From a virus, in the IMG/VR virus record IMGVR_UViG_3300014501_000012, positions 1-64,000 of that record: DNA of 64,000 nt. One strand, given 5' to 3'. The notes below the pieces were generated by a model, which had not been told where the DNA came from, searched no databases, and saw nothing but the letters and a program-made list of their open reading frames with translations. Numbering within the stretch: position 1 is the first letter of the stretch; the number at the start of each line of letters is the position of its first letter. The position numbers and the translations under genes were made by a program. Positions 1 through 64,000 of the stretch are shown one piece after another.

Positions 1-1
1 G

Positions 2-154
2 CTATTCGACCGCTTCCGGTAAGGGGTCCTCCATGACGCAGACCATCCAGGCCCTAGCCAACTCGGGATCGTCCCTGGGCAGGTCCTCGTTACTGACCAT
101 CTCGGCCGCCCATTTCTGCTCAGCCTTGGTGGCTCGCTGCGTGACAAGGCCCAT
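2..154 (-). CDS. Small hypothetical protein (50 aa, leaderless)
   Basis: MGLVTQRATKAEQKW...; TAATAT -10 box 8 nt before the ATG; below the ORF-track cutoff. Confidence 0.5.
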   Translation of the reverse strand: MGLVTQRATKAEQKWAAEMVSNEDLPRDDPELARAWMVCVMEDPLPEAVE

Positions 155-194
155 GCGGGGTCATATTAGCCAGGCCCGGATTGAAACTGACCCA

Positions 195-497
195 CTACCC
201 GAGCGTCGCCCGGCGTGACCCGTCGTCTGACGCTTCGAAGGAGGCGCCGCCGTCGTTCGTGACGATCCGTCCACCGAGCCCTTCCCACGTGGCCGGCTGG
301 ACGACGTACCCGAGCGCCGCCTCCCGGGCAACCGCCCGCTCCGCCCAGAGCCGGTCGAAAGCCTGCGCTCGCTCGATGGCCAGTTCCCGCGCCTCGTCGG
401 CCGTGATGTTCGGGCCCCAGTTCGACCCCGGGGTGATCCCGAGCCACCAGCCCTCGGGGTCCTGGCGGTCGTCGAGCAGCCCGCCGTAGGTGGTCAC
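195..497 (-). CDS. Hypothetical protein
   Basis: GTGA overlap with the stop of the 494-787 gene; GC3-rich codons. Confidence 0.55.
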   Translation of the reverse strand: MTTYGGLLDDRQDPEGWWLGITPGSNWGPNITADEARELAIERAQAFDRLWAERAVAREAALGYVVQPATWEGLGGRIVTNDGGASFEASDDGSRRATLG

Positions 498-787
498 CCC
501 GCTCTCCTCGTCGACGTCGACGAAGAACGCCAGCTGCCCCGGATGCCGGCGGGGCGGAGTTCCGGGAGTCGGGGCTCCTCCCAGGAGGTCAACCGGCGGT
601 TCTTCCACCCGCTCGGCCTCCGCTTGGGCTTGGGCTCTCCGCACTCGTGGTCCGGGAGCTTCGCCGTGACGGTGACGATCAGCGCCCCGTCGGGATCGAG
701 CGTCCCCGAGCCGTGGGCCTCGATCGGGACCGTGACGTCCTCGAGGCAGGCGGGGCACTTGGCGGTGACACTGGCGACGATCGCCAT
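494..787 (-). CDS. Hypothetical Zn-binding protein (CPAC...HEC)
   Basis: GAGGAGG SD and a TAGGGT promoter upstream. Confidence 0.6.
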   Translation of the reverse strand: MAIVASVTAKCPACLEDVTVPIEAHGSGTLDPDGALIVTVTAKLPDHECGEPKPKRRPSGWKNRRLTSWEEPRLPELRPAGIRGSWRSSSTSTRRAG

Positions 788-811
788 CGGGTCCTCCTCG
801 GGCTTGGGAAT

Positions 812-823
812 GGGTAGACCCTA
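812..823 (-). promoter_or_regulatory. -10 TAGGGT overlapped by operator A (GGGT-NN-ACCC)
   Basis: GGGTAGACCC at 812-821; same motif at four other promoters. Confidence 0.65.
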
Positions 824-859
824 CCGCGACAGACGGTCGTGACTATGGTGGAGCCCGAA

Positions 860-1504
860 ATGAGCGACCGCGACACGGCAGGCATGGAAACCGCGACGCC
901 AATTGAGACCGCGCCGCTGACCCCCTGGCAGGAGAACCGCCGGGCCACCGAGAAGCGCCGGAAGGCCGAGGCGATCGCTCGCAGACAGAAGCGCGAAGAG
1001 GACCAGCGCCTCGTGCTCTCGGCCATGGCGGCGACCGGCGGCGCGTCGGTCCGGGAGATCGGCCGCCAGCTCGGGTGGTCGAAGGACAAGGTCTGGCGTA
1101 CCTACAACGCCGCTCTCCGCGAGCAGAAAGAGGAGGTCATCGGAGCATTCCGCGATCGCCAGCTCGATCGGCTCGACCACCTCATCCGCCGGAACTGGCG
1201 CATCGCCCACGGTACTGACGAGTCGATGGCCGTGCGGGCCAGCTATGTCATCGCCCGTCTGATCTCCGAGCAGAACAAGCTCCGGGGCGCCTACCCGCCG
1301 GTCGAGCTCGACATCGGCGTCGGCGCCGGCCAGGGTGCTCGCACAGTCTCGTTCGCCTCGGTCGCGGCGAAGCTCTCGGAGGCCCGGGAGCGGTTCGAGG
1401 CCCAGAAGCGGGACGGCGTGATCGACGTCGCCTCGGAGGTGGTCGACCAGCCGGCGCTCACGAACGGGAACACGAACGGGAGCGTGCCGAGCCCAGAGGC
1501 GTAG
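860..1504 (+). CDS. Probable terminase small subunit (HTH)
   Basis: HTH GASVREIGRQLGWSKDKV followed by RQLDRLD...KLRG, typical of actinophage TerS; start could also be 839 or 845. Confidence 0.6.
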   Translation: MSDRDTAGMETATPIETAPLTPWQENRRATEKRRKAEAIARRQKREEDQRLVLSAMAATGGASVREIGRQLGWSKDKVWRTYNAALREQKEEVIGAFRDRQLDRLDHLIRRNWRIAHGTDESMAVRASYVIARLISEQNKLRGAYPPVELDIGVGAGQGARTVSFASVAAKLSEARERFEAQKRDGVIDVASEVVDQPALTNGNTNGSVPSPEA

Positions 1505-1529
1505 GTACAGCACGTGCTAGTGTAGGTAC

Positions 1530-1796
1530 ATGAACAAACCCACGGTCCTGACCGAAGCGGAGAAGATCATCAACGGGCCGCGCCGAGACGCGTACGGCGA
1601 TGCCGTGGAGTCCTTCGATGCGATCGCCGTCGGCTGGGCGGTCATCCTCGGCGCTGGGGTCACTGGCACCCAGGTCGCTCTTTGCATGGACTGGCTCAAG
1701 ACCTGTCGATTCTTGTCCGCCAAGGACCGGGACTCCCTGGTGGACAAGGGCGGCTACACGGCCCTCGCGGCGAGGCTGGCCGGGATCGACCCCTGA
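1530..1796 (+). CDS. DUF6378-like protein (putative nucleotide pyrophosphohydrolase fold)
   Basis: LTEAEKIINGPRRDAYG...SF..IA..W...VALCM..LK..R...DSLVDKGGY pattern; leaderless TAGTGT promoter. Confidence 0.75.
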   Translation: MNKPTVLTEAEKIINGPRRDAYGDAVESFDAIAVGWAVILGAGVTGTQVALCMDWLKTCRFLSAKDRDSLVDKGGYTALAARLAGIDP

Positions 1797-2092
1797 TGGC
1801 CAACACCAGACTTCGCAACGTCCGGGTCGACGATGAGACCTGGGACCGGGCGAAGGCGTACGCCAAAAGCCGCGGGGTCCCGCTGTCCTCGATGATCGTC
1901 GACTTCCTCCGGTCGATCGACGGGGCGACCCGAATCGACGTTCCACGTGGAACATTGGCGGCACCGCCAGAGTCAACAATGGCGAAGAGTGGCGAGCCCG
2001 CCAAAGTCCCGGCACCCAGATTCAGCGATCGCGCCCGACCGGCCAAAGGTCCAAGCGACTTCAAGCCTCAGCCGAAGCCGGGGAAAGGGTAG
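1796..2092 (+). CDS. Ribbon-helix-helix DNA-binding protein
   Basis: RNVRVDDETWDRAKAYAKSRGVPLSSMIVDFL; TGATG coupling. Confidence 0.75.
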   Translation: MANTRLRNVRVDDETWDRAKAYAKSRGVPLSSMIVDFLRSIDGATRIDVPRGTLAAPPESTMAKSGEPAKVPAPRFSDRARPAKGPSDFKPQPKPGKG

Positions 2093-2139
2093 ACCCGAGA
2101 GACGCCGGCGCGGTAGGGTAGACCCGTTTCCCAAGGAGG
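2087..2139 (+). promoter_or_regulatory. rtcB promoter with two operator-A copies and a CCCAAGGAGG SD
   Basis: GGGTAGACCC at 2087-2096 and 2116-2125; TAGGGT at 2114-2119; SD at 2130-2139. Confidence 0.65.
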
Positions 2140-2145
2140 TCCCCA

Positions 2146-3333
2146 GTGCCGAAACACATCGACAACGTGCTCTCATGGGCGTCCGATGTCGAGGACGCCA
2201 CGATCGAGCAGGCGGCCAAGGCCAGCCGACTCCCGTTCGTCCGCGGGCACCTGGCCCTCATGCCCGATGCCCATGTCGGGATCGGGGCGACGGTGGGCTC
2301 CGTAATCCCGACCGAGGGAGCGATCATCCCTGCCGCCGTTGGAGTGGACATCGGGTGCGGCATGATCGCAGCCGACGTGGGACTCACCGCCGAGCGGTTG
2401 CCGGACGACCTCGGTCCGCTGCTGTCAGCGATCGAGGAGTCGATCCCGGCCGGAGTCGGGAAGGGTCGGGACAAGGACATCCCGGGCTCTGGGCGAGTGT
2501 TCATGCCGCGGGCGCTGACTGAGGCGGTTGCCTTCAAGTACATGGGCGACCGCCATCGGGCCATCGCCGCGAACCAGCTCGGAACGCTTGGGTCGGGGAA
2601 CCACTTCGTCGAGGTCTGTCTCGACGAGCGCGGCCTGGTCTGGGTCGTTCTGCACTCGGGCAGTCGGGGCGTCGGAAATAAGCTCGCTCAGCACCACATC
2701 CAAATCGCTCGGGGTCTGATGAAGGACTACTTCATCGAACTCGAGGACCCGGACCTGGCCTACCTCGTCCAGGGCAAGCCGGAGTTCGACGCCTACATCG
2801 CCGATATGAACTGGGCTCAGGACTACGCGCTGGAGAACCGCGAGGCCATGATGCGGTTCGCCCTCAGCGCGTTGGCCGATGCTTGCGAGATGACCGACGA
2901 GGAGCGCGAGGGGCCGGTCGACACCGTGAACTGCCACCACAACTTTACTCGCCGCGAGCACCAGGTCGGTCGCAACATGTGGATCACGCGCAAGGGGGCG
3001 ATCGGGGCGCGGGCCGGGCAACGGGGTGTGATCCCGGGGTCGATGGGCACCTCCAGTTACATCGTCCACGGCCTGGGCAACCCAACGTCGTACTACTCAT
3101 GTTCGCACGGGGCCGGGCGGCGGATGTCCCGGAGCAGGGCGCGCAAGGAGCTGACGGTCGACTCGCTGCGTGAGCAGATGGGCGACCGGACCTGGAACGC
3201 CGACAAGGCCGAGGCCCTGCTCGACGAGCACCCAGACTCGTACAAGTCGATCGATCAGGTCATGGCCGACCAAGCTGACCTCGTGGCGATCGACCATACG
3301 CTGCACCAGGTTCTGAATTACAAGGGGGCATGA
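2146..3333 (+). CDS. rtcB: RtcB-family RNA ligase
   Basis: MPDAH.G.G, VGVDIGCG, GTLGSGNHFVE, LHSGSRG, HHN, RKGA, PGSMG, SHGAGR and DEHPDSYK motifs. Confidence 0.95.
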   Translation: MPKHIDNVLSWASDVEDATIEQAAKASRLPFVRGHLALMPDAHVGIGATVGSVIPTEGAIIPAAVGVDIGCGMIAADVGLTAERLPDDLGPLLSAIEESIPAGVGKGRDKDIPGSGRVFMPRALTEAVAFKYMGDRHRAIAANQLGTLGSGNHFVEVCLDERGLVWVVLHSGSRGVGNKLAQHHIQIARGLMKDYFIELEDPDLAYLVQGKPEFDAYIADMNWAQDYALENREAMMRFALSALADACEMTDEEREGPVDTVNCHHNFTRREHQVGRNMWITRKGAIGARAGQRGVIPGSMGTSSYIVHGLGNPTSYYSCSHGAGRRMSRSRARKELTVDSLREQMGDRTWNADKAEALLDEHPDSYKSIDQVMADQADLVAIDHTLHQVLNYKGA

Positions 3334-3518
3334 TGGGCCTACTCGACCAGCTCCGCTCTCTGGCGTTGGAGTCCGAGCACGCCCTGACGGTGATGGCGGC
3401 GCTCGCCGGGAACCTCGACCATCTGGGGTGCTGTCGTTACCCTGGGGATCTGCTCGATCCTTACCGGTTCGCATTCATGCACGACCAGGCCGTCGAGATG
3501 ATCGGGTGGGGGTCGTGA
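3330..3518 (+). CDS. Hypothetical protein
   Basis: Coupled to rtcB and to the next gene. Confidence 0.5.
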   Translation: MMGLLDQLRSLALESEHALTVMAALAGNLDHLGCCRYPGDLLDPYRFAFMHDQAVEMIGWGS

Positions 3519-3721
3519 CCGACCGCATGGTCACGGTCTCGGGCAAGGTCCCGCTCGCCGTCCGCAAAGAGATCGAGGACGAGGCGACCGCGGCCGGGCA
3601 GCGATCGAGCGAGTGGGTGCGCGGCGCGATCATGGAGAAGCTCGCTCGGCGAGACCGCCAGAAAGCGGCGACCGACGCTGCGAAGGGGACGGGCGTGGGG
3701 AACAGCCCAGCGGCGTTCTGA
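3515..3721 (+). CDS. Ribbon-helix-helix DNA-binding protein
   Basis: VTVSGKVPLAVRKEIEDEATAAGQRSSEWVRGAI; GTGA overlap. Confidence 0.7.
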   Translation: MTDRMVTVSGKVPLAVRKEIEDEATAAGQRSSEWVRGAIMEKLARRDRQKAATDAAKGTGVGNSPAAF

Positions 3722-3722
3722 C

Positions 3723-3947
3723 ATGGCGGATATTTCCCCAGGCGTCGTCGTGTCTTGTTGCCCGTGGTGTGGGAGCCACCCCGACACGGTGGAGGTCAAG
3801 CCGATCCTCTATGACGTGGTCGCTGGGCCCGATCGTTGCCTACCCGCCGCCCGATGCACAGGATCACCGTCGAGCCATGTGGCCACCCGATCAGTGGATA
3901 CGAGTACGGCGGGTGGACCTGTCCCGGAGCGGACACCGTGCTGGTGA
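3723..3947 (+). CDS. Hypothetical Cys-rich protein
   Basis: CPWC motif; tight packing with neighbours. Confidence 0.45.
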   Translation: MADISPGVVVSCCPWCGSHPDTVEVKPILYDVVAGPDRCLPAARCTGSPSSHVATRSVDTSTAGGPVPERTPCW

Positions 3948-3957
3948 TGGTGAGACC

Positions 3958-4203
3958 GTGACCGAAGGCCCGGTCGCCCGCCCCGTCATCCACGCCGCGC
4001 ACTCGGGTGACCGGGCGTACCTGGCCCGGAGCCTGGAGACGGGCGAGGAGGCGATCATCGTCACTCGACTGGCGATCATCCCGCCCGCTGCCCAATGGGC
4101 CAATGGCCGAGGCGACCCCGCTGCAGCTGGGCGGCACAGCGTCCCGCACACGGCGCGGCCGACAGAAGATCCGTTCCGGAAGAAAAGGAAGGTCCAACGG
4201 TGA
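3958..4203 (+). CDS. Hypothetical protein
   Basis: Fills a gap in a coupled operon; start uncertain. Confidence 0.4.
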   Translation: MTEGPVARPVIHAAHSGDRAYLARSLETGEEAIIVTRLAIIPPAAQWANGRGDPAAAGRHSVPHTARPTEDPFRKKRKVQR

Positions 4204-4367
4204 CCACCGACTACGCGCCCACGTGCAAGGCACCGCGCGGCAAGGGTCCGCGAACGAAGCGCCAGGCGTACAAGGAGCGGCGGCGCGTCGCCCACGAGAT
4301 CCGCTCGGAGAAGCGCCGCGAGCAGGCGCGTGAGGACGACCGGGCGTTGAAGGCGAGGGTGGGGTGA
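4200..4367 (+). CDS. Small basic hypothetical protein
   Basis: GTGA overlaps at both ends. Confidence 0.5.
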   Translation: MTTDYAPTCKAPRGKGPRTKRQAYKERRRVAHEIRSEKRREQAREDDRALKARVG

Positions 4368-4612
4368 CCCTCCACGATTTGGGGATAGCGATTGGGGCCA
4401 CCCTCATCCTGGTCGGGTGGGTCGGCTTCGGATTCCTGATCGGTCAGGCCATGGTTCGTCGGCTGCGAGCCGACAACGAGCAGACGATCAAGCCCTGGAG
4501 CCCGGCCCAACTCGGAGTCGTCCTGGTCTGCTGCATCGTGTTTGCCCCGGTGGTGATCCTGGTGGTCGTGGTCATGGCGGTCCTGTCGATGATCGGTACG
4601 GCGGTGAAGTGA
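4364..4612 (+). CDS. Two-TM membrane protein
   Basis: Two hydrophobic stretches; GTGA overlaps. Confidence 0.6.
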   Translation: MTLHDLGIAIGATLILVGWVGFGFLIGQAMVRRLRADNEQTIKPWSPAQLGVVLVCCIVFAPVVILVVVVMAVLSMIGTAVK

Positions 4613-4682
4613 TCGACGTCTTCGTCGTCCCGCTGATCGTCTCCTGGCTGGCGCTCACGGTCGTCTTCGGCGGGAAGGCCCA

Positions 4683-5414
4683 GTGACCAAAGCGCAGTTC
4701 GGCCAACGTCTGCGGATCGCTCGCACCGACGTCAGGTACTACTCGAAGCATCGTCGGTGGATGGCGATGGCCCGGTCGGTCGCCCTGGTCCTGTTCTGCG
4801 GGTGGATCTCCGAGACCTGCCAGGAGTGCGGACGACGCCATCACCTGCTCTGGCACTCGCCCCAGCCGTTGTGGGACGAGCTGATCGGGCGACCGGGCGG
4901 GATCCTCTGCCCGCGGTGCTTCGACGCCAAGGCCAGAGCAACCGGCATCTGGACGCTCTGGACGCCGATGGTCGTGAGGCGCCAGGGCGTGGCGACCACG
5001 AACTGGTGGCACGACCCGGTTCGCGACCGCCTGCTCATGGGCGAGCCCGATCCGCACTACTTCGACGAGGAGAAATCGAACGACCCCCAGGGTCACTGGG
5101 GTGACATCGCCTTCGTCCTCGGATGGGATCTCGCGTCGTACTATCCGGACTCGAACCGATCGAAAGCCCTGCCACCGAAGCCCGGCGTCGTCGAACTGGC
5201 GGTGACCTACCTTGAGGCCCGAGCGGCGGCTGACGAGTGCAGGTGCGACCAGGAGCTCGGGCTCTGCCACCACATGATCGAGGCGAACCACGCGAGCGCC
5301 GACTGGCACTCCTACGTCGACGCGCTGGGTGGCGACAGCGGCGAGCACGACGTGGCCCTGGCCGTGGCCGCGCTCGGTCGGAGATCCATGGCCTCACCCC
5401 CGCTACAGGGGTAG
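4683..5414 (+). CDS. Hypothetical Zn-binding protein
   Basis: CQECG...W...GGILCPRCF motif. Confidence 0.6.
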   Translation: MTKAQFGQRLRIARTDVRYYSKHRRWMAMARSVALVLFCGWISETCQECGRRHHLLWHSPQPLWDELIGRPGGILCPRCFDAKARATGIWTLWTPMVVRRQGVATTNWWHDPVRDRLLMGEPDPHYFDEEKSNDPQGHWGDIAFVLGWDLASYYPDSNRSKALPPKPGVVELAVTYLEARAAADECRCDQELGLCHHMIEANHASADWHSYVDALGGDSGEHDVALAVAALGRRSMASPPLQG

Positions 5415-5444
5415 GGTCTACCCGTAGAAACTCCCCCAAGGAGG
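5401..5444 (+). promoter_or_regulatory. Promoter with operator C (CGCTACAGGGGTAG), operator A and a CCCAAGGAGG SD
   Basis: TAGGGT at 5412-5417; GGGTCTACCC at 5414-5423; SD at 5435-5444. Confidence 0.6.
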
Positions 5445-5452
5445 GATGCCGA

Positions 5453-6148
5453 ATGATCGTGGGCAGTCTCGTCTACGCAGTGGTGGTCGTGGTGGTCGTG
5501 TTCGCCACCGCCATCGTCGCTATGCGTCACGAGAACAGTCGGAACCAGCGCCTCGCCGACGCGGTGGGCGCTCCGGACAGGTCCCGCCGGCTTGCTCTCC
5601 TCAAAGAGGTCAACCGCCCGATCGAGGAGGTCGTGGCCAAGGCCGAGCGCCGGGCGATCACGCAATGGAACGAGGAGCACGACAGCGACCAGCAGGTCGA
5701 ACTTCCGGGCGTGGCCGTGCCAGTCCTCCCGCCGGGGGTGTCGGCAATGTGGGCCGACGGCAGCACGACTCCTCTTCTGACCGAACTGACCCCGTGGGAT
5801 CAGCACTACGGCGTTGCCGGGGCTTGCGGGGACAAGGCGATCACCGAGAAGGGGCCGGGCCACGTCCACACCACCCGGGGCGGCGTGTCCTACCGCTGCT
5901 GGTACGGTTCCCTGGGCCCGGCTCCACCGCGGGGCGACTCGATCAGCTCCCCGCCCGTCACGGAACGGCCAGCTCCACCCAGGCCATCCGAGGCCCAGCG
6001 GCTTGCCGACGCGCGGGAACGCAAAGTGAAGGCCGACGAGTCTCGTCGGCGCGCCGAACGTCGAGCAGGCATGGTGCGAGGTCGAGGTCCGGCACCGACG
6101 GTCCCACCAGCGCCGGCTCCGCCACCGCCCGAGGTGACGTTCCGGTGA
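5453..6148 (+). CDS. Membrane-anchored hypothetical protein
   Basis: N-terminal TM segment; strong SD; Pro-rich tail. Confidence 0.6.
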   Translation: MIVGSLVYAVVVVVVVFATAIVAMRHENSRNQRLADAVGAPDRSRRLALLKEVNRPIEEVVAKAERRAITQWNEEHDSDQQVELPGVAVPVLPPGVSAMWADGSTTPLLTELTPWDQHYGVAGACGDKAITEKGPGHVHTTRGGVSYRCWYGSLGPAPPRGDSISSPPVTERPAPPRPSEAQRLADARERKVKADESRRRAERRAGMVRGRGPAPTVPPAPAPPPPEVTFR

Positions 6149-6840
6149 GCCCGGCCCTGAGCGTGCAAGCAAGGATGAACCAGGCGGCGCGCCAGCGTGC
6201 CCGGTCCCGCGCCCGACGTCGGGTCGCCACCCTGCACCGGACCGAGTTCCATGTCCTCCTCGACGAGGTCCCGCGCCCGGTGAAGTCCGGGGACATCGCC
6301 CGGTGTATGCGCGAGATCTGTCGAAGCCACCCGGAGGACTTCGCTCGGGCCCAGAAGGTGGAGCGGGCGAAGGAGATGATGCCCCCGGCGCGTCAGACGA
6401 CGTGCGGCACGCTCGCCGGGCGGAGGAAGCACTACCGACACCACGAGCCGGTTTGCGAGTTGTGCCAGCGAGCGTGGCTGGCGACGCTTCCCTGGCGCAC
6501 GTGCAAAACGTGTGACCGGCCCTATCAGAGCGAGCGCCGCGTTTATTGCTCGACCGACTGCCAACAGCTCTACATGTACCTTCGCTACTTCGAGGCTCCC
6601 TGGCGGACCTGGGTCAACCGGGCGCGCTACGTGCTCAAATACCCAAAGCGGGCGAAGCCATGGGAGGTTGACCACGCCCGACGGGTGCTGGCGGAGTTCG
6701 AGGCGACGGGGAAGGTCGAGCGGCGACGCACGCTTCCACGAGGCGTCAAAGCGCCGGCCGCCGTAGCCTTGGCGAAGAAGATCGGGATCGACCTCGGTGA
6801 GGCGATCGAACGAGTGGAGGCGAAGGCGAATGTGGTGTGA
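6145..6840 (+). CDS. Zinc-finger protein
   Basis: CGT.AG...H....EPVCELC and CKTC...YCSTDC motifs. Confidence 0.65.
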   Translation: MSPALSVQARMNQAARQRARSRARRRVATLHRTEFHVLLDEVPRPVKSGDIARCMREICRSHPEDFARAQKVERAKEMMPPARQTTCGTLAGRRKHYRHHEPVCELCQRAWLATLPWRTCKTCDRPYQSERRVYCSTDCQQLYMYLRYFEAPWRTWVNRARYVLKYPKRAKPWEVDHARRVLAEFEATGKVERRRTLPRGVKAPAAVALAKKIGIDLGEAIERVEAKANVV

Positions 6841-7252
6841 CGACCCGACGTGCGAGCCGTGCGTCGAAGCGAAGTTCCTGCTGGCCGAGGAGCGATCCCG
6901 GCTCAAGTCCGGGGTGATCGTCGCGTCTGGTGGGATCGCTGCTCCCGTTGGCCCCTACGGCCTCCCATGGGGCCTCGCGGTCGCGGACGCCTACCCGTGG
7001 CGGTCGGTCCCGACGCCCCTGGGTCGCCCGTACCTCGATGCTCTCGGCGCCTTCCCGGCGTTCACAGCCAAGCGCGGTGGGATCACGTTCGTCCGGACGC
7101 CGCTGTTCACTGCCGACGGTGGCGCCCCGGTGAAGATCCACCGTCAGCGTCGACGCCCGCTGTCGAGGTGGTGGAACCGGCACTGGCCCTACGCTCGTAT
7201 CCGGGTTCTCCGGGCGGCGCTCGTGGCGTCGCGGGAACGAGAGGAGTGGTAG
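6830..7252 (+). CDS. Hypothetical protein
   Basis: GGAGG SD; overlaps the previous stop. Confidence 0.5.
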   Translation: MWCDDPTCEPCVEAKFLLAEERSRLKSGVIVASGGIAAPVGPYGLPWGLAVADAYPWRSVPTPLGRPYLDALGAFPAFTAKRGGITFVRTPLFTADGGAPVKIHRQRRRPLSRWWNRHWPYARIRVLRAALVASREREEW

Positions 7253-7674
7253 TGCATAGCTGGATTCTTCCGAGCGATGGCGACAGAGAAGTCCCGCACG
7301 TACTCGACCCGCCGGTTAACCGGTGGAACGTTGGGACCGAATCGGCTGATCTCCTGCGTGAACAGGCATATCTGATCGAACGAGGCGTCCGTCCCCTGGC
7401 GGCGACTGGCACCTGCGGAGACAGAACCCCCGATTCGGTCGTTCAAGAACTGCACGGCGGGGCGGCTGGTGCCCGGGTGATCCCCTTCGCCCTTCCGGGT
7501 GGCATCTGTGGCTACGCCTCCCACGCCTGGGTGGTTGATCTGGTCCGGTGGGCCGACTCAGGGCCAAGGGTCCAACGCGACCGTATCCTGGGCCTACTCC
7601 TGGGCTACAAGCCCGATGCCATCCGGCAGTTCGAGGAGTTGGGCAGTACCCTCGGTCCATTCGACCAGGAATGA
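7252..7674 (+). CDS. Hypothetical protein
   Basis: TAGTG overlap; ILGLLLGY motif; lower GC. Confidence 0.55.
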   Translation: MHSWILPSDGDREVPHVLDPPVNRWNVGTESADLLREQAYLIERGVRPLAATGTCGDRTPDSVVQELHGGAAGARVIPFALPGGICGYASHAWVVDLVRWADSGPRVQRDRILGLLLGYKPDAIRQFEELGSTLGPFDQE

Positions 7675-7728
7675 ACTGATGGACACCACTCCCCGAGCTA
7701 CCTGCTGGCGAGTAGTGTGGCGAGAGCG

Positions 7729-8223
7729 ATGGCAGATGGCACCGGGGACGACTTTCGGCTGGAGGTCCTGCGCTCAGTGCGCCGGATCCTGGCCGATGCC
7801 GAATCCGAGGTCTATCACCTCGTCCGGTGGCTGGAGCACAATCGCCCGAAGCCGACCCCAACCCGTGCAGTAGTCACCATCACAGGAGGAATCATGGGAG
7901 CACCCACAATCACCGTCGACACCACCGGCCTCACCGCCACCCTCGGGTTCGAGGACGACCACGGCGACGCGGCCGACGCGCCGGCCGGTTCGGCCGTGTC
8001 CTGGAGCGTCGACGACACCGCGGTCCTGACCGTGGCGCCCGACGCCACCAACCCGTTCGAGGCGGACCTGACGGTCGTCGCCGAAGGGACCGCCAACCTC
8101 TCGGCCACGCTCACCGGGGCGTTCGAGGCTGACGGGGTGACGCCGATCGCCAACCCCGCGGCCGTGGCGCTGAACGTCGGCGCTGGTCCTGCCGAGCAGG
8201 CCGTGGTCACGCTGGCCGACTGA
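7729..8223 (+). CDS. Ig-like (Big_2-type) domain protein; second in-frame start at 7894
   Basis: VSWSVDDTAVLTV...GTANLSAT Ig motif; AGGAGG SD before ATG 7894. Confidence 0.65.
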   Translation: MADGTGDDFRLEVLRSVRRILADAESEVYHLVRWLEHNRPKPTPTRAVVTITGGIMGAPTITVDTTGLTATLGFEDDHGDAADAPAGSAVSWSVDDTAVLTVAPDATNPFEADLTVVAEGTANLSATLTGAFEADGVTPIANPAAVALNVGAGPAEQAVVTLAD

Positions 8224-8256
8224 GGACACCATGAAGGCGTGCCCGTCACGCCATTG

Positions 8257-8307
8257 GGATGCGGAGAGGGGCGGCTTGGCTGACGGTCAGGCCGTCTCTC
8301 CGCGTCC
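8257..8307 (+). terminator. Long GC-rich hairpin (probable terminator)
   Basis: ~23-bp stem with G-U pairs: GGATGCGGAGAG...CTCTCCGCGTCC. Confidence 0.5.
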
Positions 8308-8325
8308 GGGGGTAGCCTCCACCCG

Positions 8326-9885
8326 GTGACGACGATCACGGCTGAGGTTGACGGCCAGGACATGACCTGGCTCCTGGAGATGGACCCGGACGATCCGGAG
8401 TTCCGCCGGTACTACTACGAGGTCCTGGGGTCCGACGAGGAGCGCGCCGCGCTCGACGCGTGGCTCGAGAGTCGATCGCCGAAGAGGGCGTTCGCCCTGC
8501 TGGGGTACGAGCCACTCCCCAAGCAGTGGATCCTCCACAACCTCGCGCCCTACGCCGAGGGCGGCCCGTTCGACGTTCTCTACGGAGGCTCCGCTGGTTC
8601 GGCCAAATCAATGTCACTGCTGATGGAGGCACTGGCCTGGGCCTACCGGGTCCCGGGCATCGAGGTCTGGCTCGTGCGACGAACCTACCCGCAGCTCTAC
8701 GACTCGTTCATCGCCGTGCTCGAGGAGCGCAACTTCGCCCACGCGCTCGGCACGCGTTGGAACTCGAGCAAGCACAGTCTGCACCTGGCGAACGGCTCAA
8801 TCCTCCGGTTCCGCCACGCCCGGAACCTGGCCGACGCCGCGGACCTTCTCTCAGCTTCGTGCCAGCTCCTCGTTCTCGACGAGCGGACGACACTGCTCCC
8901 GATAGTGGTCGACAAACTGTCATCCCGCGTTCGATCGGCCGATTCGGACATCCCAGTCATCGGAATTAGATCGGGTAGCAATCCAGGAGACATCGGCCAC
9001 TCACGGGTCAAGGAGGACTTCATCGACCCATCCCCACTGGGACTCGAGCGCATCCCGGTCAAGATGAAGTCCGGCCGGCGAGCCGATCGGTTCTTCATCC
9101 CAGCCAAGCCCGGCGACAACCCGTATCTGGACGAGTCGTACTACGACCGGCTCTCACTCTTGCCGCTCGACATGCAGATCGCCTACCTCGAAGGTGACTG
9201 GTCGAAGTTCGAGGGCATGGCGTTTCCCGACTGGTCACCGAGCATCCACGTGGTGACGCCCGAGGAGTGCCCTATCGACATGGATTCGGTCCGTGCGGTT
9301 GGCGTTGACTACGGACTGGTGGCCCCGTTCTGCGCGCTATGGGGGGCCAAGGCGGCGGACAACACGATCGTCATCTACCGCGAGTTGTACGAGGTGGGGT
9401 TGACGCCCACCGAGCAGGCCGAACTCATCCTCGCCAGCGAGGCAGAAGGCGAGCGAACGCGCCAGCACCCGGTCCCGGTTTACCTTGACCCATCGTGCTG
9501 GATCCGCCAGCCCAACTCGCCCAAACCCTTCGGCAACGAACCGCCGAAGGGGTCGATCGCCGACGAGTACAAGCAGGCCGGCCTCCCAGTCCAGCGCGCC
9601 TACAACGACCGGATCGGTGGGAAGCGCCTGGTGGCCGCCGGCCTCAAGGTTCAAAAAGACGGGCGCCCGCGGCTGCTTGTGTACTCGACCTGCTCGAATC
9701 TGATCCGCACACTGCCGGGGTTGCCGCGGGACAAGACCCGGCCGGAGGACGTCGACACCGACGCGGAAGACCATGCATACGACGGGAGCCGGTATCTGCT
9801 CGGCGGCCTCACGGGCAAGCGCCGGGGCAAGGCCCGTACGTTCGGCGAGGAACAACGCTCGACGAGGGCGTCTTCGGTAGGGTAG
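8326..9885 (+). CDS. terL: Terminase large subunit
   Basis: Walker A YGGSAGSAKS, Walker B LVLDE, SNPG, nuclease GVDYG and EDHAYDGSRY. Confidence 0.95.
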   Translation: MTTITAEVDGQDMTWLLEMDPDDPEFRRYYYEVLGSDEERAALDAWLESRSPKRAFALLGYEPLPKQWILHNLAPYAEGGPFDVLYGGSAGSAKSMSLLMEALAWAYRVPGIEVWLVRRTYPQLYDSFIAVLEERNFAHALGTRWNSSKHSLHLANGSILRFRHARNLADAADLLSASCQLLVLDERTTLLPIVVDKLSSRVRSADSDIPVIGIRSGSNPGDIGHSRVKEDFIDPSPLGLERIPVKMKSGRRADRFFIPAKPGDNPYLDESYYDRLSLLPLDMQIAYLEGDWSKFEGMAFPDWSPSIHVVTPEECPIDMDSVRAVGVDYGLVAPFCALWGAKAADNTIVIYRELYEVGLTPTEQAELILASEAEGERTRQHPVPVYLDPSCWIRQPNSPKPFGNEPPKGSIADEYKQAGLPVQRAYNDRIGGKRLVAAGLKVQKDGRPRLLVYSTCSNLIRTLPGLPRDKTRPEDVDTDAEDHAYDGSRYLLGGLTGKRRGKARTFGEEQRSTRASSVG

Positions 9886-9889
9886 TGCG

Positions 9890-10234
9890 GTGGCCGTGGA
9901 TGACGTGGAGATCAATGGTCCGGGGTGGCTCGCCGCCCTCGACCAGGCATACGCCTCTCTCGACGGGGTGATCCGGCGGATCGTTCGGGAGGAACTGGCC
10001 GGGCGGACACTCGAGGCGATCAAGGTCCTCGGACCGGTCGCCGAAGGCTCGGTCATCGTGCTGCCCGACGACATCGAAAGCAACATGGACGAGACCATGG
10101 CGCTCCTGATCGACAAGATCGGGCACAAGCGGTTCGTCGTGCTTCTGATCGGTCGTAGGGGCAGCGTGCCGGCGTTGTTCGGTCCGGAGGATCTCAAGGA
10201 AGCGATCAGGGCGGTGGCGAGGGCGGGCGAGTGA
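9890..10234 (+). CDS. Hypothetical protein
   Basis: Leaderless TAGGGT-6nt-GTG start. Confidence 0.55.
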   Translation: MAVDDVEINGPGWLAALDQAYASLDGVIRRIVREELAGRTLEAIKVLGPVAEGSVIVLPDDIESNMDETMALLIDKIGHKRFVVLLIGRRGSVPALFGPEDLKEAIRAVARAGE

Positions 10235-10614
10235 CCGACGACGACATCATCGATCCCTACGCCGACGTCCAGGGCGAGAACCCGGACGAGGTGGTCGAGG
10301 ATGACCAGGACGACCTCGAGGAGAACACGGACAAGACCGGGGTCGTGTGGGTCAACGGGGCGACGACCAAGACCCAGCGACGCAAGCGCCGGCCGCGGCC
10401 GAAACTCCGTCGACGGGGGAATACCAAGGCGGACTCGGCGGACGAAGCCCGACGAGACGCCCTCGTCCGGGCGACCGGGCGCGGGGTCCTGGTCGGCCCG
10501 GAGGCGGCCAGTTGGCGAACCCAGATGGAACTCGGGAACCGATCGAAGGCCGCGGCCCTGCTCTCGGACGGCACGCTCACGCACAACTCCGGGTCGGGGT
10601 TCGGAGCGTGCTGA
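10231..10614 (+). CDS. Hypothetical protein (acidic N-terminus, basic centre)
   Basis: GTGA overlap. Confidence 0.55.
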   Translation: MTDDDIIDPYADVQGENPDEVVEDDQDDLEENTDKTGVVWVNGATTKTQRRKRRPRPKLRRRGNTKADSADEARRDALVRATGRGVLVGPEAASWRTQMELGNRSKAAALLSDGTLTHNSGSGFGAC

Positions 10615-10784
10615 CCGGCGCTCTGGTCGTGATCACGCTCATGGTCCTGTTCGCGATCCTGGCGGCGAGCATGATGAACCCACCTCGTCACGGTGGCAAG
10701 CGTCCACCCAACCCCCCACCGCGGCCCGTAGCCTCGAGCCGCGTGCCCCGGCCACCGCAGGGCTCGGGCGAGAGGAGACGCTGA
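10608..10784 (+). CDS. Small membrane protein
   Basis: TM segment plus Pro/Arg tail. Confidence 0.45.
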   Translation: MLTGALVVITLMVLFAILAASMMNPPRHGGKRPPNPPPRPVASSRVPRPPQGSGERRR

Positions 10785-10894
10785 TGGCGAAGAAAGTCAG
10801 CCATTCGAGGCGCCCGAAACGACCGAAGCGGGGCTCGGTGAGCCGGGCCAAGGGCTTGAAGAAGGTCAAGATCCGGACGATCGTCGGCAAGTAA
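10784..10894 (+). CDS. Very basic 36-aa peptide
   Basis: MAKKVSHSRRPKRPKR...; GAGGAG SD; TGATG coupling. Confidence 0.5.
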   Translation: MAKKVSHSRRPKRPKRGSVSRAKGLKKVKIRTIVGK

Positions 10895-10946
10895 CGCCGG
10901 GGGCATTACCTTTCTCCCATCCAGCGAGCATGTACCCTCAGAGGTC

Positions 10947-11300
10947 GTGACGATCCTCGCACTGGTCCTCGCTGCGTTCGCCGTCATGCGGGTGACCCGG
11001 CTGGTGACGACCGACGAGGTCGCCCAACCCCTGCGTCTGGCGCTCGTCCGGCGGTTCCCTCCGAGCACGAAGCCCCTGATCCAGCCCCAGACCGGCGACG
11101 AGGTCGAGGGTGCCGCGGTGTTCGCTCCCCACTGGGTCGTAGTGCTGCTCTCGTGCGGCTGGTGCCTGTCGTTCTGGCTCGCCCTCGTGGCCGTGATCGC
11201 CCTGCACTTCGCCGGGTGGCTCAACTCCTGGGCGCTCGTAGCACTCGCTTGGCTGGCCGTGGCGGGGGCCGCGGGGATCCTGTTCGACTACTCGACGTGA
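10947..11300 (+). CDS. DUF1360-like membrane protein
   Basis: A..RVTRLVTTD...PLR...LLSCGWCLSFW; typical position before the portal in actinophages. Confidence 0.75.
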   Translation: MTILALVLAAFAVMRVTRLVTTDEVAQPLRLALVRRFPPSTKPLIQPQTGDEVEGAAVFAPHWVVVLLSCGWCLSFWLALVAVIALHFAGWLNSWALVALAWLAVAGAAGILFDYST

Positions 11301-11310
11301 GGGGCGACTG

Positions 11311-14300
11311 ATGGCTCCTCGGAGCACGCGGACGAAGACGCCTCCGATCGACGCCGCGTCAACGGTCACCACGCCGAAGACCCCGGCCAAGCGCGCCAGC
11401 ACGAAGACGCTGGCCGAGCGAAAGACCCAGAACGCCGCCGATGTCCTCCGGGCCTACACCGCGTCGACGTCCAGGGAGGTCGAGCGCGTCAACCAGGTGC
11501 TCACCGCGGCGGCGGAGATCCTCGAGCCCGGCGCGAGCCCCGGGGACTACGGCGGACGGCCGAACGCGGCGACGCGGACTTGGCAACACGCTGCGTGGGG
11601 CTACGGGCGCTCTGTTCCCGAACTCGGCGCGGCACAGATGTTCGTCGGCAACTGCCTGTCACAGATCCAGCTCGCCGTCGGGAAACGAAGCCCGGACGGC
11701 TCGACCGAGATGGGGTTCGACGGCGACGAGCCGGTCGAGGGGCTTGACTCGAAGCTCGCCAACCAAGCGGCCGAACTGATCTCCCAGATTCGGGGCCCGA
11801 CCGGCGGCCAGTCCGAGGTCCTGCGGTCATTCGGCGAGAAGGTTTTCGTGATAGGAGAATGTTACGTAGTCCCTGAGCAACTGCCTTCGGGGAAGGTCTT
11901 CCAGGTCATGTCGACCCAGGAGCTGATGCCCGAGGGCAACGAGTGGGTGTACTACCCGGGCCCGGGGTTCAAGACTCGGCCGCTCGCCGAGGGCACAACC
12001 CCGATCCGCGTCTGGCGCCGGGACGGGCAGTACGGGATGATTGCCACCTCTTCGGTCCAGTCGTCGCTGGAGGTCCTCGAGGAGCTGGTCGTCCTCACTC
12101 GGCTAGTCCGCGCCAGCGCCATCTCCCGCATGGCCGTCGCGGGGATCTTGTTGCTCCCCGACGAGCTCGACTTCCCCGAGGAAGAGGCTGGCCCCGACGG
12201 GAACATGAGCGAGGCGCGCAACCCAGTTGCCGTCGACATCATCAACAACGGGTCGAAGGCGATCGACGACCCCGCGTCGGCCGCCGCGTGGATGCCGTTC
12301 GTTCTCCAGGCTCCGGGCGAGATCCTCCAGCACGTCAGGCACGTCCCGTTCCAGACCGACGACCAGGAGAATGTGATCAAGCGGACCGAGGCGTTGCAAC
12401 GCCTGGCCCAAGGATTAGATCTTCCAGTAGAAATCGTAATGGGCCATCAGTGCGTCGATCACCAAACCGAGATCCTGACTACTCGCGGGTGGCTTTCCAA
12501 CGACGAAGTTCAGGCCGGCGACACGGCGTTGACTCTCAACCACGAGACTGGCGCATCGGAGTGGCAACCGGTCGACGCCGTGCACCACTACAACGTGGTG
12601 GACGAACGGATGCTCTCGATCGAACGCAGGTCGCACTCGTCGCTCACTACCGCCAACCATCGGTGGCCGGTCATATCTCACGGATGGGGCAAGCGACGTT
12701 GGAAGACATCCGAGACGCTCTCGACCGATACCGACATCATCTGCGCTGCGCCGCACCAGACCTTCGACCCCGAGCCGAAGTGGTCCGATGACCTCGTGGA
12801 ACTAGTCGCCTGGTACTACACCGAGGGCACCGACATCCGGGCCGGATCAGCCGTCATCTATCAGTCAATGAAAGCCAATCCGGTGCATGTCGCCCGGATA
12901 CGGGCCACTCTCACCAGCCTGGTAGGACCCCCGACCGAGTCGATGCACGATGCCTCGCGATCTCGGGCCCAATGCACGTTCCCCGGTTGCGAGTGGCTCG
13001 TGCACAGCCACGGCCTCTGCGATGCCCATCGGGCTCAGCGAATCCAGGGAATTCCCCTGCGGCCTGTGCGTCGTACCACCGATCCGCCCGCACCAAAGGA
13101 AGCAGTGCCGGCCTGGCGGGAGTCGGCACCTAACGATCGGGGAATGGTCCTGTTCCACCTGAACAAGACCCTGGCTGATCACGTGCGCGTGCTAGCTCCC
13201 GCCAAGGTCCCGTCAGGCGAGTTCATTCGGTCGCTCTCTAAGGCCCAACTAGAGCTGTTCATAGAACGGTCGGTGGACGGGGATGGGTGTCGGATCGGCG
13301 ATGGCGACTCGATTCAGTTCCACCAGGCGGACCAGCGGCGAACCGACGCCTTCGAGCTTGCATGCGTACTTGCCGGGCGAGCGGTGACGCGTCGAACGGG
13401 AATATCCACTGGTGGGTTTAAGGACTCGGTTCGTCACCAGGTGGTCACCCGGTCCAATGACGTGGTGTCTATAAGGCCTGGACGGGAATGGGTCACCTAC
13501 ACCGGTCAGGTATGGTGCCCCACCACCGGCAACGGAACCTGGCTCGCCCGGCGCAAGGGCACCGTGTACTTCACAGGGAATAGCACAACGTTCGCCAACG
13601 CCGCCCAAGTCAGCCAGGACACTTTCAATCTCCACATCAAGCCAACGATCCAACTCTTCTGCGACGCGCTCACGATCACCTACCTCTGGCCCGCGATCGC
13701 GATCGCCCGCGGGATCACACCGGAGACCATCGCCGTCTCGGGCTATCCGGCGGACATCCTGACGGTGGGCGTGACGTTCGACGCGTCGAAGCTCATCAGC
13801 CGGCCCGACCGCGCCAAGGACATCATCGACCTGTACATCCACGACATGACGTTCTCCGCAGTGAAGATCTCAGAGGCGCGTGAGGCGGTCGGACTCGACC
13901 CCGATGGCGGGCCCGACGACGACGAGATCTCCAAGCGTGTCGACGCCTACCGCCTGGGCCGGATCCGAGAGGTCATAGCGGGCCCAGTCGACGACGCGGC
14001 GGTCCCGATCCAAGACGCCTCGGCGGGCAAGGCGGTGGTCCCGGGTCAGTCCGCCGGGTCCAAACTCATCGGCCAGGAAGCCCCGTCAGCCTCGACGTCC
14101 GGGGCCGAGAGTGAGGCGGTCGTTGACAAGACGGCGATCCAGGATGCCGAGGACTCCTCGACGAGCGTCCGGACGTCCACTCCCCTCGCCGAACGCATAG
14201 CAGGGGCGGCGGAGATCGTCGCCGAGCGCGCCGTCGAGCGCGTCGGGGCGAAGCTCCGGAGCAAGTCCCGCGGCAACGCCTTCTCCGAGGCCGAGCGCGC

Positions 14301-14580
14301 CGCGTGCTCGGGGGTCGCCAACGCCAAGCTTCCGCGGGTGCTCGGCAGGGAGATCGTCGAGCGGATCGTGGGGAACACCGACGAGCTGATGCTGGCCGAA
14401 CTCAAGCATCTGGCGAAGAAGATCGAGGAGTGGGCGACGGCCGACGATCATCCAGACCCCCCGGCCGTGGTCAGCGAGGCGGCGTGCATAGCCATCGAGG
14501 CCGCCCGGGCATGGCTCTACGCCGACCCCGAGCCGATCGACCCCGCCCGGTTCTCGACCCTTGAGCAGGCATCGGTCTGA
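11311..14580 (+). CDS. Portal protein (intein-containing)
   Basis: WQ..AW...VPEL, GECY, IRVWR, AGILLLPDEL and RLAQGLDLPVE motifs of cluster-B-like portals; position after terL. Confidence 0.85.
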   Translation: MAPRSTRTKTPPIDAASTVTTPKTPAKRASTKTLAERKTQNAADVLRAYTASTSREVERVNQVLTAAAEILEPGASPGDYGGRPNAATRTWQHAAWGYGRSVPELGAAQMFVGNCLSQIQLAVGKRSPDGSTEMGFDGDEPVEGLDSKLANQAAELISQIRGPTGGQSEVLRSFGEKVFVIGECYVVPEQLPSGKVFQVMSTQELMPEGNEWVYYPGPGFKTRPLAEGTTPIRVWRRDGQYGMIATSSVQSSLEVLEELVVLTRLVRASAISRMAVAGILLLPDELDFPEEEAGPDGNMSEARNPVAVDIINNGSKAIDDPASAAAWMPFVLQAPGEILQHVRHVPFQTDDQENVIKRTEALQRLAQGLDLPVEIVMGHQCVDHQTEILTTRGWLSNDEVQAGDTALTLNHETGASEWQPVDAVHHYNVVDERMLSIERRSHSSLTTANHRWPVISHGWGKRRWKTSETLSTDTDIICAAPHQTFDPEPKWSDDLVELVAWYYTEGTDIRAGSAVIYQSMKANPVHVARIRATLTSLVGPPTESMHDASRSRAQCTFPGCEWLVHSHGLCDAHRAQRIQGIPLRPVRRTTDPPAPKEAVPAWRESAPNDRGMVLFHLNKTLADHVRVLAPAKVPSGEFIRSLSKAQLELFIERSVDGDGCRIGDGDSIQFHQADQRRTDAFELACVLAGRAVTRRTGISTGGFKDSVRHQVVTRSNDVVSIRPGREWVTYTGQVWCPTTGNGTWLARRKGTVYFTGNSTTFANAAQVSQDTFNLHIKPTIQLFCDALTITYLWPAIAIARGITPETIAVSGYPADILTVGVTFDASKLISRPDRAKDIIDLYIHDMTFSAVKISEAREAVGLDPDGGPDDDEISKRVDAYRLGRIREVIAGPVDDAAVPIQDASAGKAVVPGQSAGSKLIGQEAPSASTSGAESEAVVDKTAIQDAEDSSTSVRTSTPLAERIAGAAEIVAERAVERVGAKLRSKSRGNAFSEAERAACSGVANAKLPRVLGREIVERIVGNTDELMLAELKHLAKKIEEWATADDHPDPPAVVSEAACIAIEAARAWLYADPEPIDPARFSTLEQASV
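12451..13581 (+). mobile_element. Intein (377 aa) with LAGLIDADG homing endonuclease
   Basis: Q|CVDHQTEILTTRGW N-terminus; TANHRW block B; LVAWYYTEG and SVDGDG; VWCPTT block F; YFTGN|S C-terminus; lower GC. Confidence 0.93.
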
Positions 14581-15152
14581 TGGGGAAGGCATCGCGCAGG
14601 CGACCGAGGACCGACACGGACGTCCTCAACAGCGGGTGGCCGCTGCTCCTGCACCCGAACCGGCTGCTCTCGACGGTCTGCCTCCCGATCGCCACCTTCG
14701 ACGACGGGCTGGCGTACCTCGTCGACCAACTGGTCAAGGCCATGCGCGTGACCCACGGGATGGGCGTCGCCGCCCCCCAGGCGGGCGAGCCCTGTCGGGT
14801 CTTCGTCTGGACCCAGGATGCCAAGGAGTGGGCGATCGTGAACCCCGAGATCGTCGAGGCCGACGGCGAGCAGATCGGGCGCGAGGAGTGCCTGTCGATG
14901 CCCGGGGTCGACCTCCAGGTGGCCCGGTCGATGCGGGTGGTCATGCGCGGGTTCGACATCGAGGGGACGGAGATGGAGCGCGAGGGGACGGGCCTGACCG
15001 CCCGAACCTGGCAGCACGAAATCGACCACCTCGACGGGGTGATGATGCTCGACCGGGTCAACCGCCAGCTTCGACGCAACGCCGAGCGCCAGTGGGAGAA
15101 GAGGCGGGTCCCGCACTCCGGAACCCGGGCCCGGACGAGGGTGTCGGCATGA
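14580..15152 (+). CDS. def: Peptide deformylase
   Basis: GMGVAAPQAG, EECLSMPG and QHEIDHLDG, the three PDF motifs. Confidence 0.93.
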   Translation: MGKASRRRPRTDTDVLNSGWPLLLHPNRLLSTVCLPIATFDDGLAYLVDQLVKAMRVTHGMGVAAPQAGEPCRVFVWTQDAKEWAIVNPEIVEADGEQIGREECLSMPGVDLQVARSMRVVMRGFDIEGTEMEREGTGLTARTWQHEIDHLDGVMMLDRVNRQLRRNAERQWEKRRVPHSGTRARTRVSA

Positions 15153-15640
15153 GGCGGCTCACCAGCCAGCCCGAATGCACGACGGTGGGGATCGCCTTGG
15201 GGTTGCTGCCCGAAGGGTGGCGTCACCTTGTGGAGGACGTCGACGTCGCCATCGGTATCGACCCGGCGTTCGTGGGTTTGCACGACTACGACCTGACGAC
15301 GTTCGACTTCGACGACGAGCCCTGGGATGCCCACTACAAGGATCTTCCGCACATCGTCGGTGAAGAGCACCAGTGGATGTTGCCGATCTCTGCGCGGTGT
15401 CTCACCGTGGTGCTGCCTCTCGGCGTGGGAGTCAAAGGCGTGGTTCACGAGTTGGGGCATGTCCTGTGCCGCCTGGTGCCATGGAGTTGGACCCCGGCAG
15501 GCTGTACGCCCTACGGCCGGACCGACCGTGAAGAGGCATTCGCCGAGGCGGTCTCGTCCTGGTGCGTACCTGCGTACGAGCCCGACTATTGGGACCGCGA
15601 CAGCGAGGCCATCATGCGGAACCTTGAGGTGGCCGCATGA
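15149..15640 (+). CDS. Zincin-like metallopeptidase
   Basis: VVHELGH...YGRTDREEAFAE; ATGA overlaps at both ends. Confidence 0.7.
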   Translation: MRRLTSQPECTTVGIALGLLPEGWRHLVEDVDVAIGIDPAFVGLHDYDLTTFDFDDEPWDAHYKDLPHIVGEEHQWMLPISARCLTVVLPLGVGVKGVVHELGHVLCRLVPWSWTPAGCTPYGRTDREEAFAEAVSSWCVPAYEPDYWDRDSEAIMRNLEVAA

Positions 15641-16410
15641 GCCGACGACTGATCCCGGCCGCGCAGGTTGACGAGTGGGCAGCCCAACTCCAGGCGGCGG
15701 TCGACCGCGCCCTCGACGCCCAGCGGGACGCGGTCCTGCGCGTGCTCGGTGCGCACGGGATCCAGCTCTCAGTCACGGCCGCGTCGAAGAAGGGCCGTGC
15801 CGCCGGCCTGACCGGGGTCGTGGCGTTCACGGTCTGGGACCAGGACCAGTGGGCGAAGCTTGTCGATGCCCAGATCCAGCCCGTCGCCCAGAGCGTGGCA
15901 GACGACGCGGTGGTCGTGGCGTCGTCGAACGTCTCGACCTCGACCGCCGGAATGCCCTCGAATGCCGACGCGATCTCGGCCGCCATCGCGTCCGCGGCCA
16001 TCGCCTCGGGCGCGTATCTCGGCCAGCGGATGAACAACGCCGCGGCCAGTTCAACCGATCCATCGGACGACATCGCCGATGTCCTGGCCACGTCTTCGGC
16101 GATCGTCGGGGGCGTGGTCGCCGGCATGGCCCTCGCCGCTGCGAACTCGGCCTCGGGCGACGTCTCGCAGTTCGTGACCTCGACCACGGGCGTGCTCGCC
16201 ACCCACTCGTGGAACAGCGTCCTGGGAGAGACCACGAGGCCCTGGCACGCCGACGCCGACGGGCAGGAGGTCCCGGTCGGCCAGCCATTCATCGTCGACG
16301 GCGAAGAGATGATGTACCCCGGGGACTCGGCGGGCTCGGACGAGAACACGATCAACTGCCAGTGCTGGGAAGAGGTCGACGGCCTCGATTCGGGCCAGGC
16401 CGCAGCATGA
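15637..16410 (+). CDS. MuF-like minor capsid/head morphogenesis protein
   Basis: W....TRPWH..ADGQ.V....PFIVDGE.MMYPGD...ENTINCQC. Confidence 0.85.
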   Translation: MSRRLIPAAQVDEWAAQLQAAVDRALDAQRDAVLRVLGAHGIQLSVTAASKKGRAAGLTGVVAFTVWDQDQWAKLVDAQIQPVAQSVADDAVVVASSNVSTSTAGMPSNADAISAAIASAAIASGAYLGQRMNNAAASSTDPSDDIADVLATSSAIVGGVVAGMALAAANSASGDVSQFVTSTTGVLATHSWNSVLGETTRPWHADADGQEVPVGQPFIVDGEEMMYPGDSAGSDENTINCQCWEEVDGLDSGQAAA

Positions 16411-16462
16411 TACCGCCGACCCACCGACCTGATGTGCCAGACTTCCAAACGTCGAGGAGGCA

Positions 16463-18772
16463 ATGACCATGCGCCAGATGTGGGGTCCGTTCACGCGTCG
16501 CGAGCACCCCGGGGTGCCCGCAGATCACTTCCTGCCTGCCTGCGGCCGCCACGCCGCGGTCGATCACCGAGGCCGGATCACTGCCCTGGTGGCTGATGGC
16601 CCCGACCCTGGTCCGATGGTGTTCGGAGCGATCCCGCTGAGCGCCGGACCGTCGGACACCACCGACGCGGCGTGGGACGGCGGAGCCCAGGAGAAGAACC
16701 TCAACAACGAGGACGGCAAGGCCGAGTACCGCCAGATGTACGCCTGGGTCGATTCGGACGCTGACCAGGACACAAAGTCGGCCTACTCGTTCCCGCATCA
16801 CATGGTCGATGGTGACGGCAAGGTCGGAGCGGCCAACACCACGGCCTGCTCGAGCGGGATCGGGGTTCTGAACGGCGGGCGCGGGGTCTCGGTCAAAGAC
16901 GCCGACTGGTTCGATGACCGGGCCGGGATCTTCAAGCACCTGGTAGCCCACCTCTCGGCCTCCGGGGTCAAGGACGAGGACCTGCCGAAGCTCGACGACA
17001 TGACCGTGGTCGACGAGCGCGAAGCCCTGGTGGTCCGACTGATCGCCACGGGCAAGCTGGACGATGCCGGCATGGCCGAGCTGCTCACCGAGGACTCGAT
17101 CCTCCACGACCCGGACAACGCCCGCCTCACCGAGTACGTCGTCGCCTGCGAGACGCCCGACACCACGACCACGATCACGAGGATCGAGACCGGCGAGCAA
17201 CTGGCGGAGAAGCTCGCCGAACTGCGCGAACGCCAGGGCGAGACCCCGCGGATCAAGGTCAAGCTCGCCGCCTTCGACGACCTCGAGGTCGAGATGGCGA
17301 TCCACTGGGACCCCGAGGTCTGGGACGAGTCCTGGGTCAACGAGGACGGGACGATCGGACGCAAGGGTGCCTTCGTCTCGAACGGTCCCGAGACCCCGTT
17401 CGCCATGGTCGCGGCCGGCGGGGATCTTCCACAGCTCGTGGACAACCCCGGAGCGCCCTGGCACGCCATCTTGTGCGTCGAGGGCCTGCGGACCGACGAG
17501 GATCCAGGCCGGGAGATCATGCCCATGGCCTGCGAGTTCCCCGACCTTCCGGTCTCGCTCCGCCTCCAGATCCACGACGAGGGCGGTCACTGGGGCGCGG
17601 TCACCTGCGGGCGCATCGACACCATGGAGCGCCAGGACATGCAGGGCTACAACGCCATCGCAGGAGCGGGGGTCTTCGGGACTGACGAGCACGGCCAGCT
17701 CGCCCAGTTGCTCGTGACCGAGCAGACCCAGCGGTTCATCTCGATCGATCCCCGGGCGGTCACGGTCGAGGTGGTCGAGGTCGAGATCAACACCTCGGGG
17801 ATTTACGACGGCTACGACGACGAGTGCGAGCCCGACCTGTACGACTGGTGGATGCGCTACACCAGCCTCACGATCGGCGCGGCCACCATCGTGGCAACCC
17901 CGGCCTTGCAGCAGGCGGTGATCACCCTCGCCGACGTGCCGCTTCCCGAGACCCCGATCGCCATCGCCAACGCCCAGACCTCGACCGTCGTGGCCTCGGC
18001 GGGCCCGCTCGCACCTCCCGGGGCGTGGTTCGAGGACCCGGCGTTCCACGTCGGAGATCCCCGCCTCGTCCGCCAGGCCGACGGGCACTACGCCTGCCCG
18101 CTGACGGTCGACGACGACGGCCGGGTCTACGGCCACGCGGCCTACTGGGGCTCGAAGCACACGGGGTTCCCCGGACGCACGGTCCATCCCCCGCACTCCC
18201 CGACGTACGCGTACTTCACCACCGGCCACGTCAAGACGGCCGAGGGCAAGGTCGTGCCGGCGGGCCAGGTCACGATGGGCTGCGGACACGCGACGACCGA
18301 CCTCGACCAACGCCGGGCGGTCGCCCACTATGACGGCGGGTACGGCGCGATCCAGATGGCGGACATCCAGGCGGGCGAGGACGACTTCGGGATCTGGGTG
18401 GCGGGCTCGCTCCGCTCGGACGTGACCGAGACCGACATCGCCAAGTTCCGGGCTCAGAACCTCTCGGGTGACTGGCGGACGGTGGCGGGCACGCTGCACA
18501 TGGTCGCCTGCCTGGCCGTCCCGGTGCCGGGGTTCCCGATCTCCCGCGAGTCCCTGATCGCGGCCGGGGCCGAGGTCATCGACTCCCACGCGGCACGCGC
18601 CGGGGTAGACCCCGAGGACCACGACGTCGTTCTTTCGCTCGTCGCGGCCGGACGGGTCCACCGGGCTCCTCCCGAGGAACGGTTGCAGCGCCTCGAGCAC
18701 CAGATGGACTCGATGCGGGCCCGCGAGCGGCGTGAGAGCGTGCTGGCCGACCTGCGGGGTCTGTCGGCATGA
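16463..18772 (+). CDS. Capsid maturation protease (multi-domain)
   Basis: N-terminal WDG...SAYSFPHH domain; GHWGAVTCGRID; PP.AWF.DP, GRVYGH, GEDDFGIWVAG and LSGDWR motifs. Confidence 0.75.
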   Translation: MTMRQMWGPFTRREHPGVPADHFLPACGRHAAVDHRGRITALVADGPDPGPMVFGAIPLSAGPSDTTDAAWDGGAQEKNLNNEDGKAEYRQMYAWVDSDADQDTKSAYSFPHHMVDGDGKVGAANTTACSSGIGVLNGGRGVSVKDADWFDDRAGIFKHLVAHLSASGVKDEDLPKLDDMTVVDEREALVVRLIATGKLDDAGMAELLTEDSILHDPDNARLTEYVVACETPDTTTTITRIETGEQLAEKLAELRERQGETPRIKVKLAAFDDLEVEMAIHWDPEVWDESWVNEDGTIGRKGAFVSNGPETPFAMVAAGGDLPQLVDNPGAPWHAILCVEGLRTDEDPGREIMPMACEFPDLPVSLRLQIHDEGGHWGAVTCGRIDTMERQDMQGYNAIAGAGVFGTDEHGQLAQLLVTEQTQRFISIDPRAVTVEVVEVEINTSGIYDGYDDECEPDLYDWWMRYTSLTIGAATIVATPALQQAVITLADVPLPETPIAIANAQTSTVVASAGPLAPPGAWFEDPAFHVGDPRLVRQADGHYACPLTVDDDGRVYGHAAYWGSKHTGFPGRTVHPPHSPTYAYFTTGHVKTAEGKVVPAGQVTMGCGHATTDLDQRRAVAHYDGGYGAIQMADIQAGEDDFGIWVAGSLRSDVTETDIAKFRAQNLSGDWRTVAGTLHMVACLAVPVPGFPISRESLIAAGAEVIDSHAARAGVDPEDHDVVLSLVAAGRVHRAPPEERLQRLEHQMDSMRARERRESVLADLRGLSA

Positions 18773-19113
18773 GCGACGGAGCGACGGCGGTGGGAGCGGG
18801 CACGGAAGCAGCGATGGCGGAGATCGCCGACCTGGGCGGCGTGGCCGCGGTGGCGATGGTCGGTGGCAAGCAGGTCGACTGGGAGCCGGCGGAGAAGCCC
18901 TGCGAGCACCGGAACCTGTTCAACCAACGGGTGGTCGTGGCCGCGGTCACGCTTGAAGCCGACGAGAAGACCGGCCCGATCGACCACTGGGAGGCGACCC
19001 TGGCCGTCCGGTGTGCCGAGTGCGGGTCTGCGTTCGACGTCGAGCTCGACACGGCCGCCCTCCGGACCGAGGGCAAGACGATCTTCGTCCGACTCCATCC
19101 ATCCGCCGACTGA
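18769..19113 (+). CDS. Hypothetical protein (CEH...CAEC)
   Basis: ATGA overlap. Confidence 0.5.
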   Translation: MSDGATAVGAGTEAAMAEIADLGGVAAVAMVGGKQVDWEPAEKPCEHRNLFNQRVVVAAVTLEADEKTGPIDHWEATLAVRCAECGSAFDVELDTAALRTEGKTIFVRLHPSAD

Positions 19114-19162
19114 CCTCGGCGAGTACCATCCGCCAACATCGACCCAGGAGGGCCCGAAGAAC

Positions 19163-20392
19163 ATGACGCAGACCGCAACCGCCGCCCCGGTCGCACCAGC
19201 TATTCCGGGGGCACCGACGCCTGACGGGCTCCCGATCGACGCTGACCTGATCCTGGTCGAACTCGGGAATGCCAAGCCCACAAAGACCACCTTCTGCGAC
19301 TGGGACGGGGTGGCACCGGCCGTGACCTACGTCTACATCCCGACAGGGAAGGACCACTTCCCCGAAGGCCACCACGGCTACGTCCAGGCGGTCGACCCCC
19401 AGGTCAACGGTCAGGCGATTCGCCGGCACGTCGAGCACGCGGCCTACGAACTGGGAGGCGTCACGCACCTCCCGGGCCATGAGCCCGTCCTCGTGATCGT
19501 CTCGGCCGACGGAGTGTGGAAGAACCACTCGGAGCCCGCGACGACCCCGGAGTGGGTCTGGTCGAACAACCCCGAGACCCAGCGCCTCGTCGCCGAGTTC
19601 TTCGCCTGCCCCCAGGGTCGCCCGGCCGACGTCGAGATGACGCACTTCACCACGGCCGGGCCTCCGGGGGTCTCACCTCCGCCCGACGACGGGATCGCTC
19701 CGGGGGCCAACTTCGAGATGAACGCCCTGATCACCCAGAACGGGCGGGACACTCAGGCCCGGACCTTCGGGGGGCCTGGCGGGACGTCCGGCACCAGCAC
19801 CACGGCACCGGGAGCCACCAGCATGACGCTGGACGACCAGACGGCGCCGGGTAGCACCACGGCGTGGACGAACATGCGGGTGATCCGCGGGGCGGTGTGG
19901 GCGCAGATCATCTCCAACACCAACGCGACGCCTCCTGTGTTGACGGTGGACCGCTGGTACAACTTCGCCACTCCGGGCGGCGCGGCGGGCTCGACTCCTG
20001 CGGCCGGCGTCTACGGGATCATCGGGGGACCTGCCCCGTCCTGGGTCATCGGCCTCTCGACATCGACCACGTCTCTGCCGACATCCGCGGGAGCATGCAC
20101 GAACACAGTCCTCCCGGGCCCCGAGATCACCACGTCAGGCGGGGGTCTGGTTCGCCAGATCTGCCCGTGGGCGCACACGGCCTCGGCCGCCACGACCACG
20201 CTGACGCCGATCTTCACCGCCAATGGGTCGGATACGCTGCCGGTCACGATCGGCTCGATCGGGGTCTTCAACTCGATGGTCGTCTCCGATGGCACCGGGA
20301 CGATGTTCTTCAACACGCTGCTCACGACGCCGGCAACGCTGTCGAGCATCGGCGATCAGCTCACGCTCACGGAGACGATCTCGGGATCGTAG
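19163..20392 (+). CDS. Virion structural protein
   Basis: Thr/Gly-rich; C-terminal IGVFN...GDQLTLT motif typical of phage structural proteins; GGAGG SD. Confidence 0.6.
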   Translation: MTQTATAAPVAPAIPGAPTPDGLPIDADLILVELGNAKPTKTTFCDWDGVAPAVTYVYIPTGKDHFPEGHHGYVQAVDPQVNGQAIRRHVEHAAYELGGVTHLPGHEPVLVIVSADGVWKNHSEPATTPEWVWSNNPETQRLVAEFFACPQGRPADVEMTHFTTAGPPGVSPPPDDGIAPGANFEMNALITQNGRDTQARTFGGPGGTSGTSTTAPGATSMTLDDQTAPGSTTAWTNMRVIRGAVWAQIISNTNATPPVLTVDRWYNFATPGGAAGSTPAAGVYGIIGGPAPSWVIGLSTSTTSLPTSAGACTNTVLPGPEITTSGGGLVRQICPWAHTASAATTTLTPIFTANGSDTLPVTIGSIGVFNSMVVSDGTGTMFFNTLLTTPATLSSIGDQLTLTETISGS

Positions 20393-20417
20393 GTCCTGGT
20401 AGAGACCGATTCTGCCC

Positions 20418-23400
20418 ATGCTGACCTTCCCCGACATAGAACTCCCACCGACGTTCCCGGCCCAGGCGGGGCTCGACACACAGGGCCTCCAGGCCATCAC
20501 GGCGTTCGCCGCGGGTGGCGGGGTCCTCAGCGGTTGCGGGGTGACCGCGCAGTCCTCACCGAACATGACCGTCCAGGTCGCGGCCGGGATACTGGCCGTC
20601 GCTGGGACCGCCTACTCAGTGGGCGCGGTGGGTTCGCTCGCCATCGCGGCTGCGAGCACGACCGATCGCAAGGACGTGGTGATCTATCGCGTGGGCACGG
20701 GGGTCATGGTGCTGCAAGGAACGCCCTGCGGGACGGCCGGGTGGACCGCCACCTCGTCCAACCCCAACTACCCGGTGAAGCCCGCTCTGACCTTCACGAC
20801 GGACCTCCTGCTGGCCGAGATCTACGTCGAAGGAACTGGGGCCACGGCTACGACCTCGATCACGACCGGCAACATCGTGGACCAGACGCTCACGATCGCC
20901 ATGCCGCCGTTCACGGCCGGGGGCGACCTCACCGGCACGTTCCCGGCACCGACGATCAAGGCAAGCGTTGCGCTCACGGGCGCACCGACCGCCCCCACGC
21001 CGCCGATCTCTGACTCAAGCACCAGACTCGCCACCACGGCGTTCGTGAGTGCTCTGGTCGATGGGGCCGACTACAAGGCGGCGCGCCAACTCGCAACCAC
21101 CGCAGCCCTTCCGACCAACACCTATGCCAACGGGGCGTCGGGGGTGGGAGCAACACTGACCGGCGTCGACCTTACGGGCGCGGCGCTCGTCATCGACGGG
21201 ACGAGCAACCCCGCTATCGGCACGACTGTTCTCGTCAAGAACGAGGTGGCGGGAGCGCACAACGGGGCCTACGTCGTCCAGACCGTGGCGGCAGTCGGCA
21301 CCGCGTGGGTGCTGATCCGGGCGACCGACTACAACCAGGCAGCGGAGATGGCGCCGGGCGATGCGTTCTACATCTACGGCGGATCGAGTGGAGGCAACCT
21401 CTCGACCACCTGGGTGATGAACCAGTCAGCGGCGATCACGGTCGGAACCACCGCCCTGACCTTCGTGCAGATCCAGGGCATCGGCTCGATCACGAGCGGC
21501 GCGGGCATCACCATCACCGGCACGTCAATCGCAATGACGACTCCACCGCTGACACCGGGAGCCACGCAAACGGCCAACTTCACCGCCCTGGCTAACCTTT
21601 TCTACCCGATCAACACGACGGCGGGGACGTTCACCGGCACGCTCCCGGCTGCTCCCGCCAATGGCACCGTCGTCGGATTCAAGATCACCGTCTCCACCAC
21701 TCCAGCGACCATCTTCACAGTGGCGGCGGGTGGGAGCGACGTACTCAACGTCGCGGGGACCACCTCGGCCACGATCAAGGTATTCGGTGAGGTCCAGCAG
21801 TGGATCTACTTCTCCGGTGTCTGGTACGCGTACGTCAGCACGCCCGTGGGGCAGCTCGACCTTCGGTACCCGTTGAACACGGCGACACCTGGCGGCGATC
21901 TCGCAGCAGCCGGATCGACCTACGCTGTCCCGCTGCTCTCGGCCACGGCGAATGTAAAAGCGATCATTGAGGCGAACTCAACGCCGTTCCCGCTCCCCGG
22001 CGCGGTTGACTTCATGGGGCACTCCTACATGGGCGCCACGGACCTCGGACTACCCGAGCCCATGATGCAGGCGAAGTATGTGGCCTCCCGCATCGCGGCG
22101 GCGCTCGGTGCTACGCCTGACTCGGTTACCTCTTTTACCCAGGGGGGCGGCCGCCTCCTCTCCACCGACACTGACGGTTGTGGGTGGGGCACAGCGTTGC
22201 AGCGTTGGCTTCCGCCCACGGCCGTCGGTCTCGCTGCGCAGTCTGGCGGGGCGTACCAACTCGGCGGCCAGGTCAATCCGCCCCTCCCGGCCACGAGCCT
22301 GCCCACATTCGTCGGGCTGCACGGCATAAACGACGTGGTCTATCCCTTCGGTGGCGGCTTCACGCCGTTCACAGCGTCGGCCAATGGTTCGGGGACTCTC
22401 ACGAGTTCGACCAATCTCTCGTCGACTGGCAGTTACCTGGCTGGTCGTATTGGAGGCAACGGCATCCAGGTCGGGGATTACCTCTTGGGCGCTGGTATCC
22501 GCGGCGCGGCCCAGGTGGCAAGTGTGACCTGGAACGGGTCAAACCTCACGACAATCGTTCTCACAACGGTCGGACAGAACACGGCCCCCTCTACCAGCGT
22601 CTCTTACAACCTGATCCCCAATAACTTCGCCACCCAGGGAAAGGCGGCGATCATAAATGCCGCATCGGCCGTCGTCCAGCGACGGGTTGCGGGGGCCATC
22701 GTCCGTTCCGACGACGCGGCGATCACGTACTCAGGGACCTGGACGACGGTCACGCAGAATGGTGGCAACACCGGGCCGACCATCCGACAATCCATTGTCA
22801 ACAACTCGGCGCTCAGCTACACCTTCCCCGCCACGCACCCTGGCGGCATGGTGGGGTTCATCTTCGTCGGCACCAACGACCTCGACGCGTCGGGCTGCAC
22901 CGTGACGGCGGGAGGCACGAGCGCCGCGGGCGTACTCGGCGCCGTCACCACGGTGGGACGCGCTGGGTGGTGCGGGTTGAATGCCCCGGTCCTGGTAAGG
23001 ATCAAGACAACCGCCGCCGACGCGGGCAAGACGATCACATTCACATTCGGCACCGGAAGCGGCGGCACGCCGGTTCTCCAGTTCGACTCAATCAACTTCG
23101 ATGCGCAGTACCAATCACCCGTCATTCTGGTGACGCAGCCCCTCGTCGTCCCCGACTTTGACGGCGCCGCTGACCCGGTAACCAACATCCCAGCCCTGAA
23201 CGCTGCTCTCGCTCGGGTCGTCACGAACTTCCAGACAGCCCCAGCGGGTGGGTTCCCCGCCATCGGCCCGATCACCCCGGCCTACACGAACGTCGTGCTG
23301 GCGGACTTCGCCACGGAGATCAACAAGAAGTCGTTCTACCTCGGGTCATCCATCCTCGCCACGGGGAGCACGTCGTCAAGTGTGACCCTGGTCGGTCAGC

Positions 23401-24413
23401 GCACCACGACGCAAGGCGACCAACTGCCTCCGTACGCGGGACAGCAGCTCGGGATTTCGTGCAACAACGTCGGGGACCTGAACGAAGTGGTGTTCGTGAC
23501 CTCGGTCGCCGCAGGGTCGCCCGTGACTATCGGCGGGAGCACCTACCCGACGTGGACCGTCAACATGAACCGCAACATCAACCCGTCCGGGTTTGCGGCA
23601 TTTCAGCAGAACGCCGCCACTGGCTCTATCACGTCGCTGGTCTCCCCGGTCGCCGACGTGATGTGGATGGGACCCGATTACATCCACCCCGGAGACGTGG
23701 GTGCGGCCCTCATCGCCAGCAACGTGCTCCAGGCGTACCAGTCGGTTCCGACCACCGCCAACCCCGATTTCATCGCTGCCAGCGGCCAGCGTTGGCTCCA
23801 GGGGCGCACGACTCCGTATCCGCGTGCTCTCGACGGCGGCATTTGGACGCCCAAAGGCATCGAGGGGACTTTCACCCCCGTCGCCAACACCGTCTATGCC
23901 ATGCGCTACTACGCGTCCGAATGGCAGCTCATCACAGGGGTAGGCGTGAGCGTCGTCGCCCAGCAGGGCAACCTTATGTACGCGGCGTTCCTGCTCGATA
24001 CGTCGAACGGGTCGTATCCGGGGATGGTCATCTGTGACTTCGGGTTGGCTGACGTGGCGCTCAGCTCCAACACGAGCCTCGGCCTTCTCGCTAGTGGCGG
24101 CGACGAGTACCTGCTCGCTCCCGGCTCGTACTGGGTCGCGGTCGGATTCAATAGCGCCACGGTGTCAACGGTCCGCGGGGTCGCGACACGCACCGATGAG
24201 CCGAACGTGGACTGGATCTCCCTGACAGAACTCAACACAGAGGCGACCACCTACGGGAAGCAGGGTTACACCTGGACTCCTGCAACGACGGGGGCGGCGA
24301 TCACCAGCATGGCCGTAGCCGGGACACCAGCGCCAATCGTGGGCGGAACCACCGCGCAAATGCCCCGCATCTGGGTCCAAAGGACCGTCCAGAAGTACAA
24401 CTTCGCCGGATGA
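20418..24413 (+). CDS. Large fibre/decoration protein with SGNH-hydrolase domain
   Basis: MTVQVAAG; GGDLTGTFP; ALTGAPTAPT; VLVKNE...NGAY...W.LIRATD; SGNH blocks MGHSY, HGINDV and DYIHP. Confidence 0.7.
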   Translation: MLTFPDIELPPTFPAQAGLDTQGLQAITAFAAGGGVLSGCGVTAQSSPNMTVQVAAGILAVAGTAYSVGAVGSLAIAAASTTDRKDVVIYRVGTGVMVLQGTPCGTAGWTATSSNPNYPVKPALTFTTDLLLAEIYVEGTGATATTSITTGNIVDQTLTIAMPPFTAGGDLTGTFPAPTIKASVALTGAPTAPTPPISDSSTRLATTAFVSALVDGADYKAARQLATTAALPTNTYANGASGVGATLTGVDLTGAALVIDGTSNPAIGTTVLVKNEVAGAHNGAYVVQTVAAVGTAWVLIRATDYNQAAEMAPGDAFYIYGGSSGGNLSTTWVMNQSAAITVGTTALTFVQIQGIGSITSGAGITITGTSIAMTTPPLTPGATQTANFTALANLFYPINTTAGTFTGTLPAAPANGTVVGFKITVSTTPATIFTVAAGGSDVLNVAGTTSATIKVFGEVQQWIYFSGVWYAYVSTPVGQLDLRYPLNTATPGGDLAAAGSTYAVPLLSATANVKAIIEANSTPFPLPGAVDFMGHSYMGATDLGLPEPMMQAKYVASRIAAALGATPDSVTSFTQGGGRLLSTDTDGCGWGTALQRWLPPTAVGLAAQSGGAYQLGGQVNPPLPATSLPTFVGLHGINDVVYPFGGGFTPFTASANGSGTLTSSTNLSSTGSYLAGRIGGNGIQVGDYLLGAGIRGAAQVASVTWNGSNLTTIVLTTVGQNTAPSTSVSYNLIPNNFATQGKAAIINAASAVVQRRVAGAIVRSDDAAITYSGTWTTVTQNGGNTGPTIRQSIVNNSALSYTFPATHPGGMVGFIFVGTNDLDASGCTVTAGGTSAAGVLGAVTTVGRAGWCGLNAPVLVRIKTTAADAGKTITFTFGTGSGGTPVLQFDSINFDAQYQSPVILVTQPLVVPDFDGAADPVTNIPALNAALARVVTNFQTAPAGGFPAIGPITPAYTNVVLADFATEINKKSFYLGSSILATGSTSSSVTLVGQRTTTQGDQLPPYAGQQLGISCNNVGDLNEVVFVTSVAAGSPVTIGGSTYPTWTVNMNRNINPSGFAAFQQNAATGSITSLVSPVADVMWMGPDYIHPGDVGAALIASNVLQAYQSVPTTANPDFIAASGQRWLQGRTTPYPRALDGGIWTPKGIEGTFTPVANTVYAMRYYASEWQLITGVGVSVVAQQGNLMYAAFLLDTSNGSYPGMVICDFGLADVALSSNTSLGLLASGGDEYLLAPGSYWVAVGFNSATVSTVRGVATRTDEPNVDWISLTELNTEATTYGKQGYTWTPATTGAAITSMAVAGTPAPIVGGTTAQMPRIWVQRTVQKYNFAG

Positions 24414-24468
24414 TGATATGAGCTACGGCACCACCGCCTACGGCACTAGCCCCAGATAGGATGACGAG

Positions 24469-24783
24469 ATGCCAGTAGACCTCAGCGGAATAGCCGACAT
24501 CACCCAGTTGGAGTCCATCGCCTACAAGCAGATGCGCGTGATCGCGGCGGGACAGCAGGCCCAAGAGGTTCTCCAGGCGTGCGAGGGCCGGATAGCCCAG
24601 ATCCAGGGTGAGCAGCGGGAGGCGGCGGCACTTGAGGCGAAGCGGCTGTACGACGAGACGCTGGCTCAGACGAAGCCCCCACCGCGGGCCGAGCGCCGGA
24701 TCAAGCCCGTGAAGGCGGCGAAGAAGGCGCGCCCGGTGAAGAAGGCCGCCAAGAAGGTGGCAGCAGCCCGAAAGCGGACGTAG
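24469..24783 (+). CDS. Coiled-coil protein with histone-H1-like basic tail
   Basis: KPVKAAKKARPVKKAAKK tail; leaderless TAGGAT. Confidence 0.6.
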   Translation: MPVDLSGIADITQLESIAYKQMRVIAAGQQAQEVLQACEGRIAQIQGEQREAAALEAKRLYDETLAQTKPPPRAERRIKPVKAAKKARPVKKAAKKVAAARKRT

Positions 24784-24786
24784 CTC

Positions 24787-25482
24787 ATGGCGGCGGGCCT
24801 GCTCGGGCAGGGCCTCTTGGGACAGATGCTCCTCGGCGCGCACAACGCCGGGAACATCTCGGCCACCATCTCGGATTCGGCCCTCACCTCGGACGCGCTG
24901 AGCAGCAACGTCCAACTCCCTCGCTCGTTGTCCGAGAGCGCGGCGACCTCGGACGGGGTCGGGCGCACGATCCATCTCACCTCGTCTGTCTCGGACACCT
25001 CCCTCACCCCCGACGCCGTCGCCGCGGGGTCTCCCCGCACGCGCACAACGGCCGACTCGTCGCTAACGACGGATACCGCGGCCCGGCTCGCCGGCCTCGT
25101 TCGGGCGCTGGCCGATGCCTCGCTGACCGCTGACTCCGTTGCGACGCGTTTGGCCCTGGCCCGGGTCCTGACCGAGGCGGCTCTGACGCAGGACCAGTTG
25201 GTCCAGACCTTCGCGAGAATCCTGGCCGATAGTGCTCTCACGACCGACACGGTGTCAGCACACTCCGGGATCGCCCGAGCCCTGTCCGAAGACGCTCTCA
25301 CCGCTGACTCCGTGCTGTTCGTGGTGAGGGTCGCGAGCGGCATCATCGGATGGGAGTTGGGGCTCGCCCAGAGTCAGTGGCGGTTCGGGTTCGCCCAGGG
25401 CCAGTGGCACGTCGGGCCGGCCGTCTGCCAGTGGCGCGTCGGGAAGGTCGCACCCGTCGCCTTGCTGGTGGTGCGAAGCTAA
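24787..25482 (+). CDS. Structural protein with eight ~20-aa D-x-x-L-T-x-D repeats
   Basis: R.L.D.ALT.D repeats visible in the translation. Confidence 0.6.
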   Translation: MAAGLLGQGLLGQMLLGAHNAGNISATISDSALTSDALSSNVQLPRSLSESAATSDGVGRTIHLTSSVSDTSLTPDAVAAGSPRTRTTADSSLTTDTAARLAGLVRALADASLTADSVATRLALARVLTEAALTQDQLVQTFARILADSALTTDTVSAHSGIARALSEDALTADSVLFVVRVASGIIGWELGLAQSQWRFGFAQGQWHVGPAVCQWRVGKVAPVALLVVRS

Positions 25483-25486
25483 CGCC

Positions 25487-25816
25487 ATGCCCCAACACCA
25501 ACTCCGGTCCTCGCTCGAGAAGTTCCTGATCCCGGTGGACCTGTTGATCACCGAGGGCGCCAACCCCGACACGTCCCTCGACGTCGTCCAGTTCCAGTTC
25601 ATCTACGGCGGCCTTCCCCCGCGGTCCCAGCCGGTAGAGGGCGACTGGGTCGACGGGTTCTGGATCACGTCCGAAGTCGGGACTCTCCTGGCCGGGATCC
25701 TGGTCGGGCCGGGCGGGACGGTCACGCTCGAGAAGGGGGTCTACGCAGCCTGCATGAGGATCATCGACAACCCGACGGTGCCCGTGAAGGCGCCCGACAC
25801 GCTCACGATCACCTGA
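25487..25816 (+). CDS. Fibre adaptor/BppU-like Ig protein
   Basis: ILVGPGGTVTL..GVY.....I.DNP.VPV motif common in actinophages. Confidence 0.55.
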   Translation: MPQHQLRSSLEKFLIPVDLLITEGANPDTSLDVVQFQFIYGGLPPRSQPVEGDWVDGFWITSEVGTLLAGILVGPGGTVTLEKGVYAACMRIIDNPTVPVKAPDTLTIT

Positions 25817-25957
25817 CCATGCGTGACACGGGACGCGCCCGTGTGCTTTACTTCCAGCCCAAGGACACAGTCCCCGCGTAGGACCCCGGCCCGGCCGGCG
25901 GAGAAGTGCGGACCCACAGGGTGCCGGTCAGTTCCGTTTCGAGCTGGAGGTCCCGTC

Positions 25958-28261
25958 GTGGGTGAGTCCTTGAAGAACCGTTTCGGTCAGATCGACGAGC
26001 AGGGTCGCATCGTCGCCCTCGTCGCCGAAGGCCTCCCGGCATGGCCGGACGACGGCAACCTGTCGGAGTTCACCGACGAGCAGCTGGCCGAGGTCGAGGC
26101 GGCTCTTCTCACCGAGAGCGCCGAGATCATGGGTGCCGGCGACGATGCCGACATCGATCGGGCGGAGCAGATCGTCGAGCGCGTGGGTGCTCTTCGCACC
26201 GAAGCCGCGACCCGGATGGCCGCGGCCGACGAGCCCGAAACCAGCCCTGAGCTGGAGGAACTGGCGGCCCTGAGCGACGAGGACCGTGCGGCCGTCGTCC
26301 AGTACGCAGCCGACGTGGCCGCCATCCCACCGCCCGCCGACGAGGACGCCGCCCTCGCCCGCCGGCGCGACGCCCTCGCCCGCCTGGGCGACCTGACCCC
26401 GCCCCCGGCGCCGGAACTCCAGGGCCTGAGCCACGAGGCCGCCGCCTCCTACGCCGAGGCAACCGCCGCTGGCATGGCCCGTGGGTTTGCCCCCGTGGTC
26501 GAGGCCCTGACCACGGCCGCGACCGCCCTGGCCACGGCCAACACCCCGCCCGCCCCCGGAACGACCATCACCGCCCGCGAGCTGGGGCGCTACCGTCCCT
26601 CGCAGTTCGCTCCGGCCGCCGGGACCCCCGAGGCCCCGCGTCCCCGCGGCCATCTCGTCCACCGAGGAGATGTCGCCGGGATGGCCATGGGCGCTGAGTT
26701 CACCTCGATGCGCCAACTGGTCGACGCCTTCGTCACCCGCCACCGGACCATCGGCCAGTCGGCGGCCGAGGACGAGCAAGTCCTGATCGCCTCCTACCAG
26801 CAGGACGACCCTCCGCCCGAGCGCGACCTCCGCCACATGAGCGACAGCCGCGAGGTGCGCCAGATGATCGACCGGGTGGTGGGACCCGATGCCATGGGCC
26901 GCGACCCGTGGAACCTCAGCCGGGAGGTCCCGATCAGCCGGGGCGGCATCGCCGTGACCGACTCAGAGGCCCTGGTGGCCTCCGGGGGCCTGGCCGCGCC
27001 GGTCGAGCCGTACTACCCCCAGCTGGTCCTCGCTGTCTCGGACCGCCCGGGGCTCGGATCGATGCCCGGGTTCATCACCGAGCGCGGAGGCATCCGGCTG
27101 GTGCTCCCGCCCAACCTCAACACGCTGGCGAACGCCGTCGCGCCGGGGACGTTCGCCGACGGCGTGGCCGCGACCTCGACTGCCTGGACCTCGGCCACCG
27201 CTGAATTCACCGACGCCGACGTTGGGCAGCCGATCATCGGCACCGACATCCCCGCCGGGACGATCATCAACTCGGTGACCAACGGCACGACCCTCGTGCT
27301 GTCGGCGGCCACCACCGCCTCGGCCACCGGCCTGACGTTCTACCTGCCCTCGCGCAACCCGACCAACCTCGGAGGCCCCGTGGGGAAGGTCACCGCGGCC
27401 CAGGACGCGGCCGGACCGCCGAACTCGGTCAAGTTCACCTACGACGTCGCGAACGGGACGCAGGTCGAGCACGACGTGTACTCGGTCTACACGTCCCTCC
27501 AGTTCGGCAACCTGACGGCGCGGACGTTCCCCGAGCAGGTCGAGGCGAACATCCGCCTCGCCAACGCCCTGGCCGCCCGCGTCGCCGAGACGGCGATGCT
27601 GGACTACATCACCGGCTGGTCGACCCTGATCACGGCGGCCAAGACCTTCGGCACCGCCCGCCAACTGCTCGCCCAGTTCGAGCACATGGCGGCGATGTAC
27701 CGGAACAACAACCGGATGGACCCCGCCGCCGTGCTGCGTTTGGGCATCCCGGCCTGGGCGCTCAACGCCATGCGTTCGGACTACATCTCGTCCTTCATCG
27801 GGGGAGCGGAGAACTGGGGACTGTCGGACGAGGAGCTGAACTCCTGGTTCGCCGACCGCAACATCCTCCCGTTCTTCTACCTGGACGGGCCGTCGGACAT
27901 CTCCCAGCTCTTCCCGGTCATCGGGTCGGGCGCGATCAACACCGGGGGGACGAATACCGCCACCCCGGTCGCGCTGCCGGACTACCCGGGACAGGGAGCG
28001 ACGACCTCGTTCCGGACCAAGGTCGTCTCGTTCATGTGGGCCGAGGGGACGTGGCTCGGGTTGACGACGGGCGAGCTCAACATCGGGCTCGTGCGGGACT
28101 CGATCTTGAACTCGAGTAACAGATTCCGTAACTTCGAGGAAGTATGGGAATCGCCTGCGTTCGTCGGGCTCCAGTCCCTCCGCTGCGTTCACACCGTCGC
28201 CGCCGACGGCACCTACGGTGCGGCCGTGTCGATCACGCTCGGTGTCGGGTCCGGCCTGTAA
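25958..28261 (+). CDS. Major capsid (hexamer) protein with N-terminal scaffold domain
   Basis: Acidic helical N-terminus; LVASGGLAAP, RGGI and IGLVRDS.LNS.N motifs of cluster-B-like MCPs; GGAGG SD before GTG 25958. Confidence 0.85.
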   Translation: MGESLKNRFGQIDEQGRIVALVAEGLPAWPDDGNLSEFTDEQLAEVEAALLTESAEIMGAGDDADIDRAEQIVERVGALRTEAATRMAAADEPETSPELEELAALSDEDRAAVVQYAADVAAIPPPADEDAALARRRDALARLGDLTPPPAPELQGLSHEAAASYAEATAAGMARGFAPVVEALTTAATALATANTPPAPGTTITARELGRYRPSQFAPAAGTPEAPRPRGHLVHRGDVAGMAMGAEFTSMRQLVDAFVTRHRTIGQSAAEDEQVLIASYQQDDPPPERDLRHMSDSREVRQMIDRVVGPDAMGRDPWNLSREVPISRGGIAVTDSEALVASGGLAAPVEPYYPQLVLAVSDRPGLGSMPGFITERGGIRLVLPPNLNTLANAVAPGTFADGVAATSTAWTSATAEFTDADVGQPIIGTDIPAGTIINSVTNGTTLVLSAATTASATGLTFYLPSRNPTNLGGPVGKVTAAQDAAGPPNSVKFTYDVANGTQVEHDVYSVYTSLQFGNLTARTFPEQVEANIRLANALAARVAETAMLDYITGWSTLITAAKTFGTARQLLAQFEHMAAMYRNNNRMDPAAVLRLGIPAWALNAMRSDYISSFIGGAENWGLSDEELNSWFADRNILPFFYLDGPSDISQLFPVIGSGAINTGGTNTATPVALPDYPGQGATTSFRTKVVSFMWAEGTWLGLTTGELNIGLVRDSILNSSNRFRNFEEVWESPAFVGLQSLRCVHTVAADGTYGAAVSITLGVGSGL

Positions 28262-28324
28262 GCCCTCCCCTCTCGGGGCAGAGGCCCAAGCAACCACGAG
28301 AAGACGAGGGGAGGTGATGACCAG

Positions 28325-29725
28325 ATGGCAGTCCAGGAGTTCTCAGCCGTAACAGGGCTCGACTTCACCCTGGAGACTCCGGTCCCGCTGGTCTCACCGC
28401 CCCTCTCGCTCCTTGGCGAGGCCCGGTCGCTGATCGACCTGGCGGGGATGTACGCCCGCCGGCAGGCGGCGTTGGAGAAGATCCAGTCCGGGGCCGAGCA
28501 ACTCGAGGCCTACGACCGCGACGGGGTCGTGGGCGACGACGACCAGCCGGGCGAGGCAGACAGCCTCGAGGACACGGTCAAGGCGCTCGAGCAGCAGATG
28601 TCCGAGTGGACGCGTGAGTTCGAGACCTGGGACGACGGCATCGCCCGGATGCAGGGCTGGGAGCAGGCGATCCAGTACCTCCCCGAGCTGGGCAACGCCG
28701 AGTCGATGTCGGTCTTCGCCCCGGGCACGGTCCCGCCCGTCGGCTCTGCGCTGGCATCGGGTGCGACGAAGCAGACCGGGTCCAACCAGGAGCCGTTCTA
28801 CTGGTACGACCCGTTCGTCGCGGTAGGCCGCGACAGCCGGTCGCTTTTCGGGTGGCCGAACACCGACTTCGCCTCGCGGCTCCAGCGGTGCCAGCGCGCC
28901 CTCCTCGCCCACGAGTCGTGGCAGGCCGAGTACGAGTTCTGGACGGGCACACAGGTCCCGACGAACTACCACCTCTCGGCGAGCCCGAGCACGGCCGTGG
29001 TCAGTCCCCACCGGACGATCGATGCCTGGCCGAACCCCCTCGCCCCGCCCGGGACGACGCTCGGAACCCCCGAGAGCCTGAGCGACTCGCTCGCCGCCCT
29101 CGACCAGTCGATCGCCAACGCCGACGCCGGCACGGGGATGATCCACGCCTCGTGCTACCTCGTCCAGAAGTGGGCGCAGGTCTACCCGTACCTCCGGGAC
29201 CCGTCGGGGAACATCCGGACGGTGAACAACAACCTGATCGTCCCCGGCTACGGCTACCCCGGGACCGGGCCGGACCAGGCGAGCCGGTCGGTGACCGACG
29301 TGGTCACGACGGACGGAAGCCCCGACATCACCTCGGCCTCGGCCGCCTTCACGGACCTCGACATCGGCCGCCCGATCAACGAGACCGACGCCGGGGGTCA
29401 CATCCCGGCCGGCGCGGTGATCCTCACGGTGACGAGCCCCACCGCCGCCGTCCTGAGCGTCCCGGCCACGGGAGCGGCCACGGGGATCGATGCGACGCTT
29501 CCGGGGGTCGGGGGCAACGCGACGGGGTCGGTCGTCCAGTGGGCCTACGCGACGGAGATGGTTTTCCACCTCCAGGGCGACATCGTCTCGTACCCGTCCG
29601 ACCTCCGCGAGATCTCGCCGGCCTTGTACCACAACTCGGCCGACATCCGCGTCGAGCGGTCCCACGCTCTGCTCACCAACCGGCTCCTCCGGGCAGCCGT
29701 CGCCGTCGACACGTCCACCACGTAA
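28325..29725 (+). CDS. Major capsid pentamer protein
   Basis: Follows the MCP; E..FWTG, GMIHA, T..NN..V.G.GY.GTGP and WAYAT motifs. Confidence 0.7.
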   Translation: MAVQEFSAVTGLDFTLETPVPLVSPPLSLLGEARSLIDLAGMYARRQAALEKIQSGAEQLEAYDRDGVVGDDDQPGEADSLEDTVKALEQQMSEWTREFETWDDGIARMQGWEQAIQYLPELGNAESMSVFAPGTVPPVGSALASGATKQTGSNQEPFYWYDPFVAVGRDSRSLFGWPNTDFASRLQRCQRALLAHESWQAEYEFWTGTQVPTNYHLSASPSTAVVSPHRTIDAWPNPLAPPGTTLGTPESLSDSLAALDQSIANADAGTGMIHASCYLVQKWAQVYPYLRDPSGNIRTVNNNLIVPGYGYPGTGPDQASRSVTDVVTTDGSPDITSASAAFTDLDIGRPINETDAGGHIPAGAVILTVTSPTAAVLSVPATGAATGIDATLPGVGGNATGSVVQWAYATEMVFHLQGDIVSYPSDLREISPALYHNSADIRVERSHALLTNRLLRAAVAVDTSTT

Positions 29726-29737
29726 GGAGAAGCAACC

Positions 29738-30898
29738 ATGGCCACAAATGGTCCAGTGCAAATCCAAGGCTGCGCATACCGGTTCGCCCGGCTCGCGGCC
29801 GACGGCTCGATCGTCAGCTCCTCGTCGGCGATGATCCAAGACGACCGCCCGCTGGTGAAGATCGACATGAAGCCCGAGCTCGAAGAGGGCGTCGAGATCA
29901 CCCCCAAGTCGGCGTGTGGCGTCCCGGTGATCTCGTACAAGGACTGCAACCGGTACAAGCGGTGGACGATCGGCGTGACCCTCGGCGACTGGGACCCCGA
30001 GCAGTTGGAGCTCGTCGGGCAGGGCGCCGTCATCACCGCGCCGGGATCGTCCGGGCGCGCCTTTGCCGACGGCGTGGTGACGATCAACGACGCCATCGTG
30101 ACCTCCGCCGCCGACGCGGCGTTCACGGCGGACGACGTCGGGCGCCCGATCACCGACGCCGGGTTCACCGTGGCCTCGTGCACCACGGCCAGCACCTCGG
30201 CCGACGTCACGACCACGGGGACGTTCGACACTGACGGGGTCTCGGCGGGCATGACCGTGACCGGGACGGGGATCGCCACCGGGACCTTCGTCCTGAGCGC
30301 GAACTCCCAGACCGACCTCACGCTCAGCCAGCCGGCGACGGCCAGCGGCACGGTCACCCTGACCTTCTTCATCCTCCCCGCCGGGAACTACATCGCCGAG
30401 GTCTTCTCGGCGACCGAGGCCCGGATGAACTTCATCGCTCTCAAGACCGGGGCGGCCCTGACGCTCACCCTCGGATCGCAGGCGGTGTCCACGATCGGGT
30501 ACCAGTACCCGCGGCTGCTCGCCGTCGAGTGCCCGTTCGGGATCTCGATCGAGGTCTGGTCGAAGCTGATCGTGCGCGGCACCGGCTACCAGGGCACCAC
30601 GCCCTACCCCTCGGCCGGCACGGCGGAGATCCCCGGATCGGCCTACGTGCGGACCGGCATCTTCCGCGCCTTCCTCTGGCACGGAGCGCGCACGATCGAG
30701 AACAAGGAAGCCGGCCCGATGTTCGAGGGCTGGGCGATCGAGAACCCGAACTTCGGCACGGGTCCGGCCGACGACTGGCGCGTCACCGCTCTGCCGGCTG
30801 ATGGCGAGCCGGTCCCGACGATCGCCTGGTGCAACGAGATGGCGGACTTCGAGCTGCCCACTCCGCTCCAGCCCGGGTACCAGACTCTTCCGATCTGA
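29738..30898 (+). CDS. Major tail (tube) protein
   Basis: G...R.ARL.ADG, E.E.G.EI..K.ACG, DPE.LEL, IEVWS and N..FG.GP motifs. Confidence 0.75.
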   Translation: MATNGPVQIQGCAYRFARLAADGSIVSSSSAMIQDDRPLVKIDMKPELEEGVEITPKSACGVPVISYKDCNRYKRWTIGVTLGDWDPEQLELVGQGAVITAPGSSGRAFADGVVTINDAIVTSAADAAFTADDVGRPITDAGFTVASCTTASTSADVTTTGTFDTDGVSAGMTVTGTGIATGTFVLSANSQTDLTLSQPATASGTVTLTFFILPAGNYIAEVFSATEARMNFIALKTGAALTLTLGSQAVSTIGYQYPRLLAVECPFGISIEVWSKLIVRGTGYQGTTPYPSAGTAEIPGSAYVRTGIFRAFLWHGARTIENKEAGPMFEGWAIENPNFGTGPADDWRVTALPADGEPVPTIAWCNEMADFELPTPLQPGYQTLPI

Positions 30899-30927
30899 TT
30901 CCCACCAACTGATCCCGAGGAGGATCC

Positions 30928-31878
30928 ATGCCCGATTTCGCGAACCCACCCCTCTGGGCGTCCCAGCCGGTACCCGGACAGGTCCCGGTCTACGCCCCTG
31001 ATGCTCTCGTCCCGACGAGTCCCGGGGTCTACGGCGACGGCTCGGACGGTGTCGTCACGTTCGACGGGACCACGACCATTCTCGGGCTCGTACCGTCGAG
31101 CGAGGTCTACACGTTGACCCGCGACCTCTATCTGGCGGGATGCACGATCAACGCCGGGGTGACGATCATCACCGCGGGGTTCCGGATCCTCTGCAACGGC
31201 CCGGTGGTTCACAACGGCGCGATCGAGTGGAACGGGAACGCCGGGGCGCTCGGCACGGGATCTGCTGGAACCGCGGGAGCGGCTCTCACCGCTGCGATCG
31301 TCGGCGGTGCGACCGCGGGTGGCGCGGGCTCAGCGACCAACGGTGCCAACGGCGCTGCGGGGCCCGCCAGTTCGTTCGGTGGCAACGGTGGGTCGGCCGG
31401 CATCGGCAGCGGTGGCACGGCCGGGGTCCACGCCTCGGTGACTGCCATGACCGCGGCGCACGGCTCGATTCGCTCGCTCCCCAACGCCCTGCTTGCGGTC
31501 GGCCAGGCCGGGGGAACGATCTCCCAGGCGACTGGCGGCGCTGGTGGCGGTGGAGGCGGCGGTGACGCCACGAACTTCGGAGGGGGCGGAGGTGGTGGCG
31601 GCGGTGTCGTCGTCCTGATCGCTCTGAGCATCTCGGGGACCGGGACGATCTCGGCGAACGGGGGCAAGGGCGGAGGCGGCGCGACGGCCGGGAACTGTGG
31701 AGGCGGCGGTGGAGGAGGCGGCGGCCTCGTGGTCGTGGTCTCGGGAACCGTCTCGGGCGCGACCGTCGACGGGCTGACCGTCACCGCGACCGGTGGTGCC
31801 GGCGGGGCGCTCTCGGGCACGGGCTCGGCAGCCGGTTCGGCCGGGGCAGCCGGCACGGTTCTCCTCCTCGCCGCGTAA
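30928..31878 (+). CDS. Glycine-rich virion protein
   Basis: YGDGSDG N-terminus; poly-Gly GGGGGGG-VV tracts. Confidence 0.65.
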   Translation: MPDFANPPLWASQPVPGQVPVYAPDALVPTSPGVYGDGSDGVVTFDGTTTILGLVPSSEVYTLTRDLYLAGCTINAGVTIITAGFRILCNGPVVHNGAIEWNGNAGALGTGSAGTAGAALTAAIVGGATAGGAGSATNGANGAAGPASSFGGNGGSAGIGSGGTAGVHASVTAMTAAHGSIRSLPNALLAVGQAGGTISQATGGAGGGGGGGDATNFGGGGGGGGGVVVLIALSISGTGTISANGGKGGGGATAGNCGGGGGGGGGLVVVVSGTVSGATVDGLTVTATGGAGGALSGTGSAAGSAGAAGTVLLLAA

Positions 31879-31918
31879 TCACCCGCCGAAGTTCGGCACC
31901 ACATAGGATCGAGAACCA

Positions 31919-32557
31919 GTGGGACTCACCGATTCGGTACTCGAGGACCTGTCCGCAGCCGTCACCCGGGACAGCCCGTTCTCGAATCCCGCCATGTGGA
32001 TGGCCCTGTTCAACCAGGACCCGGGGCCCGGGGCGGGACTCGTGGGCGAGATCACGAACGGCACGGGGGTCGAGGCGCGCCAGCTCGTCACGTTCTCCGG
32101 ATCCGACGGGACGGACTCGAGCACCGCGGCCGATACCTTCACCGTGCCGAGCGGGAGCACCGTGACCTGGATCGGGTTCTTCGACCTCCAAACGGGAGGG
32201 GCTTTCCTCGGGGGCTTTCCTCTTGTCGGCGCTCAGCAATTGGCGATCGGGATCTCGGGCGCGGCCACGATCTACGCGCCGGGCCACGGTCGGTCGATAG
32301 GAGATCCCGTCAGGTGCTTCACCGTGCCCGGCATCACCTCGTCGATCCCCGGCGGCCTGGCAGCCGACACCGTCTACTTCGTCCAGTCCGTCACCGCCAA
32401 CACCCTCACGCTCTCGGCGACCGACGTCGGCGCGGCGATCGACCTGATCTCGTCCGGGGCGTTCAGCTTCGCCCTCGACGACAGCCAGACCTTCGCGCTC
32501 ACGGGCAACTTGGTCTTCCCCGCCACCTCGGGCGTCGTGTACGAGACGGCGTCGTGA
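31919..32557 (+). CDS. Minor tail/structural protein
   Basis: ALFNQDPG..G..EI, V.WIGFFD..TGG.FL; inserted HG.SIGD.V...GL...TVYFV domain. Confidence 0.6.
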   Translation: MGLTDSVLEDLSAAVTRDSPFSNPAMWMALFNQDPGPGAGLVGEITNGTGVEARQLVTFSGSDGTDSSTAADTFTVPSGSTVTWIGFFDLQTGGAFLGGFPLVGAQQLAIGISGAATIYAPGHGRSIGDPVRCFTVPGITSSIPGGLAADTVYFVQSVTANTLTLSATDVGAAIDLISSGAFSFALDDSQTFALTGNLVFPATSGVVYETAS

Positions 32558-33426
32558 CGGTGGCCCTGCCGGCGACCGCCGGCCAAGCCCAGTCGGTCCA
32601 CATCCTCAACCCCTGGTGCGAGGAGGACGACCTCCCGGCCGGCCGGCTCCGCAACGTCACCGACGTCGACCGCCAGACGATGATCCTCGCCGCCACCGAG
32701 ACCCTCTACCGCTTGAGCGGTCGCCAGTACCGGTCGGGCCGCTCGATCATCCGCCCGACCCCGATCGGCGGGGCCTACGGGAACCAGAGCTACCTCTACC
32801 CCTACTCGTCGATGTCGGGTTACGGCGCGGCGTGGGGATTCGCCGCTGGGTGGGCGTGGTCGGCGGTGGGCATGGGGTGGTGGCAGAACGGACAGGACCT
32901 CTCCGAGGTCGTCCTGCAGGGTCCGGTCCAGCGGATCAACGACGTGATGGTGAACGGGACGAGCCTCGGCCCCTGGCCACCGGCCAACTCGAACTACACG
33001 CTTTATGACGGACGGCGGCTGATTCGCAACACCGACGGGGCCGGTCAGAACGTCGGCGCGTGGCCGTGGAACCAGCAGCTACAACTCCCGCTCACCGAGC
33101 CCGGAACCTGGGGGATCGACTACGACTGGGGCCAGTCGCCCGGCGCGATGGGCAAGGCCGCGTGCATCGCGTTGGCGACCGAGTTCATCCTCGCGCTGAC
33201 CGGGACCTCGAACGTCCTCCCCCAGCGCGTGGTCTCGGTCGCGTCGCAGGGCGAGACGATCCTGGTCGGTGATCCGCTCGCGTACATACGGGAGGATCTG
33301 ACGGGCGTCCCGATGGTCGACATTTTTCTCAACAGTGTGAACCCCTTTAAATTGCGGCGCAGGGCAGCTTTTCTCAGTCCCAATTCTGTGCAAGGGCGCG
33401 AGCAGACCGGGTTCCCCACGCCGTGA
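32554..33426 (+). CDS. Head-to-tail adaptor
   Basis: AATE.LY.LSGRQY, A...LA.E, LP.RV.SV..QG and TG.P.VD.FL..VNP motifs. Confidence 0.75.
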   Translation: MTVALPATAGQAQSVHILNPWCEEDDLPAGRLRNVTDVDRQTMILAATETLYRLSGRQYRSGRSIIRPTPIGGAYGNQSYLYPYSSMSGYGAAWGFAAGWAWSAVGMGWWQNGQDLSEVVLQGPVQRINDVMVNGTSLGPWPPANSNYTLYDGRRLIRNTDGAGQNVGAWPWNQQLQLPLTEPGTWGIDYDWGQSPGAMGKAACIALATEFILALTGTSNVLPQRVVSVASQGETILVGDPLAYIREDLTGVPMVDIFLNSVNPFKLRRRAAFLSPNSVQGREQTGFPTP

Positions 33427-33773
33427 GCGAACCCATCACCAAGGGCCGGCGACTCCAGCCGATCGTGGAGGTCGACGGGAAGCGGCACCTTCCCGAGCTC
33501 GAGCACCCGGGCGACTACTGCGGCCCCATCACGGGCTACAACGGCCCGGGGCAAGAGGCCTGCTTCTTCCTCAAGCCGAACGCCCGCGACGCCGACGCCC
33601 CGGCCCGGGCACGCTCAGTGCAGCACGTCCTATTCCCACCGCACACCTACCGGGAGTGCCCTGACGGAAGCCTCGAGATCCGCAACAGCATCGGCGACAC
33701 AGCCGGCGACGACAAGACGAGCGACGGCTGGCACGGCTACCTCGACGAGGGTCACGTCTGGCGGCAGGTGTGA
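33423..33773 (+). CDS. DUF6527-like small metal-binding protein
   Basis: DGSL.I..SI...WHGYL..G.W motif. Confidence 0.5.
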   Translation: MSEPITKGRRLQPIVEVDGKRHLPELEHPGDYCGPITGYNGPGQEACFFLKPNARDADAPARARSVQHVLFPPHTYRECPDGSLEIRNSIGDTAGDDKTSDGWHGYLDEGHVWRQV

Positions 33774-34117
33774 GCACCCAGCTACTCGTCGTAGAGCCGT
33801 TCCCCCCCAAACCCCGGGAACCCGGGATGATGTGGCGATACCCGCCGGGCGACATCGACGGGCGCGAGTGCTGGTGGATCGAACTGCCCCCCGACTCACG
33901 CATCGGGACGCCGGGGCATCCGGGGAACCTCTCGTGGCGAACGACCGACCGGGCCTCGGAGCCCCCGCACGAGATGTGGGACGTATCAGGCACTCCGCCG
34001 CTCTTGACGGTCACGCCCTCGATCGACGTGGAGTGCTGGGTGATCCGCGGCGGCAAGACCGTCCGTGACGGGTCGTACTGGCACGGACACATCACCAATG
34101 GAGTGTTCACGCCGTGA
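33770..34117 (+). CDS. DUF6527-like small metal-binding protein
   Basis: W.VSG.PP.LTVTPSI...WHGHITNG motif. Confidence 0.6.
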   Translation: MSTQLLVVEPFPPKPREPGMMWRYPPGDIDGRECWWIELPPDSRIGTPGHPGNLSWRTTDRASEPPHEMWDVSGTPPLLTVTPSIDVECWVIRGGKTVRDGSYWHGHITNGVFTP

Positions 34118-34362
34118 CGTGGGACGACACCGCCCGCCACCCCGATCCGCCGTACTGGTATCGGGCCGTTTACCGACGCCTGACCGGGTGGAACTGGACG
34201 AACCTCGTCACCCAGGTTGACGGGGACCAGCGCACCTGGCTGAATCCGGCGCAGCAGCCGATCCGAACGCTGCTTGCTGACTGGGCGCGCAACCGCATTT
34301 TCCGACGCTACCTGCGGCACTTGGGGCGCACGGTGAGTCAGATCATCGGTCAAAAGGGATGA
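34114..34362 (+). CDS. Hypothetical protein
   Basis: GTGA overlap; Trp/Arg-rich. Confidence 0.45.
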   Translation: MTWDDTARHPDPPYWYRAVYRRLTGWNWTNLVTQVDGDQRTWLNPAQQPIRTLLADWARNRIFRRYLRHLGRTVSQIIGQKG

Positions 34363-34366
34363 CTCC

Positions 34367-34948
34367 ATGACCGACCTCACCGGCACGATCACGTTCCCAC
34401 CGGGCCAGTGGATCCCGAACGTCGACCAGGTCACCTCGAGCGCGGCGACGCTGCTGGCGATCGCCGGGAAGGTTCTCGACTCCTACGGCCTGGGGGATCC
34501 CTACGAGCGGCGTGTGTTCCTCCACGGGGCGGAGAGCCGGTGGAACGTCACCGACCCACCCCAGTCCCAGTTGATCGTCCGCCTGGAGAAGATGCACTTC
34601 GGGAAGGCCGGCCAGGAGCAGTACCAGTTCGAGGACGGGATGATGGGGAAGTACGCCCAGCGCGTGATCGTCTACCAGGTCGAGGTCGTCAATCCCTGGC
34701 CGCAGTTCCAGGGGAACATTGCCGTGGCTCCCCCCGACGGGGACGCCCTCGAGTTCGCCGCCCAGGGGCTCTGGCGCGACGGGCTGATCGTCTGGTCGGC
34801 ACTCGCCGCGACCTCACTCGGCGGGGTCAAGGTCAACCCCCCGGTCGGACCGATCGCCCAGGACAAGATCCTCGTCGGGCCGATGACGCCGGTCGGTCCG
34901 TCAGGCCCGCTCGCCGGGCTCTCCACCGAGGTCCGGGTCGCCTTTTGA
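34367..34948 (+). CDS. Probable tail terminator/completion protein
   Basis: Position in the joining module; C-terminal P.GPSG.LAG....V.V motif. Confidence 0.6.
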   Translation: MTDLTGTITFPPGQWIPNVDQVTSSAATLLAIAGKVLDSYGLGDPYERRVFLHGAESRWNVTDPPQSQLIVRLEKMHFGKAGQEQYQFEDGMMGKYAQRVIVYQVEVVNPWPQFQGNIAVAPPDGDALEFAAQGLWRDGLIVWSALAATSLGGVKVNPPVGPIAQDKILVGPMTPVGPSGPLAGLSTEVRVAF

Positions 34949-35425
34949 GGTCGGGGCGAGAGCGCCTTCCCGGCGCGCTCTGGCCACCCACTTATCCGCG
35001 CCCGACCGGCTGATCTTCCACCGCTCCGCGATCGCTACCACCGGGGCCCGTCCCTCTTCGACCGCCTGGCGGTAGCACCCGGCCACCCGCTGCCAGTGGT
35101 GGGGCCCGTACGTCCGGGGCCTCCCTCGTCTGCCTGTTCCGGCCAGATCGACCCCAGATCTCTCCTGGGCCAGGTAGCGGTCCACCAGGTCCCCGATGGT
35201 GACGCTCCCGACGTCTGAGGCCCGGAGCGCCGTAGGGGGCCAAGGAGCGGCCTCTCCGAGGACATCTGCGGCGGGCCCCGGATCGGTCCGAGCCTGGAAC
35301 GGGGGCTCGGTGAAGATCTCGAGCCCGACGATGGCGGAGACGCCTGCCCGCCCGGCCACGTGGACGCCCACCCAGAGCGGCCCGTCGTCGGGATCGGGCC
35401 ACCGGGTCCAGAATGAATCTCGCAT
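34901..35425 (-). CDS. DUF6214-like HTH DNA-binding protein (leaderless)
   Basis: RRGRP...HW.RVA..YR.A...G.APV.AIAE.W.ISRS.A.KWV..AR..G.L; TAGGGT-7nt-ATG with operator A. Confidence 0.7.
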   Translation of the reverse strand: MRDSFWTRWPDPDDGPLWVGVHVAGRAGVSAIVGLEIFTEPPFQARTDPGPAADVLGEAAPWPPTALRASDVGSVTIGDLVDRYLAQERSGVDLAGTGRRGRPRTYGPHHWQRVAGCYRQAVEEGRAPVVAIAERWKISRSGADKWVARARREGALAPTSKGDPDLGGEPGERA

Positions 35426-35454
35426 CGGGTCTACCCTACGCCCAATATAGGGGA

Positions 35455-35490
35455 GGACCCCGGAGCCCGTTTCGGGAAGTCCGGGGGTCC
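35455..35490. repeat. Inverted repeat/hairpin
   Basis: GGACCCCGGA...TCCGGGGGTCC with inner CCCG-TTT-CGGG. Confidence 0.5.
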
Positions 35491-35501
35491 ATGCTGGTCC
35501 G

Positions 35502-35705
35502 GTGAGTCCTCCAGCTTCGGGAAGCGTCCGGGTTTTCGCCCAGTGCGGCGTCGGCCCGCTGCGTCCCCTCCGGTGGGGGGACATCCCATCGAACCACCCA
35601 CAGCTCGAGGGCTGGCTCGTCGGGGGGCTCGTGACGCTCAAGGGGCTGCGCGGAGAGGGACCGCCCGACCACCTTCGGGCCGGCTGCTGCGGGAGCAACC
35701 GGTGA
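35502..35705 (+). CDS. Small hypothetical virion protein
   Basis: GTGA overlap with the next gene; VRVFAQ...EGWLVGGLV pattern. Confidence 0.4.
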   Translation: MSPPASGSVRVFAQCGVGPLRPLRWGDIPSNHPQLEGWLVGGLVTLKGLRGEGPPDHLRAGCCGSNR

Positions 35706-36178
35706 GCGACAGCTCGCCGATCACGATCGACCACGTCGACGTCAAGGTCCTCCCGGGCGACCTGGTCGCGTCGGCCGCCGCCGTCGGTCCGCTCTGGCGG
35801 GAGTTCGGGTACAAGATCCTCGCCGCGTCGAAGGCCGACAGCCCGGTCGGTCCCGGACGCAACCGGACGGGTGGTGGAGGATCTGGCCAGAGTCTCCGGG
35901 GCTCGCTCAACGTCCGCTTCGAGTTCGGCGACGACCCGCGCATCGGGATCTACTCGGCCAAGACCGTCGGGGATAAGAATTACTCGCTCCTCGACATCGT
36001 GGTCTCGGGGACGCCCCCGCACCCGATCGACCCGGTCACGGCCAAGGTCCTCCGGTTCAAGTCCAAGGGCACGGTGGTGTTCGCCGGGCACGTCAACCAT
36101 CCGGGGACCAAGGCCAACCCCTTCGTCCAGAAAGCCATGGTCGCAATCACGAACGAAGCCGGCGGCATCACCGCCTGA
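35702..36178 (+). CDS. HK97 gp10-like neck/tail completion protein
   Basis: GTPPHPI.P...KVLRF...V.HPGTKANPFV..A. Confidence 0.75.
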   Translation: MSDSSPITIDHVDVKVLPGDLVASAAAVGPLWREFGYKILAASKADSPVGPGRNRTGGGGSGQSLRGSLNVRFEFGDDPRIGIYSAKTVGDKNYSLLDIVVSGTPPHPIDPVTAKVLRFKSKGTVVFAGHVNHPGTKANPFVQKAMVAITNEAGGITA

Positions 36179-36191
36179 CGAGAGGAGAGCA

Positions 36192-36560
36192 ATGAGCCCA
36201 GTGAAGGTGTTCGAGGTCGCGGCGAAGAACGCCGAGGTCGAACAGGGGGAAGTCGAGGACTCGGGCGAGCAGTTCCGGATCGAGTGGAAGCACCCGACGG
36301 ACGCGACGGTCTCGGGGCATGAGGATTTCGTCTGCTACCCCAACCGCGTGACGTCGTTCGCCGTCCTCCAACTCGCGGGGACCGACCTCGGGGCGATCTT
36401 CAAGATCTTCCGCCAGGCGATGGAGCCCGTGGATTACGCGCGGTTCGAGGCCTGCTGCGAGGACAAGACCCACGAGGTCGAGATGGACAAGCTCATCGAG
36501 ATCGTGGCGTGGATCGCGGAGGTCACCACGGGCGTCCCTGGGAAGGGGTCCAGCTCCTAA
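36192..36560 (+). CDS. Tail assembly chaperone (G)
   Basis: Position; ends L.EIV.WI.E..TG.PGK. Confidence 0.7.
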   Translation: MSPVKVFEVAAKNAEVEQGEVEDSGEQFRIEWKHPTDATVSGHEDFVCYPNRVTSFAVLQLAGTDLGAIFKIFRQAMEPVDYARFEACCEDKTHEVEMDKLIEIVAWIAEVTTGVPGKGSSS

Positions 36561-36910
36561 CGAGTTGGGCCCAAACGAACTGGGCGTGGATCGATTCGCT
36601 GCTCTTGGAGAAGGGGCTCAACCCGTTCGAGGTCCCCTGGCCGAGGCTGGCGAACTTCATCTTCACCCAGTGGGTCGGGAGTATCTGGGACGACGAGGAG
36701 CGAGCGGACGTGATCAAGTCACTCAGTTGGCCGGAGGACGAGATGCAGGGAGCGCAGGGGCAGGACCGGTCGGTCCGGGCCGGCGCGCAGGCGCTCGGGC
36801 TGAACCCCGACCAGATGGTGGCCAACGCGTGGGAGCAGCGCCAGCTCGCGCTCCAGCGCAAGGCGGCGACTGAGGGCATGGCGGCGCGGGCCGAGGAGCC
36901 GACCGGGTGA
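36509..36910 (+). CDS. Tail assembly chaperone extension (T, -1 frame)
   Basis: Overlaps G in the -1 frame; W....W..ID...L.KG motif; precedes the tape measure. Confidence 0.6.
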   Translation: MDRGGHHGRPWEGVQLLTSWAQTNWAWIDSLLLEKGLNPFEVPWPRLANFIFTQWVGSIWDDEERADVIKSLSWPEDEMQGAQGQDRSVRAGAQALGLNPDQMVANAWEQRQLALQRKAATEGMAARAEEPTG

Positions 36911-39900
36911 CGATCGTCGGCGAGGGGATCATCTGGCTCAGGCCGTCGACGGCGGGCTTCGCCGAGGAGGCCGAGGGCAAGCTCAAGTCCTCGCTCGCGT
37001 TCTTGGGCGGCGGGAGTTCGGTCGTGGGCGGGATCGTGGCCGGGACCCTCGCGGCCGGCGCGGCCGTCACCATCGTCACGGCGAAGATGGCGATGGACTT
37101 CCAGAGCGCCGAGGCCAAGCTCTCGGGAACCGCGGACATCTCAGCGAAGGCCGCGGCCAAGATCGGGACGGCCTTCCTCAACACGATGGGGTCCTCGGCG
37201 TTCTCCGGCGAGACCCTTCTCAAGGCGTACACCCCGGTCTCGGCCCAACTCGCCCGGGTCGAAGGCCGGACCCTCTCGGCCACGCAGGCGACCCGGTTCA
37301 TGGCGGTCGCGTCGGATCTGGCGAAGGCCTCGGGTAAGGATCTCAACACCTCGACCTCGACCCTCGCCCAGACCTTGTTCACGTTCGGCATACGGACGAA
37401 GGACGCCGCGGGCGCGGCGAACCTCCTCTTCAACGCCGCCCGGATCACGAACACCCCGATCGACTCCCTCTCGAACATCATCGACAAGCTCCACGCGAAA
37501 CTCGGGACCCTCGCGCCGACCTTGAAGGACACGGCCTCGATCATCGCCCTCCCCTCGGTCGCCGCGCTCGGGAGCCGCGGGGCGATGCAGGTCAGTTCCG
37601 CCCTCGAGCACCTCCTGACCCAGGCGTCGGCGACCTCGTCGGGGATCACGAAGGCCGTGACCGCGGCCCAGGCGAAACTCACGACGGCGAGCGCCGACGT
37701 CGCCAAGGCCCAGCTCAAACAGCAGCAGGCCCAGGAGGAGGTCACCGCGTCGGGGACGAACACCCTCGCCCAGCAGATCAAAATGTCAAACGCCCAGGAC
37801 GCGGTCACCGCGGCGGTCGGGAAGCAGACCCTCGCGCAGCAGGCCCTCACCGCGGCGCAAGGGGACAACGTCGCGGGATCGACCCAGGCCAAGGCGCTCC
37901 TCGACCAACTCGGCCTGTCGTCCCTCTACGTCCACGGGAAGTTCGTCGGGCTCCGCGAGGTCATCGCGACCTTGGGCCCACGGCTCGCGGCGATGACCGA
38001 GCAGAATCGGAACCTCGCCCTGCAAACCCTCTTTGGGACCGGCGCCGCTCAGGTCATGGGGCACGTGCTCGCGGGTGGCGTGACCGCTTTCGACAAGTCC
38101 ACGGCGGCGGTGTCCCGACACAACGCGCTCGCCCACGCGGCGGCGGCGATCGCCAAGACCCTCTTCGGACAGCTCGACGTGCTCCGGGCGTCCGTCGAGG
38201 ACGTCGCGGTCAAGCTCGGACAGATGCTCCTCCCGTACATCCAGAAGTTCGTCCACCTTCTGACCGAGGGCTTCGGGTGGGCGTTGAAACACAAGGAGGT
38301 GATGATCGCTCTGGCCGGGGTTCTTGCCGGCATCGTTGTCGGCTCACTCATGGCCGTCGCAGCGGCGTTGCTCGCGGTCGACGTCGCCGGGCTTCCGATC
38401 TGGTTGATCGCCGCCGCGATCGCCGCGCTGGCCGTGGGCGTGTTCGAGGCCTACAAGCACATCCCGGCTTTCCGGGACGAGGTCCACAAGCTCGGCGACG
38501 ACATCAAACGGATCAACTGGAAGGACGTCGAACGGGACGTGAAGTCCTTCGCCAAGGTCGTGGGCAAGGATCTGACCGAGGCCTTCCGCGACGCCTCGGC
38601 GTGGCTGAAAGAGGGGATGAAGATCTTCGACGCGCTCCCGGGTCCGCTCAAGGACATCGTCTCGCCGATCCTCGGGATCGTCGTCGCCGTGAAATTCGTT
38701 GCCCAGCACTGGAAGGCGGCCTTCACCGATATTGACCACGCGACACGGGACTTCGTCGGCGGTCTCGAGGCCGCGTGGCGGGACTTCCTCGACCCGATCG
38801 TCCAATGGGTCGTGGATTTTTGGCACTCGCTCGTGAACTTCTGGCACACCTACGGCGGGGAGATCACCCGGATCACCCGCGGGCTGTTCGGCCTGATCGA
38901 ATCCGTCGTCCGGACCTTCATCCACGTGACGACCGACATCTCGAAGGCCCTGTTCGACCTGCTCATCCCGATCTTCCGCGCCGGGTGGGCACTCGTCAAG
39001 GGCGTCTTCCAGGCGGCCTGGGACTTGATCGTGGGCGTGGTCAAGGTCGCGTGGCGGACGGTCGAGGGCGTCATGGAGGTGGCGAAGGACGTCGTGCTCG
39101 GGATCTTCGAGATCTTCGTCTCGCTCCTGACCGGGCACTGGTCGAAGGCCTGGAAGGCGCTCGTCCATATGGTGGTCTCGGTCAAGAGCGACATCGTCAA
39201 CGCAGCCAAGGGCGTCCTCGAGGCCGTGCTCAACGCCGTCGGCCGGGCCGCCCTCGATCTCTACAAGGGGGCGTTCGCTGCGGGGAAGGATCTGGTGATG
39301 GGATTGTGGAAGGGGATCAAGGAGGCCGCGCATCTGGCGACCGACGCCGTGAAGTCCGTCGGCCACGGGATCCTCTCGGCGGCCAAGTCCGTGCTCGGGA
39401 TCTTCTCGCCCTCGATCCACTTTCAGGAGTACGGGAAGGGAACCATGCAGGGCCTGGCCAAGGGGATCCGGGACAACGCGAACCTCCCCCAGGCCGAGCT
39501 CAACAAGCTCAACCTCCACATCGCACCGAAGGACAAGCAGAAGGCGGTCGACTGGTTCAAGGACGTCGCCAAACTCGCCAAGCAGAACCACGAAAGCGCC
39601 GGATCAGCGGCCGGTCAGCTCGCCCACCTCTTCGGCGCCGGCCCGTCGGGGTCTGACGCGGCGAAGAAGGCTGCGACCCAGCTCAAGCAACTCACCGAGG
39701 CGATCACACTCCGCAAGTACCTCCAAGCGATGGCCCACCAGAACCACCAGGATGTGACGGCCGGGAACAAGACAAGCCGCGACGGGTCGAGCCAGGTCGG
39801 CAAGCACGTCGACATGGCATCACTCCACGCGATGACCAACCACCGTCAACTCCTCGACGAGCAGAAAACTCAGACGGCGATCCTCCGCCAGTTGAAGATC

Positions 39901-40005
39901 GACGGGGAGAAGCCGAAGAAGATCACGATCAAGGGGATGCCCGGAACGACCACGGGGGCCGGTAGCAACGCGGTCGGGGCGATCGCTTCGGGGACGATCC
40001 GATGA
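36907..40005 (+). CDS. Tape measure protein
   Basis: 1032 aa Ala-rich helical protein with Trp/Phe 11-mer repeats; LGIFSPS motif. Confidence 0.92.
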   Translation: MTIVGEGIIWLRPSTAGFAEEAEGKLKSSLAFLGGGSSVVGGIVAGTLAAGAAVTIVTAKMAMDFQSAEAKLSGTADISAKAAAKIGTAFLNTMGSSAFSGETLLKAYTPVSAQLARVEGRTLSATQATRFMAVASDLAKASGKDLNTSTSTLAQTLFTFGIRTKDAAGAANLLFNAARITNTPIDSLSNIIDKLHAKLGTLAPTLKDTASIIALPSVAALGSRGAMQVSSALEHLLTQASATSSGITKAVTAAQAKLTTASADVAKAQLKQQQAQEEVTASGTNTLAQQIKMSNAQDAVTAAVGKQTLAQQALTAAQGDNVAGSTQAKALLDQLGLSSLYVHGKFVGLREVIATLGPRLAAMTEQNRNLALQTLFGTGAAQVMGHVLAGGVTAFDKSTAAVSRHNALAHAAAAIAKTLFGQLDVLRASVEDVAVKLGQMLLPYIQKFVHLLTEGFGWALKHKEVMIALAGVLAGIVVGSLMAVAAALLAVDVAGLPIWLIAAAIAALAVGVFEAYKHIPAFRDEVHKLGDDIKRINWKDVERDVKSFAKVVGKDLTEAFRDASAWLKEGMKIFDALPGPLKDIVSPILGIVVAVKFVAQHWKAAFTDIDHATRDFVGGLEAAWRDFLDPIVQWVVDFWHSLVNFWHTYGGEITRITRGLFGLIESVVRTFIHVTTDISKALFDLLIPIFRAGWALVKGVFQAAWDLIVGVVKVAWRTVEGVMEVAKDVVLGIFEIFVSLLTGHWSKAWKALVHMVVSVKSDIVNAAKGVLEAVLNAVGRAALDLYKGAFAAGKDLVMGLWKGIKEAAHLATDAVKSVGHGILSAAKSVLGIFSPSIHFQEYGKGTMQGLAKGIRDNANLPQAELNKLNLHIAPKDKQKAVDWFKDVAKLAKQNHESAGSAAGQLAHLFGAGPSGSDAAKKAATQLKQLTEAITLRKYLQAMAHQNHQDVTAGNKTSRDGSSQVGKHVDMASLHAMTNHRQLLDEQKTQTAILRQLKIDGEKPKKITIKGMPGTTTGAGSNAVGAIASGTIR

Positions 40006-41123
40006 ACAGCGCCGGCTACCCGACCTATCTGGTCAACGGCGCGGTCTCGGTCAACAGCGGGGTCGCCGACGAGAACGGGTCGTTCTGGTACCTCGACGGG
40101 GAGATCGCCGGGTGGGACTCGCCGGACATGCGCCAGACGATGCTCACGCGGATCGGCAACACGCCCTCGGCCGACGGGGAGATCGCGGCGGACAACCACT
40201 ACCGCGGCCGATCGCTGGTCTTCACCCTCATCGCCGAGTGCGCGTCCGAGGCCGCCCGGGAAGCGTCTCGCCTCCTCCTGGCCGGCGCGCTGGACCTGAT
40301 CAGCACCACCGGGACGTTCCTGGCCGAGGAGGTGATCCCCAAACAGGTCTCGATCATCCGCTCGGGGAACTCGAACCAGGGCAAGCTTGTGATGACCGAC
40401 TGTGGCTTCGCCATGAAGAACGCCACCGAGGCCCTGTCGCGCACCGTCACCGATGCCGTGACCACGGGCAGTTCGGAGAACCTGGTCAGCGCGTCGGCGA
40501 ACTTCGGGACGGGTGACATCGGGCAACCGGTGACGGGGACGAACATCCCGCCCGGCACCGTGGTCGTCTCGATCACGTCCACGATCGAGGTCGTGATGTC
40601 GAACGAGGCCACCGCGTCAGGGAGCGACCAGACGGTGACGATCGGCGGGTACCCGGGCTTCCCCGTCGGGACCGTCGTGTGGCTGCTCAAGGCCGAGATC
40701 GAGATCTACGCGCAGGACCCCCGGAAATACTCGCCCGTCCCCAACGAGGCACCGTTCGAGTCGAACGTGGCGATGGTGACGAACGAGGGGAACACCGCCA
40801 CCCAGAACGCGGTGATCACGATCGAGGTGACCGGAGGCGGGGACGGTCCGTTCCACATCGAGATCGTCAGCGTCGCCGACATGGAGTTGCTCGTCCCCCC
40901 GCTCCCGGCCGGCGCGCCCGCCCTCGATCCGATCCCGACCGAACTCGTGGTCGACCTCTACAACAAGACCATCACCGACGGGGAGGAACGCAGCTACTAC
41001 TACCTGCGGAACCTCCAGACCCCGTGGCTCACGATTCCCCCGGGGGTCTGGGCGGTCTCGATCAGCGGGGCGGGCGGCAGCAACATCCCCGGGAGCGTCG
41101 TCAGTTACTCGGCGTGGATCTGA
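40002..41123 (+). CDS. Distal tail (Dit-like) protein
   Basis: Follows the TMP; GWDSP, A.DPRKY, VTNEGN and W..IPPG...YSAWI. Confidence 0.8.
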   Translation: MNSAGYPTYLVNGAVSVNSGVADENGSFWYLDGEIAGWDSPDMRQTMLTRIGNTPSADGEIAADNHYRGRSLVFTLIAECASEAAREASRLLLAGALDLISTTGTFLAEEVIPKQVSIIRSGNSNQGKLVMTDCGFAMKNATEALSRTVTDAVTTGSSENLVSASANFGTGDIGQPVTGTNIPPGTVVVSITSTIEVVMSNEATASGSDQTVTIGGYPGFPVGTVVWLLKAEIEIYAQDPRKYSPVPNEAPFESNVAMVTNEGNTATQNAVITIEVTGGGDGPFHIEIVSVADMELLVPPLPAGAPALDPIPTELVVDLYNKTITDGEERSYYYLRNLQTPWLTIPPGVWAVSISGAGGSNIPGSVVSYSAWI

Positions 41124-41126
41124 TCC

Positions 41127-42575
41127 GTGGCCCGCGTCCGCGTCAACAACCAGTTCGGGTTTCTCGGGGCTGACCCCGGTATCAGCGGAACCACGCTGAC
41201 CTTCGGCGCGGCCCCCGTTCCCCCGTTGCCCACCCTCACTGGCGAGGACTACATACCGTTCACCCTTGACGCTCTGTCTGACCGGTTCGAGATCGTTCAC
41301 CTGGTCGCGCCCTACACGTCGGGAGATCTGACCGGGCCGATGGTGCGGGAGGCCGAGGATGCCGTCAACTTCCCCGCGGTCGCCCACAACCTGCCGGCGA
41401 CGTGGAAGGCGTGCCCCACGGCCCTCGACTACAGCGCCACGATCTTCAACGTCCTCTACTACGGGGCCGATCCGACTGGGGTGAACGACAGCACTGCGGC
41501 GTTCCAGGCGGCGATCAACGACGCCACGGCCAACGCTGGGTCAGACGCGCTCGGTCCGGTCTACGTGCCAGCCGGCAAGTACAAGATCAGCGGCACGCTC
41601 ACGGTGGAGAACGTGATCGGGTTCCGCATCTACGGGGACGGTAAGTGGCTGACGTTCATTCAACCCACCACGGCGCTCGCGGGTCTGGCCGTGTTCAGGC
41701 TCCAGGACTGTGACTCCCCGGCGTTCGAGGAGATGAACGTCGCCGGGAACTCGAGCGGCGCACCGCTTTACCTGCTCCAGTTCAACGTTGGCAACCCGAT
41801 CCTGCTGGTCAACACCCGGGCCTTCGTCAAGAGCGTGTTCTTCGGATCCTCGAGCGCCGGGAGTGCGACGAACGGGATCGCGTGGACGACATCGGGACCG
41901 GACGACAACAACGATCAGTCGGTGGTTCTCGACTGCGACTTCTACAACATGACGAACGCCTACTACATCGGGCACTCGAACTCCGAGCAACACACGTTCA
42001 TCGGCGGCACCACGAATGTGACGGGGGCGACCGTCCTCTGCGCCGGGGGTGGGTACAAGATGATCAGCACGGTCATCATTAACACCTCGGGGACGATGTT
42101 CGAGTTCGGGGCCGGGACCTACCGGCGCGGGACGGAGATCATCGGGGTCAGCTCAGAACAGTCCGGCGCCTGGGTGAACGCCGTCACGGGGGCGATCGGA
42201 CTCAACCTGCGGATGGTCGGGTGCGTGTGTGACGGAGCACCGGCCAGCTCGACGCCAATCAACTTCGAGGCGGACATCACGTCCCACTTCCGGGCGACCA
42301 ACTGCGATTTCGTCAGCGGGCAGACGGGAACGATCCTCAACTTTCCCACAGCGGCTCTGTCGTCGTTCACTGACTGCACCCTGGACTGCTACTCGATCAC
42401 CTTCGACTCGGCGCTGAACCTAATCGGCAACCTGTTCCTCGCCGGAAACGTGACGATGACCAACGGCGGTTCGGGGGTCTATCTGGGATTCGCCAACACC
42501 GGGGGCAACGTGCCGGACAGCGACCTGAGCGCAGATGATCTCATCGCTCCCTTCCTCAACCAAAACTACTTCTAA
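41127..42575 (+). CDS. Tailspike with pectate-lyase-like beta-helix
   Basis: FNVLYYGADPTGVNDSTAAFQAAIN...VYVPAGKYKI. Confidence 0.8.
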   Translation: MARVRVNNQFGFLGADPGISGTTLTFGAAPVPPLPTLTGEDYIPFTLDALSDRFEIVHLVAPYTSGDLTGPMVREAEDAVNFPAVAHNLPATWKACPTALDYSATIFNVLYYGADPTGVNDSTAAFQAAINDATANAGSDALGPVYVPAGKYKISGTLTVENVIGFRIYGDGKWLTFIQPTTALAGLAVFRLQDCDSPAFEEMNVAGNSSGAPLYLLQFNVGNPILLVNTRAFVKSVFFGSSSAGSATNGIAWTTSGPDDNNDQSVVLDCDFYNMTNAYYIGHSNSEQHTFIGGTTNVTGATVLCAGGGYKMISTVIINTSGTMFEFGAGTYRRGTEIIGVSSEQSGAWVNAVTGAIGLNLRMVGCVCDGAPASSTPINFEADITSHFRATNCDFVSGQTGTILNFPTAALSSFTDCTLDCYSITFDSALNLIGNLFLAGNVTMTNGGSGVYLGFANTGGNVPDSDLSADDLIAPFLNQNYF

Positions 42576-42584
42576 GGAGCCACA

Positions 42585-43001
42585 ATGGGAACGTCCATCA
42601 ACCCATCCCCGGCGTTCGCGTCGGCCCAGGTCCGTTCGGCTGCCGTGACCCTGAGTCTCACCGCTGACACGCTGGGAAGCACCCCAACGCACGGCCAGGT
42701 GCTGTTAGCCGCGGGTAATAGCGGGACGAAGATCAGGCAACTGGTGTTCATGGCTACGGGTGAGACCGTGGCTGGACTAGTCGGTGTCTATCTCGACCGA
42801 GGTGGGATTTTTACGCTTGAGGACACCGTGCTCGTGCCGGGCGGCATCACCCCTTCAACGACGGTCGCTCCGTGGCGCCTCGCCCGCCCGTACCCGGCCC
42901 TGCTCATGCCCCCCTATGCCCTCATCACCTCCTCCCTCATCGTCACGTCCTTCGTCGCCAACCAGCCCATGCAGGTGCACGCGTTCGGAGGAGACTTCTA
43001 A
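42585..43001 (+). CDS. Minor tail protein
   Basis: AAGGAG SD; beta-rich; ends GGDF. Confidence 0.55.
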   Translation: MGTSINPSPAFASAQVRSAAVTLSLTADTLGSTPTHGQVLLAAGNSGTKIRQLVFMATGETVAGLVGVYLDRGGIFTLEDTVLVPGGITPSTTVAPWRLARPYPALLMPPYALITSSLIVTSFVANQPMQVHAFGGDF

Positions 43002-43525
43002 TGAGCGACGGGATGGCTGGGAACGTGGGTGACGGGTTCTCCATCGAGCCACCGTTCCCCAACACCGAGCCCGTGTACCAGGGCGTTCTAACGCTCGACC
43101 CAACGTCCGAGACCTTCCTCCGCTGGTCGCCGTTCCTCGCGCTGCCCCCACAGTTCCAAACGTTGACAGCCAACGGGGCGGTCACGATCGACGCGGCGAT
43201 GGGGGACGTCATCGTCAACCTCGAGGCGAACGCCACGAGCACTACCATCGTCAACTCGCTCTACAACGAGGACCAGTATCCAGGGTACTCACCGCGGCCG
43301 GGTCAACTCCTGAGGGTCACCTTCGTGCAAGATGCCACGGGTGGCCGCACCTACGCGTGGCCCTCCAACTGCGCCTTCGGCGCGGGCGTGACCACGACGT
43401 CGCCGATCGTGACCGTCGCGGCGGGAGCACCCACCGACACGGTGGCCCTCTCTCAGACCTCGGTCCTGTTTCGTTGGGACGGGACCACGTGGCAGGAGAT
43501 GTCCAGAGCGGTGAGCGTCGGGTAG
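43001..43525 (+). CDS. Minor tail/fibre protein
   Basis: QDATGGRT..WP...FRWDGTTW motif. Confidence 0.6.
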   Translation: MSDGMAGNVGDGFSIEPPFPNTEPVYQGVLTLDPTSETFLRWSPFLALPPQFQTLTANGAVTIDAAMGDVIVNLEANATSTTIVNSLYNEDQYPGYSPRPGQLLRVTFVQDATGGRTYAWPSNCAFGAGVTTTSPIVTVAAGAPTDTVALSQTSVLFRWDGTTWQEMSRAVSVG

Positions 43526-45699
43526 TGCCCTTCGGTACCGATCCCCACGGGGACGCTCCCTATGGCGACTCGTCCTCGGAGGGGGCGGTCTTCCCGAGCA
43601 TCGTCACCGACGACGCGCTGACGACCGACTCGTGCGGGGGTGGAGTGGTGCTGGCGCGCCCGACCACCGACACGGCCCTGACTACCGACACTCTGTTCGA
43701 TCACGCCGTCTCGGTGAGCGACACGGCCCTGACCACGGACGCGGTCGGGGTGGGGAAACACTTCGCACGGCTCTCCCCGGACGTCTCGTACACGACCGAC
43801 GGGCTCCTCGGTCCGATCGTCTTCGTCTCGGTCCGCTGCCTGACCCGCGTCGTGGTCTCGGTCGCTTGCTACCGTCCACTCCCGCCGCCCCAGCCCGTCC
43901 CCGGGCCGAGCGGTCTGCACGACTATGAGGTGATCACCTGCGACCAGTTCGGGGTCGCCTACGGAGAGATCGTCACGGCCGTCCCGACTCAGATCGACTG
44001 GGACCTTGACGACCTCGGATCGGTCCTGATCGACATCGACATCCTCGACCCGAGCCTCTTGAACCTCCTCCCGCAGTCGGCGATCCCGGCCGTGCGTGAG
44101 ATCCAGATCTGGCGCGACCAGTCGTTGATCTTCTGGGGCCTCCCGATCTCGGCCACCTACGACGCGTCACAGGTCCACCTCACGTGCTCGGGCCATCTCT
44201 GGTTCCTCTCCACGAGGAACTTCGGCCCGGTGATCACCGAGTACCTGACCAACCCCCAGTTCGAGCAGGGCTTCCTCGATTGGGTCCCGGTCGGGGTCAC
44301 GAGTTCGATCGAGGACGCCCGGGCCGGCGGGATCGTGGCCCTCGGTCGGTACGCTGCGCGGCTCACCCAGTCCAGCGCCAACGAGGACACGTACATCCAC
44401 CAGATCCTCACCGGGATCTCCGCGCCGCCAGAGGAGTCGACCTTCTTCGACCTCGCCGCCTGGCTCTACATTGACCCCGCCTACGCGTCCCCCGGACCGG
44501 CGCTCGACCAGCGCGGGCTCTTCATCCAGTCGGTCATCGGATCGACCGTCCAGGACTTCGAGTTCGAGACGATCACGGCCTCGACCGTCATCGGTCAGTG
44601 GGTGCGTTTGGAGACGGGGATCCTCGTCGAGGCCGGGACGACGGTGGACCTCGACATCCGGCTCTACGCGCCGGGGGGTTCGGTCATCTGGGACGCCGTA
44701 CAACTCACGGTCGAGGAGTCGGTCGGGTCGACGCTCGCGGGCTCCGATGTCTATTTCATCATCCTCGAGATCCTCCAGTACGCCCAGGACCCGACACGCG
44801 GGAAGTCCAACGTGAACCTCCCCGTGATCGGAGCGAACACAGGGGTCGTCCTCCAGCGCAACTACCAGTTCTCGGACAACGGCGGGATCCTCGACGCGCT
44901 CAACGAGTTCCCCACGATCGGCGCGTGCGACTTCGAGGTGACCTACGACGAGACCGGTCACTTCCGCGGGTTCCAGGTGTTCTCCCCGGCGAAGGGCTCG
45001 GTCAAGTACAACGCGGCGATCGAGATGGACCTGGGCCAGGTCACCGACCTCCAGGGCGCGGTCGACGGCTCGCAGGTGGGGACGGCCGTCCGATACCTCG
45101 GCCAGGGCTCGACCGGTTCGTCGGCCGAGATCGGGTTCGCCAACTTCCCCTGCTATCTGGGTGGGCGTGTCTCGGGCGTCGCCGTCCTCGTCCAGGGATC
45201 GACCACGGCCCAGGCGGGCGACATCGACTTCACCGCCCTCGACGTAGGACAGGGGATCTACTGCCAGACCCCGGGGGTGATCCCCGTCGGGACGGTCATC
45301 GTCGAGGTCCTGAGCGCGACCGAGGCCGTGATGTCGAACCCATCGGCGATCACGGCCAACCCCTCGGTGATCGGTATCGGCGGGATCATCATCGACTCCG
45401 TGCAATCGGCGATGCCCGACCAGATGATCGACACCCTCCAGGCCTCGGCCGAGCAGATGTTGGCCCTGACCCAACGCCCGCAGAACCTCCCGACGCCGAA
45501 GATGCGCGCCGACGGGCCGGCGGGACTCTTCGGGAAAGTCGAGACCGGTGACGTCCTCCCGGTGATGTTCAACTACGGCTGGTGTACCTTCGGCCCGGTC
45601 TACATGCGCCTCGTGACCCTGACCCTCTACCCACCGACCGAAGAGTTGGAGTTCACCTTGAACCTTCCGGGGACGCTCTCGACCGTGGGGGGTGGCTGA
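43525..45699 (+). CDS. Baseplate hub/Tal-like minor tail protein with inserted carbohydrate-binding module
   Basis: REIQIWRD...FWG; LTNPQFE CBM; GDV..V motif; N-terminal D.ALTTD repeats. Confidence 0.7.
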   Translation: MPFGTDPHGDAPYGDSSSEGAVFPSIVTDDALTTDSCGGGVVLARPTTDTALTTDTLFDHAVSVSDTALTTDAVGVGKHFARLSPDVSYTTDGLLGPIVFVSVRCLTRVVVSVACYRPLPPPQPVPGPSGLHDYEVITCDQFGVAYGEIVTAVPTQIDWDLDDLGSVLIDIDILDPSLLNLLPQSAIPAVREIQIWRDQSLIFWGLPISATYDASQVHLTCSGHLWFLSTRNFGPVITEYLTNPQFEQGFLDWVPVGVTSSIEDARAGGIVALGRYAARLTQSSANEDTYIHQILTGISAPPEESTFFDLAAWLYIDPAYASPGPALDQRGLFIQSVIGSTVQDFEFETITASTVIGQWVRLETGILVEAGTTVDLDIRLYAPGGSVIWDAVQLTVEESVGSTLAGSDVYFIILEILQYAQDPTRGKSNVNLPVIGANTGVVLQRNYQFSDNGGILDALNEFPTIGACDFEVTYDETGHFRGFQVFSPAKGSVKYNAAIEMDLGQVTDLQGAVDGSQVGTAVRYLGQGSTGSSAEIGFANFPCYLGGRVSGVAVLVQGSTTAQAGDIDFTALDVGQGIYCQTPGVIPVGTVIVEVLSATEAVMSNPSAITANPSVIGIGGIIIDSVQSAMPDQMIDTLQASAEQMLALTQRPQNLPTPKMRADGPAGLFGKVETGDVLPVMFNYGWCTFGPVYMRLVTLTLYPPTEELEFTLNLPGTLSTVGGG

Positions 45700-46277
45700 T
45701 GGCGAACGACACCGGCCCGCTCGGTGGGTCAGGACCCGTCACCCGGCCGAACCTCGGCCTCGCCGCCATCCGGGCGCGGTTCGAGAACATCGAGCGCCGG
45801 CTGTCCCTCCGAGAGAGGAACCGAACACCCGAACCCCTCCCGCTGCACCTGGCCGCGTCGAACGCTGGCCCGGTGAGCCAGGCCCAGCACGGCCACGGCG
45901 TGGTCTACTCCGAGCCCCAGGGGATGTTCGTCCCGAGCCCGGTGCTGGCCGAACTCCCGTTCCACATGCCCGGGCCTCTTAGTCTCGCCACCTCCCCGCC
46001 GCTGCACGCCCGCTACGCCTGCTCGATCACGGGCATCGCCGCGGACCTCGGGGTGTTCTCGACCGACGTCGAGTTCGAGGTGCTGGTGAACGGGACGATG
46101 GTCTACACGATCAACCAGACGTCCCAGAGCACGGGACTGATCCCGGTCGCGCCCACCGCGCTCGTCGCCTACACCGACCTCATCACCGTCCAGACGACGT
46201 CGATCGGCACGGGGAACTCGGATCTTGTGGTCCACGTCGAGCTCGGGGTCGTGGTCGGGACGACGCCCGGCCCGTGA
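45699..46277 (+). CDS. Minor tail protein
   Basis: IERRL..RER coiled coil plus beta C-terminal domain. Confidence 0.55.
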   Translation: MANDTGPLGGSGPVTRPNLGLAAIRARFENIERRLSLRERNRTPEPLPLHLAASNAGPVSQAQHGHGVVYSEPQGMFVPSPVLAELPFHMPGPLSLATSPPLHARYACSITGIAADLGVFSTDVEFEVLVNGTMVYTINQTSQSTGLIPVAPTALVAYTDLITVQTTSIGTGNSDLVVHVELGVVVGTTPGP

Positions 46278-46280
46278 CAC

Positions 46281-47348
46281 GTGGGTAACTTCACCGTCTA
46301 CACGACGTCCGACCTCAACACCTGGACGCAGCAGACCACCCCGGCCGACAGCGCGTCCTTCCCGCAGGCGCTGTGCATCTCCGAGGGCGCCGGTCTTTTC
46401 GTCGTCGGCGGCCGTGGGTTCGGGGCCGTCACGGGCCCCCCGATCATGTATTCGTCAGACGGGGTCACGTGGAACTTCCCTAGCGGAAGCGGGTTCACCT
46501 CGACCGACCTGGTGGAGGCCATCGCCTGGAACGGGAGCTTGTTCGTCGCGGTGGGGAACTTCGGCCCGAGTGGGTACACGGCGGCCACCTCCCCGGATGG
46601 GATCACCTGGACGATCCAGCCGGTGGGAACGTCGGGCAGCACCTGGTCCTGGCTTGCCTGGTGCGCGGGCCCGGACATCTTCATGGCCTGGGCGACTGAT
46701 CCGGGTAACGCGTTCACCTCCCCCGATGGCGTCACCTGGACGGCGGTGCCAGGAGCCCCTACGTACATGAACGGTGGATTCACCTGGGACGGGTCTGGTC
46801 TCGGGGTGTGGGGGAACTCTTACAGGGGAGGAGGTGCCGCCGGCACCACGGACACCACGACCTTCGCCGTCATCGGTGGGCTGGCTCTCAACCTATACAC
46901 GGAGGCGGTCGGTTGGATCGGCGGCCAGTGGGTACTCACGGGGCCAAACTTCGACGGCCCCACTCTCCCTTCCGTGCAGATATCTCCTGACACGCTCACG
47001 TGGACAGCGGTAGCGACGCCCATGGACGGGAACCAGTTCCCCCGGAACGCAGTAGTCGACGGGGATGGCCTCGCGGTGATCCTGGCCACGGGAGCCAACT
47101 TCGGCGACATCACCTGCATGAGCAGTTCGGACGATGGCGCTAGCTGGTCGTCCCACTACTCCCCCTTCGACTATCCGGGGTCAGGCGGGAGCAACAGCTG
47201 CAGGGATGCCCTCTGGACGGGGACCGAGTGGATCGTGGTCGGGTTCGTCCGATCCCCGGCCCCTCCGCCGGTCATCCCCTGGCACGTGGGCCAGGTCGGC
47301 TTCGGAGCGAACACCGGGACCGACTGGCTGGTGGGGGTCAACCCCTGA
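46281..47348 (+). CDS. BNR/beta-propeller tail protein
   Basis: Repeated SPDG.TW motifs; WNGSLFVAVG. Confidence 0.7.
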   Translation: MGNFTVYTTSDLNTWTQQTTPADSASFPQALCISEGAGLFVVGGRGFGAVTGPPIMYSSDGVTWNFPSGSGFTSTDLVEAIAWNGSLFVAVGNFGPSGYTAATSPDGITWTIQPVGTSGSTWSWLAWCAGPDIFMAWATDPGNAFTSPDGVTWTAVPGAPTYMNGGFTWDGSGLGVWGNSYRGGGAAGTTDTTTFAVIGGLALNLYTEAVGWIGGQWVLTGPNFDGPTLPSVQISPDTLTWTAVATPMDGNQFPRNAVVDGDGLAVILATGANFGDITCMSSSDDGASWSSHYSPFDYPGSGGSNSCRDALWTGTEWIVVGFVRSPAPPPVIPWHVGQVGFGANTGTDWLVGVNP

Positions 47349-47377
47349 TCCTCAGTGCCAGGTCTATGCTCAGCGCC

Positions 47378-47812
47378 GTGACCCCCAAGAACTCCGCGGA
47401 GGGCGACGGCGAACAAGGCCTCGTATCGGCTCCCCTCGACGAGCCTGACGCGGACGGGGGCACGGAGGAGGATGCCGCGGAGGGCGCGGACCCCGCGGCT
47501 CAGCCCACATCAGATCCCCCGGTCGATGACGGGCTTCAGGCCGAAGAGGCTCCCGATGCCGTCGAGGAGCCGGCGGAATCCGCGCCCGCGGTGTCCTCCG
47601 AGCCCGACGAGGGATCGATCCAGGTCCCGCTCAACGCTGACGGCGTGGGGTCGGTGCGCGTCCCGGTCAACTGCATGGAGATCCTCGACGTCCGCGGCGA
47701 CGGGATGCGGACCTGCACCTGGAACTCCGTCCCCCGCCACCCCGAGCTGACCCGCGTCACGCTCGCGGGCGAACCCTTCGCTACGATCTCGATCACCGTC
47801 CTCACCCGATAA
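47378..47812 (+). CDS. Acidic disordered protein with small beta domain
   Basis: Leaderless TATGCT-7nt-GTG start. Confidence 0.55.
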   Translation: MTPKNSAEGDGEQGLVSAPLDEPDADGGTEEDAAEGADPAAQPTSDPPVDDGLQAEEAPDAVEEPAESAPAVSSEPDEGSIQVPLNADGVGSVRVPVNCMEILDVRGDGMRTCTWNSVPRHPELTRVTLAGEPFATISITVLTR

Positions 47813-47823
47813 GGAGAACCCGA

Positions 47824-48543
47824 ATGTCCGACACGACAGGAACACCCCCAGCAGGTTCGCAGCCCCTCGCCGGCCCACCGGGCTCCGACCCGACCGAAGC
47901 CCTGACCGGAGCGGGCAAGCCCGCCGAGGGCGCGCCGGAAACGATGGCGGCCGGCCAGCCTCCAGCGGGCGACGGGGTCGAGTCCCTGACGGGATCCGGA
48001 GCCCCGGCCGAAGGCGACGGACTGGCGGACGAGCCGGCGGATCCGGCCGAGGTCGAGGCGCTTGAGGTCGACATCCAGACCGACGCCGAGGGGACCGGGT
48101 GGGAGATCATCGACGAGCCCCTCGCCGGCCTCGTGGCGACCCTCCCCGCCGGGGAGCAGGGGTCGGTGGCTCTCACCGCCCCCGAGGGCGACCCCGAAGG
48201 CAAGGAGTCGGCGTGCGTGACGGTGACCGGGGCCGCGCCGAACTCGGTCGTGATCGTCACCGTGACCGAGGGCGAGACGCCCCCGGCCCTCCCGCCCCAA
48301 CCCGAGCCCGTCCCTGCAGGCGGAGTCCACACGATCCAGGACAACGTCACCGACCCGGAGAACCCGCGCACGGTCCAGGCCGAGGGCATCACCGTCCAGG
48401 ACAACGTCTCGTGGGCCGACGAGGAGAAGGAAGAGGACCGGGTCCTGACCGAGCGCACCGTCCAGGCCGACGGGACCACGAGCGACCACCGACCCCTTCC
48501 GCCCGTCGACGCCGACGAGGAGCCCGCCGCCGAGGACGAGTGA
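47824..48543 (+). CDS. Acidic disordered protein, paralogous to the previous gene
   Basis: AAGGAG SD; internal repeats. Confidence 0.6.
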   Translation: MSDTTGTPPAGSQPLAGPPGSDPTEALTGAGKPAEGAPETMAAGQPPAGDGVESLTGSGAPAEGDGLADEPADPAEVEALEVDIQTDAEGTGWEIIDEPLAGLVATLPAGEQGSVALTAPEGDPEGKESACVTVTGAAPNSVVIVTVTEGETPPALPPQPEPVPAGGVHTIQDNVTDPENPRTVQAEGITVQDNVSWADEEKEEDRVLTERTVQADGTTSDHRPLPPVDADEEPAAEDE

Positions 48544-49076
48544 GCACCACCATCGTCGTCCTGGGGCTCTGGACCCCACCGGGCGGCGCGGTCCCTCCCG
48601 ACGGAGAGATCACCTTCCAGCTCGACCAGGACCTGATCGACCTCGCGACGGGCGAGACGATCTTCGCCCAGACCATCCCGTCACCCCTCGTCCTCGGGGC
48701 CATCGCCCAACCCCTGGTGGCGAACGACGCCGGGGTGAGCCCGACGAACAGCCAGTACCGGGTCGACGAGAACCTCCTGGGCGCGCCGGAGCAGAGCTAC
48801 TACGCCACCGTCCCGGCGGTTCCCCCGGGCTCGCGGTCGATCACCGACGGGGCGATGACGGTCGGGTCACAGATCCTCGAGTCGGCCACGGCCAACTTCA
48901 CCAGCGCCGACGTGGGGGCCTTCCTCTTCGCCCCGTTCCTGCCGATCGCGGTGACAGTCCAGTCGGTGATCGACTCCGCCCACGCCTCGCTCACGAGCGC
49001 CCCGAGTGAGAATCTTTCGAGCCTGCCGGTCCTGATCGGGGCCTCGGTCCTGCTGTCGGCTATCCGGCCGACGTAG
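48540..49076 (+). CDS. Structural protein carrying the shared beta module
   Basis: G.ITF...L.AND...P....YRV.E motif; GTGA overlap. Confidence 0.6.
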   Translation: MSTTIVVLGLWTPPGGAVPPDGEITFQLDQDLIDLATGETIFAQTIPSPLVLGAIAQPLVANDAGVSPTNSQYRVDENLLGAPEQSYYATVPAVPPGSRSITDGAMTVGSQILESATANFTSADVGAFLFAPFLPIAVTVQSVIDSAHASLTSAPSENLSSLPVLIGASVLLSAIRPT

Positions 49077-49079
49077 GAC

Positions 49080-49322
49080 TCATTCCCAGGCCCATACCGC
49101 CCACAGGGCGCCGTCGGGATCGAACACCATCTCAGTCCAGAACCCGGTGTATCCACCACGGTGCGGTTGCTCCGTGTACGGGGGTTCTTCACCTTCGCGG
49201 ATGTACAGGAGCGTGGACCCTTCCGGTGGGGCATCGACTGTCGACCGAGACACAGCTAGATGCGTGTGAAAAGGAATGGACGCTCGGGTGAGCATGGCCA
49301 CCACCTGCTCCAGGTCGCTCAC
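49080..49322 (-). CDS. Hypothetical protein
   Basis: GYTGF.TE..FD.DGAL..V.AWE; GTGA overlap. Confidence 0.55.
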   Translation of the reverse strand: MSDLEQVVAMLTRASIPFHTHLAVSRSTVDAPPEGSTLLYIREGEEPPYTEQPHRGGYTGFWTEMVFDPDGALWAVWAWE

Positions 49323-49552
49323 GGCTTCGCCGTCCGATCGAGCGACCGCCGCACGGTCAACCGGGTCACGCCCGCCCACTCGGCGACGTCCTCCTGGCGC
49401 ACGCCCGGGATCGACATCGCCAGAGCGAACGCGTCGTCCATGGCCGCGCGTCGCATGAGGACGACGGCGCGCCCGTCGTTGAAACGCTTCCCCGCCGCGG
49501 CCACCTGAGCCTTCGCCGCGGCCAGGGTCTTTTCCTTCTCGGTCTTTGTCAT
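49319..49552 (-). CDS. Small HTH protein
   Basis: VRQEDVAEWAGVTRLTVRR. Confidence 0.65.
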   Translation of the reverse strand: MTKTEKEKTLAAAKAQVAAAGKRFNDGRAVVLMRRAAMDDAFALAMSIPGVRQEDVAEWAGVTRLTVRRSLDRTAKP

Positions 49553-49845
49553 CGGTCCTCCGTGTCGTTGGCATAGCGATGCTCGATCTCAATCTGACGC
49601 CCGATCGTGACGAGTGCGTGGACTAACGGATCGGATAAGAGCAGATCATCAAGGCGCCCCTGGTCACCGCTGCGGATGATCTCTTCGATGTGGCGCACCC
49701 TCAGAGCGGCGTCAGACGGCTCGGCTCCGGTTAGTCCGCCCATGCAGCGCCTTCCTTGCCACTCATTGGCGTAGCGGGACGATCCGTGGGTCCATACGTC
49801 GCCCAGGTAACGAATCGGCAGCTCGCAATTCTTGCAAAGATTCAC
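49549..49845 (-). CDS. Hypothetical Zn-binding protein
   Basis: CKNC..PI......W.H...C....AEP. Confidence 0.5.
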   Translation of the reverse strand: MNLCKNCELPIRYLGDVWTHGSSRYANEWQGRRCMGGLTGAEPSDAALRVRHIEEIIRSGDQGRLDDLLLSDPLVHALVTIGRQIEIEHRYANDTEDR

Positions 49846-50192
49846 CGGTCCTCCGTCTCTGTCGGTGTTCGGTCTGGAAAACAGAACTCGGGGAGATTGT
49901 CGTAGTTGCGCAGCCACCCGCAGGCCCACTCAAAGGAACCGGGAACCGGCAGGTGGAACGCCGTCTTTTCAGGAGACAGCTTATGCAGTCCGCAGACGCC
50001 ATCTTCACGGCTTGGTCGTCCAGCGCACCCACTCAGGTGCCATTCGCAACCCTCCATGTGGCAGTGCGGATTGACAAGGCCCTTGAATCCGAGCGGCGGG
50101 TTCGGACACATGAACGCGTCGAGCCCTTCGTAGTGGCACGGGTCGCCGTTCGGGCATGGGCAGGTCGCATCACCGTGCGGGCACTCAGCCAT
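49842..50192 (-). CDS. Cys/His-rich hypothetical protein
   Basis: CPHGD..CPC..GDPCHYEG. Confidence 0.55.
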   Translation of the reverse strand: MAECPHGDATCPCPNGDPCHYEGLDAFMCPNPPLGFKGLVNPHCHMEGCEWHLSGCAGRPSREDGVCGLHKLSPEKTAFHLPVPGSFEWACGWLRNYDNLPEFCFPDRTPTETEDR

Positions 50193-50568
50193 CGGATCCC
50201 TCTCCCCCTGTCCGGGCGCTCACCTTTTCCCAGTTTCGGTGGTACCGGCCGCACCGGTACTCGCCCGGCTCGAACGAGCCTGTTGCCAAGACGATCTGTA
50301 GGGCCGTCTCGGTCTGCTTATGCAACTCCCACAGCGGAGCACGCCAGGCGGCGTCATCGTCCGTGTCGTAGAGCACCGGGCGCCCAAGGATCTCGGCTAT
50401 GTCCCGGTGGATGTTCCCGTTGCCATAGGGGCGTTTGCCGTCGATGGCGGGCGCTCCCCACTCAGTCTCTTCCCAGCGAACGTAGGCCGCTCGGAGCAGC
50501 TTGACGTGGTCCTCCGTGAGCGTGAAGGTCTTCCAACCCCCTATTGGATCCACCTCGGGTTCACCCAT
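50185..50568 (-). CDS. Hypothetical protein
   Basis: F.LTEDH.KLLR...ID.KRPYGN..DIAEILG, a conserved phage pattern. Confidence 0.6.
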   Translation of the reverse strand: MGEPEVDPIGGWKTFTLTEDHVKLLRAAYVRWEETEWGAPAIDGKRPYGNGNIHRDIAEILGRPVLYDTDDDAAWRAPLWELHKQTETALQIVLATGSFEPGEYRCGRYHRNWEKVSARTGGEGSDG

Positions 50569-50974
50569 CCTCGCCCCTTCGTCCACTCCCACCGCATCGC
50601 CCGCACAGATCCTCAGTCGTCTCCCGGTTCCCGAAGCTGTCGGGTGGACCTGAGTGGTACTGGTGGCCCTGGCCTTCGCAGGCGGGGCAATCGTCGACTC
50701 CGAGATCGGCAAGCAGCGACAGCCCCTCTGCGTGGTCTTCTGTGCAGGCGGGCCAAAGGTCCATGTGGTACTCCCCGCAGCGCGCCTCTTCGGCGGCGTC
50801 GATATAAGCGACCAGGCGGGATCTTTGGTCGTGGTAGGCATCCCACCCGATGGCGTCCAGCGCGGCCGTGGCGAGTTCTTCGGGCACGACTTCGACAAAG
50901 CCGTCGTAGAACGCGTCCGCTATCGCTTGCAGGATCTTGTCGATCGCCTCGCGTCGGTCCGCGGGGGTGCTCAC
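50561..50974 (-). CDS. DnaJ-type zinc-finger protein
   Basis: CPACEGQG...CGRCGGSG. Confidence 0.55.
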   Translation of the reverse strand: MSTPADRREAIDKILQAIADAFYDGFVEVVPEELATAALDAIGWDAYHDQRSRLVAYIDAAEEARCGEYHMDLWPACTEDHAEGLSLLADLGVDDCPACEGQGHQYHSGPPDSFGNRETTEDLCGRCGGSGRRGEDG

Positions 50975-51255
50975 TAGCCCTCCTTCATATCCGTGCAACC
51001 GCACACGGGACACGCGTACAGGAGACCGTTGGCCAGCCGAAGATGGGTGACCGACCAGTGGCCGCATTGGCACATGAACCCGACGATCCGACTGAGCCCG
51101 AGCAAGTCGTCCCGCTCGACCTCTTCGAGGACCGACACCTGACCGGCCAAGAACCCCTCGCAGTACTCGTCGGAGTAGTCCGAGATGTCAACACCGATCG
51201 GGTCCGTCTTCGCCCGCGCCCGTAGCTTCGCAAACTGCTCGGTCAGTCCTCTCAC
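50974..51255 (-). CDS. Hypothetical Zn-finger protein
   Basis: CQCGH...H...C..CGC. Confidence 0.5.
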   Translation of the reverse strand: MRGLTEQFAKLRARAKTDPIGVDISDYSDEYCEGFLAGQVSVLEEVERDDLLGLSRIVGFMCQCGHWSVTHLRLANGLLYACPVCGCTDMKEG

Positions 51256-51602
51256 GACGCCACCCGTTGCCGCGCCAACTTGACCGCCTCGTCGTGGCCC
51301 TTGTCGAGCAGGACCGCCTCGACCTCGCGGAGGACCGCGTCGTTCACGTCGTCCTCGTCGAGGAGGTGGAGTACGGCGACCGAGTACGGCCCGTCGGGGT
51401 AGCGGTCGAAGGCCTCGGCGCGGATGTACCCGAGCCCGAGAAGCCACCGGTCGACCGGTGCCTGGTTGTTCGTGTCGGACCATCCGCCGATCTCGAACGT
51501 CTCCTCGACGGTCCCGGCTTCGTTCGTGACGACGTACCGGGAGAACGTCTGCTCGTCGTCCTCGTCGCGCTCGATGCCGAGCCGGTAGGCGGTGCTGGTC
51601 AT
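51252..51602 (-). CDS. Hypothetical protein (first gene of the minus cassette)
   Basis: CCCAAGGAGG SD; TATACT promoter. Confidence 0.65.
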   Translation of the reverse strand: MTSTAYRLGIERDEDDEQTFSRYVVTNEAGTVEETFEIGGWSDTNNQAPVDRWLLGLGYIRAEAFDRYPDGPYSVAVLHLLDEDDVNDAVLREVEAVLLDKGHDEAVKLARQRVAS

Positions 51603-51635
51603 GGGTTCCTCCTTGGGGGTGGAATGCTTGGTGAC

Positions 51636-51646
51636 TACTAGTATAC
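51636..51646 (-). promoter_or_regulatory. Promoter/operator B (GTATACTAGTA)
   Basis: TATACT -10 fused to the TACTAGTA palindrome; four copies in the window. Confidence 0.7.
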
Positions 51647-51738
51647 ATGACGGGAGGGGCCAGGGCCAGAGGCACCCCGGGGACCTGGATAAACACCCTC
51701 CCACCGCCCCCGGGTGCTGCCCCATAGACTCAGCGGCG

Positions 51739-52704
51739 ATGACCGAGACCGACCTCGCTCCCCCGAACGTGGGTGCTCCCCAGGGGCACTATGGGGTGGA
51801 CGTCAGCTCGAACAACGCCCACCCGATCGACTGGCCGGCGGTCGCCACCTACCTGCGCGGACTCGGGGGTGGCCAGCCCTTCGCCATCATCAAAGTCAAC
51901 GAGGGGACGGGCTACGTCAACCCCGACTTCGCAGCGGACCTGGCTGCAGCTCGAGCGGCAGGCTTCGCCACGGCGGGCTACCTCATGGATCAGGCGTCGG
52001 CCAGCGTGTCAGCCGAGGAGGCGCTGTACCGAAAGATCGCCGGGGTGCTGCCGCAGACCGACGACGACGAGGAGCCCCAGGGCGACTCACCCGCCCAGTA
52101 CGCCGCTCACCTGGCGGCTCTGGTTGCTCAGGACCCAGCCGCGCCGCAGTACGACAACCAGTCGGAGGTGGCCGCTGGGTTTCCCGAGGGCGCCGGGCTT
52201 TGGCTCGCGGAGTACAACGGGCAGCCGGGGAGCGTCAGTCACCCGTGTCTCATGCACCAGTACAGTTCGTCCGCTTCGATCCCGGGCACCGCGGGCCAGT
52301 TCGACCTCAACATCTGGCTAGGGAGCGGCGGGCAGTTTGCAGCGTTCTTCGGGACCGCACCGCCCGCCCCCGGCCCGAATCCCAACCCCGTACCGACCAG
52401 CACCCAGGAGGACGACATGATCTGCACTGACCCCGAGAGCGGGGACCTGATGGCGACCGACGTCAACGGCGCGCTGTATGCCGACATCCCGTCGCTCACG
52501 AACGGGAACCTCATTGACCACCCGAACTTTGACGCGGGCGACGCGGAGAGTGGGAACCAGAACCCGTGTATCGGCATCACGCCGTGGAAGGACCCGAGTG
52601 GCAAGTGGGGGTGGACGTTCGTGACCAAGCCCACGTCGGGCGCCGGGGGCTTCGGCCCATACGACCGATACAACTTCGGGCGCGACGGGCAGCCCAACAC
52701 GTAG
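51739..52704 (+). CDS. Endolysin, GH25 muramidase plus C-terminal domain
   Basis: GVDVSS, FAIIKVNEGTGYVNP, D.E, LWLAEY, HQYS and DLN motifs; leaderless TAGACT. Confidence 0.88.
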   Translation: MTETDLAPPNVGAPQGHYGVDVSSNNAHPIDWPAVATYLRGLGGGQPFAIIKVNEGTGYVNPDFAADLAAARAAGFATAGYLMDQASASVSAEEALYRKIAGVLPQTDDDEEPQGDSPAQYAAHLAALVAQDPAAPQYDNQSEVAAGFPEGAGLWLAEYNGQPGSVSHPCLMHQYSSSASIPGTAGQFDLNIWLGSGGQFAAFFGTAPPAPGPNPNPVPTSTQEDDMICTDPESGDLMATDVNGALYADIPSLTNGNLIDHPNFDAGDAESGNQNPCIGITPWKDPSGKWGWTFVTKPTSGAGGFGPYDRYNFGRDGQPNT

Positions 52705-52708
52705 CCCG

Positions 52709-52897
52709 ATGAGCGCCAACGACATCATCGCCGTGAGCGCCATGATCTCCGCCGTCGCCGCGTGCATCGCCGCGGTGGCGACTCTGCGTGGCAACGGCCG
52801 GACTGGGCGCCATCTCCACGCTCAGGACGCCGCTCTCGTCCAAGCTGGAGTGATCGAACCCGTCGTCCTGCCAGCAGATCAGAAGGGATCGACCTGA
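52709..52897 (+). CDS. Small membrane protein (lysis cassette)
   Basis: Single TM segment. Confidence 0.5.
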   Translation: MSANDIIAVSAMISAVAACIAAVATLRGNGRTGRHLHAQDAALVQAGVIEPVVLPADQKGST

Positions 52898-53514
52898 TGG
52901 TAAAGGGCAACACGCCTCCCGGTCCTGGTGTCGACGCGTCCGGCCAAGCCGTGATTGACCCTACCGCCAACGTCATCGCGATCCTGACAGCGGCGGTCGA
53001 TCGGCAGGACGATCTTCGGGACCTCGGGTTCAGCTGTATCCGGGAGGTACAAGCACTCCAGCGTGAGTTCGACAAGGAACGCCGTGAGTTTGCCCACGAG
53101 ATCAGAGCGGCTGAATCTGCTCGCATCGACGCCATCCGAACCGTCGATGTTGCTGCCGTCCAGCGGGCGGCGGAGGTGGCCGCCGAGGCCGTGCAGACGC
53201 TCGCGGCTCAGGTCCCGATCACCGCCGAGGCTGTCCGGACGTCTCTTGCCGCCGCGCTCGGCCCGATCCTGAACGACATTGGCGAGTTGCGGAAGGTGCA
53301 ATACGAGCAACAGGGGCAGAAGGCTGCTGGTGATGATCCGATGGTGCGGGCGCTGGCCGAGTTCCGGCAGTTCATGATCGAGACACAAACACAGAAGGAC
53401 GTGGCGGTCGAGCAGAAGGGATCGAACCAATGGGGGATCGGGCTCGCCGTGATCGGGTTCCTGTCGTTCGCTTCGATCATGACATCCGTCGTCGTACTTA
53501 TCATCCACGGATAG
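52897..53514 (+). CDS. Coiled-coil protein with C-terminal TM segment
   Basis: TGATG coupling; within the lysis cassette. Confidence 0.6.
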   Translation: MVKGNTPPGPGVDASGQAVIDPTANVIAILTAAVDRQDDLRDLGFSCIREVQALQREFDKERREFAHEIRAAESARIDAIRTVDVAAVQRAAEVAAEAVQTLAAQVPITAEAVRTSLAAALGPILNDIGELRKVQYEQQGQKAAGDDPMVRALAEFRQFMIETQTQKDVAVEQKGSNQWGIGLAVIGFLSFASIMTSVVVLIIHG

Positions 53515-53524
53515 GGAGAAACTT

Positions 53525-53791
53525 ATGGGACCACTGAGTGCAGTAGCCGGAATCGGTTGGCTGATCTTTTTCGGAGGTATCCAGATCGGATGGTGGGCGA
53601 CGGACAAGCCTGCCGTACTTGGCTGGGTGTCCATCATTGCCGCGGCACTGATCGCGCTTGATCTGTTCTGGCACCACGGGCGCGAATGGTTCGGCCGTAA
53701 GCGGTCCGAGTCGGGCCAGGTCGTCACCGTGCTCGTGGTGATCTTGATCGTCATCGTGATCTGCATCCTGCTCGGGGTCGTCGTCCGCTGA
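53525..53791 (+). CDS. Three-TM membrane protein (holin candidate)
   Basis: Three hydrophobic segments. Confidence 0.55.
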   Translation: MGPLSAVAGIGWLIFFGGIQIGWWATDKPAVLGWVSIIAAALIALDLFWHHGREWFGRKRSESGQVVTVLVVILIVIVICILLGVVVR

Positions 53792-54249
53792 TGGTCGACA
53801 CCCCGCCAGTCGAGGACAAGCCCATCCCGTTGTGGCAGACGTTGACCGTCATCGGGTACGTGGTCGCGGTCATCGGGATCACCGTCGGACTCGGCATCGC
53901 CTGCGGATGGGAGTGGCTGTGGCAGCGGATCCTCGCGGATTTCTGGCCGTTGGACAACGCGCACGTCGCCCCCAACATCCTGGCCTCGGTCATCCAGTAC
54001 ACGGTGATAGCGATCGCCGTGGTCCTGCTCTGGCCGACGGTTCGCAGGCGGATCCACAAGTTCGTTGACGCCAAGGTCCAACATGTCAAGGACCACGTGA
54101 CCGAGAGCCACCGGAAGCTGGCCGCCCACGTGACCGCTGAGCACGACGCCATCCATGAGAGGTTTGACCATCTACACGAGCACTTGAAGATCCCCCCGTT
54201 GCCAGAGGGCAAAGGGGTTCGCCCACCACGACCCGAGGAGAAACCATGA
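53791..54249 (+). CDS. Two-TM membrane protein with His-rich tail
   Basis: TGATG coupling. Confidence 0.55.
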   Translation: MVDTPPVEDKPIPLWQTLTVIGYVVAVIGITVGLGIACGWEWLWQRILADFWPLDNAHVAPNILASVIQYTVIAIAVVLLWPTVRRRIHKFVDAKVQHVKDHVTESHRKLAAHVTAEHDAIHERFDHLHEHLKIPPLPEGKGVRPPRPEEKP

Positions 54250-55457
54250 ACACCGTCCGCCGCATCCCCGAGCTCATCGTCCCAGGCAAGCGCCTCGGGC
54301 GACACGTCAACCACGACGACCGCTCGCTGGCCTACGCGCTCCCCGAGGCCGACACCGTGGTCAGCGTCCAATGGTCCCGGGTCATCCCAATTTTGGATCA
54401 GGGGGCCGTCGGCGCCTGTACTGGCAACGCATGCACCGGGATCCTTGGGACCGTGCCCGATTATCGGGACCTCGCGGCCAAGCTCGCCGCTGGCCTGGTT
54501 CTCGACGAAGCCGAGGCTTTGACGCTGTACTCGGCGGCCGAGACGATCGACGGTGACGGCCCGTACCCGCCGAACGACAACGGGTCCTCGGGACTCTCGG
54601 TAGCTCAGGCGGCCAAGAACGCCGGGCTGTGCTCGGGCTACGTCCACGCCCTGAGCGTTGCCGGGGCCCACACCGCCATCCAGGCCGGCCCGTTCATGGT
54701 CGGCTCGGACTGGTACACGAGCTTCGACACCCCCGACCCCAACGGGCTTGTGGCGATCGCTCCCGGCGCCACCGTCCGCGGCGGCCACGAGTACGAGTGC
54801 ATCGGCTACGACGCGGCCAGCGACCTGTGGCACCTGGTCAACTCCTGGGGGACCACCTACGGCGTCGAGGGGCACTTCTACTACTCGACGGCCACCTTCG
54901 CCGATCTTCTCGCCAGCGATGGGGACGTGACCTCGTTGGTCCCGTTGAGCCTGCCTGCCCCCACGCCCTCCCCGGCGCCCGCTCCCCCGGCTCCTGCGCC
55001 GACGCCGAGCCCACCGCCATCCCCCGCACCAGTCCCAACCCCACCGCCGTCCGGGTGCAGCCCGTTCGGCTCGAACAGAGGAGCAGCCATGGCCGCCTAC
55101 CAGAACGCGACGGACGTCCCCGACCGCGTCATCGTTCCCTCGGTGCCGATCCCTTCGATCCCCCTGCCGACGTGGAGCGATCCGGCGTCGGTGACTGCCT
55201 TCATCATCTCGGCCACCACCCTCACGCTCGGCATCCTGACGATGTTGCACGTGACCGTCCCCGCGAGCGTGTCGAACAACGTCACCACGTGGGCGGGGCT
55301 CGCCGGAGTCGCCATCGCCGCGCTGGTGCCGGTGTTCAACTGGGTCCGGGTCCACCTCGGGAGCAAGGTGGCGATGCAGATGGGGGTCCCGGTGCGCAAC
55401 CGCTACGGGGCGGTCTATCTGACGCAGGGGCCTGCCAGACCATCCATACAGGGCTGA
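54246..55457 (+). CDS. Papain-like (C1) cysteine peptidase fused via a Pro linker to a holin-like 2-TM domain
   Basis: LDQG.VGACTG (Cys), GGHE (His), VNSWG (Asn); C-terminal DP.....IS...LGIL...AALV. Confidence 0.8.
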   Translation: MNTVRRIPELIVPGKRLGRHVNHDDRSLAYALPEADTVVSVQWSRVIPILDQGAVGACTGNACTGILGTVPDYRDLAAKLAAGLVLDEAEALTLYSAAETIDGDGPYPPNDNGSSGLSVAQAAKNAGLCSGYVHALSVAGAHTAIQAGPFMVGSDWYTSFDTPDPNGLVAIAPGATVRGGHEYECIGYDAASDLWHLVNSWGTTYGVEGHFYYSTATFADLLASDGDVTSLVPLSLPAPTPSPAPAPPAPAPTPSPPPSPAPVPTPPPSGCSPFGSNRGAAMAAYQNATDVPDRVIVPSVPIPSIPLPTWSDPASVTAFIISATTLTLGILTMLHVTVPASVSNNVTTWAGLAGVAIAALVPVFNWVRVHLGSKVAMQMGVPVRNRYGAVYLTQGPARPSIQG

Positions 55458-55470
55458 GAGTCCTCGCCGC

Positions 55471-55605
55471 TTAGCGGCGCGCCCAGCACGGGTCGTCCAT
55501 CTCCAGGTCCATCACGGCGATCCGGATCCGGAGGAGCGCCCTCTTGGCCTCGGGGCTCATGGCGTCCCACTGGGACTGGGTGGTCGGGGTTTCGATCGGG
55601 TTCAT
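55471..55605 (-). CDS. 44-aa leaderless hypothetical protein
   Basis: TATACT-7nt-ATG; MNPIETPTTQSQWDAMSPEAKRALLRIRIAVMDLEMDDPCWARR. Confidence 0.55.
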   Translation of the reverse strand: MNPIETPTTQSQWDAMSPEAKRALLRIRIAVMDLEMDDPCWARR

Positions 55606-55720
55606 GGGTACTAGTATACACGGCCGACCCCCGAATACCAGGGGTTTCGACCAGAAATAGGCGGGAGTTTCTCCCCGTTTGCCCTGGTAATCGGGTGGGG
55701 ACCATGTATACTAGTACCCA
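55605..55720. promoter_or_regulatory. Divergent promoter pair forming a long imperfect palindrome (operator B x2)
   Basis: Perfect 16-bp inverted repeat TGGGTACTAGTATACA / TGTATACTAGTACCCA, plus CCCGAATACCAGGG / CCCTGGTAATCGGG. Confidence 0.75.
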
Positions 55721-55753
55721 CCAGGCAGGACCCGACCCAAGGAGGAAGCCCAG

Positions 55754-56119
55754 ATGGGACTCGTAATCAGTGTTTGCAGGGAAGTCGAGACCGGAGATTG
55801 CACGGCTGGCGGGATCTCCGGTCGGCACGGCCGCCTGACCGTGGTCAACATCGACGGGCCGTTCGACCCGACGCCTGACGCGCCCGCCGTCGCCCTGATC
55901 GACGGGCATCGGCCCGGCGACAAGATCCTGGTCCCGGTCATCTCTAACGGCGTCGCGTACCAGCGCGTCAGCCCAGAGGGGTTCACGGGTCCGATGTTCG
56001 GCGGCAACTTCGGGGCCACCTCGGACAGCCGATTCGGTCGGGCGACGGGGATCTACGGCGCCATCCCGATCCACGACCGGTTCGAGACCCATGAGGTCTA
56101 TGCCGCGATGTCGGACTGA
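55754..56119 (+). CDS. Hypothetical protein (conserved phage family)
   Basis: DCT.GGIS...GPMFGGNF..TSDSRF...AIPIHDR.ET; strong SD. Confidence 0.7.
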   Translation: MGLVISVCREVETGDCTAGGISGRHGRLTVVNIDGPFDPTPDAPAVALIDGHRPGDKILVPVISNGVAYQRVSPEGFTGPMFGGNFGATSDSRFGRATGIYGAIPIHDRFETHEVYAAMSD

Positions 56120-56134
56120 CCCTCGGTAGCATCA

Positions 56135-56313
56135 TGGCTGGGCCTTTCAGGAGGGGTCCCACGACGCGGGAGGTTCTTTCGAGGGACCTCCCGTTGTCGC
56201 GTGGGTGGTGTTACGATCCGCGGCCAGGGAACCGTCGCCATAGCGGCGTTTCCTCCTTGGGGCGAGCGTCCGCTCTTCCGGGTTCGACGGGTCCTTTGCG
56301 GGTCGCCCAGCCA
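56135..56313 (+). ncRNA. Candidate structured non-coding RNA (~180 nt)
   Basis: TAGCAT -10 at 56127; 9-bp closing helix TGGCTGGGC/GCCCAGCCA; long UUCG-capped hairpin 56158-56205; multibranch domain; G-U pairs only on the plus strand. Confidence 0.6.
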
Positions 56314-56337
56314 ACTCCGGGGGGGCGGGCGTTCGCA

Positions 56338-56411
56338 TGTCACACCCTCGTCGTAGGGTTGGTGCTGGCTCGCTACACCTGTAGCGGGTAGGGTCTACCC
56401 ACCCAAGGAGG
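56338..56411 (+). promoter_or_regulatory. recE/recT promoter region: TGTCAC-N10-TAGGGT, operator C, second TAGGGT with operator A, SD
   Basis: Elements at 56338-56359, 56371-56386 (CGCTACACCTGTAGCG), 56389-56400 and 56402-56411. Confidence 0.6.
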
Positions 56412-56416
56412 TGCCC

Positions 56417-57388
56417 ATGACCGTGACTAGCGAAGTGATCGACGCCCACGCCGAGGTCGTCGTCGAAGACACGACGAAGTTGGAGCGGCCCGAGTGGCTG
56501 GCTTTGCGCCGGCTCGGGATCGGCGGCTCCGACGCGGCGGCCGCTCTCTCGCTCAGCCCCTACGACTCGCGCTACGCCCTGTGGGTGGACAAGACCATGG
56601 GCGTCGACGACGAGGACAACGAGTCGATGTTCTGGGGGCGCCAGCTCGAAGAGGCCATCGGGCGCGGCTACGCCATCAAGACGGGCAAGGTCGTCGAGCG
56701 GTTCCCCAAGCTCCTGCGGTCTCGGCGGTGGCCCCACATGCAGGTGAACCTCGACTTCATCAACCCGGCCGAACTCGAGGTCGTCGAGGTCAAGAACACG
56801 GGGGCCCACATGGGCGACCTGTGGCAGGACGACGATGGCCGCCCGGTCGTCCCCCCGCACTACGCCATCCAAGGGCTGCACGAGCTGGCGGTGACCGGCT
56901 TCGAGCGCACCACGTTCCCCGTCCTCGTCGGTGGCAACCGGATGAAGATGGTCACCATCGAGCGCGACGACAAGGTCATCGAAGACCTGGCCGAGGCCGA
57001 GGCGGCGTTCTGGAAGCTCGTCGAAGAGAACACCCCTCCGGCCGTGGATGGCAGCCGGGCGACGTCGGAGACCCTCGCCGCCATCTACGGGGACCCCGAC
57101 CCCGACAGCATCATCGCCCTCGACGACTATCGCACCTCCGACGGGGAGTCGGTACCTGATCTGGTGAAGGGCTACAAAGACGCCGCCGCCCGAGTGAAGG
57201 CGGCGAAGGACGACCAGGACTACTACAAGAACAACCTTTTGGCGGCCATGGGTGACTTCGAGGTCGCCATCATCGGTGGCCATCCCGTCGTGACCTTCAA
57301 GAAGGTCGACAACGGGGGCTACACCAGCGTCGTTCAACCGTTCTCCTACCGCCGTATCAACACCAAACCCAAGGGAGCCCAGAAATGA
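56417..57388 (+). CDS. YqaJ/RecE-like exonuclease
   Basis: EWL..RR.GIGGSD, WG..LE, NLD, EVK and P.HY..Q motifs. Confidence 0.9.
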   Translation: MTVTSEVIDAHAEVVVEDTTKLERPEWLALRRLGIGGSDAAAALSLSPYDSRYALWVDKTMGVDDEDNESMFWGRQLEEAIGRGYAIKTGKVVERFPKLLRSRRWPHMQVNLDFINPAELEVVEVKNTGAHMGDLWQDDDGRPVVPPHYAIQGLHELAVTGFERTTFPVLVGGNRMKMVTIERDDKVIEDLAEAEAAFWKLVEENTPPAVDGSRATSETLAAIYGDPDPDSIIALDDYRTSDGESVPDLVKGYKDAAARVKAAKDDQDYYKNNLLAAMGDFEVAIIGGHPVVTFKKVDNGGYTSVVQPFSYRRINTKPKGAQK

Positions 57389-58737
57389 CCACGACAGCGA
57401 CACCCACCGCCAGCACCGACTCGGTCGGCGCCGCCATCGCCGAGCGCCGCAACAGTCCTGAACGCGCCGGCAAGACGATGGCTGAGCACGTCCGGGACCA
57501 CCGCGAGGCGATCGCCAGCATGCTCGGTAGCGAGGCCAAGGCCGACCGATTTATCTCGGTCGCGTTGCACCACTACAACGAGAACGGGTCGCTCAAGAAC
57601 GTGACCATGCCGCTCACGATCCTGGGTGCCATCATGCGGGCGGCCTCGCTACGACTCGACTTCACGCTGGACACTTGCTACATCGGCCCGCGCAAGAAGA
57701 AGGTCGGCAGCGGGTGGGCCACCGTGGCGCAGTTCCAGCTCGGATACAAAGGAATCATCGACCTCGCTCGGCGGTCACAAGAAATCAAGGAGATCGTCGC
57801 GCGGCCCGTATACGCGGGCGAGCCCTTCCAGATCTGGACGGATGAACTAGGCGACCACATGCGCCACGAGCGTCACCCTGAGCTGCAAACCGGCGATATC
57901 CTTTTTCACTACTCGCTGGCCGTGTTCACGAACGGCGGCAGCAACATTCAGATCGCCACGCTGGAGGATGTCGCCAAGCGGCGCGAGGCGAGCGACATGG
58001 GAACGTCCGAGTACGGGCCGTGGGTCAAGTGGCCGGTCGAGATGGCCAACAAGACGGCTGTCAGGATGCAGTCACCGTGGCTCCCCCTCAGCGTGGAAGC
58101 CCGCCAGGGAATCGAAGCGGACGAGACGGTCGTCGAATACACTCCGAGCGGCTTCATCCGGGAGGCGCCGAGCCCGGCCGAGGAGCCTCAGCCCCCCGAC
58201 GGGCTGGACGCCGGGACCCCGACGCTCGGGCGCGAGAACGTCCTGGAGAACATCGTGGGCTACATGGAGGCGCTCGAGCCCAAGGACCGCAACGCCTGCG
58301 GGTCGTACCTCTTGCGTACCTACGGATCGCTCGACCGGGTCCCCGACGAGCAGTTGGCCACGGTCCTCGAGATCGCCCGAGACTGGGCGGAGAAGGGCCA
58401 GCCGGGCGGTGGCCCCCAGACGGCCTCAGATGCCCCAGGAGCCCCGGGGGGTGCCGAACCCCCGTCAGAGGCGCCAGCGGGGCGGGACGGTGCCGATCTG
58501 GGGGAGTCGGGGCAAACGGGCGACCCCCAGCCTGGGCCATCGGGCCGGATCGATGAAGACCTCCTCGACAAGACCCAGCGGGTGATCGAGACCTGGACAC
58601 CCGAGCAGGTGGACCGGATCAGCCGGGAGTGGGAGATCCCGGTGCAGGGCAAGATCGAGGCGCGCCGGCTCCGTCTCGTCGAGCGCCTGACCCGCGAGCG
58701 CCAGGCCGGGAACCAGGCGGCGATAGATCTCTTCTAG
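57385..58737 (+). CDS. recT: RecT-family recombinase with long C-terminal extension
   Basis: AQFQLGYKGIIDLARRS; PW.....EMA.KT.VR....WLPLS. Confidence 0.9.
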   Translation: MTTTATPTASTDSVGAAIAERRNSPERAGKTMAEHVRDHREAIASMLGSEAKADRFISVALHHYNENGSLKNVTMPLTILGAIMRAASLRLDFTLDTCYIGPRKKKVGSGWATVAQFQLGYKGIIDLARRSQEIKEIVARPVYAGEPFQIWTDELGDHMRHERHPELQTGDILFHYSLAVFTNGGSNIQIATLEDVAKRREASDMGTSEYGPWVKWPVEMANKTAVRMQSPWLPLSVEARQGIEADETVVEYTPSGFIREAPSPAEEPQPPDGLDAGTPTLGRENVLENIVGYMEALEPKDRNACGSYLLRTYGSLDRVPDEQLATVLEIARDWAEKGQPGGGPQTASDAPGAPGGAEPPSEAPAGRDGADLGESGQTGDPQPGPSGRIDEDLLDKTQRVIETWTPEQVDRISREWEIPVQGKIEARRLRLVERLTRERQAGNQAAIDLF

Positions 58738-58763
58738 GTCCCCGGCCCGATCTGGGCTCCCGC

Positions 58764-58796
58764 GTATACTAGTAACCATCCCCAAACCCAAGGAGG
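58764..58796 (+). promoter_or_regulatory. Promoter/operator B plus CCCAAGGAGG SD
   Basis: GTATACTAGTA at 58764-58774; SD at 58787-58796. Confidence 0.7.
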
Positions 58797-58804
58797 GAAA
58801 CCCC

Positions 58805-59068
58805 ATGAGACCAGTGCACCCGGAGGACAAGTCCGTCGTCGAGATCCTGCTACTCGGCGCGGCGGTCGGCGCGTTCATCACCGGGGCGGTCCTCGCCCTG
58901 GCGCTGTCGCCGGGGGAGATCGGCCCGGAGGTCGGGGTCTTCGTCGGTGGCGTCGCCGTGGCGGTGATGTTCGTCGGGCTCGCGCTCGCCGTCCACTTTC
59001 ACCGTCAGGCGCGGTTTGCTGAGGCCCGCGACTTCTGGGCGTGGAAGCGCCGCGGGCAGCTCCGGTGA
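58805..59068 (+). CDS. Two-TM membrane protein
   Basis: Hydrophobic segments; strong SD. Confidence 0.6.
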   Translation: MRPVHPEDKSVVEILLLGAAVGAFITGAVLALALSPGEIGPEVGVFVGGVAVAVMFVGLALAVHFHRQARFAEARDFWAWKRRGQLR

Positions 59069-59778
59069 AAGCGGCGGTCATCCCGATCGGTCGGATCAAA
59101 CCCTCCGAGGTCAACCCCCGCTTCGAGCCCCGTGAACTCGAGGGCCTGACGCAGTCGATCCGGCAGTACGGGATCCTCGAGCCCCTGTTGGTCCGGGCGA
59201 TCCCGGGTGACCGGGAGCACGTCGAACTCGTCGCCGGTTCGCGCCGGCTGGCGGCAGCGAGACTCGCCCGGCTGAGCGAGGTCCCGGTTGTGTTCATGGC
59301 GGCGATGACCATCCCCGACCAGCGCGTCCTCTCGTTGACGGAAAACCTCCACCGGTTGGACATGACGCCGATCGAGAAGGGTGAGACGTACTTACAGATC
59401 GCCCGGGAGCGCGGGATCAACCAGACCGAGGTGGCGAAGCTCTGCTCCGTCTCCCCGTCCGAGGTGAGCAACTTCATCGGGCTCGTCCGGCGGGCCTGTC
59501 CCGAACTTCGGGAGGCGGCGCACCTAGGGACCGTCCCGCTTTACGTCGCCATGGAGTTGGTCAAGCTCCCCCACGAGCGCCAGCAGGCGCGACTGGCATC
59601 GAGGAAGACCAAACACAAGACCGGCCAGGAGCGGGTCCGCAACTCGGCGACGTCGGGGTACGAGCAGTACTCGGTCAATCTCGGGCGCGCCCGAAGCGCC
59701 TTCCTCAACGAGGACTGGGAGACGGCCGTGGAGTACCTGGAGAAAGCCGTGGCGATGTGCGAGCGGCGGTTAGCGTAG
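59065..59778 (+). CDS. ParB/Spo0J-like protein
   Basis: NPR, L..SIRQYGILEPLLVR, VAGSRRL.AA and ENL.R.D..PIE motifs; HTH. Confidence 0.88.
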   Translation: MKAAVIPIGRIKPSEVNPRFEPRELEGLTQSIRQYGILEPLLVRAIPGDREHVELVAGSRRLAAARLARLSEVPVVFMAAMTIPDQRVLSLTENLHRLDMTPIEKGETYLQIARERGINQTEVAKLCSVSPSEVSNFIGLVRRACPELREAAHLGTVPLYVAMELVKLPHERQQARLASRKTKHKTGQERVRNSATSGYEQYSVNLGRARSAFLNEDWETAVEYLEKAVAMCERRLA

Positions 59779-59782
59779 ATGC

Positions 59783-60097
59783 GTGGTGATGATCGCCCGA
59801 TTCCCCTGGCAGGCAGGAGCCATCTGCGAGGACGTCGACCTGTTCTACGGAGACGACCAGGACGCCCGGGAGGAAGCCCTCGCCACCTGCGCCCAGTGTC
59901 CGGTCATCGTCGAGTGCCGGGAATACGCGATCTACCACGAGGAGTTCGGAACGTGGGGTGGCACGTCCGAACGCTACCGACGGCGTTACCGGGCGCGCCA
60001 CGACATCGCGATCTCGTCCCCCCAGACGGTGTTCGACCTGAGCGAGCGGGCGCTGGCCCGACGCGCGGCGGCGGCCGCGGCAGCGGAAGCCTCCTGA
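59783..60097 (+). CDS. whiB: WhiB-family transcription factor
   Basis: W...A.C...DLFY...C..CPV..EC..YA...GTWGG.SE. Confidence 0.9.
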   Translation: MVMIARFPWQAGAICEDVDLFYGDDQDAREEALATCAQCPVIVECREYAIYHEEFGTWGGTSERYRRRYRARHDIAISSPQTVFDLSERALARRAAAAAAAEAS

Positions 60098-60109
60098 CCG
60101 GAGCGTCCC

Positions 60110-60334
60110 ATGGCTGACGAGGCCGCCCGCCTCCGCGACGTCGTCCAGGTCCTCGAGGAGGAACTGAACCTCACGGCGACGACCGCCGGGGACCTCCTGG
60201 GTTACATCGACGGGATCCTGCGCGAGGTCCACCGGACCCACCACGACGGGGCGACGAAGTGGAAGGACTGTCCGCGGTCGTTGTGTGAGCGCGGCCGGAT
60301 CTCGTTCGCCAAGCTCGGGATCGAGCCGACGTGA
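60110..60334 (+). CDS. Hypothetical protein
   Basis: GGAG SD; GTGA overlap with the next gene. Confidence 0.55.
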   Translation: MADEAARLRDVVQVLEEELNLTATTAGDLLGYIDGILREVHRTHHDGATKWKDCPRSLCERGRISFAKLGIEPT

Positions 60335-61068
60335 CCGACCGCTGGCCAGCCGGGCTACTCGCTGGCTTCGACCTCGAGACCACCTCCGCCTCGCCGCACG
60401 AAGCCCTCCCCGTCTCCTACGCCATCGTCCGCTTCGACTTCGGCCAGCCGACAAAAGGCAAGACCGGACTCATCGACCCCGGCGTTGAGGTCCCCGAAGA
60501 GGCGACGAAGATCCACGGGATCACGACCGACCGCGTGCGGAGCGAGGGGCAGCCGATCGAGGAGGCGGTGCCCGAGATCTGCGCGACACTGCTCAAGGCC
60601 CGAGACGCCGGCGCGCCGATCGTCGGGATGAACATCGCCTACGACCTGACGATCATGGACCGCCTCTCGCGTCAGATCATGGGGACCCCGCTCCCCGACC
60701 TCGCCCCGGTGCTCGACCTCTACGTCATGGACAAGCACTACGACAAATGGCGGAAGGGAAAACGGACGCTCACCGACCTCGCCGCGCACTACGGGGTGGA
60801 GATGGGCGAGGCCCACGACGCGGTGGCCGATGTCGAAGCCGCCGTTCGATGCGTCCTGGCGCTCGTCGACAAGCACCCGGGCATCGCGCGCTTCGACCCG
60901 AAACACCTTCACGACTGGCAGGTGAAATGGAGCCTGGCGCAGAACGAGGACTTCTCGGCGTACCGGGTCAAGCAAGGCGGCAAGCCCCTCGACCCCTGGG
61001 ACTTCGGGTGGCCGATCCGCAACGCTCTCCCCGGATCGCCCGTGGATTCCGCGGCGGCGGAGGGCTAG
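60331..61068 (+). CDS. DnaQ-like DEDDh 3'-5' exonuclease
   Basis: FDLETT, IHGIT, N..YD and AHDAVAD motifs. Confidence 0.9.
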   Translation: MTDRWPAGLLAGFDLETTSASPHEALPVSYAIVRFDFGQPTKGKTGLIDPGVEVPEEATKIHGITTDRVRSEGQPIEEAVPEICATLLKARDAGAPIVGMNIAYDLTIMDRLSRQIMGTPLPDLAPVLDLYVMDKHYDKWRKGKRTLTDLAAHYGVEMGEAHDAVADVEAAVRCVLALVDKHPGIARFDPKHLHDWQVKWSLAQNEDFSAYRVKQGGKPLDPWDFGWPIRNALPGSPVDSAAAEG

Positions 61069-61150
61069 GGTCGCGCGGTCATCGAACGCGACGAAGGCTC
61101 CCCATTGCAGGACAGGGAGCCTCCGCCAAAACCGCACGATGGAGGTGCGC

Positions 61151-61192
61151 ATGGAAAGCCTATCCGATCTGGCGGCGAGCATCCCTAAATGA
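61151..61192 (+). CDS. Putative 13-aa leader peptide coupled to rep
   Basis: GGAGG-5nt-ATG; MESLSDLAASIPK; stop overlaps the rep ATG (ATGA). Confidence 0.5.
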   Translation: MESLSDLAASIPK

Positions 61193-62058
61193 CGGCGAAG
61201 AAGCCGCAGGAGGGGGTCGTCCTCAAAACCAGGTTCGCCCAGGTCCCCGAATGGGTGGCCCTGCACCCCGCCATTCTCAAGCACCCTACGGCCCTGGCCG
61301 CCTACGTCCACCTCTTCCTGCTGGGAGATTTCAAGGCGCGGATCACCACCAGCGACTGGCGGGAGCTGAGCGACGTGACCGGGTGGTCGAAACCCACGGT
61401 CATGCGAGCGATGAAGGTGCTCCGGGATGCCGGGGTGGTGGTCAGGGAAGGGGCTGACCTGCGGCTGCCCATGGACCTCCCCGGTATCAAATCTGACACC
61501 GAAGCCCCAGATCTCGGTATCAAATCTGATACCGGACCGCGTCAGATCCGAGACCCGATCGCGTCAGATGTGAGACCCCCTCCTTTTAGTACAGAGAATT
61601 CAGAGGTTCCTCATAGTGTCGACGCTGTCGCGTCGACCGACATTCGGTCTCTGTGCGATCTTCTCTCCGAAGAAGTGGGCAGATACCTTGGCGATCCGAT
61701 CAAAGCACCAGCGGTCACTGCCCGGTGGACAAACGACATGCGGCTCCTACTTGAAAAGGGGCCTCTCCACCGAGCCAAGTCGGAAGTGATCGCACCTGAC
61801 CGGGTTCGTCGGTGCATTCGGGTCGTGTTCGATGAGTTGGCCGAACCAACTGGTAGCCGCGGGTTCTGTTGGGCGGCGCAGATCCGCTCCCCCGGCGCCC
61901 TTCGGGATCATTGGGATCAGGTCGCTGAGGCCGCCAAGCAATCACGAGCAACTGGGTCGAACGGCAAGAAAGATCCACTCCGCCGCGGCCTCCCTTCTCT
62001 CAGCGATCTGTGGAAAATCGCAGAGGGTGCCGATCAACAAAAGGAGCTGACCCCATGA
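61189..62058 (+). CDS. Replication initiator (N-terminal wHTH, lambda-O/RepA-like)
   Basis: F..VP.W, A...Y..L, ELS...GWS..TV.RA...L...G.V; C-terminal W...IRS...LR..WD; internal iterons. Confidence 0.75.
   Translation: MTAKKPQEGVVLKTRFAQVPEWVALHPAILKHPTALAAYVHLFLLGDFKARITTSDWRELSDVTGWSKPTVMRAMKVLRDAGVVVREGADLRLPMDLPGIKSDTEAPDLGIKSDTGPRQIRDPIASDVRPPPFSTENSEVPHSVDAVASTDIRSLCDLLSEEVGRYLGDPIKAPAVTARWTNDMRLLLEKGPLHRAKSEVIAPDRVRRCIRVVFDELAEPTGSRGFCWAAQIRSPGALRDHWDQVAEAAKQSRATGSNGKKDPLRRGLPSLSDLWKIAEGADQQKELTP
61482..61605. repeat. Four iteron-like repeats plus AT-rich stretch (probable origin)
   Basis: CGGTATCAAATCTGA(C/T)ACCG at 61482 and 61515; CGCGTCAGAT..GAGACCC at 61538 and 61560; then TTTTAGTACAGAGAATT. 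Confidence 0.7.
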
Positions 62059-62576
62059 CCATGATTCCTCAGGAAGATCCGAACCCTCGAGCACGGGCCG
62101 TGATCTCTACGCTGCGCCAGGCCGGGTGTCGGCCGGAGTTCGGATTCGACCAGGAGCAGGCCGAGGAACTATGGGAGACGAAGCTCGCCGCGTTCACGCT
62201 GCCCATGTGCGCGGCGGCGGCGAACGCCTGGATCGAGGCAGGCGACAGAGAGTTCCCGACTCTGGGCGAGTTGATGACGCTGGCCCAGGGCTTCGCCATA
62301 GCTGAGCGCGAGGAAGTGCAGCGGCGGGAGCGGATGAACCGGGACCCCTTAGCGATGGTTGTTTGCCCGGAGTGTTTCGACGAGCCAGTCGGGTGGGTCG
62401 AGGTGATCGAGCTGGCCGGCGCGAGGGCTCTGCGCCCGTGTTCGAGGTGTCTCCCCGATAGGTACCGAGCCTGGCGCGGCGGCCATTTCGCCCTAGGCCA
62501 CGACGAGGCCCGGTGCCGGGATACGTGGTGCGTCGAGACGGTGAGGCGGCGCAAGCATGGCCGAAAGGCTTCCTGA
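62055..62576 (+). CDS. Helicase loader/inhibitor-like protein with Zn finger
   Basis: W...L........A...W......FPT..EL; CPEC...PC.RC; coupled to rep. Confidence 0.55.
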   Translation: MTMIPQEDPNPRARAVISTLRQAGCRPEFGFDQEQAEELWETKLAAFTLPMCAAAANAWIEAGDREFPTLGELMTLAQGFAIAEREEVQRRERMNRDPLAMVVCPECFDEPVGWVEVIELAGARALRPCSRCLPDRYRAWRGGHFALGHDEARCRDTWCVETVRRRKHGRKAS

Positions 62577-62627
62577 CCAGTGAAAAGGGGCGACGCGCCG
62601 AGGAGGCACGAGAACCCCCATCGCCCG

Positions 62628-62677
62628 CGCTACAGGTGTAGTATCGGCGGAACGAACGGACCACCTACCCAAGGAGG
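62628..62677 (+). promoter_or_regulatory. Promoter (TAGTAT) overlapped by operator C, plus CCCAAGGAGG SD
   Basis: CTACAGGTGTAG at 62630-62641; SD at 62668-62677. Confidence 0.6.
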
Positions 62678-62686
62678 GGGACCGCG

Positions 62687-63151
62687 ATGCAGACGATGTA
62701 CGACACCTACTCGAGCCGGGACGTGGTGAGGATCGCCGGGATCTCGTACCGGCAGCTCGACTACTGGGCGCGAATCGGGCTTGTCCCCGAACCCCAGCCG
62801 AGAATCCAGACCGGCGCGCCAGCATGGACTCGACAGCCGAGGACGTCCCGGCGCTGGACGCGGCGCTGGACGACCGAGGACCTGTTCTCCGTTGCCACGC
62901 TTGCCGAAGCCCGGAAGATGGTATCGATCGATGGGCTGCAAGCCGCGGCCGATCGCCTGTTCGCGATGGAGGTCGGGGAGTGGCGGTCCGCGGTCGAGTG
63001 TGACTCGCTGCTGGTGATCGCCTCGGATCTGGCGGTCGTGATCAATCGCGTCGACCTCGAAACCTTCTGCCGGGCGAAGGGCGCGTTCGTGGTCGTCCCG
63101 CTCGGCGCGGTCGTCCAGGACGTGACGCTCGGACTCCGGGTGGCGGCGTGA
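62687..63151 (+). CDS. MerR-family HTH regulator
   Basis: YSSRDVVRIAGISYRQLDYWARIGLV.P...RRW...DL. Confidence 0.85.
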   Translation: MQTMYDTYSSRDVVRIAGISYRQLDYWARIGLVPEPQPRIQTGAPAWTRQPRTSRRWTRRWTTEDLFSVATLAEARKMVSIDGLQAAADRLFAMEVGEWRSAVECDSLLVIASDLAVVINRVDLETFCRAKGAFVVVPLGAVVQDVTLGLRVAA

Positions 63152-63699
63152 GTTCCATGACAAAGGGCGAGCGCGCCGAGCTGAGGTCTGTAGTACGCGG
63201 TCAGTTCAAGGTGCTGCGTTCAGAGATTGGCCAGCGGGAGAAGGAACTACTGGCCGATACCGAGCACGGCATCGACGACCTCTTGAAAGCCGAAGAGGAC
63301 AAGGCCGAGTCAATCGCATTCCTTGTCCTCGAGGTCATGCGCGAGTGCAACCGCAAGATCAACGACCTTCTCTACGAGCACGGCTACCAGGCCAAATCCG
63401 GGACCGAGAAGGTTTGGGTGAAAGAACCAACCATGGACTTCGGAACCCGGACCAAGCGCAGCCAGTTGAAGTGGGGGGCGGTTGCCGAACTGAACCAGCG
63501 CGTGGCCGCGGCCAAGGTGATACTCGACCGACAAGAGCAAGACCTCCTTCGCAAGCTGGCGGTCGATGCGCTTGAGACAGAGGAGGCGCGTGCGTTCCTT
63601 GACTCCATCCCCACCGTTAGCGAGTTGGTACCGGCGACGCGGCTGGCGGAGTTGGAGAGGGCGTTGGACACCGGACCCACTGAGGTAGACGACATATGA
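63148..63699 (+). CDS. Coiled-coil hypothetical protein
   Basis: MTKGER.EL...L.TEEA..FL..IPTV..L.P, a conserved phage pattern. Confidence 0.65.
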   Translation: MSSMTKGERAELRSVVRGQFKVLRSEIGQREKELLADTEHGIDDLLKAEEDKAESIAFLVLEVMRECNRKINDLLYEHGYQAKSGTEKVWVKEPTMDFGTRTKRSQLKWGAVAELNQRVAAAKVILDRQEQDLLRKLAVDALETEEARAFLDSIPTVSELVPATRLAELERALDTGPTEVDDI

Positions 63700-63995
63700 G
63701 CTTCCCCGACCCCACACCCGCGGGCCCCGAAGAGGATCGGACGATCGTGTACGTGGTCAAGGTCCGGTCGTTCGGCAACGGCGAGCAACCCCATGTCGCG
63801 GAGATGGCGAAGTTCGTTGCCCTCGGCCTCAACCGGACGGTCGGAATCGACCGGGTCGAGATCTGGAACGACGGGGCGAGGTTCACCTTCGACCCAGCGG
63901 CCTACGACGGAGAGCACGACACCGACGACGTCATCGCCATCGAGCGGCCCTACGCGCCGGCCGTCAACGGCCACGATCCGAAGGTCCCGTCGTGA
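63696..63995 (+). CDS. Hypothetical protein
   Basis: ATGA overlap. Confidence 0.5.
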   Translation: MSFPDPTPAGPEEDRTIVYVVKVRSFGNGEQPHVAEMAKFVALGLNRTVGIDRVEIWNDGARFTFDPAAYDGEHDTDDVIAIERPYAPAVNGHDPKVPS

Positions 63996-64000
63996 CACAA

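Follow-up and report, generated by a model that had tools for sequence, protein, structure and literature searches.

A recurrent small beta-barrel module in head and tail proteins of an uncultured soil phage

Module-bearing genes of the head and tail

The window analysed here is a 64,000-nt stretch of the 84,831-bp (84.8-kb) complete genome of an uncultured soil phage, in which a module of ~69 residues occurs as seven copies in six proteins, all encoded on the plus strand. The first of these genes (25823..28261) encodes 812 aa, including an extended N-terminal region, and its product is identified as a major capsid (hexamer-type) protein by its match to the phrog_777 major head protein (E = 1.9e-42). 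By tblastn it resembles the 'major capsid hexamer protein' of Arthrobacter, Gordonia and Microbacterium phages (29-34% identity), and of the 25 phage records matching it 22 bear a 'major capsid' or 'major head protein' annotation, in keeping with an HK97-type capsid protein; for the capsid core, sequence search yielded no homolog of solved structure. The module lies at ~27146..27349 (aa 442-509), where residues 453-532 correspond to three residues of the module-free Mimi gp81. The second head-region gene, g28325 (28325..29725, 466 aa), belongs to phrog_779, a family of unknown function (E = 7e-10), and homologs lie between the capsid and tube genes also in Mimi, GodonK, A3Wally and DSL-LC01. 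Its module (~29285..29506, aa 321-393) falls at a clean alignment gap in both Mimi gp82 and P0096. The first-pass annotation had named these two proteins capsid hexamer and pentamer; the former label is well founded, while g28325 is a weaker candidate for the latter, given that Atlas matches to capsid families (feature scores 0.87-0.90, TM 0.38-0.40) are leads only and that BLASTP and hhalign detected no similarity between g28325 outside the module and the capsid protein.

The third host (29738..30898, 386 aa) is a tail tube protein, as the annotation had it. Its AF2 model (pLDDT 87.4) retrieves the tail tube proteins of JBD30, 8xkn, Chi, YSD1 and Mystique in Foldseek (E = 2e-7 to 4e-5, probability 1.00), and JBD30 (Z = 11.0) and YSD1 (Z = 9.9), followed by many further tube and Hcp entries, in VIA. 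Residues 1-99 match residues 1-98 of GodonK gp78, indicating a clean insertion point, and in the model the insertion follows helix 87-94. A profile built from 22 copies resolves the inserted segment (30056-30475) into two modules, one nested inside the other: the N-terminal half of the outer copy (30056..~30160-30166; profile positions 1-36, E = 1.9e-8) and its C-terminal half (~30353-30371..30475; positions 31-69, E = 2.3e-6) flank a complete inner copy (30161..30370; E = 1.6e-15) that interrupts the outer copy at its beta3-beta4 loop.

Three further hosts lie downstream. The distal tail protein (Dit) candidate (40002..41123, 373 aa) is encoded directly 3' of the tape measure gene, matches the phrog_5577 minor tail protein weakly (E = 5.5e-4) and carries its module at ~40440..40649 (aa 147-215). 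The tail hub or tip protein candidate (43525..45699, 724 aa as called; P0240) has a weak match to the phrog_1885 minor tail protein and an ortholog of 45% identity in G002, with the module at ~45166..45384 (aa 548-619 of 724). Both labels, drawn from gene order and weak PHROG matches, are weaker than those of the capsid and tube proteins, and outside the module neither candidate matched any PDB sequence. The sixth host, a 178-aa protein (48540..49076), matched no Pfam or PHROG family and has a module-bearing ortholog in G004; its module (48834..49040, aa 99-167) sits at the C-terminal end. The proposal that the copies are internal insertions between core motifs therefore stands for five of the six proteins (capsid, g28325, tube, Dit and hub), each of which shows a clean in-frame insertion relative to module-free homologs, and fails for the 48540 protein, where residues 99-167 of 178 form a terminal fusion.

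All six segments in which the motif had been reported translate to it in the host frames, and profile searches place them within a few codons of the positions first given. Searching 1422 six-frame pieces of the entire genome, a profile trained on five copies retrieved, besides those copies themselves (as it must), the tube protein, on which it had not been trained. In leave-one-out runs each left-out copy was recovered (capsid, E = 3.3e-13; g28325, 1.1e-14; Dit, 1.6e-15; hub, 9.7e-9; 48540 protein, 2.4e-6), that is, at about 2e-6 to 2e-15 against a background of at least 0.3; the tube protein scored 2.4e-9 to 7.6e-6 over the five runs, and the top unrelated genome piece 0.3 to 1.6. The deeper 22-copy profile matched eight stretches in the six proteins (next best E = 1.9) and nothing in the other genome frames; the carriers are virion proteins of exposed types only. 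A diverged copy had also been suspected in the fibre (~22372-22612); this region gave no match to the 22-copy profile at E ≤ 10 and an hhalign probability of 1.7%, so that a copy there is not supported. The copies share 14-46% pairwise amino-acid identity, F22 being the sole invariant residue across the 22 copies and G28 nearly so. DNA matches between them are confined to patches of 13-69 nt (71-100% identity), in agreement with the divergence first noticed.

Fold, kinship and composition of the module

A profile of six copies matches chain 1 of PDB 8ECI ('Decoration protein') over residues 11-74 (profile positions 4-68, E = 7.2e-10), and three single host proteins detect the same sequence unaided (Dit, 7.6e-4; capsid, 2.6e-3; g28325, 6.1e-3). 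The AF2 model made from the 22-copy alignment has six strands within 69 residues (pLDDT 98.3), supporting the expectation that the copies share one fold. Its top match is 8ECI in both Foldseek (TMq 0.84, rmsd 1.6 over 69 columns) and VIA (Z = 10.4, rmsd 1.2 over 66 residues; runner-up Z = 6.9), at 32-33% identity, and even split in two, the outer copy of the tube model (103..249, both halves together) still superposes on it (Z = 12.0; 73 residues at rmsd 1.4). The structure comes from Bridgette, an Arthrobacter phage, and the module is a homolog of the N-terminal domain of its capsid decoration protein, gp7; the preprint describes gp7 dimers bound round the pentamer (10.1101/2022.09.09.507160). 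The lack of precedent implied at first is thus contradicted by a solved homolog. The fold also turns up repeatedly in models of phage fibres and spikes, the BFVD matches coming for the most part from tail fibre, tail collar, pectin-lyase-like and virion structural proteins.

The distinction originally drawn from Ig-like domains, on the other hand, is supported by the six-stranded barrel model and by Pfam, which returned no family for the six carriers at E ≤ 0.1, Ig-type models (Big_1, Big_2, I-set, fn3) included. The module family itself matched no Pfam or NCBIfam model, and no Ig-type entry appeared among the listed Foldseek and VIA fold matches, although a distant relation to Ig domains may exist all the same.

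In composition, the 491 module residues are 50% Ser/Thr/Ala/Gly (26% Ser+Thr), 8% Asp+Glu, 5% aromatic and 2% Lys+Arg (a single Lys), the last figure comparing with 4-6% in the host proteins and 2% in the 48540 protein. Such a lysine-poor, hydroxyl-rich and mildly acidic layer, present on nearly all exposed components, could shield the virion from proteases, from sticking to soil particles or from host surface defences. We consider this improbable: the composition may simply follow from the high GC content of the genome and the predominance of beta structure in the fold. That the abundant Ser and Thr serve as glycosylation sites is less probable still. Virion glycosylation is known in mycobacteriophages, and GodonK, a distant relative, encodes two glycosyltransferases within its structural block, but the complete genome studied here has no match to the three Pfam families searched (Glycos_transf_2, Glycos_transf_1 and Glyco_tranf_2_3), and the module is a well-folded barrel rather than a flexible tail.

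Distribution among relatives and possible role

In all four related IMG/VR phages, at 62-71% identity in the capsid, the module is present in the capsid protein, g28325 and the tube protein, while copies in the Dit, the hub, the small protein and the fibre vary among them; four cultured distant relatives have no module in this gene block. Within protein families, the Dit copy is missing from the G002 ortholog and from 20 of 22 homologs (present in two), suggesting that at least this copy is dispensable. The hub copy is found in 27 of 30 homologs, and P0267 and P0269 align across both flanks without it. In the tube family the module is present in 73/73 homologs (P0158-P0230), of which 21 (P0158-P0178) have the inner copy in the same layout and P0222 has a similar one. 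Module identity in this family is 41-53%, compared with 61-62% for the cores. We show that the module is gained and lost among relatives and diverges faster than its host cores, and the earlier suggestion that one domain was fixed repeatedly in several unrelated virion proteins is borne out.

Beyond these phages the family comprises 3369 cluster representatives (E ≤ 1e-3) from phage and bacterial surface proteins. Among the best 150, a list biased to multi-copy proteins, 148 have 2-13 copies and eight show self-nesting. Three of the ten clusters looked up had an organism name; the named carriers are SBBP and IPT/TIG repeat proteins (Acidimicrobiales) and hypothetical proteins (Micromonosporaceae, Planctomycetota MAGs). 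The family's richness in tandem multi-copy proteins, SBBP and IPT/TIG repeat proteins and fibre, collar and pectin-lyase-like folds makes for an adhesion-type context.

Could the module be a near-neutral passenger, spreading through unusual loop tolerance at no benefit to the phage? Self-nesting does recur (eight of the best 150 outside matches and 21/73 tube homologs), other inserts of ~100 aa occupy the same tube loop in P0225 and P0230, and the site differs within phrog_779, being N-terminal in P0096 and near the C-terminus in g28325. However, the capsid, g28325 and tube copies remain intact in relatives down to 62% capsid identity, the tube copy occurs in every homolog examined, and none of the copies has lost its open frame or its strong match to the profile; this last observation speaks for purifying selection. 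A passenger is accordingly quite unlikely in our estimation, if anything a little more so than the shield.

The same retention, in 4/4 relatives for three hosts and in 73/73 homologs for the tube, bears on a structural alternative, in which contacts of the modules with neighbouring subunits or with each other stabilise the capsomers, the rings of the tube and the complex at the tip, like cement and insertion domains elsewhere. The dimers of the solved homolog gp7 agree with it, as does domain 2 of the YSD1 tube, which is inserted after helix alpha1 as here and, in the account of PMC8718954, stabilises the ring by folding onto a neighbouring subunit. The module also resembles insertion domains of capsid and tube proteins (Mystique tube, VP1 capsid and P22 I-domain; VIA Z 4-6), although Z values below 8 may reflect a common arrangement only, and the value for the P22 I-domain (Z = 4.1, with 67 residues at rmsd 2.5) is one that chance arrangements can reach. 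Against bracing, modules diverge faster than cores in the tube family, 20 of 22 Dit homologs do without one, the nested second tube copy would lie further out from the ring, and non-virion proteins carry the module in long tandem arrays. Bracing appears unlikely, though it is the main alternative.

Taken together, we think it probable that the module is an independently folding, gp7-like barrel, spliced into or fused to virion proteins as an accessory surface decoration layer, a function we infer from fold, kinship and distribution. The barrel tolerates splicing into loops, its own beta3-beta4 loop included; its small size and this tolerance probably account for the in-frame insertions in the capsid protein, g28325, tube protein (twice, nested), Dit and hub and for the end-fusion to the small protein, in line with the small size and closely spaced termini that a 2026 survey reports for inserted domains (PMC13114784). 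Copies would protrude outward from head and tail, as modelled for the tube protein alone, and each particle may, by rules of thumb, bear from several hundred to about a thousand of them, together forming the decoration layer. By analogy with the proposal made for Ig-like domains on other phages, their likeliest job, put forward tentatively, would be to hold the particle weakly and multivalently to polymers of the host envelope or matrix; weighing against this, no conserved ligand site is evident across the 22 copies and aromatic residues are few. A decoration or weak-adhesion layer is favoured, by inference, over subunit bracing. At the speculative end, and doubtful to our minds, a uniform coat of about a thousand same-fold knobs over head, tube and tip could let the whole virion, rather than its tip only, bind polymers of the host cell wall or matrix with low affinity, comparable to Hoc-type adherence but over the entire particle, with self-nesting lengthening knobs into rods.

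Accessory domains on phages are thought to tune where the particle sticks and how stable it is, and few families have been defined. The module marks a very large family whose one solved member (8ECI) had gone unrecognised as a reusable domain. Promiscuous accessory domains on virions as such were already known; in this phage clade, one such barrel sits in up to six virion proteins. Dit and hub proteins that naturally lack the module offer ready comparisons for the role of such coats, and tolerance of loop insertion and self-nesting may suit the module as a display scaffold on capsids and tails.

Comparison with known systems

Bridgette gp7 is the nearest relative by profile homology, by fold and by its place on the surface of an actinobacteriophage virion. 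As described in the preprint, gp7 is a free-standing 126-aa protein forming dimers round pentamers, whereas here the domain is built into structural proteins, the tail included. Five of the six carriers differ from a gp7-type decoration protein in being core structural proteins with an inserted domain; the 178-aa protein is the sole candidate for a free-standing one.

Ig-like accessory domains are likewise small beta domains found on many kinds of virion protein, such as Big_2 on lambda gpV and T5 pb6, Big_1 on YSD1 and FN3 on SPP1 gp17.1* (PMC8718954, citing Fraser et al. 2006); that source describes them as usually dispensable and outward-protruding, and as proposed weak binders of cell-surface carbohydrates. 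They are two-sheet sandwiches, added at the C-terminus in the examples described there, whereas the module is modelled as a barrel, mostly inserted in internal loops and capable of self-nesting, and its presence in six proteins of one virion sets it further apart.

The tube core matches YSD1, Chi and JBD30-type proteins best, and external domain 2 of YSD1, a beta domain inserted after helix alpha1, occupies the region matching the insertion here (PMC8718954). It is described there as a beta-sandwich bracing the ring, whereas this phage has two nested barrels; module and inserted domains of this type share 8-12% identity at Z below 8, a likeness that may be one of fold arrangement only, and residues 105-177 of the Mystique tube give Z = 6.0. 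That YSD1 domain 2 braces a neighbouring subunit and that gp7 dimerises both fit a structural role and speak against decoration or adhesion. Finally, the nesting recalls Si3 of cyanobacterial RNA polymerase, for which PMC13114784 describes a small beta domain in a loop of its own kind with A1-B-A2 topology; family and biological setting differ, and nesting is two deep here and three deep in P0096.

Structural genes and the proteins that carry the module

The source virus record is a single contig of 84,831 bp rated 100% complete, and the window covers its first 64 kb. GC content in the window is 65-69%, and no DNA-level match to any cultured phage was found. All structural genes lie on the + strand. 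The product of 25823-28261 is firmly assigned as the capsid protein, with "major capsid hexamer proteins" from phages of Arthrobacter, Gordonia and Microbacterium as distant relatives (29-34% identity). It is followed by g28325 (28325-29725, 466 aa) and by a 386-aa protein (29738-30898) that, judged by its predicted structure (pLDDT 87.4), is the tail tube protein: Foldseek matched the model to solved tube proteins at E values of 2e-7 to 4e-5, and VIA returned JBD30 (Z 11.0) and YSD1 (Z 9.9). Connector genes including an adaptor (phrog_783) then lead to a 1032-aa tape measure candidate (36907-40005), proposed on size, position and weak similarity to long ORFs of relatives, a 373-aa Dit candidate (40002-41123), a pectate-lyase-type tailspike (41127-42575; Pfam PF12708, E = 1.4e-14), a hub-like protein (called start 43525) and a 178-aa protein (48540-49076).

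Several features of this block were noticed in passing. Directly 3' of the tube gene lies a 316-aa Gly/Ala-rich protein (30928-31878) with Gly runs of up to ten, for which Pfam and PHROG searches gave no match. The tailspike between the Dit and hub genes carries no module, and pectin-lyase-like proteins of other phages do. The N-terminus of the hub protein as called (43525-43900) includes several short Thr/Asp-rich, T-A-L-T-T-D-like motifs, and a longer 780-aa ORF upstream of it has the appearance of an out-of-frame read. Upstream of the capsid gene, a 1331-aa protein (20418-24413) has matches to phrog_2647 ("head decoration", E = 3.6e-6) and phrog_1220 ("head protein"), and may be a head fibre rather than a tail fibre.

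The names that the first-pass annotation gave to the six module carriers held for the capsid, firmly, and for the tube, through matches to solved structures, whereas "pentamer" is only a lead for g28325, and the putative Dit and hub labels derive from gene order and weak hits. A capsid paralogue reading of g28325 was not supported, the module being the sole part common to the two proteins by BLASTP. Four hhalign comparisons, covering the stretches on either side of the module, had probabilities ≤0.2% throughout with shallow alignments (5-8 rows), a result with which an HK97 fold is still compatible. With g28325, tblastn against cultured phages returned 0 matches. Nothing beyond the module turned up when the capsid core, the hub and the Dit protein were searched by sequence against the PDB.

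A six-stranded module and its family

A shared motif had been claimed in one segment of each carrier, and all six segments translate to it. When each copy was left out in turn and searched for in the whole genome, cut into 1422 six-frame pieces, it was recovered at E values of 2.4e-6 to 1.6e-15, with unrelated pieces starting at E = 0.3. A five-copy profile also matched the tube protein, which was outside its training set, in three parts: a whole copy flanked by an N-terminal and a C-terminal half. A 22-copy profile that included the relatives' copies found eight stretches in six proteins, the next best being no better than E = 1.9; the eight stretches thus represent seven module copies in six proteins. 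These share 14-46% amino-acid identity and, as anticipated, are diverged at the DNA level, where matches are patches of 13-69 nt with 71-100% identity. The copies are old. An additional copy suggested in the fibre (22372-22612) was not upheld, giving no hit to the 22-copy profile at E ≤ 10 and an hhalign probability of 1.7%; we also rejected it because the window's fibre-like protein shares no homology with the 1219-aa protein that carries the module in the related phage G002. Single-module tblastn against cultured phages returned one partial match and is too insensitive for a census.

Pfam and NCBIfam scans of the six carriers and of outside proteins (10 for Pfam, 6 for NCBIfam) returned no model that matches the module, and PHROG matches to it were incidental only. 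The only solved structure matched by the module profile was PDB 8ECI, in residues 11-74 of its decoration protein (E = 7.2e-10). It comes from Arthrobacter phage Bridgette, whose gp7 dimers bind round the five-fold vertices according to a preprint (10.1101/2022.09.09.507160). The common fold expected from the first pass was borne out in prediction: from the 22-copy alignment, AlphaFold2 gave an all-beta model of six strands (pLDDT 98.3), for which 8ECI was the top match in both Foldseek (TMq 0.84, rmsd 1.6) and VIA-align (Z 10.4, next row 6.9). The module is homologous to a capsid-surface decoration domain. A second structural tier (Z 4-7) consists mostly of accessory barrels from the spikes, tips, tubes and capsids of phages, and at such scores the likeness may lie only in a common arrangement. 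Among predicted viral structures, those with the module fold are labelled pectin-lyase-like, tail collar, fibre or virion structural, and one is a gp7-like 126-aa Arthrobacter phage protein.

From 1.84 billion cluster representatives, 3369 proteins were recovered at E ≤ 1e-3 (882 at E ≤ 1e-10). Among the best 150 of the 3369, a list biased to multi-copy proteins, 148 had 2-13 module copies and 8 had nested copies. Three of the ten clusters looked up had an organism name, which placed their proteins in Acidimicrobiales, Micromonosporaceae and Planctomycetota MAGs. These three and the Pfam scan also gave names or domains of the SBBP and IPT/TIG types. A family of metagenome proteins of ~800-1000 aa (P0004, P0006, P0008, P0009, P0010, P0012 and P0021) is built alike throughout, with four modules in tandem and a fifth placed distally; in the two members scanned, P0004 and P0006, no Pfam match was found, nor a PHROG match in P0004.

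Insertion sites, gain and loss

The claim that the module is an internal insertion relative to module-free homologs stood for five of the six proteins. In the 178-aa protein it occupies residues 99-167, at the C-terminal end, and is therefore a fusion, not an insertion. Capsid residues 224-452 and 533-797 align to residues 204-409 and 413-655 of gp81 of the cultured distant relative Mimi, so that ~80 residues in the window stand for three in gp81. For g28325, in a multiple alignment supported by BLAST, the module faces a clean gap of ~95 columns in Mimi gp82 and in the metagenome protein P0096, with a conserved block on either side. Tube residues 1-99 and 242-351 align to GodonK gp78 residues 1-98 and 96-192, which makes the 142-residue double module a single-point insertion; in the predicted model it follows helix 87-94. 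The hub module is present in 27 of 30 non-self homologs, and P0267 and P0269 align on both flanks of the site and lack it. Among 22 Dit family homologs, 20 are module-free, some of them 64% identical across the first 139 residues, and only P0270 and P0291 have the module in common with the window; the G002 ortholog also lacks it. The Dit module is dispensable.

The capsid, g28325 and tube modules are present in all four IMG/VR relatives (capsid identity 62-71%), and the nested tube copy in G001 only. Module copies occur in the fibre-like 1219-aa protein and hub of G002 (none in its Dit) and in the homolog of the 178-aa protein in G004. No module was found in this gene block in Mimi, GodonK, A3Wally and DSL-LC01, all four of them cultured and only distantly related. 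From this pattern of presence and absence, the core insertions are old and gains and losses have continued since, the Dit gain and the inner tube copy being the youngest.

All 73 tube homologs (P0158-P0230) contain a module stretch. Tube proteins occur in nature with a single module, at about 317 aa, and without any, at 217 aa. The beta3-beta4 loop of the tube module (30056-30475) is a hot spot, with a second module there, in the window-like nested layout, in 21 of the 73; P0189, P0194, P0208 and P0222 have other double forms, and P0225 and P0230 have ~100 residues unmatched by the module profile in the same tube loop. Taken together, the N- and C-terminal parts of the outer module in the tube model can still be superposed on 8ECI (Z 12.0, rmsd 1.4 over 73 residues), and the nested arrangement is therefore predicted to fold. 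P0096 (504 aa, phrog_779 family like g28325) has a threefold nest of modules close to its N-terminus (residues 66-286), at a site different from that in g28325. The module is an autonomous fold that tolerates loop insertion and self-insertion.

A tree of module copies, built from 22 clade copies and a random sample of 70 of 231 full-length outside stretches (P0095, from the window's own cluster, was dropped), was poorly resolved, and many "outside" proteins may be from phages of the same clade; it was therefore set aside as a guide to the module's origin. Three groupings only looked stable: the hub copies, the single tube copies, and a third that unites the inner tube copies and the fibre copy of G002. 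There are hints of transfer between fibre and tube genes. The inner tube copies of the window (30161-30370) and of locus L002 belong to a variant also seen in the G002 1219-aa protein (L003:4158-4370), with extra residues ahead of the conserved Gly and a V-A-G-M-type motif; the three copies cluster in the tree.

Exposure, possible roles and known systems

The module is restricted to exposed-type virion proteins, and its copies would project outward from the particle. Modules diverge faster than their host cores, at least as read from tube family sequences (41-53% versus 61-62% identity). Tails measure ~1.5 Å per tape-measure residue, a six-subunit ring spans ~4 nm, and a genome of this size goes with T=7 to 9. 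From these rules of thumb, we estimate ~900-1000 modules per particle, roughly 400-540 on the head and ~460 on the tube.

We favour weak multivalent adhesion as the function, by analogy with Ig-like phage domains, for which PMC8718954 quotes this proposal. Tandem module arrays in surface-type proteins of the family, and modules on phage fibres and spikes, are consistent with adhesion. However, conservation across copies is limited to F22 and G28 and reveals no shared ligand site, which weakens a claim of specific binding. The gp7 dimers and YSD1 domain 2 make bracing of subunits by the modules a serious rival. The modules are 50% Ser/Thr/Ala/Gly, with one lysine in their 491 residues, and mildly acidic; phage-encoded glycosylation of them is unlikely, as judged from three Pfam glycosyltransferase families, none of which had a match in the genome.

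Promiscuous accessory domains on virion proteins were already known, and one homolog of the module had been solved. What is new is a large family recognised without a matching Pfam or NCBIfam model, one module in six proteins of a single virion, insertion in loops instead of terminal fusion, recurring self-nesting at one loop, and natural presence and absence of the module among orthologs. A few word searches of the literature, which cannot show absence, found no paper on the domain as a family or on its multi-protein spread. The module fits the rules for insert-competent domains published in 2026, namely small size, close termini and independent folding (PMC13114784). With the Ig-like accessory domains of other phages it would have weak adhesion in common. 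Where Bridgette gp7 is a decoration protein that binds as dimers, the window phage has the homologous domain inside five core-type proteins and fused to a sixth; and after its helix 87-94, in the region where the YSD1 tube has its inserted domain 2 (PMC8718954), the window tube has a nested double module.

What the first reader, a model, noticed from the sequence alone, without database searches (positions are those of the whole stretch)
56135..56313. Structured ~180-nt RNA carrying an anti-SD for the phage early genes
Seen: an intergenic segment after a TAGCAT -10 box folds into several elements. These are a closing helix (TGGCTGGGC/GCCCAGCCA), a long hairpin (56158-56205, UUCG loop), a helix GATCCGCGG(56215)/TTGCGGGTC(56296), and three enclosed hairpins, the last with a GGTTCGA loop. 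Many pairs are G-U only on the plus strand. It contains TTCCTCCTTGGGG (56250-56262), the reverse complement of the extended SD CCCAAGGAGG. That SD is found at seven leaders: 2130 (rtcB), 5435, 51617(-), 55736, 56402 (recE), 58787 and 62668 (merR). Pairing is 10-13 nt (13 with the 51602 gene, 12 with 55754). I did not see this CCC-extended SD at structural genes. Inference: a trans-acting phage sRNA that switches off translation of a whole early regulon. Alternative: the same bases are an SD for a 47-aa minus-strand ORF (56241-56098), but that ORF has atypical codon usage and no visible promoter.
Basis: partly seen in the sequence, partly recalled or inferred. Interest (0 to 1): 0.85.

Follow-up and report, generated by a model that had tools for sequence, protein, structure and literature searches.

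The report
Phage RNA segment mirroring its ribosome-binding tag
An uncultured permafrost phage marks nine non-structural genes with one private, extended ribosome-binding sequence and carries a single mirror-image copy in a folded non-coding stretch, which probably masks those sites by RNA pairing, though no transcript has been seen.

Summary
CCCAAGGAGG occurs 8 times in the window against 0.16 expected and 10 times in the 84.8-kb genome. Nine copies lie 5-9 nt before a start codon and downstream of a promoter or operator motif. The tenth is inverted, at 56252-56261, in non-coding DNA. The plus strand folds better than the minus strand (-98.5 vs -76.8 kcal/mol; z -3.5 vs -2.2).

The trans-sRNA reading is only partly supported:
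- I found no promoter or terminator, no homologue and no Rfam family.
- No RNA contig covers the element.
- The anti-SD is mostly paired in the best fold.
- The best complement (14 of 15) is the leader of the gene directly upstream, and in-silico folds pair them at P about 1.

I therefore favour a cis-acting, icaR-like anti-SD, with trans action possible.

A parallel turned up in cluster K1 mycobacteriophages. Their single inverted start-associated sequence sits in the loop of a covariation-supported hairpin, where late transcription is reported to start.

Earlier notes of this scan describe similar candidate phage anti-SD RNAs on other DNA. I did not check them.

The parts
56135..56313 (+).
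   Evidence: MFE -98.5 kcal/mol, z -3.53 on plus against -76.8, z -2.20 on minus. No coding signal in any frame. No Rfam family or tRNA.
56250..56262 (+). Anti-SD: reverse complement of the extended SD CCCAAGGAGG, plus flanks
   Evidence: It is the only inverted copy not followed by a credible gene. Unpaired probability 0.04-0.49 in the isolated element.
56158..56205 (.). Long GC-rich hairpin just after the stop codon of the 121-aa gene; candidate U-less terminator or processing site
   Evidence: Present in every fold. Significant on both strands: z -2.6 on plus, -3.4 on minus for 56150-56212. The terminator scan, which requires a T run, does not call it.
55754..56119 (+). 121-aa gene of unknown function (phrog_6045) whose 3' flank is the element
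   Evidence: GC3 0.84, codon score +0.335 per codon. PHROG hit E 3.4e-12. Homologues in 36 phage records, including TM4 gp76.
55733..55747 (+). Leader and SD of the 121-aa gene; best complement of the anti-SD (14 of 15)
   Evidence: Inverted repeat I5. Pairs with 56250-56264 at P 0.98-1.0 over the 12 core pairs in folds of 55719-56320.
55706..55716 (+). GTATACTAGTA promoter-like motif (TATACT -10) ahead of the 121-aa gene
   Evidence: 5 copies in the genome, each oriented toward a gene start. Inferred promoter, not shown.
56402..56411 (+). Extended SD of the YqaJ/RecE-like exonuclease gene; 10 of 10 complement, 140 nt downstream of the anti-SD
   Evidence: I19. Pairs with the anti-SD at P 0.92-0.99 in a read-through RNA 56120-56460.
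2130..2139 (+). Extended SD of rtcB
5435..5444 (+). Extended SD of a 464-aa gene of unknown function
51608..51617 (-). Extended SD of a 116-aa minus-strand gene (13-nt complement to the anti-SD)
58787..58796 (+). Extended SD of an 87-aa gene
62668..62677 (+). Extended SD of a MerR-like gene
56098..56241 (-). 47-aa minus-strand ORF behind the inverted motif; judged not a gene
   Evidence: GC3 0.62 against 0.87 in genes. Codon score -0.418 per codon, at the 1st percentile (-0.406) of true in-frame windows. No promoter motif upstream. No Pfam or PHROG hit.

Best explanation
The plus strand of 56135-56313 is a non-coding RNA segment, and its 13-nt stretch UUCCUCCUUGGGG base-pairs with the phage's private extended Shine-Dalgarno tag CCCAAGGAGG.

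Most likely it is not a separate gene. It is probably the 3' untranslated region of the 121-aa gene 55754-56119, transcribed from the GTATACTAGTA promoter at 55706, and, when transcription reads on, the upstream part of the recE leader. On such transcripts it folds back on whichever tagged ribosome-binding site is on the same molecule: the upstream gene's (14 of 15) or recE's (10 of 10). That would hide the site from 30S subunits and create a long duplex that a double-strand RNase could cut. This is the logic shown for icaR mRNA in Staphylococcus aureus.

The same stretch could also pair in trans with the other seven tagged leaders.

Shown: motif statistics, non-coding nature, strand-biased folding, complementarity, thermodynamic feasibility.
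Inferred: transcription of this strand, transcript ends, any effect on translation.
For: 1. Motif. There are 10 copies in the genome against about 0.2 expected. Nine of 9 forward copies sit 5-9 nt before a start codon and within 75 nt downstream of one of three promoter or operator motifs. The inverted copy has none.
2. The inverted copy lies in DNA with no coding signal in any frame. The same codon model recognises a 44-aa gene nearby.
3. Folding is strand-biased: -98.5 vs -76.8 kcal/mol, and for 56215-56304 z -2.2 on plus vs +0.25 on minus.
4. The best complement of the nine is the leader of the adjacent upstream gene, 14 of 15.
5. In folds of the putative mRNA 55719-56320, the 12 core SD:anti-SD pairs form at P 0.98-1.0. 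In 56120-56460 the recE SD pairs at P 0.92-0.99. With both present the split is about 0.64 to 0.36.
6. Duplexes of the anti-SD region with the nine leaders are predicted at -27 to -42 kcal/mol, against -11 to -15 for a generic 16S tail. Opening the anti-SD costs 6-8.6 kcal/mol.
7. The consensus scan finds no separate promoter, which fits a 3'UTR origin.
8. Precedent: pairing between the icaR 3'UTR and its SD (PMC3868564, abstract read).
9. Parallel: the one inverted SAS of K1 mycobacteriophages lies in a covariation-supported hairpin loop.
Against: - No transcript evidence. The two RNA-library runs that hold pieces of this phage have no contig over the element, and contigs cannot show strand or ends.
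- No relatives, so there is no covariation or conservation test.
- If the long hairpin 56158-56205 is an efficient terminator, the anti-SD 45 nt downstream would not be in the 121-aa gene's mRNA.
- In the isolated element the anti-SD is largely paired.
- A 12-14 bp GC-rich duplex will win any thermodynamic fold, so one search shows feasibility, not use.
- About 0.2 chance copies are expected genome-wide, roughly 0.01 of them in intergenic DNA in this orientation (my estimate). A decayed inverted leader is not covered by that null.
- In cluster K, 10 of the 17 sampled phages keep the same SAS without a matching loop. Such tags therefore do not need an anti-tag.
Confidence: 0.38

Rival explanations
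1. Independent trans-acting small RNA. The element is transcribed from its own promoter, TAGCAT at 56127 or another TANNNT. Its anti-SD pairs with all nine tagged leaders to shut off translation of the non-structural regulon at a set time.
For: - Nine leaders share the exact 10-mer, and the tag's CCC is not needed for pairing with a generic 16S tail.
- Plus-strand-biased structure.
- A fold 7 kcal/mol above the optimum shows the anti-SD in a 12-nt apical loop.
- Parallel: in K1 mycobacteriophages the anti-SAS loop lies in a conserved structured RNA. In Adephagia that RNA sits in the gene 92-93 gap, where late transcription is reported to begin. That would make it an abundant late RNA able to meet early mRNAs in trans.
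- 6C sRNA shows that C-rich loops suffice for chaperone-free targeting in high-GC Gram-positives (PMC6486639, abstract).
- The sequence before TAGCAT (ACCCTCGG) resembles that before the TAGGGT at 56346 (ACCCTCGTCG) (my reading).
Against: - The scan finds no promoter or terminator.
- About 1.3 TANNNT hexamers are expected by chance in 290 nt at this composition (my estimate).
- A start 6-9 nt after TAGCAT falls inside the 9-bp closing helix.
- The anti-SD is mostly paired in the best fold.
- No conservation data exist.
- The best complement is the neighbouring gene rather than a consensus of all targets.
Confidence: 0.2
2. No RNA-pairing function. The long hairpin is simply the terminator of the 121-aa gene. 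The rest is GC-rich spacer, and the inverted motif is a chance copy or the relic of a former, inverted promoter-leader cassette in a mosaic genome.
For: - No homologues, no Rfam family, no transcript evidence.
- Most of the fold significance comes from the hairpin. Without it the signal is only z -1.9 to -2.2.
- An ATG 10 nt after the inverted SD opens a 47-codon frame, as a decayed gene start would.
- 10 of 17 sampled cluster K phages lack a matching loop although they keep SAS.
Against: - Only about 0.01 chance copies are expected in intergenic DNA in this orientation.
- No trace of any of the three promoter or operator motifs lies upstream on the minus strand, although 9 of 9 true leaders have one.
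- The match extends to 13-15 nt with two leaders.
- The folding bias favours the plus strand, which a relic of a minus-strand gene would not predict.
- The K1 inverted SAS is invariant in 7 of 7 K1-type phages of the sample, plus Adephagia, while the surrounding stems covary.
Confidence: 0.3
3. The motif is a real SD on the minus strand that drives translation of the 47-aa ORF 56241-56098.
For: An exact copy of the phage's strongest SD with an ATG 10 nt downstream and an open frame of 47 codons.
Against: - GC3 is 0.62 against a gene mean of 0.87. The codon score of -0.418 per codon is at the 1st percentile of true in-frame windows and no better than its own off-frames.
- Neighbouring small genes of 44-121 aa score +0.31 to +0.57.
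- No promoter motif lies upstream, and every downstream gene is on the plus strand.
- The SD-start spacing of 10 nt lies outside the 5-9 range of the nine leaders.
- No Pfam or PHROG hit.
- The ORF would overlap the 3' end of the 121-aa gene.
Confidence: 0.05
4. A DNA-level element between the lysis genes and the recombination genes: a protein-binding palindrome, a recombination or packaging site, or a small inserted element bounded by the 9-bp inverted repeat TGGCTGGGC/GCCCAGCCA.
For: - A perfect 9-bp terminal inverted repeat and a 48-bp near-palindrome that is equally strong on both strands.
- Imperfect direct repeats flank the segment, ACCCTCG..GTAG at 56118-56130 and 56343-56354 (my reading).
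Against: - There is a single copy in the genome and none in 162 related loci, so there is no sign of mobility.
- No adjacent integrase or transposase.
- A DNA site does not explain exact complementarity to the SD tag or the G-U-dependent plus-strand bias.
Confidence: 0.05

Closest known systems
icaR mRNA 5'UTR-3'UTR pairing in Staphylococcus aureus (PMC3868564; abstract read)
   Same: A pyrimidine-rich anti-SD motif downstream of the stop codon is complementary to the SD of the same gene. In icaR the pairing blocks initiation and creates an RNase III substrate. Here the complement to the upstream gene's leader is 14 of 15 and forms at P about 1 in silico.
   Different: The transcript ends are unknown here. 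The motif is 13 nt rather than 7. The same SD tag is shared by eight other genes, so trans targets exist. The setting is a phage, not a host regulator.
Start-associated sequences (SAS, GGGATAGGAGCCC) of cluster K mycobacteriophages (PMC3203893, passages read; PMC11373665, passages read)
   Same: - An asymmetric conserved motif that contains the SD core but extends beyond what 16S can pair with.
- It lies a few nt before start codons of non-structural genes that follow promoter-bearing intergenic gaps.
- There are 10-19 copies per genome.
- There is exactly one inverted copy that is not at a gene start. Pope et al. state this for the four K1 phages; I confirmed it in Anaya, with 16 forward and 1 reverse copy against 0.81 expected.
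- Both papers say the function is unknown.
   Different: - The motif sequence differs, and there is no detectable homology of the surrounding RNA.
- In K1 the inverted copy sits in a hairpin loop of a conserved RNA at the start of the late transcription unit. Here it lies after a small early-type gene and before recET.
- SAS-bearing phages outside K1 lack the matching loop.
6C sRNA of high-GC Gram-positive bacteria (Rfam RF01066; PMC6486639, abstract read)
   Same: C-rich single-stranded stretches pair with G-rich mRNA sites through several G-C pairs without a chaperone, in the same kind of host. The phage is probably actinobacterial, judged from 67% GC, a leaderless gene and mycobacteriophage homologues.
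   Different: No Rfam hit at gathering score in the window or at E up to 10 in 55900-56500. 6C is a host RNA with its own promoter and terminator and exposed loops. Here the motif is largely paired and the transcript ends are unknown.
Phage antisense RNAs that mask a phage ribosome-binding site: P1/P7 c4 and P22 sar (recalled from the literature; the lead came from scan note e1-5903171)
   Same: A phage-encoded RNA pairs with the ribosome-binding region of phage mRNAs to block translation.
   Different: Those RNAs act on one operon through dedicated sites or as true antisense transcripts. None targets a tag shared by many unlinked genes. No Rfam match was found here.

Membership tests
icaR-type 3'UTR anti-SD (works-like comparison) | Anti-SD motif complementary to the SD of the same gene | tested here: met
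   55733-55747 against 56250-56264, 14 of 15. The 12 core pairs form at P 0.98-1.0 in a fold of 55719-56320.
icaR-type 3'UTR anti-SD (works-like comparison) | The motif lies within the 3'UTR of that mRNA, that is, before the transcript's 3' end | tested here: inconclusive
   No T-tailed terminator on the plus strand. The hairpin 56158-56205 could stop transcription before the motif. RNA-run contigs give no ends.
icaR-type 3'UTR anti-SD (works-like comparison) | Pairing blocks initiation and gives an RNase III substrate | not testable with these tools
   Needs toeprinting, cleavage or reporter assays.
Trans-acting base-pairing sRNA | Own promoter and terminator giving a discrete small transcript | tested here: inconclusive
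   Consensus scan: 0 promoters and no plus-strand terminator in 55300-56600. TANNNT hexamers are present but expected by chance. No usable RNA data.
Trans-acting base-pairing sRNA | Seed exposed in a loop or single-stranded stretch | tested here: not met
   Unpaired probability 0.04-0.49 across 56250-56262. Opening cost 6.1-8.6 kcal/mol. The motif is exposed only in suboptimal folds.
Trans-acting base-pairing sRNA | Several mRNA targets with seed complementarity at the ribosome-binding site | tested here: met
   9 leaders with at least 10 contiguous complementary nt. Duplexes -27 to -42 kcal/mol.
Cluster K SAS system | Conserved asymmetric motif including the SD core, 3-9 nt before start codons of non-structural genes | tested here: met
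   9 of 9 forward copies lie 5-9 nt before ATG or GTG of rtcB, recE, a merR-like gene and small unknown genes.
Cluster K SAS system | Motif sequence GGGATAGGAGCCC | tested here: not met
   The motif here is CCCAAGGAGG. This is analogy, not membership.
Cluster K SAS system | A single inverted copy not at a gene start (K1 subcluster) | tested here: met
   One inverted copy without a credible gene, at 56252-56261. In Anaya, 1 reverse copy of 17.
Cluster K late-region structured RNA (model R1, built here) | Match to the covariance model | tested here: not met
   R1 gives 13 weak hits in the window (best 13 bits, E 0.13), none at 56135-56313. It scores 221 bits on Adephagia and 133 bits on Pixie.
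tRNA-like, tmRNA or Y RNA (suggested by the GGTTCGA loop and the phage rtcB) | Detection by ARAGORN or Rfam; a Ro/TROVE partner gene for Y RNA | tested here: not met
   0 tRNA or tmRNA genes. 0 Rfam families at gathering score. No TROVE match in the genome.
6C sRNA (RF01066) and P1 c4 RNA | Rfam covariance-model match | tested here: not met
   No match at gathering score in the window. At E up to 10 in 55900-56500 there are only two unrelated eukaryotic models at about 15 bits.

The most novel reading that the evidence does not exclude
Some actinobacterial phages give their non-structural genes a private extended ribosome-binding tag and carry exactly one matching anti-tag in a structured RNA. 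In this permafrost phage the anti-tag follows a small gene next to recET. In cluster K1 mycobacteriophages it sits in the leader of the late transcript. When that RNA accumulates, it masks the tags and switches off translation of the whole tagged gene set. This would explain the start-associated sequences, whose role has been described as unknown since 2011.
Probability: 0.22. Interest if true: 0.85.

Novelty: new variant of a known kind. Interest (0 to 1): 0.6.

Why it matters
Masking of ribosome-binding sites by RNA pairing is a known mechanism. A virus that labels a whole set of unlinked genes with its own extended ribosome-binding tag, and keeps one complementary RNA stretch to address them, would be a compact, programmable translational switch.

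The cluster K mycobacteriophage start-associated sequences were described in 2011. A 2024 paper (PMC11373665, passages read) still calls their role ill-defined or not known. This study shows that the one inverted copy in K1 phages lies in the loop of a covariation-supported hairpin, where late transcription is reported to begin.

That turns an open question into a direct experiment in a culturable system:
- mutate the loop;
- follow translation of the tagged early genes;
- restore with compensatory changes.

For the permafrost phage itself the case rests on sequence logic alone.

Tried and rejected
Homologue searches that found nothing useful
- blastn of 55400-57400 and of 56100-56400 against 50,697 phage records gave 2 irrelevant records and none.
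- Relatives of the flanking proteins in IMG/VR were one locus each, at 28% and 45% identity.
- The best RecE-like protein among 5.8 billion is 48% identical.
- An alignment-based search gave 80 viral and 80 metagenome loci, best 45%.
- nhmmer of 56120-56410 against 162 loci (1.84 Mb) gave no hit. Loci fetched later were not scanned this way.
- The regions upstream of recE in the three closest loci, and downstream of the L003 homologue, show no comparable element.
- TerL relatives are at most 40% identical.
- The 14-mer pattern returned 118 stretches or more, which are generic SD sites. I did not examine them further.
- The 20-mer around the anti-SD has 0 matches in viral contigs and 1 in genome contigs, inside a Pirellulales coding region. 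I treat that as chance.

Sequencing runs
- 16 listed runs hold parts of 53000-59000, all permafrost or peat. Two are RNA libraries with 7% of the words.
- After laying X15, X16, X3 and X2, no RNA-run contig covers 56135-56313. This is no evidence of absence, and contigs give no strand or ends.
- DNA contigs over 55991-56289 and 56348-57247 show 0 and 1 differences. There is therefore no natural variation to test covariation.

Ideas rejected
- tRNA-like or Y RNA-like element.
- Retron-like RNA: no reverse transcriptase appears among the neighbouring genes.
- Membership of the cluster K RNA family.
- Co-variation of the SAS with the loop across K subclusters. SAS stays GGGATAGGAGCCC in the 5 non-K1 phages tested, while their loops differ.
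- Function of the 121-aa protein: nothing informative.
- My crude codon-based gene map missed many genes, leaving 31% 'non-coding', so I did not use it for intergenic statistics.

Papers
- The ZoeJ paper (PMC6452893), which may describe cluster K transcripts, is not held.
- Searches for 'ZoeJ' with 'noncoding RNA' or 'non-coding RNA' gave 0 and 5 papers. I opened two of the five and neither was relevant.
- I therefore cannot say that the K RNA or its anti-SAS loop is unpublished. I can only say that I found no mention of it in the searches or in the passages read.
- Supplementary files were not opened. Figure S3 and Tables S1-S6 of PMC3203893 may list the inverted sites.
Full report
SETTING
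The window is the first 64 kb of an 84,831-bp IMG/VR virus record that CheckV rates complete. The element occurs once in it. The DNA is 67% G+C. Near-identical sequence is held only by permafrost and peat metagenomes.

The finding lies in a 291-bp gap, 56120-56410. Upstream is a 121-aa gene (55754-56119; phrog_6045, unknown function). Downstream is a YqaJ/RecE-like exonuclease gene (56417-57388), followed by recT. A papain-like peptidase of the lysis region ends at 55457. A 44-aa minus-strand gene (55471-55605) lies between it and the 121-aa gene.

THE OBSERVATION
- The 179-nt plus strand folds to -98.5 kcal/mol. Shuffles give -81.8 +/- 4.7, so z is -3.53, with 1 of 200 as good.
- The minus strand reaches only -76.8 kcal/mol (z -2.20, 5 of 200).
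- 15 of the 69 pairs in the plus-strand fold are G-U.
- The 48-nt hairpin 56158-56205 is robust and symmetric: z -2.6 on plus and -3.4 on minus for 56150-56212.
- The 3' part folds significantly only on the plus strand. For 56215-56304, z is -2.2 with 5 of 200 shuffles on plus, against +0.25 with 117 of 200 on minus.
The region has several competing folds.

THE MOTIF
CCCAAGGAGG occurs 8 times in the window against 0.16 expected, and 0 of 100 shuffles reach 8. It occurs 10 times in the whole genome.

Nine copies are oriented with a gene.
- Their GGAGG ends 5-9 nt before an ATG or GTG.
- 9 of 9 have one of three conserved motifs within 75 nt upstream: GTATACTAGTA, TAGGGT with GGGT(CT/AG)ACCC, or the palindrome CTACAnnTGTAG.
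- The tag therefore marks the first gene behind a promoter or operator.
- The genes include rtcB, recE, a merR-like gene and small genes of unknown function.
- One-mismatch variants also precede genes.

The tenth copy is inverted, at 56252-56261. It has no such motif upstream on its strand.

IS THE INVERTED COPY THE SD OF A MINUS-STRAND GENE?
The 47-codon frame behind it has GC3 of 0.62, against 0.87 in 28 long training ORFs. Its codon log-likelihood is -0.418 per codon. That lies at the 1st percentile (-0.406) of true in-frame windows of the same length and is no better than its own off-frames.

The same model gives +0.31 to +0.57 to neighbouring genes of 44-121 aa. No frame of the gap looks coding. 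There is no Pfam or PHROG hit. I reject this reading (confidence 0.05).

IS IT A KNOWN RNA?
- ARAGORN finds nothing.
- Rfam finds nothing at gathering score in 64 kb. At E up to 10 in 55900-56500 it gives only two unrelated eukaryotic models at about 15 bits.
- The GGTTCGA 'T-loop' and the phage rtcB suggested a Y RNA. The genome has no TROVE/Ro gene.

ARE THERE HOMOLOGUES?
None. See Tried and rejected for the full list.

The phage is a singleton at the level needed: TerL relatives are at most 40% identical and RecE relatives at most 48%.

EXPRESSION
I could lay only assembled contigs of public runs. They show pieces of the phage in two RNA libraries but none over the element, and they cannot give strand or ends. 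This says nothing either way.

HOW IT MOST LIKELY WORKS
Of the nine leaders, the best complement is that of the gene directly upstream: 55733-55747 against 56250-56264, 14 of 15. I then folded three putative RNAs.
- mRNA from the GTATACTAGTA promoter (start assumed near 55719) to 56320: the 12 core pairs of the SD:anti-SD helix form at P 0.98-1.0.
- Read-through RNA 56120-56460: the anti-SD pairs with the recE SD at P 0.92-0.99.
- Both SDs present: the ensemble splits about 0.64 to 0.36.

Opening the anti-SD within the isolated element costs 6-8.6 kcal/mol.

The consensus scan finds no promoter and no plus-strand terminator in 55300-56600. TANNNT hexamers such as TAGCAT are expected by chance about once in this gap (my estimate). 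A start 6-9 nt behind TAGCAT would also delete half of the proposed closing helix.

Taken together, the simplest reading is that the anti-SD rides on transcripts that begin upstream and masks a tagged SD on the same molecule, as shown for icaR (PMC3868564, abstract). Trans action on the other leaders remains possible. Transcription, transcript ends and any effect on translation are all inferred.

THE CLUSTER K PARALLEL
What the papers say:
- The tag resembles the start-associated sequences (SAS) of cluster K mycobacteriophages. Pope et al. (PMC3203893, passages read) describe a 13-bp asymmetric motif containing AGGAG, 3-7 bp before start codons of right-arm genes, and of unknown function.
- A 2024 paper still calls the role unknown and places putative promoters in the extended SAS (PMC11373665, passages).

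What I found:
- In Anaya there are 16 forward copies and 1 reverse copy, with up to 2 mismatches allowed and 0.81 expected. The reverse copy lies in the 385-bp gp96-gp97 gap.
- That gap matches 182 cluster K records by blastn. I fetched 16 of them, spread down the ranking, and aligned 17 sequences.
- I counted an RNAalifold structure on that alignment. It has 62 pairs, and 89.5% of cells are paired, against 32-42% when partners are slid.
- 14 pairs change on both sides, against 6.5 +/- 1.7 in shuffles (0 of 500 reach it) and 4-9 when slid. In the stem below the loop, 8 of 10 pairs are compensatory.
- The structure was predicted on the same alignment, which favours it over the slid controls. 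The compensatory changes do not depend on that.

Loop contents:
- CCTCCTATCC(C), complementary to SAS over 10 contiguous nt, in 7 of 17 phages: Anaya, Tiri, Apocalypse, Yunkel11, Peanam, Validus and SgtBeansprout.
- A C/U-rich partial match in 5 of 17.
- Unrelated or deleted in 5 of 17.
- The 5 non-K1 phages tested keep the identical SAS (17-18 forward copies each), so tag and loop do not co-vary.

Reach of the RNA:
- A covariance model of this RNA scores 221 bits on Adephagia at JF704105 58590-58804, inside the gene 92-93 gap. The 2024 paper says late transcription appears to initiate there.
- It scores 133 bits on Pixie, which has a longer loop, and only 32 bits on TM4, which lacks the hairpin.
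- Rfam has no family for it.
- It does not match the permafrost element. The two are analogous, not demonstrably homologous.

The parallel raises the odds that a lone inverted tag in a structured, transcribed non-coding stretch is functional. The non-K1 phages show that such tags can work without an anti-tag.

VERDICT
My weights:

| Reading | Confidence |
|---|---|
| Cis-acting anti-SD on upstream-initiated transcripts | 0.38 |
| Separate trans-acting sRNA | 0.20 |
| No RNA-pairing function (terminator plus chance or relic copy) | 0.30 |
| Minus-strand gene | 0.05 |
| DNA-level site | 0.05 |

The mechanism class is known (icaR, 6C-type C-rich seeds, phage antisense RNAs). The arrangement, a shared private tag on unlinked genes plus one anti-tag, would be a new variant.

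Earlier notes of this scan report similar candidate phage anti-SD RNAs in other genomes. I did not test them and they are not counted as evidence.

Noticed in passing
L362:39779-39992 (Anaya, JF704106 59778-59991); L380:2091-2305 (Adephagia, JF704105 58590-58804): Cluster K mycobacteriophages share a structured non-coding RNA of about 215 nt behind an invariant TAGACT box, in the gap where Adephagia late transcription is reported to start. In K1-type phages its main hairpin loop is the complement of the start-associated sequence. Covariation: 14 pairs with changes on both sides against 6.5 in shuffles. There is no Rfam family. I found no mention of it in the papers I could search.
   Followed up: partly
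window 55471-55619 (-) and 55605-55720: A 44-aa minus-strand ORF with a strong coding signal (GC3 0.96) starts 7 nt after a TATACT box of a GTATACTAGTA motif, so it is probably leaderless. That promoter and the one for the 121-aa gene form a 39-nt inverted repeat, 85% complementary (55605-55643 / 55682-55720): mirror-image divergent promoters.
   Followed up: partly
window 56118-56132 and 56343-56351; 56259-56273 and 56322-36: The element is flanked by similar short stretches, ACCCTCGGTAGCAT and ACCCTCGTCGTAGGGT. The sequence right after the anti-SD (GGGGCGAGCGTCCGC) is repeated 63 nt downstream with 13 of 15 identical (D7). This may be a trace of a local duplication. The second TAGGGT at 56346 suggests tandem promoters ahead of recE.
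   Followed up: no
window 55754-56119: The 121-aa protein has homologues (29-41% identity) in 36 phage records of very different hosts. They include mycobacteriophage TM4 (the match lies under gp76) and other Mycobacterium phages, Brevundimonas jumbo phages, Sinorhizobium phiM12-like phages and Methylophilales phages. Its function is unknown.
   Followed up: partly
genome 76899, 77672, 83974 (beyond the window); window 30914 and 793(-): One-mismatch variants of the tag (CCCAAGGAGA, ACCAAGGAGG, CCCGAGGAGG) also sit just before start codons. The leaders upstream of all copies are C/A-rich and G-poor.
   Followed up: no
window 53000-59000: Strain variants of this phage (about 95-99% identity, patchy) occur in several permafrost and peat metagenomes from different studies. 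One variant contig of the 121-aa gene (55829-56014, 8 differences and 2 gaps) also appears in an RNA library.
   Followed up: no
window 2146-3333; L362:35036-36223: Both this phage and Anaya (gp88) encode an RtcB-like RNA ligase, and in both the gene carries the phage's start tag (CCCAAGGAGG here; a 2-mismatch SAS in Anaya at L362:35021-35033).
   Followed up: no
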